Of a stretch of 64,000 nucleotides of DNA, positions 1-64,000 are shown in pieces. The DNA comes from Raillietiella orientalis (lineage: Eukaryota): the NCBI GenBank assembly GCA_036172245.1, contig JAYWIR010000126.1, positions 1 through 64,000 of the forward strand, in the 5' to 3' direction. Under the pieces are notes generated by a model, which was not told the origin of the DNA, searched no databases, and saw only the letters and a list, made by a program, of their open reading frames with translations. The position numbers were made by a program, and so were the translations under genes. Within the stretch, counting starts at the first letter, position 1. Every line of letters starts with the position of its first letter.

Positions 1-2864
1 GTGCTCCTGGCGGGACACTCCAGAGTGGTCCGCAGTGTGCAGCGGGCGTTGGGGCCGAATCGCAGGCGGTTCCAGTCCAGGGAAGTCTGGAGGTTCAGCT
101 TGGCCCACGTCGCAACGGATTCCAGCAGCCAGGCGGAGAAGTTGGCGGGGCTGCATACCGTCCAGCCCTTGTCTCTCACCAGGGCTTCCATGCGCCCACG
201 GAGAAGGCCGCATCTTCTGACCTTCCTTCTAGAGCACAGAAGGTACGACGCTGGTCCTTGCGTCCTGGACACACGGCTGGCGAGGATTCGGGCCGGAAGG
301 CACCAAGGGGTGCTCCATGACTTTGCTGCGATGGCGAGGGTGCGCCATCGCAGCTGTATGTCCAGGCGCTCCAGCGTCAGGAGGCCGAGACCGCCGTCCC
401 GAGGAGGAGCGCATAAGTCATCTAGAGGCACACGTGGCCTCCCGCTGCCCCAGAGGGCGATGCGGTGTAGGTCCTTGGTCCTCTTTTTAACATCACGGGG
501 AACGGGGCACACAAAAAGCAGGGGGCGGAGGATGGGAGCCGCGAAGGCGTTCCACACGGCGGCCCGTTCCGGCAGAAGGAACTTGCCTTCCAGGAACGGG
601 CCCATTGCCAACTCTACCTTCTGGAGACGAACTGACCAGGCTTCTGCGAGGCAGAAGTCCCCCAACGGGACACCCAGGTACTTCAGGTACCTGGCCGTGG
701 AGATCCCCAAGCGGATCCAGTCAGGCCGTCCGACCCATGTCGCACCCACCGGTACGACCGACGACTTCGCCTTGTTTACCCGCAGTCCAGTCCCACGACT
801 TAGCACGTCGAAGAAATCCTCCACTGCGGCTGCCGGTGCGGACATGGGCAACATGAGCAGAAGATCGTCGGCGTATGCTGCAACGGCAAGCGTGCCGGGG
901 CACGAGCTGGGCAGGGCAGCCAAAGTCACCCTGTACGCTCTCAGCACCAACTCAAAGTAGGTGCTGAAGAGCAGGGGACTGAGGCTATCGGCCTGCCGTA
1001 TGCCTCGCCGCATTGGCACGCCGTACACCTGTTGGCTGGAAAAGACGATGTTCACAATGGCATTGCGCCAGCATGAGCGCAGGTAGGAGAGAAGGGAGGG
1101 TGGGAAGCCCATGCGACCCAGGAGCTTCAACAGTAGCTCCTGGTCTACGCAGTCGAACGCCTTGTGGAGATCGACCGCGATCGCTAGGGCTCCCTTCCCA
1201 GCCCGGGTATCCATTCCCAGCCCAGCTGGCGGTCCCAAAGTGGGGTTGCCAATCTTTTTCCCCTGTGTCGTTCAGGCAGCGCTGCAAATGGAACCATGTG
1301 CACGCGAAGAACAGGTTGGCATCCATACTTCGCCCGGGAACAGCGTACGTCTGCTCCGGGCTAATTATGGAGTCTGCCACCTGTCCTAGACGCGAAGTGC
1401 ACAGTCCAGCGATCAGCTTGGCGTCCGTATTAACGATTGTGATCGGACCACAATTGCACAAGGATCTCAGGTCTCCTCCCTTCGAGAGAAGTCTCACACG
1501 GGCTGACCGAAACGAGGCGGGAACGTCGCCTTCGTCTCGGATCAGCCCGGTCAACTGAAGCACCAGGGGGGCCAGCTCTGTCGCGAAGCATTGAAAAAAT
1601 TCCGCAGGCAGGCCGTTCTCCCCTGGCGCCTTACGCCTCTTGAGCCTTTTAATACCGGCGAGAATTTCACCGGTAGAAAAAGGCTCGTCGAGGCTGATCT
1701 TCTCCTCCTCCCCTATTGCCGGGGCTTATCCGGGAGCAGGAGCCGCGAGGCGTTCCGCTCTGGGGGTGCCCTAGCGTAGAGGGAGGAGTAGTCACGTCGC
1801 ACGAGGTGCCTGATCGCGGGTATGGCGGATCGTTCCCGGCCCTAGTCGTCCAGCAAGCTGGCCCACCCGGATTGCCAGGCTTGGCGTTCGGCTCTGGCTC
1901 GATATTCCGCGAGGCGACGGACATTCGGGGTCCTCTCGTACCGGCGGGCCTGTAGATAAGCGCGATCGTTCCGAGCCCCCTCCTTGAATCTAAGGGGCAG
2001 GCGGTGCAGGGGAAACTCCTCGCAGAACTCGCGGACCGAGGCCTTGAAGAGGTCCCAGTCTTGGAGACTGCGGAGGGTGACGCCTCTCAGGAATTCGCGA
2101 AGGAGTTCTTTCGCACCTGATAGCCGCGTCCAGTCCCCAGGCAGCCGCCACGCCATGAACGGGGGTCCTTTGTCGCGCGGGGAAATTTCGGCGATGATCC
2201 TGGATTGGTCCGACAGCGTCGACGCAACTTTTCCCCGTTTGCCGACCCGTGAGCACAGGTCGACATCCAGGAAGAAGTGGTCGATGCTGCGGTCCATTCC
2301 CTGCGCGTCTGCCAACAAGTTGCGCGTGCGCATGGCAGCGCACAACTCGTTGGCCGTGCGTTCTTGTGCTTCGGGCTCACCTGACAGCAGACGGAGATTA
2401 AAGTCCCCAGCTATCAGGTGTGCCTTCCGCACGTTCGTATCGGCCATCCAGTCGCGCTTCAGGGTTTCCAGCAGCCTAGTACGGTCGCTGTATCCCCCTT
2501 TTCCGCTCGGGGCGTACACGTTCGTTACGATCAATTCGATCGAGTCGCACCAGCTGAGAATCAGCTGACCGACCCGTCCGTCGTCATCAAAGCGTACGCC
2601 CTTCACGCCAGCGTCGATGGCCGGCTTAAAGAAGAACGCGACCCCGCAGGTGTTGCGGGCGCCGCATCGCCAATACAGTCGACCCCCCGCGATCGCCTCG
2701 ATCTCCTGGACGTCTGCCTAGGTGATCACGTGGATCTCCTGCAGCAGGGCCAGGTCGAAGTCACGCAGGGTGTCGGCCGTATCTCGTCTGTTGCCGTCGT
2801 CGCGCAGCCCGTTGACGTTCCAACTGGCCACGCGGATTCGACTACGACAGGCGAGCCCAGGTGT
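1..2864 (-). pseudogene. ORF2 (APE-RT) of copy A, disrupted
   Basis: Fragments 1842-2606 (APE) and 985-1563 (RT N-part); YADD near 865-876; stops and frameshifts. Confidence 0.9.
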
Positions 2865-4615
2865 TATTCCTGGGAAATCTGCTGTACGGCGTCCGCCACC
2901 TGTTGGGGCGGGACGCTAGGTGGAAGAGGAGGGACAGGTGCCTCTAGCACCTGGTCACCCTCTTCCATCGGTGACGGCGCGTCGGGCGGTTCACCCTCAG
3001 GTGGGGTCGCGCCTACCTGCTGGCCCTCCTCCATAGTGGTTGGATCCTCAGGGTCCGCGACGGCAGGATGGATTTCGCCCCTCTGCTCACCCTCCTCCAT
3101 GGGGGTGTCCTGCTCGACGGCTTCCGCGCGTGGGAGCTCCCCCTCTGGGATTCCCACGCTGCCGGCGACTTCCTGCTTCTCCTCCTCGCTCGTGGAGGAA
3201 AGGCGCTTCCTCGGCTTTTGGGACTTGCGTCCCGTCTTCCGGGGGGGTGCCTCCGAGGAGGAGGATGCACTTCCGGCCCCCAGGTCGCAATCACCTGCGG
3301 GGGCCTGCTTCGGCGGAGCCGGCCTTCGCACGGCCTTGCGCGAGGGGTTCTCACGCTCAGCCTGCGTGGCCGCGAGCTCCTCCGCCGCCTTCGCGAAGGC
3401 GGCGTCCTGTCCGGCGGCGAGCGCGTCGCGCGTCTCACCCTCTGTGCAAACAGAGGGTTCGCCGTCGCGACCCTCAGGCGCGGCGGAAACGGCAAGGGGA
3501 GGCTCGTCGCCCCGGGTGGCAGCCTCGGGAACGCTGATGCGCTCCAGTGCTACCGAGCACTCGCGGAGAGTTTCAGATCGCGGACCAGGTCTTTTCGCCT
3601 TCGAGACCGACTTTTTCTCCGCCTTCTCTTGTGAACCCTTTTTAGGTTCTTTTCTGGCCTTTACCAGCGTCCATGTTTCTTCCTCGCCCGCGTCTTTCGC
3701 GGTTTTTTCCGCCGTCGCCTGGGTTGGAGGAGGAGGAGAAGGCTGCTGGGGCCGGCCATTCGCGCGATGAGGTCTTTCGACCTTATTCACCTTTTTCGCC
3801 GGTGCCTTTTTGGCAGCAGGTGGCACCGGGGTGGGGCGTTTAGGGCACACACGACGGACGTGTCCGTTTTCTCCGCACAAGTGGTACTCGATATTCGGGC
3901 ACCGCCTGCGCACATGCCCTACTGCATCGCAGTAGCCACAATAGCGGGGTTTCCCTACGTACCAGAGTTCGACGGGCTGCTTCCCGACCTTCAGTTTGCG
4001 GGGTAACCCAGCACCCTCGTTCACAGTGACACGCGCTGCTGCCTGCCCACCAAAGAGGCTGTTATAGCCGTCAAAAATGGTTGGCTTTGGACACAGCGCG
4101 TGCACATCTCCGTATTTCTTCAATTCCGCGTTCACCGAAGAGCGCGTCATGCGGTTCGTGATCCCCGTTAGATGGACCATTACGGAGCGGTCCATGCTAA
4201 CGGGTAGGATCTTTCGGCCAGCCACATTCAGCGGGGTGTTGATGAGGCGCTGCGCTAGGGCTACGTCTTTGCAGACGACCTCCACGCGTTGCCCCCCGCT
4301 GAGTACGGCGAGGCCGTCAAGATCCTCCTCACGCACTGGGAATTCCTGTAGTGCCTTGCTAAAGGCACGCGCGGTGCGACCGTCGAACAGGTTTCCTACC
4401 TTATAAACCAAGGATGGTTTATATCCGGAGTCCCTGTAGGCCGATTGCTCAGCCAAGGTTTCCGCGCTCGGCGCGGCGACCATGGCGCTCCAGCTCCTCG
4501 TCTTGGGCGACGAGGGCGATTCCCTGGCGGGTGCCCCTGATCCTGTAGGTCGTGGGGGAGGGCTAGTATCCCTCACGCCTACCTCCATCGTGGTGTCCTC
4601 TGGCAGCGATGTCAT
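2864..4615 (-). CDS. ORF1 gag-like protein (583 aa) of copy A
   Basis: Uninterrupted ORF starting MTSLPED; knuckle CGYCDAVGHVRRRC plus a second knuckle with C>Y; basic then acidic low-complexity C-terminus; same length as ORF1 of J1. Confidence 0.9.
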   Translation of the reverse strand: MTSLPEDTTMEVGVRDTSPPPRPTGSGAPARESPSSPKTRSWSAMVAAPSAETLAEQSAYRDSGYKPSLVYKVGNLFDGRTARAFSKALQEFPVREEDLDGLAVLSGGQRVEVVCKDVALAQRLINTPLNVAGRKILPVSMDRSVMVHLTGITNRMTRSSVNAELKKYGDVHALCPKPTIFDGYNSLFGGQAAARVTVNEGAGLPRKLKVGKQPVELWYVGKPRYCGYCDAVGHVRRRCPNIEYHLCGENGHVRRVCPKRPTPVPPAAKKAPAKKVNKVERPHRANGRPQQPSPPPPTQATAEKTAKDAGEEETWTLVKARKEPKKGSQEKAEKKSVSKAKRPGPRSETLRECSVALERISVPEAATRGDEPPLAVSAAPEGRDGEPSVCTEGETRDALAAGQDAAFAKAAEELAATQAERENPSRKAVRRPAPPKQAPAGDCDLGAGSASSSSEAPPRKTGRKSQKPRKRLSSTSEEEKQEVAGSVGIPEGELPRAEAVEQDTPMEEGEQRGEIHPAVADPEDPTTMEEGQQVGATPPEGEPPDAPSPMEEGDQVLEAPVPPLPPSVPPQQVADAVQQISQE

Positions 4616-4708
4616 CGGACACCAACGATGTGAAAAAGCACACACTGAACCAAAAAACCGCTTTCCGCTGCTCGTTCGCGGAGCGCCGGAAAAACACGTC
4701 CGCTCTCG

Positions 4709-6982
4709 AGGAGAGGGATTTGGGGAGGGGCCGCGTAACGAAAGGCGCTATCTTCAGGCCCGACGTTACGCGCGAACCCCCGACATGCGCAGGTTAGCAG
4801 AGTATCGAGCGGGAGCCGAGAGGCAAGCCTGGCAATCCGGGTCGGCTAGCTTGCTGGACGACCAGGGCCGGGAGCACTCGGCTCCTGCTCAGAAGCGCGG
4901 CATTGTGAAGAAATTGTACTCCTCCTTGTACGACAGGGCGCCTTCGGAGCAAGACGTTTCACGACTTCTGCTTCCGGAAGGTCCTCCAGCGATCGGGGAG
5001 GAGGAGAAAAGAAGCCTCGACGAGCCTTTCACGATGGACGAGATCCTCTCGGCCATCGGAAAGCTCAAGAGGCGGAAGGCTACAGGGGAGGACGGCCTGC
5101 CCGCGGAGTTTTAGCAAACTTTCGCGGCTGAGCTTACCCCCCTGGTACAGCAACTCACCTTGCTGATTCCTGAGACAGGTGAGGTTCCCACCTCGTTTCG
5201 TTCAGCAAAGGTGAGCCTCCTCCCGAAGGAAGGATACCTAAGGAGCATGAACAACTGGCGTCCCATCACAACAGTGAATGCGGACGCCAAGTTAATAGCC
5301 AAGATGTGTGCAGAGCGTCTGGGACGGGTTACCAACATCTTCATCAGCCCGGATCAGACTTATGCTGTTCCCGGGCTAAGCATGGAGGCCAACCTGCTCC
5401 ACGCTTCCACATGGTTAGAGCTCCAACAAGGAAGGGGCTTATTGAGCAGCCGGAATTTCGGTGCGTCCGTTGGCGGGAGACGGAACGGTCGGGTGGGGAA
5501 GGAAGCCCTTGCGGTCGCTGTCCACTTGCGTAAAGCATTCGACAGCGTCGACCAAAATCTCCTTTTAAAGCTTCTGGAACGCTTGGGCTTCCCGGCCTCT
5601 TTGTTGGCCTACCTGCGCTCCAGCTGGCGCGACGCGCTCATTAATGTTCTTTTCAGCGGGCAAACCGTGCACGGAATACCGGTGCGACGCGGCATACGGA
5701 AGGGAGACAGCCTCAGCCCCCTGCTCTTTAGCGCCTGTTTCGAATTGGTGCTGAGAGCGTACAGAGAGACTCTGGCGCACCTGCCGTGCGATTGTCCCGG
5801 TACGCCTGCGGTTTCGGCGTACGCGGACGATCTTCTGCTGCTCATGCCTATGTCCACCCCGGCCTCGGCGGTCGAGGACTTCTTCGACTTGCTGAGACGG
5901 GGAACAGGACTGACGGTGAACAGGGCGAAGTCGTCCGTAATGCCAGTCGGAGCGGCGTGGGCAGGGCAGCAGGACTGGGTCCGTTTGGAAATCCCCACAG
6001 TGAGGTACTACAAGTACCTTGGTGTGCCGTTGGGGGACTACTCCCCTGCGAAAGGGTGGTCCCGCTGCCTTCAGAAGGCTCAGGCGGCGAGCGGTTCGTT
6101 GCAGGACGGCAGGTTCTACCTGCAGGAACGGGCCGCGGCGTGGAACGCGTTTGCGGCTAAACTCCTTCGTCCCTTGCTTTTTGTTTGCCCCCCCTGAGTG
6201 GAGTCAAAGAAGAGGACGAAGGTCCTCCTGAGGATCGCCCTTTGGGGCAGAGGGAGGCCCCGAGTCCATCTTTCGGGCTTGTGGGCGCCTCGTCGGGATG
6301 GTGGTCTGGGCCTCCTGACGTTTGAGCGGCTGGAGCTACAGCTCCAGTTCCGAGTTGTTGCCTTTATGGCAGAAAATTGGTGCACCCCTTGGTGCCTCCC
6401 GGCACGTCTACTCGTTGCGCTGGCCACCGGCAATGCGGGACTCTCGTCCTACTTTGCACTCCGAAGCCCCATCTGCCACTGCGGACTTCAACTTCGGAGG
6501 GCGGCCAAGCTCGTAAAGAACAACTCGGCGCGGATCCTCGTACGCCCCACGAACGGTCCTGCCTGGTTGCTGGAAACCGTCCGCACGTGGGCGATGATTC
6601 AGGAGCAGAGCCCGCAACACGAGCGAATAGCTCTGTTCGCGCCGCATGCCCACCGCACGCTCCGAGAAATTATCGAGAATCTTCGAAGGAGAGCGTGGGC
6701 ACAAAGAACCTCCCTTGCTGCGGTACTGCCTACCCTACGGGAACATCTAGGCAGCGACGTCGCGGCACAATGGGAGGTTACTTTCAAGATCGCCAGCAGG
6801 GCAAAGAAGATCGGGGATTGGAGAACGGGTCAGCTCACCAACGCTGCGACCCCGAGGACCACCCCAAATGGACTGTTGCGCCGGGGAGAGCTACTGGATG
6901 TTCAAGAGGAACATCTCGAGTGGCCCCCGGTGCTCATGAACTCGCGCACCCTGCCCATGAAGTGGCAACAGTCGGCACTTCT
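4709..6982 (+). mobile_element. LINE copy B, ORF2 linker-RT segment (host of A and C)
   Basis: Begins at the GFGEG linker; ORF 5160-6197 has RKAFD, GIRKGDSLSP and AYADD; breaks at WQQSAL. Confidence 0.93.
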
Positions 6983-7176
6983 TTTGCACCGGGGTGCGCC
7001 GGGGCATTTATTTCTTTAATAAAAAAAATAAACAAGCAAGTGTAGGGCTATCGCCCCTACAGTGTTCAGAACATGTTCTTCTGAACTCGCCGAGTGGGCA
7101 GTAGGCAGGCTCCCAAGGTCGACTCGGCAGCGGAGGGGGAACGGACAAATAGAAAAAAGAAAAAAGAAAACACTAT

Positions 7177-10100
7177 TTACAAAAGCAGGGAGGGGTTGGG
7201 GAGGGGATCACGTTCCGCTGGAGACGTCCTCTCCATCCTTTGCAGGATGCCGGCAAGTTCAAACTGCATGTGTCCCAGATGGGTCCATCTGGCTGCCGTC
7301 CTCAGGAAGCAAAGGGCGTAGCACAAGATGTCCCTATCGTTCGGTCCACCAGTGGCGGTGCTCCAATCGGCTACAATCCCTCGTAGGCAGCAGAGGGCTG
7401 CAAGGGCTGCGGCAGGCGAAAGGGCGTCGCGCACGAAGAGGCGCTTTAAAACGTCTCTGAGAGCGTGCAAGGGTGCACCAACGGCTGTTGCAAAGCGCAA
7501 CCACAGGGGCCGGAGGGCAACACAGTCAACGAGCAGGTGCGGGAGAGTTTCTCGTTCCCCGCACCTAACACAGTTTGGGTCCACAACCCCCCTTGTCCAA
7601 TGAGAGCGGCGGGCGTTGCTGGGGAGACCCCAGTTTAACAACAGGAACGCCGACTCCTGCCACTTTAGGGGGAGGGCCCGAGTATTCCTCAGCACTGGGG
7701 GCCACTCGAGTTCATCCCGCGGGATGCACAGCATCTCGCCCCAGCGCAACAGTCCTCTCGGTGGGGAACTTGGGATCGCGGCATCAGCAAGCTGACCCGT
7801 GGTCCAACCACCTTGTTCTTTCTCAGTGTCCCTGATCGTACACCGGTCCTCCCACATGGCCGGCTGGCTACTGCCCAGATGTTCCTTGAGGTGGAACAGA
7901 GCTGTGGCAAGGGAGGTCCTCTCAGCCCACGCACTCAAGGCGGGCTGCACGATGATGTCCTGCAGCGAGCGGCTCTTATGATAGGAGTGCAGCATTCGAT
8001 GCCGCAACTCCGGGCTCGCTTCCTCGATCTGGGCCCACGTGCGAAGGCTTTCCTGCAACCAGGAAGTGCCGTTCGCGGGCCGGCAGGAGATCCAGGTGTT
8101 CTTCCTGGTCAGCTTCGCCACTCGCCGAAGAGCCAGTTCGCAGTGGAACAGGTACCGGCGTTTGCGGCGCGCTAGGAAGGTAGACAGTCCCGCGCAGCCT
8201 CCGACTCGCTGAACCAGGCATCGTGCAGGCTCGCAGCAGCTGGCGCTCCACAACTTCGCCACTAGGGCGATTGTTCGGAACTGCAGCTGCAGTTCGAGGC
8301 GCTCCAGCGTGAGGAGGCCAAGGCCCACATCGCGACGAGGGGCGCACAAGTCCTTCCAACGCGCGCGGGGCCTTCCTCTGCGCCAGATGGCCATTCTGAG
8401 GAGGTCCTTTGTACGTGTTCTCACACCACGGGGTGGGGGCAAACAAAAAGCAAGGAGCGAAACAGGGGGGCCACGAAAGTGTTCCACAGCACGGCCCGTT
8501 CCGGCAAGAAGAAGTTGCCATCCAGGAACGGGCCGATCGCTCTCTCGGACTTTTGGAGGCAGCAAGACCATTGTTTCTCTGGAGAGTAGTCCCCGAACGG
8601 CACACCGAGGTACTTAAGGTACCGTACCGTAGGGATCCCCAAGCGAGACCAGTCTAGCTGCCCTGCCCACGAGGAACCGACTGCAACAACGGACGACTTT
8701 GCTCTGTTCACCTCCAGTCCTGTCCCGCGATGCAGCAGCTCGGAAAAGTTTTCGACCGCCGACGCCGGGGTGGACATGGGGAGCAGCAGCAGAAGATCGT
8801 CCGCATACGCCGCCAAGGCCGGTGTACCTGGGCACACGCGCGGCAGGCGACCAATAGTCTCCCTGAATGCCCTCAGCACCAACTCGAAGTAGGTGCTGAA
8901 GAGCAAGGGGCTCTAGCTATCACCCTGCCGTATCCCGCGGCGCACCGGCACACCGAAAACGTTCCTACCCCTGAAAGAAATGTTGGTCAGCGCGTCGCGC
9001 CAGCAAGAGCGCAGAAAGGCCAATAAGGAGGCCGGGAAGCCCAAGCGCTCCAGAAGCTCCAGCAGGAGCTCCTGGTCGACACTGTCGAATGCTTTCCGCA
9101 AATCGACAGCGACCGCGAGGGCCCCTTCTCTCTCCCGACTATCCCGCGAACCACCAGCGGACGTCCTGCAAATCATGCTGCCGACCTTGTTCCCTCCATT
9201 CATTCTGGTTCTTTGAAGTTCGAACCAGGTGTTCGCGAAGAGCAGGTTGGCGTCCATGCTTCGCCCGGGAACAGCGTAGGTCTGCTCCGGGCTGATGAAG
9301 CTTTCCGCCACCCGCCCCATTCGCTTCGACCATAGCTTCGCAACCAGCTTGGCGTCCGCGTTCAGTACGGTAATCGGACGCCAATTGCTGAGGTTCCGTA
9401 AGTCTCCTCCTTTCGGTAGGAGACGCATACGTGCCGAGCGGAAGGAGGCGGGAACGTCTCCTGTCTCCCGGATCAGCAGCGTTAGCCGCTGCACCAGGGG
9501 AGCCAGCTCCGCCTCGAAGCACTGAAAAAACTCCGCGGGCAGGCCGTCTTCCCCTGGTGACTTCCGCCTTTTGAGCTTCCCTATTGCGGTGATGATTTCA
9601 CCCATCGTGAAAGGCTCGTCCAGGCGTACTCTCTCTTCTTCCCCGATCGCCGGGGCACCGTCCGGAAGCAAAAATTGGAAAAATTCCCGGTCTGGAGGCA
9701 CCCTGGTGTACAGGGAAGAATAATAGTCGTGCACTAGGCTACTCACCTCTGCCGGGGCCGAGTGCTCTTGGCCTTCGTCGTCCAGCAGGCTGGGCGACCC
9801 CGATTGCCAGGCCTGCCGCTCGGCCCCGGCTTTAAATTCCGCCAGTCTTCGGACGTCTGGTGTTCGGGAGTAACTACGGGCCTGCAGGTAAGCCCTATCG
9901 TTCCGAACACCTTCTCCAAATCCTTTCGGGAGACGGTCCATGGGGAACTGTTGGCAGAACTCTCGCACCGAGACTTTCAAATCGTCCCAGTCGTCGAGCG
10001 TCTGCAGGCTGAAACCTCGCAAGAACGCGCGGAGGTGTTCCGCTGCGCCTGGCTTGGTCAGCCAGTCCCCCGGTAGACGCCACGCCTGCGCGGGAGGCCC

Positions 10101-10796
10101 CCTGTCGCGCGGGCGAATGACGAGTTCCACGCGGGAGTGGTCGGAGACTGCGGACTGTATCTTACCTCGCCTGCCCACGCGACAGCGCAAGTGATCGTCG
10201 AGGAAGACGTGGTCCACGCTCCGTTCCATCCCGGTATCCCCGGATAACAAGTTGGATGCGTGCACCGCAGCGCACATCTCGTTAACCGGGGTGGCCTCTG
10301 TCCTCGCCGCACCTGACAGCAGGCGAATATTAAAATCGCCGGCTATCAGGTGCGCCGTGCGCGCGCCTGCCTTCGACAGCCAGTCGCGCTTGAACGCACG
10401 GAAAAACGCCGTCCGTGCCACGCGCGCGTGACCGCCGCTCGGCGCGTACACGTTCGTGACGACGAGATTGATGGAGTCGGACCACCTGAAGGTGATTTGC
10501 CCGACCCGACCTGCCTCATCGAAACGAACTTTCCGCACCGCGCGTTGTAAGGCAGGCTTCAGAAGGAAAGCGACCCCGCGCGTACGGCGGTGGCCGCATC
10601 GCCACATAAGCTGACCACCTGCTATCCGTTCGATCTCCCGCGCATGTTCTGCGGAAATCTCATGGATCTCCTGCAGCAGCACGAGGTCGAAGGCTTGCAA
10701 GGTGGCAGCTATGTCTCGTCTCCTGCCGTCATTGCAAAGCCCGTTGACGTTCCAGCTGGCGATGCGTATTTGACGGCAGGTGGCGAGTCCCGGCAT
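7177..10796 (-). pseudogene. ORF2 of copy C (APE-RT-ZnF), one stop plus frameshift
   Basis: 8913-10796 begins MPGLATCRQIRIASWNVNG; 8421-8906 has YADD; 7177-8571 has CVRCGERETLPHLLVDC. Confidence 0.92.
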
Positions 10797-12397
10797 TACT
10801 GCTAAGAAAGTGATGCTGCGTCTCCCGCCTCACCTAGGGGCGGGACGCCGGCTTTCTCCTGTGCGGTGGGGGGCGGCTCGAAGACCCCCTCCGTCTCCAT
10901 CGGCTCCGTCTCGACCGATCGTGGGAGTTCAGGACTCGTGTCCATCTCTCCCACGCTCGCCGCACCCTCGTTTCCGGAGGATTACCCATCCTCGGAGGAG
11001 ACGATCCTCCTCGGGTTACGGATTTTCCTTCCGGTCTTCCTCGGGGGTGCAGATGCGGATGGTGCGTGTCCGGTCTCCGGGTCCGAGTCCGAGGTCCCGG
11101 TCCCCCTCCTCTCGGCCGGACGTCGAACGGCCTTCTTCCCGACCTTTGCGGGAGGCTGCTGACTGGCGGCGAGCTCGGCGGCTGCTATTGCAAAGCCCGC
11201 GTCATCGCGGCTCTCCCCCTCGCCGCAGCCCTCGGACGCTGTTTGCACAGCGACGGGGCTGTCAGCGATGTTGCACACGGCAACGTCCTGTTCGCACGGC
11301 ACTTCGGCGTCTGCAAGGCGCTCCAGTGCGTCCGTGCATTTTTTCAGTCCCTGCTTTTTCGCGGGTTTCGCGGTTTTTGCAGGGACTTTATTTTTATTAT
11401 TTACGTCCTTTTTTTCTTTCTTTTTCTTTGGACTGACCTTTTGCCAGCCAGGCTCTTCTCCTTCCACCTCGGTTGCCTGCGTTTCTGCAGACGGGGTGGT
11501 CGGGATGCCCTTTTTGGCTGGCTCCGGGTCAACCGTATTTTAGGACGGCGGCCTGGTCTTGCCAGGATTCTTGCTCGCGTTCGTGCCGCTCACGGCAGCA
11601 GCCGGCGCGCGCGAAGTCTTTTTGGGGCACACTTCTTCTGTGTGCCCGATTGCCTCGCACTTGCGGCAAGTGATGTTGAGGCAGCGTTTCTTCACGTGCC
11701 CCGTACCATCAGAAAACGCACAGTATTTGGGTTTCCCCAGATACCAGATGTCGACAGAATCTCCGTCGACTACTAGTTTATGGGGAACCCCAATGTCATT
11801 ATTCACAGTCACACGTGCCGCGGCGAGTCCGCTCAGGAGTCCGTCATAAGTACGGAACCTGTTGGGCTTCAGCCACAGCGCGTGTACGGTGCCGAATTTG
11901 CTGAGTTCAGCCCTAACGGCGCTCGGTGACATCCGCACGGTGATTCCACGAAGGTGGACAACTATTGAGTTGTCCACCGGGACAGAGAAGATCTGGCGGC
12001 CCTCGACCCTGACGGGGGTTCGCAGTAGTCTTTGCGCCAACCCTGCTTCTATGCAGGTCAACTCGACATGCTGTCCCCCGCTGCGGATGGAGAGACCCAG
12101 CAGATCCTCCTTGTTAATGTTCAAACGGTGGAGCTCCTTCTCGAAGGAGCGCGCCACACGGTCATCAAACACCCGGCCTAACTTATACAGCAGACTCGGG
12201 TTGTAGTTGTAGGCCTTGTAGGCCTGGGCCTCGGCGATGGCCGCTGCAGATGGCGCGGCGACCACGGCGCTGTAGTCCCTCGCCGGCGCGGGGGACGAAG
12301 CTTACGGGGCAGGTGCCCCTATCTCCATGGGTAGGGGGGACGTTCGCCCGGCCCCCACGCCACATTCACTAGTAACGGGATCAGGCATTTCTGCCAT
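10796..12397 (-). pseudogene. ORF1 of copy C, disrupted
   Basis: Fragments 12302-12397, 11540-12265 (knuckle CRKCEAIGHTEEVC) and 10982-11467; ends in a TAATG overlap with ORF2. Confidence 0.88.
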
Positions 12398-12468
12398 CCC
12401 CCGACCACTGATGCACCGCACTACACCAATAAAGTCGAGCGAGTCAGGAGCGCAGAACACGTCTGACC

Positions 12469-13128
12469 GTCGGCGGTGCTGGTGTTGCATTGGGGGCTTC
12501 CTTGCAACGCCTGCCGACACCACTGGACGCGGGGGGTGTCAACCCTTATTGTGTCAGGTGCGGGGAGAGGGAATACCTCCCCCACCTGTTAGTGGATTGT
12601 GTTGCCCTCCGTCCCTTGTAAGAACGGTTTGCCGCAGCCCTGGGGATCCCCGGAGGCAACCCCAGAGACGCTTTGGGCCCCCTCTTCGTCCGTGACGCCC
12701 TGCCTCCAGCGGCCTCGCTTTCAGCCCTGTGCTGCCTACGCGGGATCGTCGTGGCATGGAGCAAAGAGACGGGAGGATCCAGCGACAGGGATGCCAACGT
12801 GTATGCCGCCCGTTTCCTCAGGATGGCGACGCGATGGCCCCATCTGGAACCACACACGCAGAAACAGCTTGCCGGCATCCTCCAGAGGATGACGGACCCT
12901 CACAGCAGACTTTGATCCCTTCTCGCTCCCTACCTGATTTTTGTTTATTTTTTGTTTTCTTTTTGTTTCGTTCCCCCTTTCCTCTGCTGCCAAGGTGGAC
13001 CGCGCCGGTCTGCGCACCGGTAGCCCGGCAAGCTATATCTTTCCAGGGCGTCGCTGGACTACTGGTCCAGTCACAGATTGTATAGGTTTATTCGTGAGAA
13101 TAAACATCCCGGCGCACCCGGGTTTCAA
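12469..13128 (+). mobile_element. LINE copy B, 3' end
   Basis: HWG..C..CGE finger remnants, stop TGA 12913-12915, T-tract, structured UTR, AATAAA 13099-13104 followed by CCCGG-CGCAC-CCGGG. Confidence 0.9.
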
Positions 13129-13471
13129 TGGAGATTCCGGAGCGTGACGCCTCTCAGGTATTCGCGAAGGTGTTCCTTCGCACCTGAGAGTCGCGTCCGG
13201 TCCCCCGGTAGACGCCAATCCCCGGATGGCGGTCTCTTGTCGCGAGGCCGCATCTCAAAAATTAACCGGGAGTGGTCCGACAACGTCGACGCAACCCTCC
13301 CCCGTTTGCCGACCCGTGAACACAGGTCAGCGTCGAGGAAGACGTAGTCGATGCTGAGGACCATTCCCTACTCACCCGCGAACAAGTTACGCGCACGCAT
13401 GGCGGCGTACAACTCGTTCATCGCGTTCTCTTGTGTTTTGGGCTCACCTGTTAGCAGTCGGAGATTGAAAT
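13129..13471 (-). mobile_element. LINE copy D, distal APE fragment
   Basis: SIDYVFLD...LSDH...WRLPGD; continuous with 19379 onward across the E insertion (TSD ATTGAAAT). Confidence 0.9.
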
Positions 13472-13784
13472 TTATCACCCGGTCACGCCGGAACGTTTAT
13501 TAATAATAATAAACTAGTCAGGGACAATTTACCCAACCAACAGAACGACAGAGAACATAGAAAAATTACCTGCACGCAGGCCTGGTGAACAAACCGCTCG
13601 CAGCGTGGGGGGAATGAGAGGAAACAAACAAAAATCAAAAACTGGAGGGAAGGGTAACGGGTTTTCGGTTAGGCTCCGTACTCACGGGGATTTAAACGAT
13701 GAGCACCTAAAATGTTCCGGAGCTCATGGGGATGCAAGTGTAAAAAGAAAATACAAAATTAGTTAATGGAGGGTAGGGCAATGA

Positions 13785-16700
13785 TCACCGGGTTGGCCGA
13801 TGCTGAGGGTGTGTAAACCGGCGGTGTATTGCGGCGAGATTCCTCTTTGTCTCCTCTGTCAAATGAGGCCATCTAGATGATGCTCCCATGTAGAAGGATG
13901 CTTTGCTGATTACCTCTTGGTGCTGTCCGTTGATTACCAACGCCCGGCGGACGGAAACTATCGCGCGTATGCAACCAATGGCTGCAATCCTTGCGCTTAG
14001 TTAAAGCCCGCTCGGCGTGAAAAATCGTCGCAGCAAGTCTCTTGCGGTGTCCACGGGATGCAATAGTGCTGTTGCCAGCCTACGCCACAGTCCTTGTAGG
14101 ACACCGCAGTCCAGAAGTAGGTGCGGAATCGACTCCGTCGATCCGCACCGAACGCAGTTCGCAGACGCAAGTCCCCCGGAGTCACGATGCCAACGCTCGT
14201 TGCACTGAAAACCCCAGTGAACGAAAAGCAGCACGCCTTGTTTCCAAGCAAGGGGGAGCAGCGAACTGTCAATACACTCTGGAGGGTCTACAAGTTCTTC
14301 GGGGGTGACAGCAAGTTCTTCTGCCCACCGGAGGAGTCCCTTTGCAGTAACACGAGGAGTGGCGGCGTCCGCCAACTCACTCGTCTTCCAGGCGTCAAGG
14401 ATTTTAATTTTTCCCGCTATCGTGCAGGAAACCTCCCACCTCGCCGGTTGGTAACTGTCGTTTCTTGCCCTGAGGGCAGACAGCGCTGCGGCAAGAGGCG
14501 TGGCAGCCAGAGTAGAAAACTTCACCTCGTCCTGCAGTACTTCTTCCAAGGATCGTGGAAAAAAGTGACGCAGGGGGCGAAGATCTTCAGGGCGTATTCC
14601 TTGGAACGCCGCCCAGGATTCAACAGACTCCTGCCGCCAAGCTTCAAAGTTCATTAAGCGGCAGGAGATCCACGAGTGAGCTTCCAGAAGTGCGGTCAAC
14701 TGCCGCAATGGAAACCCGAAACCCCGCTTCCTGTATTGAGTGCCCGGCAAAAGCGAGAGAAATGCTCCTCTGCCGGCGCATCTCCGCAGGAGGATGCGGG
14801 CTGGCACACACAGGGGTATGTCCATAGCTGGGCACACAGTTCCAGCAGTCGGAACTGCACCTGCAGTCCGATTCGCTCCATTGTCAGGATACCCAAACCA
14901 GCATGCCGACGCGGAGCTAACAAATCTTTAAGGCGGATTTTAAATCTCGCCGGACCCCAGAGAGCGTTCCTGAGCAGGCGCTTAGCCCGCTGTTTCGCCG
15001 CATAGGGAGGGGTCCAAAACAAAAAACTGGGGACGGAGGAGGGGGGCCACAAATGTGTTCCAAATAGTCGCTTGTTCCTGCAAGGTAAACTTGCGGTTAA
15101 CGAAAGGGCTGATGGCCAACTCTGCTTTGTGAACACAGTCCGCTCACGCTTCGGCTGCGCCGAAAGCGCCCAAGGGAACGCCGAGGTACTTAAAGTACCC
15201 GCCCGTGGGGATCCCCAGGCGGATCCAGTCGGACTGCACCTCCAACGACGTAGCCACAGAAACGACCACGCTCTTTTCTCTGTTCACGCACACGTCCGCT
15301 CCCCGACGAATCAGGTCGAAGAAATCCTCGACAATGGACGACGGGGTGGACATGGGGAGCAGAAGAAGCAGGTCATCAGCGTAGGCGGCCACGGCAGGCG
15401 TTCCCGGGCAGGAGCTAGTCAAGTGAGACAGCGTCAGCCTGTATGCTCTTAGCACCAACTCAAAGAAGATGCTGAAGAGCAACGGGCTTAAGCTGTCGCC
15501 CTGTCGGATGCCCCTACGAACGGGAATACCATACACGCAACAGCCGCTAAAAGTGATGCAGGTTACCGCGTGGCGAAAGCACGCGCGCAAATACAGCAGG
15601 AGTTGCGCCGGGAACCCAAGGCGTTCCATAAGCTCCAAAAGCAGCTTCTGGTTTACGCAGTCGAACGCCTTGTGGAGATCGACCGCGACCGCCAAGGCAC
15701 CTGGCGTTCCCTTCTGCCGTCGGCGCCTGTTCTTGTTGCCTGCGGCAGTGACTTTCGCAGCAGCCTGGCTTTGCTGCGCCACAACTTCCTGCAGCTGCAT
15801 CCATGTACGCGCGAAAAGGATGTTCGCCTCCATGGATCGTCCCGGAACCGCGTAGGTTTGTTCCGGGCTCACCACAGATTCCGCGATTCTTCCTAACCGC
15901 GCGACCCACAGCTTGGAAAACAACCTGACGTCCGAGTTCACCAAGGTGATCGGACGGCAGTTGTTAAGTTGGCGCAATTCTCCGCCTTTCGGCAGGAGAC
16001 GCACCTTCGCTGAGCGGATGGAATCAGGGACATTCCCGGATTCACTCATCAGCGTGGCGAGTTTCAGCATCAAGGGAATGAGCTCCACTGCATAGTACTG
16101 ATGAAACTCTGCAGGGAGCCCATCCTCGCCTGGCGCCTTTCGTCTCTTCAGCCCAGCGATTGCGGACGAAAATTCATCCGCCGTGAAGGGCTCGTTGAGA
16201 CGTTCGCGTTCCTCCTTGCCGACAACACGAGCATCTTGAGACAGGAGTATCTCAGAAAGGATATCCTCCGTCGGGGATTCCGCGTACAGCGAGGAGTAGT
16301 AGCGTCTCACAATGCGGCGTACTTCGGCTGGGGCCGAACATTCCTGGCCCTTGTCGTCCAACAGGCATGCTGCTCCGGACTGCCAGACCTGGCGCTCTGC
16401 CCTCGCCTTGTACTCTGCGAGACGCCCGACATCCGCGCTTCTCAAAAACGTGCGGGCCTGCAGAATGTCTCTACTGTTGGCCACGCCCTCTCCGAAACCG
16501 CGTGGAAGCCAGTGCAAGGGGAATTGGCAACAGAAATCGCGGACAGATCTTTTGAGATCGTCCCAGTTGGCAAGTTCTTGAATGGCAAAGCCCCGGAGGT
16601 ATCCACGTAGATGCTCCGCAGCCTCCGGTTGGCTAAGCCAATCCGCCTGCATCCTCCAGCTTGGCAACGGAGGCCATCTGCCTGGCGGAAGGATCTCAAA

Positions 16701-17378
16701 CTCCAACCTGTGGTGGTCAGAAAGCTCAGTCAACAATCTTCCACTCCTACCCACACGCGAATGCAGGTTTTCATCGAGGAAAACGTCATCGAGCGATCTT
16801 TGCATTCCAGGTTCGCTGACCATCAAGTTTGCGGCGTGCACGGACGCGCACATCTCGATGGGCAGCGCGCGCTCCCTCAGGCGGCTCCAATCGTCGGAGA
16901 GCAGGCGGACGTTGAAGTCCCCAGCGACGAGGTGCGCCACTTGGAAGCCGGAGTTGTTGAGCCAGTGGCTCTGCACCTCACCAAAGAAAGCTACTCTTTC
17001 TTCGAGGTAGCGAGAGCCACTCGGAGCGTAGACGTTCGTAACGACGCGATCGATGGACTCGGACCACTTGATGACAAGCTGGCCTATCCGTCCGTCGTCA
17101 TCGAAACAAACACTACGCACCGCTTCCGCCATTTGTCCTCTTACGAGGAACGCGACGCCGCACGTGCGTGCGCCGCCGCACCGCCAATGTAGCGTTCCGC
17201 CTGCGCGCTTCTCGATTTCGGCTGCCTGCTCCTCGGATATTACGTGAATCACCTGCAGCAGCGCGAGGTCGAAGGGGCGCAGGGCGTTGGCTACTAATCG
17301 CCTCTTCTCGTCGTTCTGCAGTGCGTTCACGTTCCATCACGTTACGGACAGAAGACGAGAAGACGCGATTCCCCGCAT
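13785..17378 (-). pseudogene. ORF2 of copy E
   Basis: 728-aa APE-RT ORF 15144-17330 (HKAFD, AYADD); frameshifted C-terminus with CVRCGSTESIPHLLLDC. Confidence 0.92.
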
Positions 17379-19299
17379 TACTGCTGGGAAGGTTGCAGCT
17401 TTTTGCTCGCTTTATCCGGCGAGCAGATGGCGAGCAGCACGACTGGCTGGAGGGGACGGTCGCCACCGTCCTCTATCGTGCTGCTTGCATGTAATGCGTA
17501 CACGCCAGGCTGAACCCCGTCGGGTTTCGTGGAGACTTAACGTTGCTTCGCGGCGAGCGTTGCCTGGCTGCCTACTTTTGATCGGCGCGCACACGCTTTC
17601 GAACGAGTTGTCCTCGTCTCGGTGATCGGAACGGCATCCATTTCGGAGTCCGACCGGCGCATGTTCGATCGGGTTTCGGCATTCCGCGAAGCAGTGACAG
17701 GTTCTGCTGGATTGACAGCTGTCCTGTTTTCGTTTTCCGTCACCAGAGCATCGCTTTTGGTGACGGCTGCTTTCCCGGCGCGCGCGTTTTCAGCGTGCTC
17801 ACGCGCAGTAGCACGAGGTACCTTTGCTGAAGTCTGCTTTACTTCATTACGGTTCCTACTTCGCGTGGCGCCGTAAATGGAGATTGTGCTCCATGGCCAT
17901 CTTTGAAGCCATCCGCGTCTTTGAACAGGAGCACTTTGGATGGCTTCGACACACTCGTCATGGACGCTGCCTTCGGAAGGGCTTTTAATCCCTTCGTTGG
18001 CATGGCATCCGCGCCACTCTAGAGCTTGCTCTCCCACTGCGACGGCGTGAGATTTTTCTTCGCTTTCGCGGTGTTGGATCGCGACGCGGATTTTTTTTTG
18101 CCGACTCCCGAAGTCGACACGGCACAACCCTTCTTACCCGATTTGGGCTTCTCAGCCACTGCAGCAGGTGAAGGAATGGATCTGACGGTACTGGAAGTGT
18201 CCTTACCGCCGTTGTCCATTGGCGTCCCCGCCGGTTGCTCGAACTCCGAGAGAGCCGGGCGTGCTTGGGAAGGACAGCTATTGCGCCTAGGGGGACTTTC
18301 CATTGCCCCGGATTCCCCGCACCCTTTCTTTTGCGGCTCCCATGCCGCGAGAGGGGGTGCGCAGGGCTTCGCGTGCGAGGTTTCCTGCTGCTTTGGGGCG
18401 ACATTCCGCCTCGCGTTTTTACCGAATTTCTGCCGTGGGGTCTCCAGGTTTTTCGCAGATTTTTTTTTTTTATCCGCGCTTTGTTTTTTAAAATGAAGCT
18501 CCGCGGCTGGCTTTTTTCGCAAAAGATCCGGGCAATTTTTCAATTGGTGCCCGGATAGTTTGCAATAACGGCATTTTCCAGAGGGGCATTTATCCAAACA
18601 ATGCTCCTTCTTCCCGCATTGCTCGCACGTTCTTACTTTGCCCACAAACCACAGGTGAACGACCGTGTCTTTCACCTGTAGTTTGGTGGGCAGCAGACGG
18701 CGGTCCGGCATTGTAAGCCGGACTCCAGCGACTCCGCTGTGTATGGACGGGAAGTCCTTGAGGTTGCTACGCACACTCCACAGCGCATGGACCGAGGCGA
18801 ATTTCTCCAACGCGTTCCGAATATCAGTATCGGAGATTTGCGACTCGATGTCGAAAATCTCGACCACAAATGAGTCGTCCATGGCGGCCGGGAAGACCTT
18901 CTGGCCACGGATCGACAACGGGGTGCGCAGCAAGCGTTGCACAAGTGCAGCGTCTTTGCAACGCACCTTGAAATAGTTCATGTCTTTAACGGGCATAATG
19001 GCGAGAAGGTCCTCCTCCCGCACGCCAACACGGGTCAGTTCATCGTTGAACTGATTCCCGTCGAGCGCAGAAAGAAAACCACTCACCTTATATCGGAGAG
19101 CAGGTCTATAGCCTTGGGTTACGTATGCCCGCAACTCCGACTCGTCGAGTGGTTTCCCTTTGACAGCTGCTGTGGCAGCAACGTCAGCAAAACTCCTCTC
19201 CATTGGCGAGAAAGAAGAAGTGGAGGCGGCCGTCGGTTCTGCGATTGCAGATCCGGATGCTTTTCCTCCAACTTCAGGAGCTTAGGGTTGGGTCGACAT
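17378..19299 (-). pseudogene. ORF1 of copy E
   Basis: 18019-19203 with knuckles CEQCGKKEHCLDKC and CRYCKLSGHQLKNC; early stop and frameshift; TAATG junction. Confidence 0.88.
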
Positions 19300-19378
19300 C
19301 TTCGTCAAAATGCACGACGCCAAGATGAAGCGGATGAAAGCACGGAGATGAGAGCGAAGAAAAACACGTCCGCACTCA

Positions 19379-21820
19379 ATTGAAATCTTCCGCTATCAGG
19401 TGAGCCTTTCCCACATTGGTATCCGCCAGCTAGTCGCGTTTCAGGGTTTCCAACAGCCTAGTGCAGTCGCAATACCCCTGTTTGCCGCTTAGGCCATACA
19501 CGTTTGTGACGATTAGTTCGATCGAGTCGGACCAGCTGAGAATCAGCTGACCGAACCGACCGTCGTCATCAAACCGCACGCCCTTTACAGCAGCGTCTAT
19601 GGCCGGCTTCACGAAGAACGCGACCCCACAGGTGTTGCGGAGGCCGCATCGCCAATACAACCGACCACCCGCGATCGTCTCGATCTCCTGGGCGTCTGCC
19701 GCGGTGATCACGTGGATCTCCTGCAGCAGCGCCAGGTGGAGCTCACGCAGGGTGTCGGCCGTATCTCGCCTGTTCCCGTCGTCCCTCAGCCCGTTGACGT
19801 TCCGACAGGCCGCGCGAATCCGACGGCGACTGGCGAGCCCAGGTGTTACTCCTGGGAAAACGGCGATGCGGCGTACGCCACCTGCTGATGCGGGACGCTA
19901 GGTGGAGGGGGAGGGGGGACAGGTACTGAAGGCACCTGTTCCTCCTCCTCCATCGGTGCCGGCGCGTCGGCCGGATCACCCGCAGGTGGAGTCGCGCCTA
20001 CCTGTTCGCCCTCGTATATGGGTTCGGGCTGCTCAGGTTTCGCGACTGCAGGGAGGACTTCACCCCCCTGCTCTCCCTCCTCCATGGGGGTGGCCGACTC
20101 GACGGCTTCCGGACGTGGGTATTCCCCCTTCGCGATTCCCACGCTGCCGCTTCCTTCCGGTTTCTCCTCCTCGCTGGTGGAGGGGAGGCTCCTCCTGGGT
20201 TTCTGGGACTTGCGTCCCGACTTCCTGGGGGTTGCCTCCGAGGAGGAGGATCCGCTTCCGGCCCCCCGGTCGCACTCACCTGCGGGGGCCATCTTGGTCG
20301 GAGCCAACCTGCGTACGCCCTTGCGCGACGGGGTTCGGCGCTCGGCGAGCGTTGCTGCGTGCTCCTCTGCCGCTTTCTCGAAGGCCACGTCTTCGCCAGC
20401 GGCGACGGTTGCCGCGCACTGCTCCGCGACCTTATCGAGCGCGGCTTCATCGCTGACGGCGAACGTTGCCGCGGGCTCCTCCGCGGCTTTGTCGATCGCG
20501 GCGTCCTGGTTGTCGGCGCGCAAGTCTCGCGTCTCACCCTCTAAACGTAGAATGGGCTCGTCCACGCGAGTATTCATCGCGTCCGCATCAGCTGTTCTGC
20601 GAACATTGCCGCTGGCGGACTCGGCAGGAACGGCTAAGCGTTCGAGTGCCACCGAGCATTAGCGGAGTTGCTTTTTTTTTTGAAACCGGCGCGGCTTTTT
20701 TCTTGTTGCCGGCAGTTTTCTTCTACGACTTTTCTTCTGGCATTAATTTCTTTTTTTTTTCTTTTCTGGCCTGAACCAGCTGCCAACCCTCCTCCATTTC
20801 CGCGTTCACGGGAGCTCTTTCCTCCGACGTCTGTACGGGAGGAAGGGAGGCTGGCAGTTGGGAACGGCCATTTTCGCGAGCTGGTCTTTCTACCAACTTT
20901 CCACGTTTTCCCTGCGCCTTTTTGGCGGCAGGGGGCACCGGGATGGGGCGCTTGGGGCACACGCGAGGAACGTGACCCTTTTCGCCGCATAGGTGGCACA
21001 GAATGTTTGGGCACCTCTTTCGTAAATGCTCTACTGCATTGCAGTAACCACAAAATTGGCGTTTCCCCACGTACCAGGGGTCCACCGCTTCTTGGCAGAC
21101 CTCCAGCTTGTGGGGAAGCGCACCACCCTCTTTTACGGTGATACGCGCCGCAGCTTGAACTCCGAAAAGGCTATTGTAGCCTAGGAAAATCGTGGAGTTC
21201 GGCCACAACGCGTGCACTTCTGCGTGCTTTTCTAACTGTTCGCGAACCGCTGACCTTGTCATGCGACTGGAGATCCCAGTGAGATGGACCACCACCGAGC
21301 GCTCCAACTTTAGAAGCAAGATCTTCCGACCATCAACGAACAGCGGGTCGGTGATCAGGTGTCAGGCCAAGGTGATATCCTTGCATACCACCTCGACCCG
21401 CTGCCCGCCGCTGAGTACGCAGAGGCCGTCGAGATCTTTTTCGAAAATATTGGCGTTCTGCAGCGCCTTCGTAAAGGCGCGTGCAGTTTGCCCATCGAAA
21501 AGGTTGCCTACCTTGTAAACTTGCGAGGGTTTATACCCCGCTTTCTTGTAGGCTTCCATCTCGGCCATGGCTTCCACGCTAGGCACGGCCGCCATGGCGC
21601 TCCATGACCTCGGTGTCGCCGGGGACGATTCCGGGGCGGATGCCCCTGATCCAGTAGGCTGTATGGACGAACAAGCCTCCATCACGCTTACTTTCATCGC
21701 GGTGTCCTCTGGCAACGCTGCCATCGGACACCGACGATGTGCACGCAGAAATCACTCAAGAAAGAAAAACCACTCGCTTTGCCACGCAAGCGGAGCGCGG
21801 GAAAAGCACGTCCGCTCTCC
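19379..21820 (-). mobile_element. LINE copy D, 5' part (5' UTR, disrupted ORF1 19846-21724, start of APE)
   Basis: 5' GGAGAGCGGACGTGCTTTT; ORF1 fragments homologous to A and J1; TAACA junction at 19844-19848. Confidence 0.93.
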
Positions 21821-24769
21821 ACAGCGGGCATTCAGCAAAGGGGCTCGCAACGAACGCGCGTATTTGCACGCGCGTCGTCACGAGAGGAACCCCAATGTCC
21901 GTCGCCTGGCCGAATACCGCGCCGGAGCCAAGCGACAAGCCTGGAAATCCGGGTCAGCCAGCATGCCGGATGACCTGGGCCGGGAACGTTCGTCTCCGTC
22001 TGCGGTACGGAATCTCGTGCGGTGTTTTTATTCTTCCCTTCACGCCAAAACACCACTCGAACAAAACGCTTCGCGGCGATTGCTCATGAGCGGTTCCTTG
22101 GCGATAGGGGAGGAGGAGAGAGAAAGCCTCGATGAGCCTTTCACGACCGGTGAAATTCGCGCCGTTATCAAAATGCTCAAGAGGCGTAAGGCGCCAGGGG
22201 AGGACGGCTTGTTCGCGGAGTTCTTTCAGAGTTTCGCGGAATAACTGTCCCCCCTGGTGCTCGAGTTGACAAGGCGAATTCGAGACGAAGGCGATGTTCC
22301 CGCCTCGTTTCGGTCAGCCAGGGTGAGGCTCCTCGCGAAGGGAGGAGACCTCAGGAAACTTTGTAGCTGGCGTCCCAACACGATTGTAAACACGGACGCC
22401 AAGTTCATTTCCGGGCTGTGGGCGTCGCGATTGGGGCAGGTGTCCAATTCCATAATTAGCCCGAAACAGACTTACGCTGTTCCCGGGTGAAGTATGGACG
22501 ACAACCTCTTCTTCGCGAGCACACGGATGCACGCGCAGCGGAGTAAGAAAGAAGGGAAAGGAAAAATTTGCAACCCTACTTTAGGGCCGCCAGTAGGACA
22601 GGGTAGGGACGCTCATGCGGGAAAGGGGGCCTTAGCGATCTCAGTCGACCTGCATAAGGCATTCGACTGTGTTGATCAGGAACTCCTCTTGGAGCTCCTG
22701 GGTCGCATGGGCTTTCCACCCTCCTTGATTACCTACCTTCGCTCTTGCTGCCGAAACGCGATAATCTCGATTGATTTCAGTGGACAAAAGGTGTATGGCG
22801 TGCCGGTGCGGCGGGGCATAAGGCAGGGCGACAGCCTCAGCCCCCTGCTTTTTAGCACCTACGCTGAGTTGGTGCTGAGAGCGTACATGGAGACTTTGGC
22901 CCCCTTGCCGAGCTCGTGCTTCGGCACGCCAGCTGTAGCGGCGTATGCCGACGATCTTCTGCTCCTCTTACCTATGTCCACCCCAGCTGAGGCAGTCGGA
23001 GATTTCTTCGACCTGCTTAGCCGTGGGGCCGGATTACATGTTAACAGGGCGAAGTCGTCAGTGTTGCCAGCTGGAGTGACGTGCGCAGGGCAGCAGGACT
23101 GGGTCCGTCTAGGGATCCCCACGGTGAGGTGCATCAAGTACCTCGGTGTGCCGTTGGGGGACTTCTCCCCTGCGGAAGCGTGTTCCAGCTGCCTCCAAAA
23201 AGTCGAGACGGCGATCGGCCCGTTCCTGGAAGGCAAGTTTCACTCGCCGGAACGGGCCGCGGTTTGGAACGCCTTCGCGGCCTTCATCCTCCGCCCCTTG
23301 CTTTTTGTTTGCCTCGACCCCGTGGAAGCAAAAAAGCGGACGAAGGACCTCCTTCGCATAGCTCTTTGGGGCAAGGGGAGGCCCCGATTCCTTTTGAAGG
23401 ACTTGTGCGCTCCGCGTCGGGACGGCGGTCTCAGCATCCTGACGCTGGAGCCCGTGGAAATCCATCTGCGATGGCAAACCCTCGCCATCGCAGCGAAGAT
23501 GTGGAGCACCGCTTGCTGCATTCAGGCCCGCCTCCTGGACAGGCGTGTGTCCCTCTGCGAAGGACTCGCATCGTTTCTTCTGTGCCCTGGCCGGAAGATT
23601 CGAAGATGCGGCCTACAGCTCGGATGCATGGCAACCCTGGCAAAGGAGAACGACTGGATGGTTTGTGGCCCTGCCAACTCCTCCGCTTGGCTGGAAGAGA
23701 CTGCTGGCACATGGGCCAAGCAGAACCAGATGTGCGAAGACCGGATGAACTGCCTGCGTGTCGGCTTTTACGCCCACCGCACTCTCCGTGAAATTCTTCA
23801 ATTTCCACCGAGTTGCACGTGGGCGGAAGGCACACCCCTTGTTACGGCGATGCCCTCCCTCCAAAGGGCGCTTCACGAAAGCGGGAAGTCAAGGAGGCAA
23901 GTCTGCTGCCGTATCGCAGGCACAGAGAAGATGATGAGCGGCTGGACCATGTGAGAGTTGACAGATGCAACGACCCCTGGTCTCCAGCCGCGCGGATTAA
24001 GAAGATGGGGCGAGTTGCTCGGCATTCGATTGGATGAACTGAAGTGGCGCCCGTTCCTACTTGGATCCAGGATTCTTCTTCTGAAGTGGCAAGAATCGGC
24101 GCTTCTGTGGCTCCTTTGGGGTCTACCCTGCAGCGCGAGCCGTTTCCACTGGACGCGGGGAAGAGTAAATCCTGCGTGTGCAAGGTGTGGGGAGCGGGAG
24201 TCGCTCCCTCACCTCGTAGTTGAATCCCTTGCCGTCTGGATTCTTTGGGATCGTCTGAAAACGGCCCTCCGGATACCGGATGGTGGCAATGTTGGATGTG
24301 TCTTCAGTCCTGTCTTCGTGCGGGACGCCCTCAGTCCAGCCGCAGCCCTGGCAGCACTTTGCTGCATTCGTGGTATCTTGGCGGCCTGGAGTGATGCCGA
24401 AGATCAAGACTGCATCGTGAGGGACGTCATCGAGTATGCTTCTCGCTTCCTACAGAGAGCTACCCGATGGCCCAATCTAGGAAAACTGAAAATGGAACAA
24501 GAAGGCATCCTGCAAAGGATGGGCGCTCCCAGCAGTCTTCTGTGATCCATTCCCGGCCCTCCAAACTCTTTTTTGTGGCTTGTTTTTCTCTTTTATTTTA
24601 TTTTCGTTTTCTCCCCCATCCCCCTCCAATACCGAGGAGAGCCACACCGGGCTGCGTCCCGGTGTCCCGGCAGTTCCGGTATTACTTGGCCGTCAGTGGG
24701 GCCTTGTATCACGTTCTGTATTGACCGTTGAAATGTTTTTAATAAACGTCCCGGCGTATCCGGGTGGCA
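21821..24769 (+). mobile_element. LINE copy F, 3' half (linker-RT-ZnF-3' UTR)
   Basis: RT ORF 22494-23954 (AYADD), C-terminal ORF 23958-24545, AATAAA 24741-24746 plus hairpin. Confidence 0.94.
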
Positions 24770-27370
24770 TCGCCCAAACCTGGAGGAAGTTGATGGAGGG
24801 GAAACTGGTCACAGAAGTCTAGGACTGAGCGTTTTATTTTGTCCCAGTCAGCGAGAGTCTGCAGTTCGCAACTACGCAGAAATGCGCGCAGATGTTCGCG
24901 CGCTCCAGCGAGTCGCAACCAGTCCCCCGGCAGGCGCCACGCTTCGGAGGGTGGACCTCTGTCGCGCGGGTGAATCTTGATCACTAGTCTAGGGTGATCG
25001 GACAGCTCCGACGCATTTGCTCCTTGAGTCCCCACCCGCGTACACAAGTGGTTATCGAGGAACACGTGGTCGATTCTGCTTCTCGCTCCGGCTTCATCGG
25101 CCAACAAGTTGCGTGTGTTCATAGCCGCACATAACTCGTTGCCCAATTGTGCTTGTATGTCGGGCGCTTCCGACAGCAGGCGGACGTTGAAGTCTCCCGC
25201 TATCAGATGCGCCCGCCGCACGCCTGCTCCGGCCAGCCAGTCTCGCCGCAGGGCTTCGAAGAACGCAGTGCGTTCTGCGCGACTGTGGCTGGTGCAGGGC
25301 ACGTACAGGTTCGTGACTACGAGGTCGATCGATTCGGAACACTTAAGGACAAGTTGTCCTACTCGACCTTCCTCGTCGAACTGTGCACTGCGCACCGCAT
25401 TGGCGACGGCCGTCTTCAGCAGAAAGGCCACTCCGCGGGAATGGTCTCCTCCACCACGCCAAAGTAGCCTCCCCCCTGTGAGCCTCTCGATTTCCTGGAC
25501 GTCCTCTGCTCTGAGGGCATGCACCTCTTCAAGAAGTGCCAGGTCGAAAGGTCGCAGGGTGTCGGCCACGCTACGCCTCTTGCTTTCGCTACGCAGCCCA
25601 TTGACATTCCAACAGGCTATACGCAGCTCCAGGTAAGAGGCGATTCCTCGCATCATACTAGTGATGGTGGTGGCGTGTGTATTGCCGCCTCCTGTTCGGG
25701 AGGCGGCTGGTCGTTGTCCATCTGCGGTGGCGGCGTTTCGGCAACGACCGGAACGTCTGCAGCCGGACTGAGGTCGATAGGAAGGACCGACCGGATGCTG
25801 TCGATGGAGGGATCCCGCGACCTCGCGGACATCGCCTTCTCGCTATCCGAGCGCATCTCCTCCTCCTCAGCCTGAGGAAGAGCGACGCCCATAGGGTTGC
25901 GCGACTTCCGGACCGCCTTCCACTTCGGAAGGGCGACGGTAAGAGCGTTTCTGGCTTCCGCCTCGGACCCCGAAGTTTCCGGGCCCTTAACTTCCGCCGG
26001 ACGTCTGACGGCCTTCTTTGCAGCCTTAGGCGGCCGTATTAAGGTGGTTGCGAGTTCCTCCGCCACTTTCGCGAAGTTTTTCTCGTCGCTGCTGCTCGCG
26101 TGTTTGTCGCAGGATTCCTGCGGCGGTTCTGCGGCGTTCGCGACGGTTGCGGGAGTCGCGTTCGCCGATCGACGCTCGATCGACGGAACGCGCTCGATTG
26201 TAACGCGGCATTCCTTTATGCACTCGCGCTGCGGAATTTTTGGTTTGCCGTCCGCGGGTTTTTTCGGAACGCTCGCGTTCTGATTTTTTGAGTTTTTTGT
26301 GGTAATTTTTTTTGTTTAGTTTTCAATTTGTTTGGGTTTTTCGCCGGAGACTATTTTCCAGCCTTCCTCGTCGGCATTTGGATCAGAAGTCTCCTTTTGA
26401 GGCTCCTGCTCCTTGTGCACGACTTCTTCTGAAGTCGGCTTTCCATCGCTCTTTGCTTTAAATTCTGCCTTCTTCCCCTCGTTTGTCGAAGGGGCAGAAG
26501 GCGTTGTCGCGGTGGTTTTCGGGCACACAGCACTAGGGTGGCCCTTCGCGCCGCAAGATGGGCATCTAGCATCCGGGCATCTCTTTTTAAGATGCCCGAA
26601 TGTGTTGCACAGCCCACAGTATTTTTCCTTCTCCACGTACCAAAGGTCGACGAGCTCGTCGTTGACTTCAAGCTTGTGGGGAAGTTCTTCATTTTCGCGG
26701 AGAGTTATGCGTGCAGCCACTCGCCTACTGAATGCGCCTCGATAAGTAAAGGCGTTGGGCTTTGACCACATCGCGTATATCTCCGCGAATTTGTTGATTT
26801 CAGTGCGGATGGCTTCATTGGTCATCCGCACCGTTGTACCCGTGAGGTGGATCACCATAGAGTGATCCACCGTGTGTGGGAGGAGATTCCGCCCTTCGAA
26901 CGGAACGGGCGTGCAGAGCAGTTTGTGTGTGAGCGCTGCATCTCTGCAGATCAGCTCCGTGAACTGGCCGTTGCTCCGAATCGAGAAGCAAAGTATCTCC
27001 TCGTCAGAGATTCCCATCCTACGGATGGCGTTTCCAAATTTCCGCGTTGTAAGCGGAGAATATAGGTTTCCTACCTTGTAAAGGATGGCAGGGTTGTAGC
27101 CCTCCTTTATGTAGGCCTGCACTTCGGCGGTCACGTCCGGCGGAGCAGCCGCGGTCACCTTGTTCCACGCCCTCGCCGGGGTGGCGGGGGCTGATTTTCT
27201 GGTGGGGCATGACCCCACCTCCATAGGTTGGGGGGACGTGGGCCTTACGTCTCCCGTCGCAGGAACTTTGGCATCTTCAGGTATTTCTGCCTTCCAACGT
27301 CCGCACTTCCAATTCACACAACACCTAGTTTTGGCTTCCCTCACGGGAGCTGACCAAAAACGCGTGCGGC
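24770..27370 (-). mobile_element. LINE copy G, 5' half (frameshifted ORF1 25653-27344; APE 24770-25656)
   Basis: Two intact knuckles CGLCNTFGHLKKRC and CPSCGAKGHPSAVC; complete APE; truncated at LPPGLGD by the 3' end of F. Confidence 0.93.
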
Positions 27371-30104
27371 ACCGTCGCAGGTTTGCCGCATTCTGAGGGA
27401 TTTCTATTCCTCCCTTTACGCGCTGAGACCATCAGAGCGCTCCTTTGCGCAGCGCCTGCTGCCAGAGGGTGCTTCCGCGTTGAGGGAGGAAGAAATACAC
27501 ATGTTCCTCCAAGAGTTCACGATGAAGGAGATAATTTCCGCCATCAATAAATTGAGAAGAAACGAAGCACCAGGGGAAGACGGCCAGCAAGCTGAATTAT
27601 ACCAACACTTCGCGGCAGAGCTGGCCCCCCTGGTGCTAAAACTATGTATGCTGATCCGTGAACGTGGGGATGTCCCCAACTCGTTCCGGTCAGCTAGAGT
27701 ACGTCTCCTTCCTAAGGGAGGAGACTTGCGACACGTTGGCAACTGGCGTCCCATCACTGTAGTGAATGCGGACGCAAAGTTGCTCGCTAAACTGAGAACT
27801 GAGCCCCCGGGACGGGTAGCGGAATCCGTGGTCAGTCCGGAAAAGACATACGCTGTTCCCTGACGAACCATGGAGGCGAACCTGTTCCACGCTTCCACCT
27901 GGCTAGAGCTCCAATACGAAAGGGGATTGATGCGCACCAAGAATTCCAGTGAGTCCGTCAGTCATGCGACGGCTGGTCGGATGGGGGAGGGAGCACTTGC
28001 GTTAGCTGTTGACTTGCGTGAAGCATTCGACAGCGTCGACCAGAATCTCCTTCTGGAGCTTTTGGAACGCTTGGGCTTCCCGGCCTCTTTATTAGCCTAT
28101 CTGCGCTCTAGCTGGCGCGATGCGCAAATCAATGTTACTTTCAACAGGCATACTGTTCACGGCGTGCCAGTGCGACGTGGGATCCGGCAAGGAAACAGCC
28201 TGAGCCTGTTGCTCTTCAGTACCTACTTTGAGTTGGTACTGAAAGCGTACAGGGAAACTCTGGCGCACCTGCCGCATGAATGCGCCGGAACGCCTGCGGT
28301 TTCAGCATATGCGGACGACCTCCTGCTACTGCTCCCTATGTCCACCCCGGCTTCGGCGGTCGAGAAGTTCTTCGACCTGCTGAATCGAGGAACCGGGCTT
28401 ACGGTGAACAGGGCGAAGTCCTCCGTGATGCCAATTGGTGCGGCGTGGGCAGGGCAGCCGGACTGGGTCCGTTTAGGGATCCCCACGGTGAGGTAATTCA
28501 AGTACCTTGTTGTGCCGTTGGGGGACTACTCCCCTGCGGAAGCGTGGTCTGGCTGCCTCCAAAAAGTGGAAACGGCGATCGGCCCGTTCTTGGAAGACAA
28601 GTTTCTCCTTCCGGAACGGGCCACGGTATGGAACGCGTTCGCGGCTCCTATCCTCCGCCCCCTGCTTTTTGTTTGCCCCGTCACCAGAGAGTTGAAAAAA
28701 CGGACAAGGGACCTCCTGAGAATTCCCCTTTGGGAAAGTGGGAGGCCCCGAGTCCCGTTGAAGGACTTGTGTGCTCCACGTCGGGATGGCGGTCTCGGCC
28801 TCTTGACGATGGAGCGAGTAGAGATTCAGCTGTGGTGGCGAACCCTCGCCATCGCAGTGAAGTTATAGAGCACTTCTTGGTGCGTTTCGGCCCGACTCGT
28901 TGCCAGCAGTGTATCCGGAACGGAGGGTCTCGCGTCCTATCTTCTGTGCCGTGGCAGGAAGTTCAAGAGATGCGGACTTCTCCTGGGACGCCTGGCAACT
29001 CTGGCTAAGGAAAACGGCTGGATGGTATGCAGCTACGCCAACTCCTCCGCATGGCTGGAGGAGACAGCTGGCACGTAAGCGAAGAATAATGAAAAAAATG
29101 AATAGATATGGAACTGCCTGCGACGCGGCGCCTGTTCCTGCTGCACTCTGCGGAAGATACTCCAGTGTCCCGCGAGGAGCACGTGGGCAGAGACAACCCC
29201 CCTAGCCACGGCGATGCCCTTCCTGAGGAGGGCGCTCTCCAGCAGCCGCAAGCCTAGGTGGCAAGTTTCCTGCCGCATCGCAGGCAAGGAGAAGCTGATC
29301 AGCGGCTGGTCCACGGGTAAACTGGCGCAAGCCAGTACCCCTAGTGTCCAGCCGAGAGGACTGCAGAGATGGGGCGAGCAACTCGGCATCCAGCCGGATG
29401 ACCTGAAGTGGCCCCCGGTATTAATTGGATCTAGGATCCTCCTTCTGAAGTGGCAGGAGTCGGCGCTTCTGTTGTTGCATTGGGGTCTGCAACGCACGCC
29501 TTTACCACTGGACCAGGGGTCAAGTAGATCCTACCTGCATCAGGTGTGCGGAACGGGAAACTCTCCTCCACCTCCTTGTTGATTGTGCTGCCATCCGACC
29601 CCTGTGGGAACGTCTTCGTGCCTCCCTACGGATCCAGGAAAGCAGCCAGCTTAGAGACGTTTTTCGGCTTCTGTTCGTGATGATGCCCTGCGTCCAGCCG
29701 CGGCCCTGGCTGCACTTTGCTGCGTACGCGGGATTGTGACGTTCTGGAGCAACGTCGGAAGACCGAATCACGACAGGGATGCCGTCGTACTTGCAGTCCG
29801 CTACCTACGGATTGTGACCAGATGGCCCCACCTGGAAATTATACGGACGGACCTCGAGGGCATCCTGCGAAGGATGGAACCTCCTCCCAGTGGTCAGTGT
29901 TCCCTCCCCAACCCTCCCAAATCTTTTTGTTTTTATGTTTTATTTTTCTTTTTGTTTTTTCCCCCCCCCTTCCGCTGCCGAGGAGAGTCGCGCCGGTCTG
30001 CGTAACGGCGACCCGGCAGGTCCAGTTGAGTTGGCCGTAGTGGGGCCTCGTACCACGAATCAAAGAGAATTTTTAATAAACGCCCCGGCGTGACCGGGTG
30101 GCAA
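27371..30104 (+). mobile_element. LINE copy H, 3' half, decayed ORF2
   Basis: RT fragments 27480-27863 and 27870-28496 (AYADD); AATAAA 30075-30080 followed by CCCGG-CGTGA-CCGGG. Confidence 0.93.
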
Positions 30105-31949
30105 CTATCAACTTGTAATCCGCATGCACTATTGTGATGGGACGCAAGTTGTTAATGCTCCTCAGATCTCCTCCCTTAGGGAGAAGCCGCACAATTTGCC
30201 GAAAGAAACGAGGCAGGAACGTTACCTTTTTCGCGTATCAGCAAGATGAGTTGATGTACCAGGGGGGTTAGCTCAGCCGCGAAAGTTTGACAAAACTCCG
30301 CGGACAGGCCGTTCTCCCCTGGAGCCTTTCGCCTCTTGAGCTTTCCGATGGCCGAGATGATCTCGCCCATCGTAAAAGACTCGTCGAGGGACTTTTTCTT
30401 CTCTTCCCCAATCGCAGGAGCGCCTTCCGGAAGCAGGATTTGTGAGAAATCCCGCTCGGGAGGCGTTCTTGCGTACAGGGAGGAGTAAAAACGCCGCAGC
30501 AGACCGCGGATCTGAGCGGGTGCAGAATGCTCCTGGCCCTGATCGCCCAGCAAGCTGGCCGATCCTGACTTCCACTCTCGCCTTTCGGCTCCCGCTTTGT
30601 ATTCCGCTAGCCTGCGGATGTCGGGGGTCCTGGCGTAACGACGGTCCTGCAGGTAGGCTCGTTCGTTACGGACCCCGGTCCCAAAACCCGTAGGTAGTCG
30701 GTGTAGAGGGAACTGGTCGCAGAACTCCTGGACCGACCGTTTAAAGCGGTCCCAATCCTGAAGTGTCTGCATCCTAAAGCTCCGTATCAACGTGCGGAGA
30801 TGTTCCGTCGCGTCCGGGAGCTCTAGCCAGTCCCCTAGCAAACGTCACGCTGACAAGGGGGTGCCCCTGTCGCACGGATGGATTTAAATCAAGATTGGTC
30901 GATGGTCGGACAACTCGCACGGCAACTTGCAGCGCCTGCCCACACGAGTGCACAGGTGCTCGTCAAGGAACACGTGATCGATGTTGTCGTCCATCCCTGG
31001 TACACTTGCCAACAAATTACAAGTGTGCACCGCCGCGCACACCTCGTTGACCAGGTCACGCTCGTGATTCAGCCCATCCGGTTTCAGACGAACGTTAAAA
31101 TCGCCTGCAACCAGATAGGCATTCCGCACGCCTGCCTCGTTCAACCAGTCGCGATGGAGGGCAAGGAAAAATACTTTCCTGGCCCTCCTGTTCGGCAGGT
31201 CCGCTCCGCTCGGGGCGTAAACGTTCGTAACGATCACGTCGATCGAGTCGGACCAGCTGAGAGACAGCTGACCGACACGACCGTGATCGTCGAACCGCAC
31301 TCCACGGGCGGCGGCCTCGATGGTGGGCCGAACCAGGTAGGCGACACCACAACTTCTCGATGTTCCACACCGATACCACAGCCGCCCTCCTTAGATGCGT
31401 TCGATCTGCTGCGCTTGTTCTGCAGAGATCACATGGATCTCCTGCAGCAGCACAAGGTCGAACGATCCTACAATGGCGGCCATGTCTCGTCGCCTGCCGG
31501 CGTCTGTCATGCCGTTCATGTTCCAAACGGCGATGCGCAGACGACGGCGGGAGGAGATTCCCGGCATTACTGCCGGGAAAATGACGGTGTGGGGGAACCC
31601 GCCCCTTCCGAGGCGGGTGAGATGACCATTAGGGTTTCAGCCTCCTCAGGCACCTTGAATACCTGTCCGGCTTCAACCCCCTCCATCTCCTCCGTGTCTG
31701 TGCGCGGTGGTCTCTTGGGTGACGATTCCCGGGATTCTCCCACGCTAATGGCACCCTCGCAGTTGGAAGTGAACTCCACGCCATCCACCTCGACAGGGGC
31801 TTTCCGAGGTTTGCTGGACTTTCTTCCAGCCTTCCGGCTTGGTGCCACGGAGATGGAAACTTGGTTTCCGGCCTGCGCTTCGGGGTCGGAAGTTACCGAC
31901 TCCTCGGTGGAGGCTGGACGCCTCACTGCCTTTTTGCCAGCCTTGGAGG
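30105..31949 (-). mobile_element. LINE copy I fragment (ORF1 C-terminus, APE, linker)
   Basis: TAATG at 31565-31569; APE 30884-31300; linker 30176-30841; inverted duplicate of 53416-55260. Confidence 0.92.
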
Positions 31950-34900
31950 CTTACACCCGGGTACGCCCGGGGCGTTTATTTTCAAAAAACCCTACATCCG
32001 CGGTACAAGGCCCCGCTCACGGCCGTATGCACTGGACCTGCCGGGACGCCGGGACGCAGCCCAGCGTAGCGTTCCTCAGCAGCGAAGGGGGATGGGGATA
32101 AAACAAAAAGAAAAATAAAAAAATAAACAGACAAAAAAAAGTTGGAGGGCAGGGAAGGGATCACTAAGCGCTGTGAGGAGTTCCCATTCGTTGAAGGAAA
32201 CCCTCGAGGTCCGTGCGTATATTCCCCAGTTGGGGCCATGCGGCAGCTCTCCGCATGAAGCGTTGGGCGTATGGGATCACATCCCTCGCATGTGGACCCA
32301 CTCCTTCGTTATTGGCGTTGCTCCATGCCGCCACGATGCCACGGACACAGCACAAGGCTGCGATCACTGCGGCTGGCTGCAGTGCGTCCTTCACGAAGAG
32401 GGGCCGAAGAACGTCTCTGGGAGTGCTGCCCGTAGGGAGCCCTAGGGTCGCCCCGAACCGTTCCCAGAAAGATCGGATGGCAGCACAGTCCACAATTAGG
32501 TGAAAGAGCGATTCCCGCTCTCCGCACCTAACACACACAGGATCCACAGTTCCCTTTGTCCAGTGGAAGCGGCGTGCGTTGCAGGGTAAACCCCAGTGCA
32601 GCCGTAGCAACGCCGACTCTTGCCACTTAAGGGGCAGGATCCTGGATTCCTTTAGTACCGGAAGCCACTTCAGCACATCCGTAGGGATGGCGAGCAGCTC
32701 GCCCCATCTCATTAATCCACGCGGCTGGACGCTCGGGGTCGTGGAGTCCGCCAGTTCTCCTGTGGTCCAGCCGCTTAACATCTTCTCCCTGCCTGCGATC
32801 TGGCAGGTGACTTGCCACCTCGGCTTCTGGCGATCCTGCAGCGCCCTCAGGAGGTAGGGCATCGCCGTAGCAAGGGGGTCGTCAACGCCCACCTGCGACT
32901 CCGAGAGAATTCCAGTATTTCCAGCAGGGTGCGGTTGGCGTATAGGACGATTCGCAGGCAGTTCATGTGGCTTTCACTCCTCCGGTTCAGTTAGCCCATG
33001 TGCCAGCAGTCTCCTCCAACCAGGCGGAGGAGTTAGCGGGGCCACAAACCATACAACCGTTCGTCTTCGCCAAGGTTGCTATGCGTCCGAGCATAAGGCC
33101 GCATCTTCGGATCTTCCGGCCAGGGCACAGAAGAAACGACGCGAGTCCTTCGCATCGGGACACACGCCTGGCGAGGTGGCGGGCCGGAACGCACCAAGGG
33201 GTGCTTCACATCTTCGCTTCGTATGGCGAGGGTTCGCCACCGCAGCTGGATTTCCACGCGCTCCAGCGTCAGGAGGCCAAGGTCGCCGTCCCGACGCGGA
33301 GCGCACAAGTCCTTCAGAGGGAATCGGGGCCTCCCCTTGCCCCAAAGTTCGATGCGGAGGAGGTCCTTCGTCCTCTTTTTGCATTCTTTGGGGGCGGGGC
33401 AAACAAAAAGCAAGGGGCGGAGGATGGGGGCCGCGAAGGCGTTCCAAACCAATGCTCGTTCCGGCAAGTGAAACTTGCCTTCCAGGAACGGACCGATCGC
33501 CGTCTCAACTTTTTGAAGACAGCTGGACCACGCTTCCGCAGGGGAGTATTCACCCAACGGCACACCAAGGTACTTGAGGCACCTCGCCGTGGGGATCCCC
33601 AGACAACCCAGTCCTGCTGCCTTGCCCACGCCGCACCTACTGGCACCACCGACGACTTCGCCCTGTTGACCTGCAGTCTGGTCCCACGGCTGAGCAGATC
33701 GAAGAAGTCTCCGACCGCCTTCGCCAAGGTGGACATAGGTAACAGGAGCAGAAGGTCGTCGGCATAGGCTGCTACGGCGGGCGTGCCGGGACACGAGCTC
33801 GGCAAGGAGCCCAAAGTCACCCTGTAGGCTCTCAGCACCAACTCAAAGTAGGTGCTGAAGAGCAGGGGACTCAGGCTATCTCCCTGCCTGATGCCCCGCC
33901 GCATCGGCACGTGATGCACCTTCTGTCTGCTGAAAGAGACGGAAATTATCGCATGGCGCCAGCAGGAGCGCAGGTAGTTGATCAAGGAGGGTCGGAAGCC
34001 CATGCGACCCAGGAGCTCCCACAAAAGCCCCTGGTTAACACAGTCGAACGCCTTATGGAGATCGACTGCGAGCGCTAAGGCCCTCTTCCCAGACCGGGTG
34101 TCCATTCCCAGCCCAGCTGGCGGCCCCAAAGTGGGGTTGCCAATGTTTCCGCCAGTTTCATTTAGACAGCGCTGCACATGGAACCATGTGCTCGCGAAGA
34201 ACAGGTTGGCATCCATACTTCGTCCGGGAACAGCGTATGTCTGCTCGGGGCTAATTATGGAGTCTTCCACCTGTCCTAGACGCGAAGCCAATAGCCCGGC
34301 TACCTACATGGCGTCCGTGTTCACAATCGTGATCGGACGCCAGTTGTTCAAATTCCTAAGGTCTCCCCCTTTCGGAAGGAACCTCACTCTGGATGACCCA
34401 AACGAGGCGGGAACATCGCCTTCGTCTCGGATCAGCCTTGTCAGCTGAAGCAGCAAGGGTGCCAGCTCTCCCGCGAAGCTCTGATCGAACTCCGCGGGCA
34501 AGCCGTCTTCCCCTGGTGCTTTCCGCCACTTGAGCCTTTTGATACCGGCGAGAATTTCGCCGGTGGTATAAGGCTCATCGAGGCTTAACGACTCCTCCTC
34601 CCCTATTGCCGGGGCACCATCCGGAAGCAAGAGCCGAGAGGCATCTTGACTCGGGGGCGCCCTGGCGTGAAGGGAGGAATAATAACTCCGCACGAGATGC
34701 CGTACTGACGCCGGGGACGAACATTCCCGGCCCTGGTCATCCAGCAAGCCGGCCGATCCGGATTTCCAGGCTTGTCGTTCGGCCCCGGCGCGGTACTCGG
34801 CCAGGCGACGGACATTAGGGGTTCGCTCGTAATTACGGGCCTGTAAATAGGTCCGATGGTTGCGAGGACCCTCGCCAAATCCGAAGGGCAGGCGGTCCAG

Positions 34901-35295
34901 GGGGAACTGCTCGCAGAACTCCCGGACCGATTCCTTGAAAAGGACCCAATGTTGGAGATTCCGGAGCGTGACGCCTCTCAGGTATTCGCCAAACTGTACC
35001 TTCGCACCTGAGAGTCGCGTCCAGTACCCCGGCAGACGCCAGTCCCTGGATGGCGGTCCTTTGTCGCAAGGCGGCATCTCGAAAATTAACCGGCAATGGT
35101 CCGACAACGTCGACGCAACCCTCCCCCGTTTGCCCACCCGTGAACACAGGTGAGAGTCGAGGAAGACGTGGTCGATGCTGCGGACCATTCCCCTCTCACC
35201 CGCGAACAAGTTGCGCGCACGCATGGCTGCGCACAACTCGTTCATCGCGTTCTCTCGTGTTTCAGGCTCACATGTTAGCAGGCGAAGATTGAAAT
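31950..35295 (-). mobile_element. LINE copy J, 3' two-thirds (distal APE to 3' end)
   Basis: ORFs 34304-35302, 33314-34291 (AYADD) and 32164-32892; 3' end joined to cctccaagg exactly as in J2. Confidence 0.93.
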
Positions 35296-38200
35296 TTATC
35301 ACCCGGTCACGCCGGGGCGTTTATTCATAATAATAAACTGGTCAGGTACAATGTCCCCAAACAACAAAACGACAGAGAACATAGAAAAATTACCGGCACG
35401 CAGGCCTGGTAAACAAACCGCTCGCAGCGTGGGGGGAATGAGAGGAAACAAACAAAAGTCAGAAACAGGAGGGAAGGGTAACGGGTTTTTGGTTAGGCTC
35501 CGTACTCACGAGGATTTAAACGATGAGCACCTAAAATGTTCCGGAGCCTATGAACACGCGGGTGTAAAAAGAAAATACAAAACTAGTTTATGGAGGGTAG
35601 GGCAATGATCACCATGTTGGCCGCTGCTGAGGGTGTGTAAACCGGCGGTGTATTGCGGCGAGATTCCTTTTTGTCTCCTCTGTCAAATGAAACCATCTAG
35701 CGAATGCTCCCATGGTGAAGGATGCTTTGCTGATTACCTCTTGGTGCTGTCCGTTGATTACCAACGCCTGGCGGACGGAAACTATCGCGCGTATGCAACC
35801 GATGGTTGCAATCCTTGCGCTTAGTGAAAGCCCGCTCGGCGTGAAGAATCGTCGCAGCAAGTCTCTCGCGGTGTCAACGGGATGCATTAGTGCTGTTGCC
35901 AGCCTACGCCAAAGTCCTTGTAGGACATGCAGTCCAGAAGTAGGTGCGGAATCGACTCCGTCGATCCGCAACGAACGCAGTCCGCAGACGCAAGTCCCCC
36001 GGAGTCACGATGCCAACGCTCGTTGCACTGAGAATCCCAGTGAACAAAAAGCAGCACGGCTTGTTTCCAAGCAAGGGGGAGCAGCGAACTGTCAATACAC
36101 TCTGGAGGGTCTACAAGTTCTTCGGGGGTGACAGCAAGTTCTTCTGCCCACCGGAGGAGTCCCTTTGCAGTAACACGAGGAGTGGCGGCGTCCGCCAACT
36201 CACTCGTCTTCCAGGCGTCAAGGATTTTAATTTTTCCCGCTATCGTGCAGGAAACCTCCCACCTCGCCGGTTGGTAACTGTCGTTTCTTGCCCTGAGGGC
36301 AGACAGCGCTGCGGCAAGAGGCGTGGCAGCCAGAGTAGAAAACTTCACCTCGTCCTGCAGTACTTCTTCCAAGGATCGTGGAAAAAAGTGACGCAGGGGG
36401 CGAAGATCTTCAGGGCGTATTCCTTGGAACGCCGCCCAGGATTCAACAGACTCCTGCCGCCAAGCTTCAAAGTTCATTAAGCGGCAGGAGATCCACGATT
36501 GAGCTTCCAGAAGTGCGGTCAACTGCCGCAATGGAAACCCGAAACCCCGCTTCCTGTATTGAGTGCCCGGCAAAAGCGAGAGAAATGCTCCTCTGCCAGC
36601 GCATCTCCGCAAAATAATGCGGGCTGGCACACACAGGGGTATGTCCATAGCTGGGCACACAGTTCCAGCAGTCGGAACTGCACCTGCAGTCCGATTCGCT
36701 CCATTGTCAGGATACCCAAACCAGCATGCCGACGCGGAGCTAACAAATCTTTAAGGCGGATTTTAAATCTCGCCGGACCCCAGAGAGCGTTCCTGAGCAG
36801 GCGCTTAGCCCGCTGTTTCGCCGCATAGGGAGGGGTCCAAAACAAAAAACTGGGGACGGAGGAGGGGGGCCACAAATGTGTTCCAAATAGTCGCTTGTTC
36901 CTGCAAGGTAAACTTGCGGTTAACGAAAGGGCTGATGGCCAACTCTGCTTTGTGAACACAGTCCGCTCACGCTTCGGCTGCGCCGAAAGCGCCCAAGGGA
37001 ACGCCGAGGTTCTTAAAGTACCCGCCCGTGGGGATCCCCAGGCGGATCCAGTCGGACTGCACCTCCAACGACGTAGCCACAGAAACGACCACGCTCTTTT
37101 CTCTGTTCACGCACACGTCCGCTCCCCGACGAATCAGGTCGAAGAAATCCTCGACGATGGACGACGGGGTGGACATGGGGAGCAGAAGAAGCAGGTCATC
37201 AGGGTAGGCGGCCACGGCAGGCGTTCCCGGGCAGGAGCTAGTCAAGTGAGACAGCGTCAGCCTGTATGCTCTTAGCACCAACTCAAAGAAGATGCTGAAG
37301 AGCAACGGGCTTAAGCTGTCGCCCTGTCGGATGCCCCTACGAACGGGAATACCATACACGCGGCTGCCGCTAAAAGTGATGCAGGTTAGCGCGTGGCCCC
37401 AGCACGCGCGCAAATACAGCAGGAGTTGCGCCGGGAACCCAAGGCGTTCCATAAGCTCCAAAAGCAGCTTCTGGTTTACGCAGGCAAACACCTTTTTTTT
37501 TTTTTTTTGTTTTTCCCCTTTCTCCTGCTGCCTTGGTGGACCGTACCGGTCTAAAAACCGGTAAATTGGCAGGCGCCGTGGTTCTAAGCTTCTGGCTGGA
37601 GCATTGCCACAGCCATTAATAGTTTGTTTACAAAGTTAATTTTTTTAATAAACGACTCGGAGAAATCCGTGTGAAAATCGAACGCCTTGTGGAGATCGAC
37701 CGCTACCGCCAAGGCACCTGGCGTTCCCTCCTGCCGTCGGCGCCTGTTCTTCTTGCCTGCGGCAGTGACTTTCGCAGCAGCCTAGCTTTGCTGCGCCACA
37801 ACTTCCTGCAGCTGCATCCATGTACGCGCGAAAAGTATGTTCGCCTCCATGGATCGTTTCGGAATCGCGTAGGTTTGTTCCGGGCTCACCACAGAATCCG
37901 CGATACTTCCTAACCACGCGACTCACAGCTTGGAAAACAACTTGACGTCCGAGTTCACCAAGGTGATCGGACGCCAGTCGTTAAGTTGACGCAAGTCTCC
38001 GCCTTTCGGCAGGAGACGCACCTTCGCTGAGCGGAAGGAATCAGGGACATTCCCGGATTCACTCATCAGCGTCGCGAGTCTCAGCATCAAGGGAATGAGC
38101 TCCACTGCATAGTACTGATGAAACTCTGCAGGGAGCTCATCCTCGCCTGGCGCCTTTCGTCTCTTCAGCCCAGCGATGGAGAACGAAAATTCATCCGCCG

Positions 38201-41200
38201 TGAAGGGCTCGTTGAGACGTTCGCGTTCCTCCTCGCCGAAAACACGAGCATCCTGAGACAGGAGTATCTCAGAAAGAATATCCTCCTTCGAGGATTCCGC
38301 GTACAGCGAGGAGTAGTAGCCTCTCACAATGCGGCGTACTCCGGCTGGGGCCGAACATTCCTGGCCCTTGTCGTCCAACAGGTATGCTGCTCCAGACAGC
38401 CACACCTGGCGCTCGGCCCTCGCCTTGTACTCCGCGAGACGCCCGACATCCGCGCTTCTCAAAAACGTGCGGGCCTGCAGAATGTCTCTACTGTTGGTTA
38501 CGCCCTCTCCGAAACCGCGTGGAAGCCGGTGCAAGGAGAAGTGGCAGCAGAACTCGCGGACAGATCTTTTGAGATCGTTTCAGTCCGCAAGTTCTTAAAT
38601 GGCAAAGCCTCGGAGGTGTCCACGTAGATGCTCCGCAGCCTCCGGTTGGCTAAGCGAATCCGCCTGCATCCTTTAGTTTTGCAACGGAGGCCCCCTGCCT
38701 GGCGGAAGGATCTCAAACTCCAACCTGTGGTGGTCAGAAAGCCTAGTCAACAGTCTTCCTCTCCTACTCACACGCGAATGCAGGTTTTCATGGAAGAAAA
38801 CGTGATCGAGCAATCTTTCCATTCCAGGTTCGCTGGCCATCAAGGTGGCGGCGTGCACGGACGCGCACATCTCGAAAGGCAGCGCGCGCTCCCTCGGGCG
38901 TCTCCAATCGTCGGAGAGCAGGCGAACGTTGAAGTCCCCAGCGACGAGGTGCGCCACTTGGAAGCCGAAGTTGTTGAGCCAGTGGCTCTGCACCTCACCT
39001 GAGAAAGCTACTCTTTCTTCGAGGTAGCGAGAGCCACTCGGCGCGTAGACGTTCGTAACGACGAGATCGATGGACTCGGACCGCTTGATGACAAGCTGGC
39101 CTATCCGTCCGTCGTCATCAAAACGAACATTGCGCACCGCTTCCGCCATTTTCGCTCATACGAGGAACGCGACGCCGCACGCGTGTGCGCCGCCGCACCG
39201 CCAATGTAGCTTTCCCCATGCGCGCTCCTCGATTTCGGCTGCCTGCTCGTCGGAGATTACGAGAATCTCCTGCAGGAGCGCGAGGTCGAATGGGCGCAGG
39301 GCGATGGCTACTGATCGCCTCTTCTCGTCGTTCTGTAGTCCGTTCACGTTCCAACACGTTACGGACAGACGACGAGAAGACGCGATTCCCCGCATTACTG
39401 CTGGGAAGGTGACGGCTTTTTGCTCGCTTTATCCGGCGAGCAGACGGCGAGCAGCACGACTGGCTGGAGGGGACGGTCGCCACCGTATTCCGTCGTGCTG
39501 CATGCATATTATGCCTCCACGCCAGGCTTAACCCCGTCGGGTTTCGTGGAGACTTCGCGTTGCTTCGCGGCGAGGGTTGCCTGGCTGCCTACTTTTGATC
39601 GGCGCGCACACGCTTTCGAACGAGTTGTCCTCGTCTCGGTGATCGGAACGGCATCCATTTCGGAGTCCGACCGGCGTATGTTCGATCGGGTTTCGGCCTT
39701 CCGCGAAGTAGTGACAGATTCTGCTGGATTGACAGCTGTCCTGTTGTCGTTTTCCGTCACCAGAGCATCGCTTTTGGTGACGGCTGCTTTCCCGACGCGC
39801 GTGTTTTCAGCGTGCTCACGCGCAGTTGCACGAGGGACCTTTGCTGAAGTCTTCTTTACTTCATTACGGTTCCTCACTTCGCGTGGCGCCGTAAATGGAG
39901 ATTGTGCGTTATTGCCATCTTTGAAGCCATCCGCGTCTTTGCACGGGAGAACTTTCGATGGCTCTGACACGATCGTCATGGACGCTGCCTTCAAAAGGTC
40001 TTTTAATTTGTTCGTTGGCATGGCATCCGCGCCAGTCGAGATCTTGCTCTTAGATTGCGACGACGTGAGATTTTTATCCGCTTTCGCGGTGTTGAATCGG
40101 GACGCAGATTTTTTTTGCCGACTTTCGAAGTCGACACGCCACAACCCTTCTTACCCGATTTGGGCTTCTCAGCCACTGCAGGAGGTGAAGGAATGGATCT
40201 GACGGTACTGGAAGTGTCCTTACCGCCGTTGTCCATTGGCGTCCCCGCCGGTTGCTCGAACTCCGAGAGAGCCGGGCGTGCTTGGGAAGGACAGCTATTG
40301 CGCCTAGGGGGACTTACCATTGCGCCGGATTCCCCGCACCCTTTCTTTTACGGGTCCCCTGCCGCGAGGGGAAGCACGCAGGGCTTCGCTTGCGAGTTTT
40401 CCTTCTGCTTTGGGGCCACATTCCGCTTCGCGTTTTTACGGAATTTCTGCCGTGGGGCATCCAGGTTTTTCGCAGATTTTTTCTTTTTATGCGCGCTTCG
40501 TTTTTTAAGACGAAGCTCCGCGGCTGCCTTTTTTCGCAAAAGATCCGGGCAATTTTTCAATTGGTGCCCGGATAGTTTGCAATAACGGCATTTTCCAGAG
40601 GGGCATTTATCCAAACAATCCCCATCCTTCCCGCATTGCTTGCACGTACTTACTTTGCCCACGAACCACAGGTGAACGACCGTGTCTTTCACCTGTAGTT
40701 TGTTGGGCAGCAGACGGCGGTCCGGCACTGTAAGCCAAACTCCAGCGACTCTGCTGTGTATGGACGGGAAGTCCTTGAGGTTGCTACGCACCCTCCACAG
40801 CGCATGGACCGTGGCGAATTTGGTTATCGCGTTCCGAATATCAATATCGGAGATTTCCGACTCGATGTCGAAAATCTCCGCAACAAATGAGTCGTCCATG
40901 GCGGCCGGGTAGACCTTCTGGCCCTTGATCGACAACGGGGTGCGCAGCAAGCGTTGCACAAGTGCAGCGTCTTTGCAACGCACCTTGAAATAGCTTATGT
41001 CTTTTACGGGCATAATGGCGAGAAGGTCCTCCTCCCGCACGCCAACACGGGTCGGTTCATCGTTGAACTGATTCCCGTCGCGCGTAGAAAGAAAACCAGT
41101 CACCTTATATCGGAGAGCAGGTCTATAGCCTTGGGCTACGTATGCTCGAAACTCCGACTCGTCGAGTGGTTCCCCTTTGACGGCTGCTGTGGCAGCAACG

Positions 41201-41391
41201 TCAGCAAAACTCCTCTCCATTGGCGAGAAAGACGAAGTGGAGGCGGCCGTCGGTTCCCCGATCGCAGATCCGGATGCTGCTCGAACTTCAGTAGCTTCGG
41301 GTTGGGTCGACATCGTCGTCAAAATGTACGACGCCAAGATGAAGCGGATGAAAGCACGGAGACGAGAGCGAAGAAAAACACGTCCGCACTC
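35296..41391 (-). mobile_element. LINE copy E', duplicate of E at the same insertion site
   Basis: 9-bp TSD GATTGAAAT at 35287-35295 and 41392-41400; shares lesions with E; YADD changed to YPDD. Confidence 0.95.
37495..37677 (+). mobile_element. Copy S: 183-bp 3'-UTR-only insertion, antisense in the RT of E'
   Basis: Absent from E; T-tract, GCTGCC..GGCAG stem, AATAAA, terminal hairpin, AAAA; degenerate 11-bp TSD gcaaacacctt / tcgaacgcctt. Confidence 0.88.
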
Positions 41392-41647
41392 GATTGAAAT
41401 CTCCCGCTATCAGGTGAGTCTTCCGCACGTTCGTGTCCGCCAGCCAGTCGCGCTTCAGGGATTCCAGCAGCCTGGTGCAGTCGCAATACCCCTGTTTGCC
41501 GCTCAGGCCATACACATTCGTGACTATCAGTTCGATCGAGTCGGACCAGCTGAGAATCAGCTGACCGCCCCGACCGTCGTCATCGAAGCGCACGCCCTTC
41601 ACGGCAGCGTCGATGGCCGGCTTCACGAAGAATGCGACCCCACAGGT
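41392..41647 (-). mobile_element. APE fragment continuing J (matches D at 19379-19633)
   Basis: CGVAFFVKP...TNVYGLSG...AGDFN. Confidence 0.9.
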
Positions 41648-43797
41648 TTTTCACCCGTGTAAGCCGGTGCTTTTATGACTAAAATTCTGACGTTACAAAA
41701 TTTTGTAATAAGGTCGATGTTGTTAAAAGTTTTCTTTTTCGGACGTCAGACGTTCTTTGAAGTCCAGTAGCACTTGTCTTTTTTGACCCGGAGGCCGATA
41801 AAGTCCTTCACTGGCGCCGGGACGGGGAAAATAGACAGAAAACAAAACAAAAAAAGGAAAACGTCTGGAAGGCAATGTTCTTAAGGAGCGGGAGGGAGGG
41901 AGGGGATCACGGTGCGCCGTGAGGAGGCCTTTGCATCCGGTTTTAGATGCGAACGAATGCCGGTGAATGTTTTTGAAGTCGACGCCAACGGCACGCTTTC
42001 TCCAAGGAGATCGCTGCCCAGTGGATGGCATTCCTGCTGGTCCTTCCTCTCCTAGACGCAGTATACTTCTCTAGGATACCGCGTATGCAGCAGAGCACTG
42101 CTACACTCCCGGAGGCTGGCAAGCCGTCTCGCGTCAGTGAGCGTCTGAATAAATTTTTCGGGTCACCCTCCGGAATGTTGAGAAACTACGAGAGTCTGTC
42201 CCACATTTTGCGGAGGGCAACACACTACAGAATCAAGTCAGGGATGGTCTCCCTTTCCTCGCACTCTGCAAAACTAGCATCCACATTCCCCGTTGTCCAG
42301 CGATACAGGCGTGCTCTGCTTAAAAGTCCCCAGTGGAGCAGAAGCAACGCCGTCTCCTGCCACTGCAGGGTAAGGGTGCCGTTGTCCCATCACGCTGGGG
42401 GCCACTTCACCTCCTCCGGAGGTATACCGAGCAGCGCGCACCAGCGTAAAAGTCCGTTCAGAGGGACACTCGGGGTACTAGCGTCCGCTAGTTCCCTCGG
42501 CGTCCACGCCTTCATTGATTTCTTCCTGCCTCCGATGAGGCAGGACACTTCCCACGATGCCTGTTGGTGGCTGTCATGAACTTCCCTGAGGAAGGGCAGC
42601 TCTGGGGCAAGGGGGGTGAAGGAAGCCCACAGAAGTTTCCGTGGGTTAGAAACGATCTCCTTGAGTGGCTGACCAGCGTGCCTCCCTCTGCGGAGGCAGG
42701 AGAAGTCCTGATCGCTGGTGCCATTGATCTTCGCTTATGCGTATACGGACTCCTGGAGCCAGGTTGTCCAGTCCGCTGGGATGCAGGAGATCCAAGGGTT
42801 GTCTCTCATCAGAGCAACCAAATCTCGCAGCTGATAACCACAATGGTTCAGGATGCGTTCGTTGGCTAGCAGGATTGAAGTCAATCCGAAGCAGCCGGTT
42901 GCCCTATGAGCAAGGAGTCTTGCTGGTGCACACCAGGGTGCTGTCCAAAACTTTGCCACAAGGGCAAATTTTCTGAATTGGAGCTGTCTCTCCATGCGCT
43001 CCAACATCAGGAGACCAGGTCCACCGTCCCTGCGTGGAGCGCACAAGTCTTTGAGCCGGACGCGGGGCCTCCGGTTGCCCCAGAGGGCTTTCCGTATAAG
43101 GCCCCTAGTCCGTGTCCTGATTTGGTACGTAATAGGGCACACAAAATGTAGGGGGCCAAGGAGGAGGGCCGCGAAAGCGTTTAATACCGTGGCCCGTTCT
43201 TGCAAGTGGAACTTGCCGTCCCGGAACGGGCCGATCGACAGCTCCACCTTTTGTAGACGGTCGGACCAGGCTTCTGCAGAGCAGAAGTCCCTCAACGGAA
43301 CGCCAAGGTACTTGATGTATTTGCTTGTAAGGATCCCCAAGCGGATCCAGTCCGATCGTCCGGCCCTCGTCGAGTCGGTGAAAAGCAACGAAGATTTCGT
43401 CTTGTTTACCTGGAGGCCTGTCCCTCGGTATAGCAACTCGAAGAAATCCTCGAGCGCCGATGCCGGGGTGGACCCGGGAAGCAGGAGCAGAAGATCGTCG
43501 GCATAGGCTGACACGGCAGGCGTGCCAGGACACGAGCTCGGCAGGGTTGACAAAGTCTCCCTGTATGCTCTCAGCACCAACTCAAAGTAGTTGCTGAAGA
43601 GCAGGGGGCTGAGGCTGTCACCCTGCCGGATGCCACGACAAACCGGCACGCCGAACACGTGCCGGGCGCTGAAATTGATATTGATGAGCGCGTAGCGCCA
43701 GCAGGAGCGCAGGTAGGCCAGAAAGACGGCCGGAAATCCTAAGCGTTCCATGAGCTCCAGAAGCAGCTCCTGGTCGATGGAGTCGAAAGCTTTACGT
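41648..43797 (-). mobile_element. LINE copy K, 3' part (RT domain 3 to 3' end), divergent subfamily
   Basis: ORF 42735-43751 (GIRQGDSLSP, AYADD); stop near 41907; T-tract; CATAAA plus degenerate hairpin plus AAAAA. Confidence 0.9.
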
Positions 43798-43802
43798 CGG
43801 CT

Positions 43803-45231
43803 AGAGCAGACGTCTTTCCTCGGTGCTCCTCGTGCCGGGAACCGTCCCTAGGTGTAAGCTTCGTGTGTGGTGGTGATCGATCAGGCAGCAATGCCTGACG
43901 CGACCACCAGTACGTGTCAGGGGGCGGTGGAAACGTTGCCTTCTGAAGAAATGGAGTGCCAGGTGGAGGCGGCAACGTCGCCTCTAGAGAAGGTGGAGTG
44001 CCAGGGAGCGGCGGCAACGTCGCCTTCAGTGGCGAATTAGGTTGGGGCGTCCGCCCCCACAAAACCGGTCCCCGCTGCAGCGCGGGCGTGGAGCGCCGTT
44101 GTGTCGGCGCCATCGCCTGCAGCCGCGTCGGAATTATCTGCCTATGTGGAAGAGGCGTATAACCCAACACTATTCTACAAGGTAGGAAATTTGTATTCTA
44201 CTGAGAGTGCGCGCGCCTTTTCGAAGGGGATGCGCGCTCTCGATGTTAAAGAGGAGGAGCTCTGCGCTATGACCATTCGTAGCGGGGGGCAGTACGTAGA
44301 GGTGATCTGCAAACATGCAGATCTGGCCCAACGTCTGCTTAAAACCCCCGTGGTAATGGGGACACGCAGGCTCCTTCCCGTTACGGCGGACCACAGTATG
44401 GTGGTCCACCTTTTAGGAGTTACCGCGCGGATGCGGAAAGAACAGTTAAGCGCCGCGTTGGGAAAGGAAGGCAAGGTCAATGCAGTATGGAACAAGCCTA
44501 GTCCTTTCGAGGATTATACCACAGTTCAGAGAGGCCTCACGGCTGCCCGTTTAACCGTTCGAAAGGGCTCTACCCTTCCCCACAAACTGGTGGTCGGAGG
44601 AGAAAGCGTCGACCTCTGGTACGTGGGGAAGCCCAAATACTGTGGCTTCTGCAACACGTCGGGACACCTCAAGAGGAGCTGCCCCAACGTACAGTGCCTG
44701 GTATGCGGGACAATAAGCCACACGAACGAAGTGTGTCCACAATCCGCTGTGCGCGTAGTTTCCGCGAGGAACCTAAAAAAACGCGCGCAGCTGCTTCAGA
44801 AAAAACTAGCGGCGAAGGATGCCGCTCAAGCTGTGCCACCCACTCCCGTGGTCCAGACCTCAGCCGACACCCGGGCAACGAATGCCGAAAAGATTGACAA
44901 AAGCGGTCAGGTGTTGGAATGGCAAGAAGTCACAGCGAAAAAGAAAAAAAAGTCGAAGAAAGAACGACGAATCGAAAAAAAGCTCGACTACCAAAATAAA
45001 AAACAGCAGGTCAGCGAGAATTTAAAAGAATGCAGCGTCGTCGTGGAACGCGTCTCCGCCGAACGCCGCAAGGTAGATATCGCTGCTACCAACGAGCAAC
45101 CCACTGTTGAAAATGTCAACAGCGTGGGGAGCGAACCGGCGGAAGCGTCCGTCATCGAGACCGTGATCGATGACGCAACCTTCGAGCGTGCGGCGGAGGA
45201 GCTGGCTGCATCGTTGCATCCAGTCCCCTCC
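43803..45231 (+). mobile_element. LINE copy I', 5' end and ORF1 N-part
   Basis: 5' AGAGCAGACGTCTTTCC; ATG 43891, premature stop near 44038; knuckles CGFCNTSGHLKRSC and CLVCGTISHTNEVC; interrupted at ELAASLHPVPS. Confidence 0.92.
43915..44037 (+). repeat. Three 42-bp coding tandem repeats in the ORF1 N-terminus of I'
   Basis: CQGAVETLPSEEME / CQVEAATSPLEKVE / CQGAAATSPSVAN starting at 43915, 43957 and 43999. Confidence 0.85.
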
Positions 45232-45243
45232 GCGGCCAGTTGG

Positions 45244-45257
45244 AGGACGTGTTTTTC
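45244..45257 (+). promoter_or_regulatory. Conserved 5'-terminal RGACGTGTTTT motif, putative internal promoter (representative copy)
   Basis: Found within about 15 nt of every intact 5' end: near 4695, 12460, 19367, 21810, 27360, 41380, 43810, 45247, 50916, 58000 and 63553, although the UTRs of different subfamilies are otherwise dissimilar. Confidence 0.6.
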
Positions 45258-45328
45258 CTTCACTCCCCAAAGAGTAGTAGGAAAGCGCTTTCTTGTGTGT
45301 GGTGTTTTGTGTACATCGTCGGTGTCCA

Positions 45329-47080
45329 ATGGCCACGACGCCAGAGGACACCGCGATGGAGGTGGGAGTGGGGGAGGCTAGTTCGCCCCCACAGCCTACT
45401 GGAGCAGGGGCAGCCGCCCTGGAATCATCCCCGGCCACGCCGAGGACATGGAGCGCCATGGTGGCCGCGCCCAGCGCAGAAGCCATGGCGGAGATGGCCG
45501 CATACAAGGCCTCCGGGTACAAGCCATCGCTTGTCTACCAGGTAGGCAACTTGTTCGACGGCCGGACAGCGCGCGCCTTCAGCAAAGCGTTGAAGGACGC
45601 GAATGTTACCGAGAAGGATCTGGACGGCCTCTCCGTCCTCAGCGGCGGGCAGCGGGTCGAGGTGGTCTGCAAAGATGTCACCTTGGCTCACCGCCTAATC
45701 CATGCGCCGCTGAACGTAGACGGCCGAAAGATCCTGCCAGTATCAATGGACCGCTCCGTGGTGGTCCACATGACTGGCATCACCAGCCGCATGACGCGGT
45801 CAGCGGTTGGTGAGGAACTGAGAAAGTACGGTGAGGTGCACGCACTGTGGCCGAAACCCTCCATTTTCGACGGCTTCGATAGCATTTTTGGTGGGCAGGC
45901 TGCAGCGCGGGTGACCGTACGGGAGAATTGTGGGCTTCCCCACAAACTACAGGTGGCGCAAGAAAACGTCGACCTGTGGTATGTAGGGAAGCCCCGGTAT
46001 TGCGGGCATTGTGATACCGTGGGACACCTACGTAAATGGTGTCCCAATATACAATGCCATTTGTGCGGGGAGCGGGGCCACGTTCGGCGCGTGTGCCCAA
46101 AACGTCCCACCCCGGTTCCCCCTGCCGCGAAAAAAGCGCAGGGGAAACGCGCTTCAAAGGTCTCTAGACCTAAAGTGGGAAAGGGCCAGCACAAGCTGCC
46201 AACACCTCAACCTCCGGCGCGTAAGCCGGAGGATAAACCTTCTGAAACGGTGGAAGGCGAAGAGGGATGGCAGCTTGTAGAGGCCAGAAAGCCGAGGAAA
46301 CTCCCACCCGCGGAGAGCAAAGAGCGCAAGACGGCCGGTAAGCCAAAAAAACCCGGTCCGCGCTCGAAAACTTTGCGCGAGTGCACGGTGGCACTGGAAC
46401 GAATCGTCGTTCCCGAGATTGCCACCCGGATTGTCGATCCACCCCTTGCCGTTTCCGCTGCGCCCGAGGCTCGCGACGGCGAACCCTCTGTTTACACAGA
46501 GGGTGAGCCGCGCGACATAGCGGCGGTCGGAGCCGCGGACGCCGCGTTCGCGCAGGCGGCGGAGGAGCTCGCGGTCACGCTGGCCGAGCGTGAGAACCCC
46601 TCGCGCAAGGCCGTGCGAAGGCCGGCTCCGGCGAGGAAGGCCCCCAAAGGTGAGTTAGACCTGGGGGCCGGAAGCACATCCTCCTCCTCGGAGGCACCCC
46701 CCAGGAAGTCGGGACGCAAGTCCCAGAAGCCCAGGAGGCGCCTCCCCTCCACCAGCGAGGAGGAGAAGACGGAAGCCGTCGCCAGCGTGGGAAATTCGGA
46801 GGAGGAATTCCCACGCTCGGAAGCCGTCGATGCGGCCACCCCCATGGAGGAGGGTAAACAGGGGGGTGAAGTCCCCCCTACAGGCGCCGACCCTGAACAG
46901 CCCGCCCCCATGGAGGAGGGCGAACAGGTAGGCGCGACTCCACCTGCGGGTGATCCGGCTGACGCGCCGGCACCGATGGAGGAGGGGGACCAGGTGCCTT
47001 CAGCACCTGACCCCCCTGCTCCACCTAGCGTCCCGGCCCAGCAGGTGGCGGACGCCTCACTGCGTTCTTCCCAGGAGTAA
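45329..47080 (+). CDS. ORF1 gag-like protein (583 aa) of J1
   Basis: Intact; two CX2CX4HX4C knuckles CGHCDTVGHLRKWC and CHLCGERGHVRRVC. Confidence 0.92.
   Translation: MATTPEDTAMEVGVGEASSPPQPTGAGAAALESSPATPRTWSAMVAAPSAEAMAEMAAYKASGYKPSLVYQVGNLFDGRTARAFSKALKDANVTEKDLDGLSVLSGGQRVEVVCKDVTLAHRLIHAPLNVDGRKILPVSMDRSVVVHMTGITSRMTRSAVGEELRKYGEVHALWPKPSIFDGFDSIFGGQAAARVTVRENCGLPHKLQVAQENVDLWYVGKPRYCGHCDTVGHLRKWCPNIQCHLCGERGHVRRVCPKRPTPVPPAAKKAQGKRASKVSRPKVGKGQHKLPTPQPPARKPEDKPSETVEGEEGWQLVEARKPRKLPPAESKERKTAGKPKKPGPRSKTLRECTVALERIVVPEIATRIVDPPLAVSAAPEARDGEPSVYTEGEPRDIAAVGAADAAFAQAAEELAVTLAERENPSRKAVRRPAPARKAPKGELDLGAGSTSSSSEAPPRKSGRKSQKPRRRLPSTSEEEKTEAVASVGNSEEEFPRSEAVDAATPMEEGKQGGEVPPTGADPEQPAPMEEGEQVGATPPAGDPADAPAPMEEGDQVPSAPDPPAPPSVPAQQVADASLRSSQE
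46841..47035 (+). repeat. Three 66-bp PMEEG(E/K/D)Q coding repeats at the ORF1 C-terminus
   Basis: cc(c/g)atggaggaggg at 46841, 46907 and 46973; also present in A, D and J2. Confidence 0.85.
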
Positions 47081-50000
47081 CACCTGGGCTCGCCAGTCGC
47101 CGTCGGATTCGCGCGGCCTGTTGGAATGTCAACGGGCTGCGCGACGACGGTAACAGGCGAGATACAGCCGACACCCTGCGGGAGTTCGACCTGGCCCTGT
47201 TGCAGGAGATCCACGTGATCACCGCGGCAGACGTCCAGGAGATCGAGACGATCGCGGGGGGTCGGCTGTACTGGCAATGCGGCATCCGCTACACCTGCGG
47301 GGTCGCGTTCTTCGTGAAGCCGGCCATCGACGCTGCCGTGAAGGGCGTGCGCTTCGATGACGACGGTCGGGTCAGTCAGCTGACTCTCGGCTGGTTTGAC
47401 TCGATCGATCTGATCGTCACGAACGTGTACGCTCCAACCGGTCAAAAGGGACACAGCAACCGTACCAGGCTGCTTGAATCCTTGAAGCGCGACTGGCTGG
47501 CGAACACGAGCGTGCGGAAGGTTCACCTGATAGCGGGAGATTTCAATCTCCGCCTGCTAACAGGTGAGCCGGAAACACAGGTGAACGCGATGAACGAGTT
47601 GTGCGCCGCCATGCGTGCGCGCAACTTGTTCGCGGGTGAGAGGGAAATGGTCCGCAGCATCGACCACGTCTTCCTCGACGCTGACCTGTGTTCACGGGTC
47701 GGCAAACGGGGGAGGGTTGCGTCAACGTTGTCGGACCATTCCCGGTTAATTTTCGAGATGCGGCCTCGCGACAAAGGACCGCCATCCAAAGACTGGCGTC
47801 TGCCTGGGGACTGGACGCGACTCTCAGGTGCGAAGGAACACCTTCGCGAATACCTGAGAGGCGTCACGCTCCGGAATCTCCAAGACTGGGACCTTTTCAA
47901 GGAATCGGTCCAGGAGTTCTGCGAGCAGTTCTTCCTGGACCGCCTGCCCTCCGGATTCGGCGAGGGTCCTCGCAACCATCGGGCCTATTTACAGGCCCGA
48001 AGGTACGAGCGAACCCCTAATGTCCGTCGCCTGGCCGAGTACCGCGCCGGGGCCGAACGCCAAGGCTGGCAATCCGGGTCGGCCAGCTTGCTGGACGACC
48101 AGGGCCGGGAATGTTCGTCCCCGGCGTCGGTACGGCATCTCGTGCGGAGTTATTATTCCTCCCTTTACGCCATGGCGCCCCCGGATCAAGATGACTCTCG
48201 GCTCTTGCTTCCGGATAGTGCCGCGGCAATTGGGGAGGAGGAGTCGTTAAGCCTCGATGAGCCTTTTACCACCGGCGAAATTCTAGCCGGTATCAAAAGG
48301 CTCAAGTGGCGGAAAGCTCCAGGGGAAGACGGCTTGCCCGCGGAGTTCTATCAGAGCTTCGCGGAAGAGCTGGCACCCCTGCTGCTTCAGCTGACAAGGC
48401 TGATCCGAGACGAAGGCGATGTTCCCGCCTCGTTTCGGTCAGCCAGAGTGAGGCTCCTTCCGAAAGGGGAAGACATTAGGAATTTGAACAACTGGCGTCC
48501 GATCACGATTGTGAATACGGACTCCAAGTTGGTTGCCGGGCTATGGGCTTCGCGTCTGGGGCAGGTGGCAGAATCCATAATTAGCCCGGAGCAGACATAT
48601 GCTGTTCCCGGGCGAAGTATGGATGCCAACCTCTTCTTCGCGAGCACGTGGTTGAACGCGCAGAAATGTCAAAAGGAAGGGAAAGGAAAAATCGGCAACC
48701 CCACTTTGAAGCCGCCAGCAGGGCAGGGAATGGACTCTTGGGCGGGGAAGGGGGCCTTAGCGCTCGCAGTCGATCTCCATAAGGCGTTCGACTGTGTTGA
48801 CCAGGGTCTTTTGTTGGAGCTCCTAAGTCGCATGGGCTTCCCACCCTCCTTGATCAACTACCTGCGCTCCTGCTGGCGTCATGCCATAATTTCCGTTTCT
48901 TTCAGCGGTCAGAAGGTGCATGGCGTGCCGGTGCGGCGGGGCATCAGGCAGGGAGATAGCCTGAGTCCCCTGCTCTTCAGCACCTACTTTGAGTTGGTGG
49001 TGAGAGCCTACAGGGTGACTTTGGCCTCCTTGCCTAGCTCGTGTCCCGGCACGCCCGCCGTAGCAGCCTATGCCGACGACCTTCTGCTCCTGTTACCTAT
49101 GTCCACCCCGGCGAAGTCGGTCGGAGACTTCTTCGATCTGCTCAGCCGTGGGACCGGACTGCAGGTCAACAGGGCGAAGTCGTCGGTGGTGCCAGTAGGT
49201 GCGGCGTGGGCAGGGCAGCAGGACTGGGTCCGTCTGGGGATCCCCACAGCAAGGTGCCTCAAGTACCTTGGTGTGCCGTTGGGTGACTACTCCCCTGCGG
49301 AAGCGTGGTCCAGCTGTCTTCAAAAAGTCGAGACGGCGATCGGCCCGTTCCTGGAAGGCAAGTGTCACTTGCCGGAACGGGCCGCGGTTTGGAACGCCTT
49401 CGCAGCCCCCATTTTCCGCCCCTTGCTTTTTGTTTGCCCCGCCCCCAGAGAATGCAAAAAGAGGAAGAAGGACCTCCTCCGCATCGCCCTTTAAGGCAAG
49501 GGGAGGCCCCGAGTCCCTCTGCAGGACTTGTGCGCTCCGCGTCAAGACGGCGGCCTTGGCATCCTGACGCTGGAGCGCGTGGAAATCCAACTGCGGTGCC
49601 GAACCCTCGCCATCGCAGCGAAGATGTGGAGCACCCCTTGGTGCGTTCCGGCCCGCCACCTCGCCAGGCGTGTGTCCCGATGCGAAGGACTCGCGTCGTT
49701 TCTTCTGTGCCCTGGCCGGAAGATCCGAAGATGCGGCCTTATGCTCGGACGCATAGCAACCTTGGCGAAGACGAACGGTTGGATGGTTTGTGGCCCCGCC
49801 AACTCCTGCGCCTGGTTGGAGGAGACTGCTGGCACATGGGCTAAGCTGAACCGGAGGAGCGAAAACCACATGAACTGCCTGCGAATCGGCCCATATGGCA
49901 ACCGCACCCTGCGGGAAATACTGGAATTTCCTCGGAGTCGCAGGTGGGCGTTGACGACCCCCCTTGCTACGGCGATGCCCTACCTCCTGAGGGCGCTTCA

Positions 50001-50676
50001 GGATTGCCAGAAGCCGAGGTGGCAAGTCACCTGCCAGATTGCAGGCAGGGAGAAGATGTTCGGCGGCTGGACCACAGGAGAACTGGCGGACGCCACGACC
50101 CCGAGCGTCCAGCCGCGTGGACTAATGAGATGGAGCGAGCTGCTCGCCATCCCTACGGATGTGCTGAAGTGGCCCCCGGTATTAAAGGAATCCAGGATCC
50201 TGCCCCTTAAGTGGCAAGAGTCGGCGTTGCTTTTGTTGCACTGGGGTCTACCCTGCAACGCGCGCCGCTTCCACTGGACGAGGGGAGCTGTGGATCCTGC
50301 GTGTGCCAGGTGCGGGGAGCGGGAGTCGCTTCCCCACCTTATTGTGGATTGTGCTGCCATCCGACCCCTCTGGGAACGGTTCGGGGCGACCCTAGGGCTC
50401 CCTACGGGCAGCAGCCCCAGAGACGTTCTTCGGCCCCTCTTCGTGAAGGACGCACTGCAGCCAGCCGCAGTTATCGCAGCCTTGTGCTGTGTCCGTGGCA
50501 TCGTGGCGGCATGGAGCGACGCCAATAACGAAGGAGTGGGTCCACACGCGAGGGATGTCGTCCCATACGCTTAACGCTTCATGCGGAGAGCTGCCGGATG
50601 GCCCCAACTGGGGAATATACGAACGGACCTCAAGGGCTTCCTTCAACGGATGGGCCCTCCTCACAGCGTTCAGTGA
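47080..50676 (+). pseudogene. ORF2 of J1 (about 1198 codons; APE-RT-ZnF) with two premature TAA stops
   Basis: Single frame; stops at 49492-49494 (TGG in paralogs) and 50572-50574 (CAA in J); CARCGERESLPHLIVDC finger. Confidence 0.93.
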
Positions 50677-50754
50677 TCCCTTCCCTGCCCTCCAACTTCT
50701 TTTTGTCTGTTTATGTTTTTTATTTTTCTTTTTGTTTTATCCCTATCCCCCTTC

Positions 50755-50895
50755 GCTGCTGAGGAACGCTACGCTGGGCTGCGTCCCGGCGTCCCGGCAG
50801 GTCCAGTGCATATGGCCGTGAGCGGGGCATTGTACCGCGGATGTAGAGTTGTTTTTTTTTTAAAAATAAACGCCCCGGGCGTACCCGGTTGTAAA
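50755..50895 (+). terminator. Structured 3' UTR with AATAAA and terminal hairpin (representative copy)
   Basis: AATAAA 50865-50870 followed by CCGGG-CGTA-CCCGG and TGTAAA; equivalent motifs at all 3' ends. Confidence 0.75.
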
Positions 50896-50900
50896 CCTCC

Positions 50901-53415
50901 ACGGCCAGTTGGAGGACGTGTTTTTCCTTCACACCCCAAAGAGAAGTAGGAAAGCGCTTTTTCTTTTGTGTGGTGTTTTGTGTACATCGTCGGTGTCCAA
51001 TGGCCACGACGCCAGAGGACACCGCGATGGAGGTGGGAGTGGGGGAGGCTAGTTCGCCCCCACAGCCTACTGGAGCAGGGGCAGCCGCCCCGGAATCATC
51101 TCCGGACACGCCGAGGACATGCAGCGCCATGGTGGCCGCGGCCAATGCAGAAGCCATGGCGGAGATGGCCGCATACAAGGCCTCCGGGTACAAGCCTTCG
51201 CATGTGTACCAGGTAGGCAACTTGTTCGACGGCCGGACAGCGCGCGCCTTCAGCAAAGCGTTGAAGGACGCGAATGTTACATAGAAGGATCTGGAAGGCC
51301 TCTCCGTCCTCAGCGGTGAGCAGCGGGTCGAGGTGGTCTGCAAAGATGTCACCTTGGCTCACCGCCTTTTCCATGCGCCGCTGAACGTAGACGGCCGAAA
51401 GATCCTGCCAGTATCAATGGACCGCTCCGTGGTGGTCCACATGACTGGCATCACCAGCCCCATGACGCGGTCAGCGGTTGGTGAGGAATTAAGAAAGTAC
51501 GGCAAGGTGCACGCACTGTGGCCGAAACCCTCCATTTTCGACGGCTTCGATAGCCTTTTTGGTGGGCAGGCTGCAGCGCGGGTGACCGTACGGGAGAATT
51601 GTGGGCTTCCCCACAAACTACAGGTGGCGCAAGAAAACGTCGACCTGTGGTATGTAGGGAAGCCCCGGTATTGCGGGCATTGTGATACCGTGGGACACCT
51701 ACGTAAATGGTGTCCCAATATACAATGCCATTTGTGCGGGGAGCGAGGCCACGTTCGGCGCGTGTGTCCCAAACGCCCCACCCCGGTTCCCCCTGCCGCG
51801 AGTAAAGCGCAGGGAAAACGCGCTTCAAAGGTCTCTAGACCTAAAGTGGGAAAGGGCCAGCACAAGCTGGCAACACCTCAACCTCCGGCGCGTAAGCCGG
51901 AGGATAAACCTTCTGAAACGGTGGAAGGCGAAGAGGGATGGCAGCTTGTAGAGGCCAGAAAGCCGAAAAAAATTCCCACCCACGGAGAGCAAAGAGCGCA
52001 AGACGGCCGGTAAGCCGAAGAAACCCGGTCCGCGCTCGAAAACTTTGCGCGAGTCCACGGTGGCACTGGAACGAATCGTCGTTCCCGAGATTGCCACCCG
52101 GAGCGTCGATCCTCACCTTGCCGTTTCCGCTGCGCCCGAGGCTCGCGACGGCGAACCCTCTGTTTACACAGAGGGTGAGCCGCGCGACATAGCGCCGGTC
52201 GAAGCCGCGGACGGCGCGTTCGCGCAGGCGGCGGAGGAGCACGCGGTCACGCTGGCCGAGCGTGACAACCCCTCGCGCAAGGCCGTGCGAAAACCGGCTC
52301 CGGCGAAGAAGGACCCCACAGGTGAGTTAGACCTAAGGGCCGGTAGCACACTTCCACCTCGGAGGCACCCCCCAGGAAGTCGGTACGCAGGTCCCATAAG
52401 CCCAGGAGGCGCCTCCCCTCCACCAGCGAGGAGGAGAAGACGGAAGCCGTCGCCAGCGTGGGAAATTCCGAGGAGGAATTCCCACGCTCGGAAGCCGTCG
52501 ATGCGGCTACCCCCATGGAGGAGGGTGAACAGGGGGGTGAAGTCCCCCCTGCAGGCGCCGACCCTGAACAGCCCGCCCCCATGGAGGAGGGCGAACAGGT
52601 AGGCGCGACTCCACCTGCGGGTGATCCGGCCGACGCGCCGGCACCGATGGAGGAGGGGGACCAGGAGCCTTCAGCACCTGACCCCCCTCCTCCACCTAGC
52701 GTCCCGTCCCAGCAGGTGGCGGACGTTGCACTGCCATCTTCCCGGGAGTAACACCTGGGCTCGCCAGTCGCCGTCGGATTCGCGCGGCCTGTTGGAATTT
52801 CAACGGGCTGCGCGACGACGGTTACAGGCGAGATACAGCTGACAACCTGCGGGAGTTCCACCTGGCCCTGTTGCAGGAGATCCACGTGATCACCGTGGCA
52901 GACGTCCAGGAGATCGAGACGATCGCGGAAGGTCGGCTGTACTGGCAATGCGGCATCCGCAACACCTGCGGGGTCGCGTTCTTCGTGAAGCCGGCGATCG
53001 ACGCTGCCGTGAAGGGCGTGCGCTTCCATGACGACAATCGGGTCGGTCAGCTGACTCTCGGCTGGTCCGACTCGATCGATCTGATCGTCACGAATGTGTA
53101 CGCCCCAACCGGTCAAAAGCTTCCGGATGGCCCCAACTGGGGAATATACGGACGGACCTCGAGGGCTTCCTTCAACGAATGGGAACTCCTCACAGCGCTT
53201 AGTGATCCCTTCCCTGCCCTTCAACTTTTTTTTGTCTGTTTATTTTTTTATTTTTATTTTGTTTTATCCCCATCCCCCTTCGCTGCTGAGGAACGCTACG
53301 CTGGGCTGCGTCCCGGCGTCCCGGCAGGTCCAGTGCATATGGCCGTTAGAGGGGCCTTGTACCGCGGATGTAGAGTTTTTTAAAAATAAACGCCCCGGGC
53401 GTACCCGGGTGTAAA
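50901..53415 (+). mobile_element. LINE copy J2, tandem copy of J1 with an internal deletion of about 3.15 kb
   Basis: Same 5' and 3' ends as J1; the APE (ggtcaaaag, 53119) is fused to the last ORF2 codons; CCTCC on both sides. Confidence 0.94.
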
Positions 53416-55260
53416 CCTCCAAGGCTGGCAAAAAGGCAGTGAGGCGTCCAGCCTCCACCGAGGAGTCGGTAACTTCCGACCCCGAAGCGCAGGCCGGAAA
53501 CCAAGTTTCCATTTCCGCGGCACCAAGCCGGAAGGCTGGAGGAAAGTGCAGCAAACCTCGGAAAGCCCCTGTCGAGGTAGAAGGCGTGGAGTTCACTTCC
53601 AACTGCGAGGGTGCCATTAGCGTGGGAGAATCCCGGGAATCGTCACCCAAGAGACCACCGCGCACAGACACGGAGGAGATGGAGGGGGTTAAAGCCGGAA
53701 AGGTACCCAAGGTGTCTGAGGAGGCTGAAACCCTAATGGTCATCTCACCCGCCTCGGAAGGGGCGGGTTCCCCCACACCGTCATTTTCCCGGCAGTAATG
53801 CCGGGAATCTCCTCCCGCCGTCGTCTCCGCATCGCCGTTTGGAACATGAACGGCATGACAGACGCCGGCAGGCGACGAGACATGGCCGCCATTGTAGGAT
53901 CGTTCGACCTTGTGCTGCTGCAGAAGATCCATGTGATGTCTGCAGAACAAGCGCAGCAGATCGAACGCATCTAAGGAGGGCGGCTGTGGTATCGGTGTGG
54001 AACATCGAGAAGTTGTGGTGTCGCCTACCTGGTTCGGCCCACCATCGAGGCCGCCGCCCGTGGAGTGCGGTTCGACGATCACGGTCGTGTCGGTCAGCTG
54101 TCTCTCAGCTGGTCCGACTCGATCGACGTGATCGTTACGAACGTTTACGCCCCGAGCGGAGCGGACCTGACGAACAGGAGGGCCAGGAAAGTATTTTTCC
54201 TTGCCCTCCATCGCGACTGGTTGAACGAGGCAGGCGTGCGGAATTCCTATCTGGTTGCAGGCGATTTTAACGTTCGTCTGAAACCGCATGGGCTGAATCA
54301 CGAGCGTGACCTGGTCAGCGAGGTGTGCGCGGCGGTGCACACTTGTAATTTGTTGGCAAGTGTACCAGGGATGGACGACAACATCGATCACGTGTTCCTT
54401 GACGAGCACCTGTGCACTCGTGTGGGCAGGCGCTGCAAGTTGCCGTGCGAGTTGTCCGACCATCGACCAATCTTGATTTAAATCCATCCGTGCGACAGGG
54501 GCACCCCCTTGTCAGCGTGACGTTTGCTAGGGGACTGGCTAGAGCTCCCGGACGCGACGGAACATCTCCGCACGTTGATACGGAGCTTTAGGATGCAGAC
54601 ACTTCAGGATTGGGACCGCTTTAAACGTTCGGTCCAGGAGTTCTGCGACCAGTTCCCTCTACACCGACTACCTACGGGTTTTGGGACCGGGGTCCGTAAC
54701 GAACGAGCCTACCTGCAGGCCCGTCGTTACGCCAGGACCCCCGACATCCGCAGGCTAGCGGAATACAAAGCGGGAGCCGAAAGGCAAGAGTGGCAGTCAG
54801 GATCGGCCAGCTTGCTGGGCGATCAGGGCCAGGAGCATTCTGCACCCGCTCAGATCCGCGGTCTGCTGCGGCGTTTTTACTCCTCCCTGTACGCAAGAAC
54901 GCCTCCCGAGCGGGATTTCTCACCAATCCTGCTTCCGGAAGGCGCTCCTGCGATTGGGGAAGAGAAGAAAAAGTCCCTCGACGAGTCGTTCACGATGGGC
55001 GAGATCATCTCGGCCATCGGAAAGCTCAAGAGGCGAAAGGCTCCAGGGGAGAACGGCCTGTCCGCGGAGTTTTGTCAAACTTTCGCGGCTGAGCTAACCC
55101 CCCTGGTACATCAACTCATCTTGCTGATACGCGAAAAAGGTAACGTTCCTGCCTCGTTTCGTTCGGCAAATTGTGCGGCTTCTCCCTAAGGGAGGAGATC
55201 TGAGGAGCATTAACAACTGGCGTCCCATCACAATAGTGCATGCGGATTACAAGTTGATAG
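53416..55260 (+). mobile_element. LINE copy I' continued (ORF1 end, APE, linker, RT start)
   Basis: ORF1 resumes SKAGKKAVRRPA; TAATG at 53796-53800; breaks at ADYKLI. Confidence 0.92.
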
Positions 55261-57994
55261 TTGCCACCCGGTCACGCCGGGGCGTTTATTAAAAATTCTC
55301 TTTGATTCGTGGTACGAGGCCCCACTACGGCCAACTCAACTGGACCTGCCGGGTCGCCGTTACGCAGACCGGCGCGACTCTCCTCGGCAGCGGAAGGGGG
55401 GGGGAAAAAACAAAAAGAAAAATAGAACATAAAAACAAAAAGATTTGGGAGGGTTGGGGAGGGAACACTGACCACTGGGAGGAGGTTCCATCCTTCGCAG
55501 GATGCCCTCGAGGTCCGTCCGTATAATTTCCAGGTGGGGCCATCTGGTCACAATCCGTAGGTAGCGGACTGCAAGTACGACGGCATCCCTGTCGTGATTC
55601 GGTCTTCCGACGTTGCTCCAGAACGTCACAATCCCGCGTACGCAGCAAAGTGCAGCCAGGGCCGCGGCTGGACGCAGGGCATCATCACGAACAGAAGCCG
55701 AAAAACGTCTCTAAGCTGGCTGCTTTCCTGGATCCGTAGGGAGGCACGAAGACGTTCCCACAGGGGTCGGATGGCAGCACAATCAACAAGGAGGTGGAGG
55801 AGAGTTTCCCGTTCCGCACACCTGATGCAGGTAGGATCTACTTGACCCCTGGTCCAGTGGTAAAGGCGTGCGTTGCAGACCCCAATGCAACAACAGAAGC
55901 GCCGACTCCTGCCACTTCAGAAGGAGGATCCTAGATCCAATTAATACCGGGGGCCACTTCAGGTCATCCGGCTGGATGCCGAGTTGCTCGCCCCATCTCT
56001 GCAGTCCTCTCGGCTGGACACTAGGGGTACTGGCTTGCGCCAGTTTACCCGTGGACCAGCCGCTGATCAGCTTCTCCTTGCCTGCGATGCGGCAGGAAAC
56101 TTGCCACCTAGGCTTGCGGCTGCTGGAGAGCGCCCTCCTCAGGAAGGGCATCGCCGTGGCTAGGGGGGTTGTCTCTGCCCACGTGCTCCTCGCGGGACAC
56201 TGGAGTATCTTCCGCAGAGTGCAGCAGGAACAGGCGCCGCGTCGCAGGCAGTTCCATATCTATTCATTTTTTTCATTATTCTTCGCTTACGTGCCAGCTG
56301 TCTCCTCCAGCCATGCGGAGGAGTTGGCGTAGCTGCATACCATCCAGCCGTTTTCCTTAGCCAGAGTTGCCAGGCGTCCCAGGAGAAGTCCGCATCTCTT
56401 GAACTTCCTGCCACGGCACAGAAGATAGGACGCGAGACCCTCCGTTCCGGATACACTGCTGGCAACGAGTCGGGCCGAAACGCACCAAGAAGTGCTCTAT
56501 AACTTCACTGCGATGGCGAGGGTTCGCCACCACAGCTGAATCTCTACTCGCTCCATCGTCAAGAGGCCGAGACCGCCATCCCGACGTGGAGCACACAAGT
56601 CCTTCAACGGGACTCGGGGCCTCCCACTTTCCCAAAGGGGAATTCTCAGGAGGTCCCTTGTCCGTTTTTTCAACTCTCTGGTGACGGGGCAAACAAAAAG
56701 CAGGGGGCGGAGGATAGGAGCCGCGAACGCGTTCCATACCGTGGCCCGTTCCGGAAGGAGAAACTTGTCTTCCAAGAACGGGCCGATCGCCGTTTCCACT
56801 TTTTGGAGGCAGCCAGACCACGCTTCCGCAGGGGAGTAGTCCCCCAACGGCACAACAAGGTACTTGAATTACCTCACCGTGGGGATCCCTAAACGGACCC
56901 AGTCCGGCTGCCCTGCCCACGCCGCACCAATTGGCATCACGGAGGACTTCGCCCTGTTCACCGTAAGCCCGGTTCCTCGATTCAGCAGGTCGAAGAACTT
57001 CTCGACCGCCGAAGCCGGGGTGGACATAGGGAGCAGTAGCAGGAGGTCGTCCGCATATGCTGAAACCGCAGGCGTTCCGGCGCATTCATGCGGCAGGTGC
57101 GCCAGAGTTTCCCTGTACGCTTTCAGTACCAACTCAAAGTAGGTACTGAAGAGCAACAGGCTCAGGCTGTTTCCTTGCCGGATCCCACGTCGCACTGGCA
57201 CGCCGTGAACAGTATGCCTGTTGAAAGTAACATTGATTTGCGCATCGCGCCAGCTAGAGCGCAGATAGGCTAATAAAGAGGCCGGGAAGCCCAAGCGTTC
57301 CAAAAGCTCCAGAAGGAGATTCTGGTCGACGCTGTCGAATGCTTCACGCAAGTCAACAGCTAACGCAAGTGCTCCCTCCCCCATCCGACCAGCCGTCGCA
57401 TGACTGACGGACTCACTGGAATTCTTGGTGCGCATCAATCCCCTTTCGTATTGGAGCTCTAGCCAGGTGGAAGCGTGGAACAGGTTCGCCTCCATGGTTC
57501 GTCAGGGAACAGCGTATGTCTTTTCCGGACTGACCACGGATTCCGCTACCCGTCCCGGGGGCTCAGTTCTCAGTTTAGCGAGCAACTTTGCGTCCGCATT
57601 CACTACAGTGATGGGACGCCAGTTGCCAACGTGTCGCAAGTCTCCTCCCTTAGGAAGGAGACGTACTCTAGCTGACCGGAACGAGTTGGGGACATCCCCA
57701 CGTTCACGGATCAGCATACATAGTTTTAGCACCAGGGGGGCCAGCTCTGCCGCGAAGTGTTGGTATAATTCAGCTTGCTGGCCGTCTTCCCCTGGTGCTT
57801 CGTTTCTTCTCAATTTATTGATGGCGGAAATTATCTCCTTCATCGTGAACTCTTGGAGGAACATGTGTATTTCTTCCTCCCTCAACGCGGAAGCACCCTC
57901 TGGCAGCAGGCGCTGCGCAAAGGAGCGCTCTGATGGTCTCAGCGCGTAAAGGGAGGAATAGAAATCCCTCAGAATGCGGCAAACCTGCGACGGT
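55261..57994 (-). mobile_element. Copy H', inverted duplicate of H
   Basis: ORF translations identical to H; coordinates sum to 85365. Confidence 0.94.
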
Positions 57995-60595
57995 GCCGCA
58001 CGCGTTTTTGGTCAGCTCCCGTGAGGGAAGCCAAAACTAGGTGTTGTGTGAATTGGAAGTGCGGACGTTGGAAGGCAGAAATACCTGAAGATGCCAAAGT
58101 TCCTGCGACGGGAGACGTAAGGCCCACGTCCCCCCAACCTATGGAGGTGGGGTCATGCCCCACCAGAAAATCAGCCCCCGCCACCCCGGCGAGGGCGTGG
58201 AACAAGGTGACCGCGGCTGCTCCGCCGGACGTGACCGCCGAAGTGCAGGCCTACATAAAGGAGGGCTACAACCCTGCCATCCTTTACAAGGTAGGAAACC
58301 TATATTCTCCGCTTACAACGCGGAAATTTGGAAACGCCATCCGTAGGATGGGAATCTCTGACGAGGAGATACTTTGCTTCTCGATTCGGAGCAACGGCCA
58401 GTTCACGGAGCTGATCTGCAGAGATGCAGCGCTCACACACAAACTGCTCTGCACGCCCGTTCCGTTCGAAGGGCGGAATCTCCTCCCACACACGGTGGAT
58501 CACTCTATGGTGATCCACCTCACGGGTACAACGGTGCGGATGACCAATGAAGCCATCCGCACTGAAATCAACAAATTCGCGGAGATATACGCGATGTGGT
58601 CAAAGCCCAACGCCTTTACTTATCGAGGCGCATTCAGTAGGCGAGTGGCTGCACGCATAACTCTCCGCGAAAATGAAGAACTTCCCCACAAGCTTGAAGT
58701 CAACGACGAGCTCGTCGACCTTTGGTACGTGGAGAAGGAAAAATACTGTGGGCTGTGCAACACATTCGGGCATCTTAAAAAGAGATGCCCGGATGCTAGA
58801 TGCCCATCTTGCGGCGCGAAGGGCCACCCTAGTGCTGTGTGCCCGAAAACCACCGCGACAACGCCTTCTGCCCCTTCGACAAACGAGGGGAAGAAGGCAG
58901 AATTTAAAGCAAAGAGCGATGGAAAGCCGACTTCAGAAGAAGTCGTGCACAAGGAGCAGGAGCCTCAAAAGGAGACTTCTGATCCAAATGCCGACGAGGA
59001 AGGCTGGAAAATAGTCTCCGGCGAAAAACCCAAACAAATTGAAAACTAAACAAAAAAAATTACCACAAAAAACTCAAAAAATCAGAACGCGAGCGTTCCG
59101 AAAAAACCCGCGGACGGCAAACCAAAAATTCCGCAGCGCGAGTGCATAAAGGAATGCCGCGTTACAATCGAGCGCGTTCCGTCGATCGAGCGTCGATCGG
59201 CGAACGCGACTCCCGCAACCGTCGCGAACGCCGCAGAACCGCCGCAGGAATCCTGCGACAAACACGCGAGCAGCAGCGACGAGAAAAACTTCGCGAAAGT
59301 GGCAGGGGAACTCGCAACCACCTTAATACGGCCGCCTAAGGCTGCAAAGAAGGCCGTCAGACGTCCGGCGGAAGTTAAGGGCCCGGAAACTTCGGGGTCC
59401 GAGGCGGAAGCCAGAAACGCTCTTACCGTCGCTCTTCCGAAGTGGAAGGCGGTCCGGAAGTCGCGCAACCCTATGGGCGTCGCTCTTCCTCAGGCTGAGG
59501 AGGAGGAGATGCGCTCGGATAGCGAGAAGGCGATGTCCGCGAGGTCGCGGGATCCCTCCATCGACAGCATCCGGTCGGTCCTTCCTATCGACCTCAGTCC
59601 GGCTGCAGACGTTCCGGTCGTTGCCGAAACGCCGCCACCGCAGATGGACAACGACCAGCCGCCTCCCGAACAGGAGGCGGCAATACACACGCCACCACCA
59701 TCACTAGTATGATGCGAGGAATCGCCTCTTACCTGGAGCTGCGTATAGCCTGTTGGAATGTCAATGGGCTGCGTAGCGAAAGCAAGAGGCGTAGCGTGGC
59801 CGACACCCTGCGACCTTTCGACCTGGCACTTCTTGAAGAGGTGCATGCCCTCAGAGCAGAGGACGTCCAGGAAATCGAGAGGCTCACAGGGGGGAGGCTA
59901 CTTTGGCGTGGTGGAGGAGACCATTCCCGCGGAGTGGCCTTTCTGCTGAAGACGGCCGTCGCCAATGCGGTGCGCAGTGCACAGTTCGACGAGGAAGGTC
60001 GAGTAGGACAACTTGTCCTTAAGTGTTCCGAATCGATCGACCTCGTAGTCACGAACCTGTACGTGCCCTGCACCAGCCACAGTCGCGCAGAACGCACTGC
60101 GTTCTTCGAAGCCCTGCGGCGAGACTGGCTGGCCGGAGCAGGCGTGCGGCGGGCGCATCTGATAGCGGGAGACTTCAACGTTTGCCTGCTGTCGGAAGCG
60201 CCCGACATACAAGCACAATTGGGCAACGAGTTATGTGCGGCTATGAACACACGCAACTTGTTGGCCGATGAAGCCGGAGCGAGAAGCAGAATCGACCACG
60301 TGTTCCTCGATAACCACTTGTGTACGCGGGTGGGGACTCAAGGAGCAAATGCGTCGGAGCTGTCCGATCACCCTAGACTAGTGATCAAGATTCACCCGCG
60401 CGACAGAGGTCCACCCTCCGAAGCGTGGCGCCTGCCGGGGGACTGGTTGCGACTCGCTGGAGCGCGCGAACATCTGCGCGCATTTCTGCGTAGTTGCGAA
60501 CTGCAGACTCTCGCTGACTGGGACAAAATAAAACGCTCACTCCAAGAGTTCTGTGACCAGTTTCCCCTCCATCAACTTCCTCCAGGTTTGGGCGA
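57995..60595 (+). mobile_element. Copy G', inverted duplicate of G
   Basis: 58021-59049 identical in translation to 26316-27344; APE from 59709; ATGATG junction. Confidence 0.94.
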
Positions 60596-63544
60596 TGCCA
60601 CCCGGATACGCCGGGACGTTTATTAAAAACATTTCAACGGTCAATACAGTACGTGGTACAAGGCTCTACTGACGGCCACGCAATACCGGAACTGCCGGGA
60701 CACCGGGACGCAGCCCGGTGTGGCTCTCCTCGGCTGTGCAGGGGGATGAGGGATTAAACAAAAATAAATTTAAAGAGAAAAACAAACCACAAAAAAGAGT
60801 TTGGAGGGCCGGGATGGGATCACAGAAGTCTGCTGGGAGCGCCCATCCTTTGCAGGATGCCTTCTAGTTCCATTTTCAGTTTTCCCAGATTGGGCCATCG
60901 GGTAGCTCTCTGCAGGAAGCGAGAAGCATACTCGATGACGTCCCTCACGATGCAGTCTTCATCTTCGGCATCACTCCAGGCCGCCACGATACCACGAATG
61001 CAGCAAAGTGCTGCCAGGGCTGCGGCTGGACTGAGGGCGTCCCGCACGAAGACAGGACTGAAGACACATCCAACATTGCCACCATCCGGTATCCGGAGGG
61101 CCGTTTTCAGACGATCCCAAAGAATCCAGACGGCAAGGCATTCAACTACGAGGTGAGGGAGCGACTCCCGCTCCCCACACCTTGCACACGCAGGATTTAC
61201 TCTTCCCCGCGTCCAGTGGAAACGGCTCGCGCTGCAGGGTAGACCCCAAAGGTGCCACAGAAGCGCCGATTCTTGCCACTTCAGAAGAAGAATCCTGGAT
61301 CCAAGTAGGAACGGGCGCCACTTCAGGTCATCCAATCGAATGCCGAGCAGCTCGCCCCATCTTCTTAATCCGCGCGGCTGGAGACTAGGGGTCGTTGCAT
61401 CTGTCAACTCTTTCATGGTCCAGCCGCTCATCATCTTCTCTGTGCCTGCGATACGGCAGCAGACTTGCCACCTTGACTTCCGGCTTTCGTGAAGCGCCCT
61501 TTGGAGGGAGGGCATCGCCGTAACAAGGGGTGTGCCTTCCGCCCACGTGCAACTCGGTGGAAATTGAAGAATTTCACGGAGAGTGCGGTGGGCGTAAAAG
61601 CCGACACGCAGGCAGTTCATCCGGTCTTCGCACATCTGGTTCTGCTTGGCCCATGTGCCAGCAGTCTCTTCCAGCAAAGCGGAGGAGTCGGCGGGGCAGC
61701 AAACCATCCAGCTGTTCTCCTTGGCCAATGTTGCCATGCGCCCGAGCTGTAGGCCGCATCTTCGAATCTTCCGGCCAGAACACAGAAGAAACGATGCGAG
61801 TCCTTCGCAGCGGGACACACGCCTGTCCAGGAGGCGGGCCTGAATGCAGCAAGCGGTGCTCCACATCTTCGCTGCGATGGCGAGGGTTTGCCATCGCAGA
61901 TGGATTTCCACGGGCTCCAGCGTCAGGATGCTGAGACCGCCGTCCCGACGCGGAGCGCACAAGTCCTTCAAAAGGAATCGGGGCCTCCCCTTGCCCCAAA
62001 GAGGTATGCGAAGGAGGTCCTTCGTCCGCTTTTTTGCTTCCACGGGGTCGAGGCAAACAAAAAGCAAGGGGCGGAGGATGGAGGCCGCGAAGGCGTTCCA
62101 AACCGCGGCCCGTTCCGGCAAGTGAAACTTTCCTTCCAGGAACGGGCCGATCGCCGTCTCGACTTTTTGGAGGCAGCTGGAACACGCTTCCGCAGGGGAG
62201 AAGTCCCCCAACGGCACACCGAGGTACTTGATGCACCTCACCGTGGGGATCCCTAGACGGACCCAGTCCTGCTGCCCTGCGCACGTCGCTCCAGCTGGCA
62301 ACACTGTCGACTTCGCCCTGTTAACATGTAATCCGGCCCCACGGCTAAGCAGGTCGAAGAAATCTCCGACTGCCTCAGCCGGGGTGGACATAGGTAAGAG
62401 GAGCAGAAGATCGTCGGCATACGCCGCTACAGCTGGCGTGCCGAAGCACGAGCTCGGCAAGGGGGCCAAAGTCTCCATGTACGCTCTCAGCACCAACTCA
62501 GCGTAGGTGCTAAAAAGCAGGGGGCTGAGGCTGTCGCCCTGCCTTATGCCCCGCCGCACCGGCACGCCATACACCTTTTGTCCACTGAAATCAATCGAGA
62601 TTATCGCGTTTCGGCAGCAAGAGCGCAGGTAGGTAATCAAGGAGGGTGGAAAGCCCATGCGACCCAGGAGCTCCAAGAGGAGTTCCTGATCAACACAGTC
62701 GAATGCCTTATGCAGGTCGACTGAGATCGCTAAGGCCCCTTTTCCCGCATGAGCGTCCCCACCCTGTCCTACTGGCGGCCCTAAAGTAGGGTTGCAAATT
62801 TTTCCTTTCCCTTCTTTCTTACTCCGCTGCGCGTGCATCCGTGTGCTCGCGAAGAAGAGGTTGTCGTCCATACTTCACCCTGGAACAGCGTAAGTCTGTT
62901 TCGGGCTAATTATGGAATTGGACACCTGCCCTAATCGCGACGCCCACAGCCCGGCAATGAACTTGGCGTCCGTGTTTACAATCGTGTTGGGACGCCAGCT
63001 ACAATGTTTCCTGAGGTCTCCTCCCTTCGCGAGGAGCCTCACCCTGGCTGACCGAAACGAGGCGGGAACATCGCCTTCGTCTCGAATTCGCCTTGTCAAC
63101 TCGAGCACCAGGGGGGACAGTTATTCCGCAAAACTCTGAAAGAACTCCGCGAACAAGCCGTCCTCCCCTGGCGCCTTACGCCTCTTGAGCATTTTGATAC
63201 CGGCGAGAATTTCACCGGTCGTGAAAGGCTCATCGAGGTTTTCTATCTCCTCCTCCCCTATCGCCAAGGAACCGCTCATGAGCAATCGCCGCGAGGCGTT
63301 TTGTTCGAGTGGTGTTTTGGCGTGAAGGGAAGAATAAAAACACCGCACGAGATTCCGTACCGCAGACGGAGACGAACGTTCCCGGCCCAGGTCATCCGGC
63401 ATGCTGGCTGACCCGGATTGCCAGGCTTGTCGCTTGGCTCCGGCGCGGTATTCGGCCAGGCGACGGACATTGGGGTTCCTCTCTTGACGACGCGCGTGCA
63501 AATACGCGCGTTCGTTGCGAGCCCCTTTGCTGAATTCCCGCTGT
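60596..63544 (-). mobile_element. Copy F', inverted duplicate of F
   Basis: Same junctions as F; several percent diverged. Confidence 0.94.
60820..62871 (-). CDS. Uninterrupted 683-aa RT plus C-terminal zinc-finger portion of ORF2 (N-terminally truncated)
   Basis: HKAFD, GIRQGDSLSP, AYADD, KYLG, CARCGERESLPHLVVEC; lacks the stop that F has at 23952. Confidence 0.75.
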   Translation of the reverse strand: MDDNLFFASTRMHAQRSKKEGKGKICNPTLGPPVGQGGDAHAGKGALAISVDLHKAFDCVDQELLLELLGRMGFPPSLITYLRSCCRNAIISIDFSGQKVYGVPVRRGIRQGDSLSPLLFSTYAELVLRAYMETLAPLPSSCFGTPAVAAYADDLLLLLPMSTPAEAVGDFFDLLSRGAGLHVNRAKSTVLPAGATCAGQQDWVRLGIPTVRCIKYLGVPLGDFSPAEACSSCLQKVETAIGPFLEGKFHLPERAAVWNAFAASILRPLLFVCLDPVEAKKRTKDLLRIPLWGKGRPRFLLKDLCAPRRDGGLSILTLEPVEIHLRWQTLAIAAKMWSTACCIQARLLDRRVSRCEGLASFLLCSGRKIRRCGLQLGRMATLAKENSWMVCCPADSSALLEETAGTWAKQNQMCEDRMNCLRVGFYAHRTLREILQFPPSCTWAEGTPLVTAMPSLQRALHESRKSRWQVCCRIAGTEKMMSGWTMKELTDATTPSLQPRGLRRWGELLGIRLDDLKWRPFLLGSRILLLKWQESALLWHLWGLPCSASRFHWTRGRVNPACARCGERESLPHLVVECLAVWILWDRLKTALRIPDGGNVGCVFSPVFVRDALSPAAALAALCCIRGIVAAWSDAEDEDCIVRDVIEYASRFLQRATRWPNLGKLKMELEGILQRMGAPSRLL

Positions 63545-64000
63545 GGAGAGCGGACGTGCTTTTCCTGCGCTACGCTTGCGTGGCAAAGCGGGTGGTTTTT
63601 CTTTCTTGAGTGATTTGGGCGTGCCCATCGTCGGTGTCCGATGGCAGCGTTGCCAGAGGACACCGCGATGAAAGTAAGCGTGATGGAGGCTTGTTCGTCC
63701 ATACAGCCTACTGGATCAGGGGCATCCGCCCCGGAATCGTCCCCGGCGACACCGAGGTCATGGAGCGCCATGGTGGCCGTGCCTAGCGTGGAAGCCATGG
63801 CCGAGATGGAAGCCTACAAGTAAGCGGGGTATAAACCCTCGCAAGTTTACAAGGTAGGCAACCTTTTCGATGGGCAAACTGAACGCGCCTTTACGAAGGC
63901 GCTGCAGAACGCCAATATTTTCGAAAAAGATCTCGACGGCCTCTGCGTACTCAGCGGCGGGCAGCGGGTCGAGGTGGTATGCAAGGATATCACCTTGGCC
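63545..64000 (+). mobile_element. Copy D', inverted duplicate of the 5' end of D; runs off the right edge
   Basis: GGAGAGCGGACGTG; MAALPEDTAMK at 63641. Confidence 0.93.

Follow-up and report, generated by a model that had tools for sequence, protein, structure and literature searches.

How a block of DNA made up only of retrotransposon pieces, with half-elements alternating between the strands, came to be assembled, and what determined where each new copy entered an older one, are the questions raised by this locus. The whole of the 64-kb stretch analysed (the window) is L1-like LINE sequence of at least 10 subfamilies, with elements that encode APE and RT, lack poly(A) and share a conserved AATAAA-hairpin 3' end. 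The ORF2 of J1, the copy used as reference frame (45227-50891, 5665 bp) and in whose coordinates host break points are given, contains PF03372 (Exo_endo_phos, 26.1 bits) and PF00078 (RVT_1, 78.8 bits) in Pfam; both domains were found in three of the 12 ORFs tested (J1 ORF2, E, and C), which thus have the APE-then-RT ORF2 of an L1-clade non-LTR retrotransposon, and RVT_1 alone in two more. Other traits of L1-clade elements are an ORF1 upstream, in which a CCHC knuckle is often present, and a zinc-binding domain at the C terminus of ORF2; the corresponding matches here were below cut-off, at 16.6 bits for zf-CCHC in the ORF1 of A (cut-off 20.8) and at 22.3 and 17.7 bits for zf-RVT in C and J1, respectively (cut-off 27.5). 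A poly(A) or simple-repeat tail, a common but not universal trait of the clade, is absent from the 11 3' ends shown, all of which consist of AATAAA, a CCCGG..CCGGG-type hairpin and 4-9 nt with no A-run. The 5' terminal motif (GAGAGCGGACGTG in A) is present at all nine visible 5' ends, and truncation is confined to fragment S. The best database relative is 70% identical, the remaining relatives ~25%, and metagenome loci 22-33%.

The initial annotation had described a chain of LINEs, each inserted antisense near the midpoint of the previous one, from seven junctions, all of which proved real and lie within 10 bp of where it had placed them (Table 1). At each, an intact element terminus abuts the interior of an opposite-strand copy, and the host breaks (2727, 2657, 2728, 2737, ~2880, ~3310, and 3553-3555) do fall at 2.65-3.55 kb. 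With six further junctions, 13 of 14 have a conserved terminus on one side and host interior on the other, the sole non-terminal junction being 53118/9, with 1-2 bp of microhomology.

Table 1. Elements, junctions and duplication arms in the window. Element limits in the last column are in J1 coordinates.
Feature	Position	Strand	Extent and remarks
A	1-4707	-	4706 to 1; left side runs off window; 5' terminus intact at 4707; one blastn HSP to J1 (78.8% identity), also mapped by tblastn
Filler after A	4708-4715		8 nt
B, first piece	4716-6984	+	2727 to ~5010; starts at S1
C	6985-12468	-	Full length; antisense in B; GTCGGC... on both flanks, TSD 6-14 bp
B, second piece	12469-13128	+	~4995 to 3' terminus; AATAAA, CCCGG..CCGGG hairpin, TTTCA(A)
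D piece (J family)	13129-13471	-	2657 to 2313; broken at 2657 by 3' end of B; 93% identity to J1; aligned with uninterrupted copy K
E	13472-19378	-	Full length; sense in D; 8-bp TSD ATTGAAAT at 13464-13471 and 19379-19386
D piece	19379-21827	-	2321 to 1; intact 5' terminus, core end 21819
F	21828-24769	+	2728 to 3' terminus; starts at S1
G	24770-27371	-	2737 to 1; broken at S1 by 3' end of F; S1 copy TCGCCCAAACC at 24770-24780
H	27372-30104	+	~2880 to 3' terminus
I	30105-31949	-	~3310 to ~1365; right edge at S3, TGGAGG (reverse complement of CCTCCA) at 31944-31949
K (J family)	31950-35295	-	3' terminus to 2313; uninterrupted across S1 and 2657; 92.9% identity to J1
E'	35296-41392	-	Duplicate of E at same site; same TSD at 35288-35295 and 41393-41400
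S	37484-37675	+	192-bp LINE 3'-terminal fragment; antisense in E' at J1-equivalent 3558-3566; absent from E
K piece	41393-41646	-	2321 to 2067; broken at 2067 by 3' end of L (sense insertion)
L	41647-43795	-	3' terminus to 3553-3555
M	43796-45232	+	Intact 5' terminus, core start 43804; reaches ORF1 ~1365; ends ...CCCTCCG
J1	45233-50895	+	Full length; sense at S3, then CCTCCA copy at 50896-50901; ORF1 595 aa, ORF2 764 + 348 aa
J2	50902-53118	+	1 to 2222; tandem behind J1; ends at non-terminal DNA-level break
A/B junction	4707 (A core end), 4716 (B start)		5' terminus, opposite-strand 3' part
D/F junction	21819 and 21828		5' terminus, opposite-strand 3' part
G/H junction	27371/27372		5' terminus, opposite-strand 3' part
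L/M junction	43795 and 43804		5' terminus, opposite-strand 3' part
B/D junction	13128/13129		3' terminus, opposite-strand 5' part
F/G junction	24769/24770		3' terminus, opposite-strand 5' part
H/I junction	30104/30105		3' terminus, opposite-strand 5' part
Inverted-duplication arm 1	21365-32248		
Inverted-duplication arm 2	53118-64000		Reverse complement of 21365-32248; K' 3' end, I', H', G', F', 5' start of D'; runs off window

Nested insertion is the best reading of the window. Two nests are complete within it (E in D/K, with an exact 8-bp TSD, and C between both pieces of B), and K, a 94-96% copy of D, runs unbroken through the break in D at 2657. Self-targeting by nested insertion, as originally suggested, is supported by these nests, by the terminus junctions and by the uninterrupted K. 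For the long chain, whose complementary halves and TSDs would fall outside the window, nesting is what we infer, in the order (L >) I > H > G > F > D > B > A, with at least six and probably seven levels. A depth of 7-8 levels among 14 elements exceeds that of random attachment (P 0.018-0.002), a post hoc value like every P value given here, since the window was chosen for its pattern. ORF disruptions, the counts of which are small and noisy, showed no rise with nesting depth (~0.4 per kb in G, ~2.5 in A, and ~3.2 in D).

The orientation of the insertions is less regular than the chain implies. Nine of 13 events are antisense and four are sense (one-sided binomial 0.13, by hand); an earlier count with S excluded gave eight of 12 (binomial 0.19). 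In addition to the seven junctions, C entered B and S entered E' in antisense. In sense, D/K received E (at 2317), K received L (at 2067), and I/M received J1 and J2/K (both at ~1365). Strict alternation, as the initial annotation had it, consequently holds along one lineage only, and orientation-flipping as a general rule is contradicted by the four sense insertions in the same window. For the step that it had read as K > I to be antisense, M (43796-45232) has to represent the 5' part of an I-type element, a plausible but unproven assignment.

Three of the antisense events share one site. This 11-bp site, S1, lies in ORF2 in the linker between APE and RT (2727-2737) and was used between A and B, D and F, and F and G, with 5' junctions at 2727/2728 and the 3' junction at 2737, giving a consistent stagger of 11 bp. 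B starts with GGA TTT GGG and F with GCA TTC AGC, at the same codon, and G ends with GGT TTG GGC GA, 11 nt beyond that point. Each of the three events hit a different host, and all are antisense and fall within the 11 bp. The three events are independent: B and F differ at 42% of third versus 19% of second codon positions, and A and D at 44% versus 20%, whereas the DNA-level duplicates are flat over the codon positions (7.5/6.0/8.7% for J1 versus K and 5.5/3.7/5.6% for E versus E'). In simulations of 12 random events, three that share an orientation and lie within 12 bp had P = 8e-4, and such a triple with further close same-orientation pairs P of about 1e-5. Reuse of the same nucleotide and orientation in independent copies, the mark of a site-specific LINE, is therefore found at S1.

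Two other sites were also reused. At S3 (~1365, in ORF1), the last bases of M (...CCC TCC G) and the first of I ((G)CC TCC AAG) fall in the same ORF1 codons, and CCTCCA is found behind the 3' end of each of J1, J2, and K; the pattern may reflect one physical site that was hit twice, or a tandem duplication. At S4 (3553-3566), M entered L at 3553-3555 and S entered E' at 3558-3566. The statements that the insertion points share no nucleotide consensus, and that position or chromatin rather than sequence picks them, are accordingly at odds with the data, and the apparent centre-seeking reduces to the place of S1 at 48% of the element. Not all events are covered by these sites: six of 13 lie outside the three, and S1 accounts for only three of the nine antisense events, others being B > D at 2657, G > H at ~2880, H > I at ~3310, and C > B at ~5005. 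The occupied S1 copies (GGATTTGGGGA in B, GCATTCAGCAA in F, and GGTTTGGGCGA in G) differ at 4-5 of 11 positions and have no clear common motif among the three, and S1 is unoccupied in at least six copies (J1, K, A, C, E, and I); recognition would thus be loose, or depend on some feature not found. Some nicks have a CTCCGGA or GTCGG motif 7-10 nt upstream, which is no more than suggestive, and no link emerged with cross-subfamily conservation, local DNA hairpins (z -0.35 to +0.89) or strand skew.

Contigs from an independent run (X1), each single, short and of 90-95% likeness, show junctions of the B/D and D/F types. Another joins an M-like 5' end to an opposite-strand J-like host at 3555, with a shorter side of 33 letters. 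Beyond the events of the window itself, the X1 contigs supply three antisense junctions and none in sense.

The window also contains duplications at the DNA level, neither of which had been recorded in the initial annotation. The segment 53118-64000 repeats 21365-32248 in inverted orientation over at least 10.9 kb (98.8% identity), mirroring part of the chain, and the two arms differ by 129 substitutions and one indel, with the middle 4 kb identical. D+E duplicates K+E' at 94%, a direct duplication of 6.5 kb.

Taken together, these data make it probable, for this one window, that the locus is a self-targeting LINE cluster, Zepp-like by its nested self-insertion, in which the landing point of an insert is determined by specific sites rather than by position, these sites also setting its orientation. 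Members of one diversified L1-like family would have inserted into each other repeatedly by target priming and so built up the block of LINEs, the alternating half-elements being one side of the nest. At S1, the host sense strand would be nicked after ...GGCGA, with the second nick 11 nt upstream; with the host sense strand as primer, all S1 inserts would end up antisense, and the position of S1 at 48% of the element would make the nest look centre-seeking. J-family copies would use the ORF1 site S3 (TSD CCTCCA) and enter in sense, with the third site at 3553-3566 also being reused. The inverted duplication would be a later DNA-level event, with its break point within inverted J copies, followed by gene conversion between the arms.

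The main competing explanation is integration guided by position or chromatin, for instance by centromeric nucleosomes on the newest copy, in which sequence would play no part and every insert would enter in antisense close to the midpoint. The seven host breaks at 47-63% of the element, the concentration of at least seven of 12 events in a 900-bp span (P = 0.029), a nest depth consistent with insertion preferentially into the newest copy and the absence of a clear common motif from the occupied S1 copies all agree with it, as does the report from Chlamydomonas of CENH3 centring on one new ZeppL copy (preprint 10.1101/2025.03.28.645958). However, a rule of positional or nucleosomal scale is not expected to bring three independent events into agreement to the nucleotide with an 11-bp stagger, and the sense insertions and the antisense one at ~5005 share the same window; we regard such guidance as unlikely.

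Chimeric copies arising in reverse transcription, by twin priming or serial RNA-cDNA template switching, would require neither a nest nor complementary halves. In twin-primed 5'-inverted L1 copies, a direct 3' segment is joined to an inverted 5' segment that extends to the 5' end of the RNA, and D (2657 to 1, -) followed by F (2728 to end, +), like G (2737 to 1) followed by H (2880 to end), resembles that outline; all segments end at natural template ends, and in 64 kb no complementary halves were seen, although the visible halves were seen twice. The twin-priming reading was rejected nevertheless, because neighbouring pieces are of different subfamilies, with overlaps of up to 2 kb (~2 kb at 71.5% identity for A and B), and D has a contiguous twin. 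That twin, K, is 94-96% identical to D and contiguous through 2657, and its J-type 3' half is only 78% like F, showing that D and F did not come from one RNA. The adjacent pieces also stem from lineages diverged under selection, and E is nested with its TSD inside D, all of which makes chimeric synthesis highly improbable. Least probable of all is rearrangement of a LINE array at the DNA level (inversions, fold-back or break-induced replication, unequal exchange), or misassembly, with no retrotransposition. Both duplications and the microhomology join at 53118/9 are of this kind, and ZeppL arrays in Chlamydomonas are described as expanding and contracting like satellites (PMC9977147), but random breakage would not place 13 of 14 junctions exactly on conserved termini, TSDs are present, the differences between the arms are unlike the error profile of fold-back reads, and two junctions recur in the X1 contigs.

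If site choice by sequence is extended to its enzymology, the at least 10 coexisting LINE lineages would have endonucleases recognising a few short sites within the family's own coding sequence, a proposal that we put forward tentatively and with some doubt. Each new copy would then supply a fresh, empty landing pad, and the array would grow in Russian-doll fashion from the inside, with the nicked strand of each site setting the orientation. In a bolder version, the nicked strand would be the sense strand displaced in copies that are transcribed and therefore young, and one step would explain the antisense excess, the newest-copy preference and the restriction to LINE sequence.

Each chromosome has a single cluster of Zepp/ZeppL elements, located at the centromere that CENH3 binds, and Zepp and ZeppL-1_cRei reportedly group together in the APE+RT tree of Craig 2021. 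The present locus is likened to them, by cluster structure and published description, as an L1-type LINE with self-insertion and nested clusters, the nested copies being represented here by the two complete nests and the 13 terminus-to-interior junctions. Zepp of Chlorella/Coccomyxa and ZeppL-1_cRei of Chlamydomonas are described as L1 LINEs that enter existing copies, giving nested clusters with little between (PMC8226300, PMC3446292). The portions of this literature covered, Higashiyama 1997 being outside that scope, contained no mention of nucleotide-site reuse or an orientation rule for Zepp/ZeppL. Zepp arrays are stated to be mostly 5'-truncated 3' ends (PMC8226300, citing Higashiyama 1997), whereas the visible 5' ends here retain the terminal motif; (A)n tails are given for Zepp and L1-1_CR in Table 3 of PMC3747384, whereas the present elements have none; and C. 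reinhardtii is given a single 8.3-kb family (PMC9940879; preprint 10.1101/2025.03.28.645958), in contrast to the at least 10 coexisting subfamilies of 5.5-5.9 kb.

As with R1 and R2 of rDNA, each target can be filled only once and fresh targets matter. R1 and R2 belong to different clades, however, and the R2 endonuclease is restriction-like. For R2, site-specific target-primed insertion is described in which the nicked strand fixes the orientation (PMC3747384). The target of R1/R2 is a host gene and not the element itself, so that no recursive nest is formed. Tx1L is said to target another transposon. The Tx1 group of L1-clade LINEs, to which 'target-specific insertion' is ascribed (PMC3747384), is by description similar to the present family in its clade, its APE-type endonuclease and its fixed position and orientation in a repeated target. 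The present family differs from it in that the target lies inside its own coding sequence, at several sites and with a specificity that looks loose.

Self-comparison revealed that all parts of the 64-kb window are mutually related (64–99% identity), with a GC content of 53–63% throughout; no non-LINE sequence was seen within it, an Rfam scan of it gave no matches and Tandem Repeats Finder reported a lone tandem array (57 bp × 3.1), inside ORF1 of copy D. The long ORFs carry Exo_endo_phos and RVT_1 domains (Pfam) and the elements are therefore L1-like non-LTR retrotransposons; matches to zf-RVT and zf-CCHC in the LINE ORFs were weak and under the Pfam cut-offs. The closest database relatives are one unnamed protein with 70% identity and others near 25%. 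Scanning metagenomes for the 3′ motif yielded no matches, and the 80 loci kept from a protein-guided scan all had 22–33% identity and did not enter the analysis. Two 407-residue ATG-initiated ORFs lie antisense to I and to its duplicate I′ (30878–32101, plus strand, and 53264–54487, minus strand) and are probably a by-product of the high GC content.

All pieces were placed by blastn and tblastn on the intact copy J1 (45227–50891, 5665 bp), which was used as a ruler and has ORF1 at 67–1854 and ORF2 at 1974–5345, with the APE domain at ~2040–2514 and the RT domain at ~3528–4053. The motif GAGAGCGGACGTGTTTTT and its variants are common to the nine visible 5′ ends. The 3′ ends of 11 copies consist of AATAAA, a CCCGG-loop-CCGGG hairpin, and a subfamily-specific tail of 4–9 nt (TGGCA, TTTCA, TGTAAA, TGATAA, or TGAAAAA); poly(A) is absent from all 11, and this terminus is of the stringent type. 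Such ends include those at 13098–13128, 24739–24769, 30074–30104, 50863–50895, 31950–31985, 6985–7015, 13472–13500, 41647–41680, and 37640–37675. Because both termini are conserved, an intact end is an objective call. Exactly 8 additional nt separate host and 5′ core motif in A (4708–4715), D (21820–21827), and M (43796–43803), and those of D resemble the 5′ extension of J1 and J2; the true 5′ ends may be 8–10 nt longer and variable. Copies of the D/K type are 93% identical to J1 over J1 2314–5665 and only 75–85% over 83–2321 (including D 19379–21827), which suggests that the subfamilies are mosaics produced by recombination between lineages.

LINE copies and the inverted-duplication arm identified in the window (E′ is a duplicate of E)
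Feature	Position	Strand	Remark
A	1-4707	-	
B	4716-6984 and 12469-13128	+	
C	6985-12468	-	within B
D	13129-13471 and 19379-21827	-	
E	13472-19378	-	within D
F	21828-24769	+	
G	24770-27371	-	
H	27372-30104	+	
I	30105-31949	-	
K	31950-35295 and 41393-41646	-	
E′	35296-41392	-	within K
S	37484-37675	+	192-bp 3′ fragment within E′
L	41647-43795	-	
M	43796-45232	+	
J1	45233-50895	+	
J2	50902-53118	+	
Inverted-duplication arm 2	53118-64000		reverse complement of 21365-32248

The initial annotation had described a chain of LINEs, each inserted antisense near the midpoint of the previous one, and this observation is largely right. All seven junctions that it named are present, each within 10 bp of its coordinates and each with an intact terminus against the interior of an opposite-strand copy, and the host break points (J1 2657, 2727, 2728, 2737, ~2880, ~3310, and 3553–3555) agree with its range. 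It had missed four sense insertions (E in D/K at 2313–2321, L in K at 2067, and J1 and J2/K at ~1365), two further antisense insertions (C in B at ~5005 and S in E′ at 3558–3566), two large DNA-level duplications, and the fact that three of its junctions have one site in common. With each event counted once, nine of 13 insertions are antisense and four are sense (one-sided binomial 0.13, calculated by hand); an earlier tally without S gave 8/12 (0.19). The sense events all fall below J1 2320 and the antisense events all above 2650, a post hoc comparison with P of 0.003 by events and 0.024 by sites.

A separate sequencing run, X1, comprised contigs with 26% of words (247 in number and short, with a likeness of no more than 90–95% in 142 cases) and was used for a few junction contigs only. 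Of the 11 joints listed for it, four were read as true junctions, four as paralogue switches at homologous positions, and three as small skips. Two X1 contigs with shorter sides of 22–23 letters hint at antisense junctions near J1 1180 and 2010, and thereby speak against a strict rule linking orientation to position.

Two nested insertions, E and C, are complete inside the window. E is flanked on both sides by an exact 8-bp duplication, ATTGAAAT, in D and again in K; C separates two B pieces that share an overlap of GTCGGC... (6–14 bp). K is a 94–96% copy of D that has E in the matching position and is continuous through J1 2657, where the 3′ end of B cuts D; D was therefore once contiguous at this point. 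Of 14 junctions, 13 coincide exactly with an element terminus, and the remaining one, at 53118/9, is a plain DNA join with 1–2 bp of microhomology. An origin of D+F, G+H, and A+B by twin priming or from a single RNA was rejected because of the differing subfamilies, the overlap between pieces, and the contiguous twin that D has in K. The cluster is thus self-targeting and the long chain probably one of nested insertions. The complementary halves of the chain would then sit to the left of the window in mirror order: the 3′ end of A, B 1–2737 ending ...GGATTTGGGGA, D 5665–2657, F 1–2737, G 5665–2727 opening with a copy of GGTTTGGGCGA, H from 1 to ~2880, and I from ~3310 to 5665. Both arms of the inverted duplication hold the same set of halves and not these complements.

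The nest reaches a depth of 7–8 levels among 14 elements compared with a mean of 4.3 under random attachment (P 0.018–0.002, post hoc). Any of three causes could yield a deep nest: sites may decay as copies age, a site may be occupied only once, or copies that are young and transcribed, or bound by CENH3, may be preferred. ORF decay, a noisy measure, shows no rise with nesting depth.

The site common to three junctions, S1 (J1 2727–2737), was investigated in an alignment of the broken copies and six intact copies. B starts with GGA TTT GGG and F with GCA TTC AGC at the same codon (J1 2727/2728), and G ends with GGT TTG GGC GA (J1 2737), directly followed by the 3′ terminus of F. A single site with a stagger of 11 bp consequently fits three different inserts in three different hosts: the 5′ junctions of A in B and of D in F, and the 3′ junction of F in G. 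When 12 random events were simulated 200,000 times, three same-orientation events within 12 bp arose with P = 8e-4. It was considered whether A|B and D|F are copies of one duplicated ancestral junction. B and F differ at 42% of third compared with 19% of second codon positions, and A and D at 44% compared with 20%, whereas true DNA duplicates (J1 and K, E and E′) are flat across codon positions; such doubled third-position divergence is typical of lineages that were active as they diverged. This pattern, together with only ~60–65% identity beside the junction, excludes a single duplicated junction, and the three S1 events are independent.

Among the occupied S1 copies no clear common motif was found, and S1 is empty in at least six copies. 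CTCCGGA lies upstream of the nick both at the J1 copy of S1 and at the site of B in D, and CAGTCGG at the sites of C in B and E in D; both are only suggestive. Homology-guided choice of site found no link, with sites at the 25th–97th percentile of cross-subfamily conservation and S1 at the 42nd, nor did a hairpin at S1 (z of −0.35 to +0.89 in seven copies), and no GC or AT skew peaks were found at the insertion sites.

Two further sites are reused. At S3 (~1365, in ORF1), M ends ...CCC TCC G just before the 5′ end of J1 and I starts (G)CC TCC AAG just after the 3′ end of K, these being the same ORF1 codons, while CCTCCA is found between J1 and J2 and also after the 3′ remnant of J2. J-family copies therefore use this ORF1 site in sense orientation with a 6-bp duplication, which regenerates the target and permits copies in tandem. 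Should M be the 5′ portion of I′, the S3 cases would reflect either a single physical site hit twice or a duplication in tandem. At S4 (3553–3566), M enters L at J1 3553–3555 and S enters E′ at 3558–3566; one X1 contig, in which an M-like 5′ end meets, at J1 3555, a J-like host lying on the other strand, with a shorter side of 33 letters, lends this site weak support. Six of the 13 events fall outside the three reused sites.

In target-primed reverse transcription, a nick on the sense strand of the host forces an antisense insert. S1 would thus be nicked on the sense strand of its host, making each S1 insert antisense. The apparent flipping and centre-seeking would then arise because S1, the site used most often, is 48% of the way along the element and takes its nick on this strand. 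The interpretation in the initial annotation was therefore partly right: self-targeting, probably by nesting, is retained. On two points it was wrong: a choice of site by position or chromatin, independent of sequence, does not predict the agreement at the nucleotide level seen among the three S1 events, and universal flipping of orientation is contradicted by the four sense insertions.

Comparison of the two palindrome arms gave 129 substitutions and one indel, with no difference over the central ~4 kb (roughly 25.4–29.4 kb) and 1–3% divergence at both edges. This profile is that of a real inverted duplication and not of an assembly error, and it suggests gene conversion between the arms. The ratio of transitions to transversions between the arms is near 1 (60:69). 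At 53100–53140, J2 breaks off at J1 2222 and continues into the final 300 bp of a K-like copy (J1 5363), and junction 53118/9 coincides with the inner end of the duplication. K and J2, the J-family copies in which this inner break lies, are oppositely oriented, and the duplication was probably mediated by such inverted homologous LINEs. J2 was also considered as the arm-2 copy of K and rejected, K2 and J2 having only ~90% identity over 155 bp. The second duplication is of a J-family element carrying E, found at 13129–19636 and 34953–41650 (94%) with the same 8-bp target-site duplication. D+E and K+E′ have different outer flanks, each with proper termini: D has a separate 5′ junction, in F, and K a separate 3′ junction, in I. 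Retrotransposition may have moved an 11.5-kb composite as a single unit, or the insertion of E, or the pair, may have spread by gene conversion.

Centromere-like clusters built of LINEs are known in green algae. Nucleotide-precise reuse of sites inside the ORFs of the elements themselves would offer a concrete, testable account of how such elements find each other, namely an endonuclease that reads sequence and targets that are each filled only once. If true, this would explain self-confinement, recursive growth, and the orientation patterns; the reused sites would also supply defined target oligonucleotides for biochemistry. If the pattern is peculiar to this window, the cluster would be an ordinary nest of LINEs.

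Nested self-insertion is already in print for the Zepp/ZeppL LINEs, which form centromeric clusters in green algae (PMC8226300, PMC3446292, PMC9940879, 10.1101/2025.03.28.645958). In the portions of the Zepp/ZeppL literature searched, a set that does not extend to the primary Zepp papers, neither fixed target sites inside the element nor an orientation rule is mentioned, and both are provisionally regarded as new. Unlike Zepp/ZeppL, as far as these portions describe them, the family in the window is without poly(A), has mostly intact 5′ ends, comprises many subfamilies, and has elements 5.5–5.9 kb long.

Follow-up and report, generated by a model that had tools for sequence, protein, structure and literature searches.

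What does the DNA behind the decayed ORF2 of a LINE copy (H) in Raillietiella orientalis encode, and what would read it? The window, i.e., the whole stretch of DNA that was analysed (64,000 nt, positions 1 to 64,000 of contig JAYWIR010000126.1), is a nest of non-LTR retrotransposon pieces lying on both strands, in a genome of 210 Mb. It holds 13 element ends that represent 8 families, three pairs of ends being mirror copies; a 10.8-kb inverted duplication with 99% identity (21365-32139 and 53226-64000) mirrors F, H and one J copy. The symmetry of this duplication runs past the window (contig position 12910 matches 72455), as a palindrome or an assembly artefact. The ORF2 of J contains the Pfam domains Exo_endo_phos and RVT_1 (APE endonuclease and reverse transcriptase, RT), and its best PDB match was human L1 ORF2p (1e-50), with R2 at 1e-16. 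ORF1 carries two CCHC knuckles, and its look-alikes in the Atlas were of the CCHC/ZCCHC3 type. With an APE and RT ORF2 nearest to L1, a CCHC ORF1 and target-site duplications, these elements are L1/Tx1-type non-LTR retrotransposons, and the module described here is the 3' UTR of such a LINE lineage in an animal genome. A protein homolog search gave 14 matches, one of them a fragment at 70% identity and the others distant. Elements of the Tx1 clade are described as often target-specific (PMC4494074).

The 3' ends share an ordered cassette made of the stop codon, a U-tract, a bulged CUGCGN stem, a variable middle hairpin, an AU-rich linker, AAUAAA, a CCCGG hairpin and 5-6 final nucleotides. This order is kept across families with ORF2 identities of 23-62% (5th-95th percentile; median 38%). 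The parts of the H copy and the other copies in the window are collected in Table 1. The inner stems quoted in the first-pass annotation were all present (B GCCGGT/ACCGGT, F ACACCGGG/CCCGGTGT, J ACGCTGGG/CCCGGCGT, S TACCGGT/ACCGGTA), and so were the middle hairpins of H, J, B, C and S, the T-rich tract and the terminal hairpin. The stem GCCG/CGGC given for H is in the sequence as well, but it is a minor variant at 30005: the full stem was found in 20 of 28 H copies and the variant in 3 of 28. Similarly, TGATCC is the stop context of 27 of 29 copies of the H family, but this H copy reads TGTTCC. At the target site of H, a 14-nt target duplication is seen in L022, a sister copy; for H itself, no 5' copy of the duplication was found within the window.

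Table 1. Parts of the H element end and further copies of the module in the window
Feature	Position	Strand	Remarks
Decayed, 5'-truncated ORF2 of H (RT to C-terminus)	27366-29897	+	tblastn, aa 339-1191 of J ORF2
ORF2 stop context of H	29898-29903	+	TGTTCC
U-rich tract, then C-run	29924-29969	+	-70 to -40 from hexaloop, fixed distance
Outer stem P1	29975-30019	+	29975-29980 with 30014-30019; conserved, without covariation
Purine-rich 5' bulge of P1	29981-29989	+	9 nt
Inner stem P2	29990-30012	+	hexaloop CUGCGU 29998-30003; closing pair covaries
Middle element	30033-30056	+	stem GUGG 30040-30043 / CCAC 30053-30056
Possible middle pseudoknot pairing	30033-30036 with 30044-30047	+	GGCC / GGCC
AAUAAA	30075-30080	+	UGUA enriched upstream across families
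Terminal hairpin	30081-30098	+	CCCGG 30084-30088 / CGUGA loop / CCGGG 30094-30098
Candidate H-type pseudoknot pairing	30081-30082 with loop 30089-30090	+	
Element 3' end	30099-30104	+	U-GGCAA, without poly(A)
Target DNA	30105-30118	+	antisense ORF2 (aa ~480) of sibling LINE
Module, family B	12976-13128	+	
Module, family F	24618-24770	+	mirror copy 60595-60747, minus strand
Module, short insert S	37517-37677	+	loop decayed to CTAAAA
Module, family J	50745-50895	+	also 53272-53415 (plus), 31950-32093 (minus)
Module, mirror copy of H	55261-55401	-	
Module, family E	35296-35437	-	also 13472-13613 (minus)
Divergent module, family K	41648-41827	-	
Divergent module, family C	6983-7141	-	
5'-start motif GGACGTGTTTTTC	~45237, ~50906	+	also ~41390 and ~12460 (minus)

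All 13 element ends of the window were matched by a covariance model (R1) at E<0.03, its training set including some of the window's families, and the next matches (E 0.08 and 0.16) fell in ORF2. The terminal cassette, searched as the pattern AUAAA plus terminal hairpin, gave 3005 matches genome-wide as compared to 2 for the reversed control. Loci were taken from most of the first 100 listed matches, about 70 of a second list and, for each of H, J and B, its 30 best relatives, which yielded 277 distinct ends in 144 UTR types (below ~82% identity). Since this sample was chosen by the terminal motif, it cannot measure the conservation of that motif; moreover, many UTR types are single old copies with post-insertion decay. 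The hexaloop anchor was placed by sequence alone in 101 types (43 truncated or decayed types were dropped), and it is biased to the consensus stem sequence and blind to pairing. Covariation was tested with an R-scape-like procedure (not R-scape itself), a G-test with APC whose null was simulated on a tree; an independent ORF2 tree comprised 56 families (median identity 38%). No UTR match was returned by Rfam in E-value mode for the window and 10 loci, in agreement with the first-pass annotation, which had not recognised a known RNA family. In the literature available outside most subscription journals, Repbase and supplements, no description of this tail was found. A metagenome pattern scan gave 8 matches, none with LINE similarity or the module, which were judged to be due to chance; the terminal pattern was matched in soil-type, bacterial-looking contigs, seven of which share one sequence context.

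In the first module, the bases of the hexaloop are C in 98, U in 97, G in 89, C in 86 and G in 95 of 101 types, with a free sixth base (U 56, C 17, G 14, A 14). C1 and G5 occur together in 92 of the 101 hexaloops, and no covariation is possible there. When all CT.CG sites were considered unfiltered, a loop length of 6 paired best among lengths 4 to 8, and three stacked pairs were found at 37 of 79 CT.CG sites as compared to 52 of 804 across the whole window. Pairing reached 85% in P2 and 58% in P1 when 65 types were aligned with MAFFT (one false anchor having been taken out of the 66 anchored types). The pair that closes the hexaloop was the sole one to pass the tree-aware null (0 of 300 and 0 of 200 simulations), and it held on the independent ORF2 tree with a FWER of 0.007; its states are U-A in 36, C-G in 36, U-G in 8 and G-C in 7 of 101 types. 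The remaining P2 pairs are 84-95% paired, a conservation too high for testing. The outer stem CTGCC/GGCAG showed no covariation over all families, where it is paired to the said 58%; within the H/J/F group it is 90% paired, and its arms are interchangeable within classes.

G-U exceeds A-C in the module 1 stem (47 vs. 26), which favours the sense RNA strand. As for stability, the H module was no more stable than its shuffles (z -0.10) and the mean z of module 1 was -0.41; the antisense of module 1 folded as well as or better than the sense. When whole UTRs were folded, the probability of the P2 closing pair was above 0.5 in only 2 of the 14 top families and 0.01 in H, because the P2 arms can cross-pair with the terminal hairpin. 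This cross-pairing, which is the minimum-energy fold of H, was rejected: it is unsupported by covariation, the closing base and the last loop base being 25% paired. A CCA/UGG hairpin after P1 found no support either. One clade (L223, L249, L266, L275) keeps C1, U2 and G5 with loop positions 3-4 free, and its outer stem register is shifted by one base.

The sequence of the middle element varies by group. A stem of at least 8 bp was found there in 46 of 144 types, as compared to 16% of shuffles and 24 of 144 flanks, and the mean z was -1.39 vs. -0.53 for flanks. When the types were anchored on GYGG...CCRC (40 of 144), the inner positions paired above permutation; none of the middle-hairpin pairs survived the tree test in the sets of 18-29 sequences so anchored. 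Among the 19 rows of the H/J/F group GUGG/CCAC changes to GCGG/CCGC, with U-A in 13, C-G in 5 and another combination in 1. An RNAalifold multibranch fold of this group was discarded, considering that its variable column is paired in 15 of 19 rows vs. 18 of 19 for GUGG/CCAC. Also in this group, the upstream GGCC can pair with the loop of the middle hairpin (97% paired, no compensatory change), and this pairing could make the middle element a pseudoknot.

The terminal stem CCCGG/CCGGG is invariant, and its variants look like CpG decay. Compensation was sought by eye in the first 100 listed 5'-arm variants and rejected (U-A in 9 of 82 vs. A-A in 4 of 18); among the first 100 listed, again by eye, about 194 copies had U-G and about 141 C-A. 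Among the same first 100 listed variants, the 5'-arm CpG of the terminal cassettes had changed from C to T in 82 and from C to A in 18, an excess that suggests CpG methylation of these elements. A covariation signal that had not been planned for was found between the first base after AAUAAA (+1) and the second base of the terminal loop. In the 117 of 144 types with standard spacing, these bases are paired in 105 (C-G 43, U-A 32, U-G 17, A-U 13), with 88 Watson-Crick pairs as compared to a permutation mean of 44 (maximum 63), and the next base (+2) pairs with loop base 1 in 96 of 117. The +1 pair ranked first of 231; it was not significant with the tree (E 0.16; FWER 0.14 on the ORF2 tree with 44 families), its signal resting on two or three independent changes. 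At the level of copies (first 100 listed, by eye), loop U is combined with A in 53 copies and with C in 37, and among these 37 is an amplified type with the loop CUUGA, in which the pair is broken; loop A stands with U in 76, and loop C is seldom found (20 copies, of which 1 has G). The two loop pairs would be able to coexist with the terminal stem only as a small H-type pseudoknot, and the pairing pattern thus suggests a candidate compact terminal pseudoknot. On the whole, the covariation that the first-pass annotation had attributed to three hairpins stands for the hexaloop-closing pair and, in subgroups, for the middle hairpin; it fails for the outer stem and for the invariant terminal stem.

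The module ends at a fixed point. AATAAA was present in 125 of 144 families, followed by GGGT at a spacing of 19 nt in 117 of 144. An A-run of at most 6 was found after 271 of 272 ends, so that inserted copies lack the 3' poly(A) by which relaxed, poly(A)-recognising L1 elements are known. Perfect duplications of 12-17 nt flank 35 of 269 ends (1 in the control), a search in which most 5' junctions lay beyond the fetched DNA or were decayed. It replaced a looser one, discarded for its 131 matches vs. 89 in the control, and accepted only perfect duplications of at least 12 nt. In 31 of the 35 cases the duplication starts 4-5 nt after GGGT, which places the element end 23-24 nt after AAUAAA. The idea that the tail is copied from the target flank was dropped, only 33 of 120 comparisons being identities. 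TGTA was found in 77 of 144 families (shuffle mean 41, maximum 55), and at least 18 T in 30 nt form the U-tract in 52 of 56 families. An AAUAAA with an upstream UGUA and an end at such a spacing is the normal context of a poly(A) signal; the RNA is therefore probably polyadenylated, and the enzyme would start at the base of the tail.

The module is a real RNA element. The first-pass annotation had proposed an ORF2p recognition, stability or processing element, and an RNA cis-element of the LINE 3' UTR is indeed supported; ORF2p recognition appears to be its likeliest role, considering that the elements lack poly(A) and always end at the same place. We give a probability of roughly 0.6 to the reading that the module serves as a tail by which a stringent L1/Tx1-type LINE lineage recognises its template, and which would fix the start of reverse transcription. 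The host machinery would cleave and polyadenylate the transcript about 22-24 nt after AAUAAA, and the folded tail would be bound by ORF2p, the invariant hexaloop and the bulge being the putative contact common to all families, and family-specific contacts possibly lying in the middle hairpin and the terminal loop. The terminal hairpin, perhaps as a small pseudoknot, would position the RNA for target-primed reverse transcription (TPRT), which would begin no further than one or two A's behind the cassette and not along the poly(A) tail. Of the compensatory changes in a 3' UTR stem-loop that characterise stringent LINE tails, there is one tree-significant pair here. That only this pair is significant speaks against an ORF2p handle, as do a module 1 stability equal to that of shuffles, the low probability of P2 in folds of whole UTRs, the absence of a SINE with this tail among the copies looked at and the roughly 20 A's that human L1 ORF2p needs (PMC10830416); the hexaloop, being common to all families, cannot discriminate among them, and a host protein could equally be its reader. 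A more specific version, in which a two-part RNA code replaces poly(A) recognition (an epsilon-like pseudo-triloop bulged stem that recruits ORF2p and a terminal pseudoknot that acts as a ruler fixing the RT start base), is put forward tentatively, as a possibility that we hold to be doubtful.

A mainly host-facing function is unlikely in our judgement. According to this explanation the module serves 3'-end formation or stability, with the U-tract, UGUA and AAUAAA as the signals for cleavage and the hairpins as binding sites of host proteins; the U-tract may also capture the poly(A), passively leaving the first A's as the start site, much as an ENE that captures poly(A) stabilises the RNA of the retrotransposon Evade (PMC12501189). 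The TGTA excess, AATAAA at a canonical distance from the end, the fixed place of the U-tract and a loop that is invariant across families all fit. However, the U-tract is not part of any conserved helix and sits some 15 nt ahead of P1, inspection by eye showed no ENE-type U-rich internal loop and Rfam gave no match; nor does processing alone account for the lack of poly(A) in essentially all copies. The two roles can coexist, and ORF2p recognition is the one we favour. It is improbable that the stems are palindromes inherited at the DNA level, or sites at which proteins bind DNA, and that their apparent covariation reflects shared ancestry and CpG decay. Both CCGG stems are palindromic, the terminal one without compensation, the antisense folds at least equally well and most pairs fail the tree test; against this, the closing pair passes on the independent tree with both G-C and U-A states, G-U exceeds A-C, a loop length of 6 pairs best and the middle hairpin persists with unrelated sequences, more often than in shuffles.

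The fixed end 5-6 nt past a hairpin in copies without poly(A) could also be made by a self-cleaving ribozyme or a histone-like stem-loop that generates a non-polyadenylated end, which is more improbable still. Self-cleavage, which the first-pass annotation had brought up, found no support: an HDV-like descriptor and a hammerhead core matched 1 of 144 types each, P2 runs without interruption up to a loop of 6 nt, and no ribozyme or histone family was matched in Rfam. The histone 3' stem-loop has a 6-bp stem and a 4-nt U-rich loop, but the terminal hairpin has a 5-bp stem and a variable 5-nt loop; conserved AAUAAA and UGUA argue for ordinary cleavage instead. Least probable of all is that the pyrimidine tract and the conserved CAG or CAAG at the foot of P1 (68 of 101 families) form a splice or trans-splice acceptor, in spite of the higher conservation of the 3' strand of P1 relative to the strand it pairs with. 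About 45 nt separate the end of the tract from the AG, splicing would sever the tail from the coding RNA, and no copy was seen by eye to start at the AG with a shared leader.

Structured LINE 3' tails, to which the recognition reading assigns the module, are a known kind of element, unusual for the L1-type group. In the L2 clade, zebrafish ZfL2-1 and ZfL2-2 and eel UnaL2 likewise have a bulged 3' UTR stem-loop that is conserved across related LINEs and proposed as an ORF2p handle (PMC4176376, PMC5135761); binding of ZfL2 ORF2p to its own stem-loop is reported (PMC4176376), and bulged stems are described as typical of stringent tails (PMC5135761). The present tail differs in belonging to an L1/Tx1-type lineage, in having three or four domains over about 130 nt, in sharing its loop among all families, unlike the family-specific loops of ZfL2, and in the absence of a terminal tandem repeat. 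Closer in clade are maize LINE1-1_ZM (monocot 1a) and Chlamydomonas L1-1_CR, L1-clade elements for which a conserved 3' hairpin with compensatory changes is described (Ohshima 2012, PMC3472496; PMC3747384). According to the same sources each of these tails consists of one hairpin of about 50 nt and has partner SINEs, and L1-1_CR ends in poly(A), whereas ours is found in an animal, has several domains and lacks poly(A). No SINE with this tail was seen among the copies that were looked at. Nine plant and five algal L1 families are listed without a 3' repeat (PMC3472496), so that a missing tail is not unheard of.

Vertebrate R2 is described as binding a 3' pseudoknot-hinge-stem (PMC12180492), and A-clade R2 likewise has a multi-part structured 3' end that positions the TPRT template. 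R2 is a single-ORF element with a restriction-like endonuclease, whose pseudoknot has been proven and precedes the last stem (PMC12180492); the pseudoknot of the present tail is a candidate, and the RT of these elements is much nearer to L1. Human L1 ORF2p, the nearest solved protein, is reported to need about 20 A's and to bind a stem-loop that may help define its start (PMC10830416); human L1 copies its poly(A), and the present elements do not. SART1 is stated to require both its 3' UTR and poly(A) (PMC7265360). The hexaloop resembles the pseudo-triloops of HBV epsilon, foamy virus and the IRE, which likewise have C1 and G5 fixed and the sixth base free (PMC1636360, PMC3884659): epsilon CUGUGC is reported to fold in this way (PMC1636360), the foamy-virus hairpin has the same C-UGC-G (PMC3884659), and epsilon, too, is a stem with a bulge to which a reverse transcriptase binds (PMC1636360, PMC3884659). 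The likeness is without homology or an Rfam match. In an NMR study a G-C closing pair was needed and C-G prevented the pseudo-triloop fold, with functional exceptions noted (PMC3884659); G-C closes only 7 of 101 hexaloops here.

What is new here concerns the tree-aware limits on covariation, the geometry of the end and the candidate terminal pseudoknot. Whether the L1 clade was ancestrally stringent or relaxed is presented as an open question (Ohshima 2012, PMC3472496), and the structure of an L1-type protein is known only in its poly(A)-dependent human form. More than 100 UTR types with one structured tail-less end, an ORF2 about 38% identical and family-specific sites provide a natural test set for the choice of RNA and start point. 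Were the two-part code true, it would represent convergence on the pseudoknot recognition of vertebrate R2. Parts of this kind, a portable 3' module of about 130 nt that gives a precise junction, are also used in R2-based gene insertion.

Several observations concern the insertions themselves. H copies lie antisense at about aa 480 of the ORF2 of sibling LINEs, a site common to 22 of 25 scored copies. Among H copies the target side falls to 68% identity and the element side stays at 93% or above; that the target diverged more than the element points to repeated independent insertion. Recurrent sites of their own were also seen for B (aa 262, antisense), E (aa 146, sense) and J (ORF1 aa ~420, sense), and one copy of C lies at aa 1045, antisense. 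Short copies have scattered 5' ends, like truncated LINEs, and no tRNA was found in the window. Full-length elements start a few bases past the target duplication with a common motif, GGACGTGTTTTTC or a close variant, which we take to resemble the downstream promoter element of insect LINEs. At another fetched locus, a host cytoplasmic actin gene (1198-2274) has introns full of homopolymer runs; its best PDB match, Actin-5C, marks the host as an animal. Finally, two J copies lie head to tail at 45227-53425 of the window with the same 10-nt target duplication between them, an arrangement that is due to re-insertion into the duplicated site.
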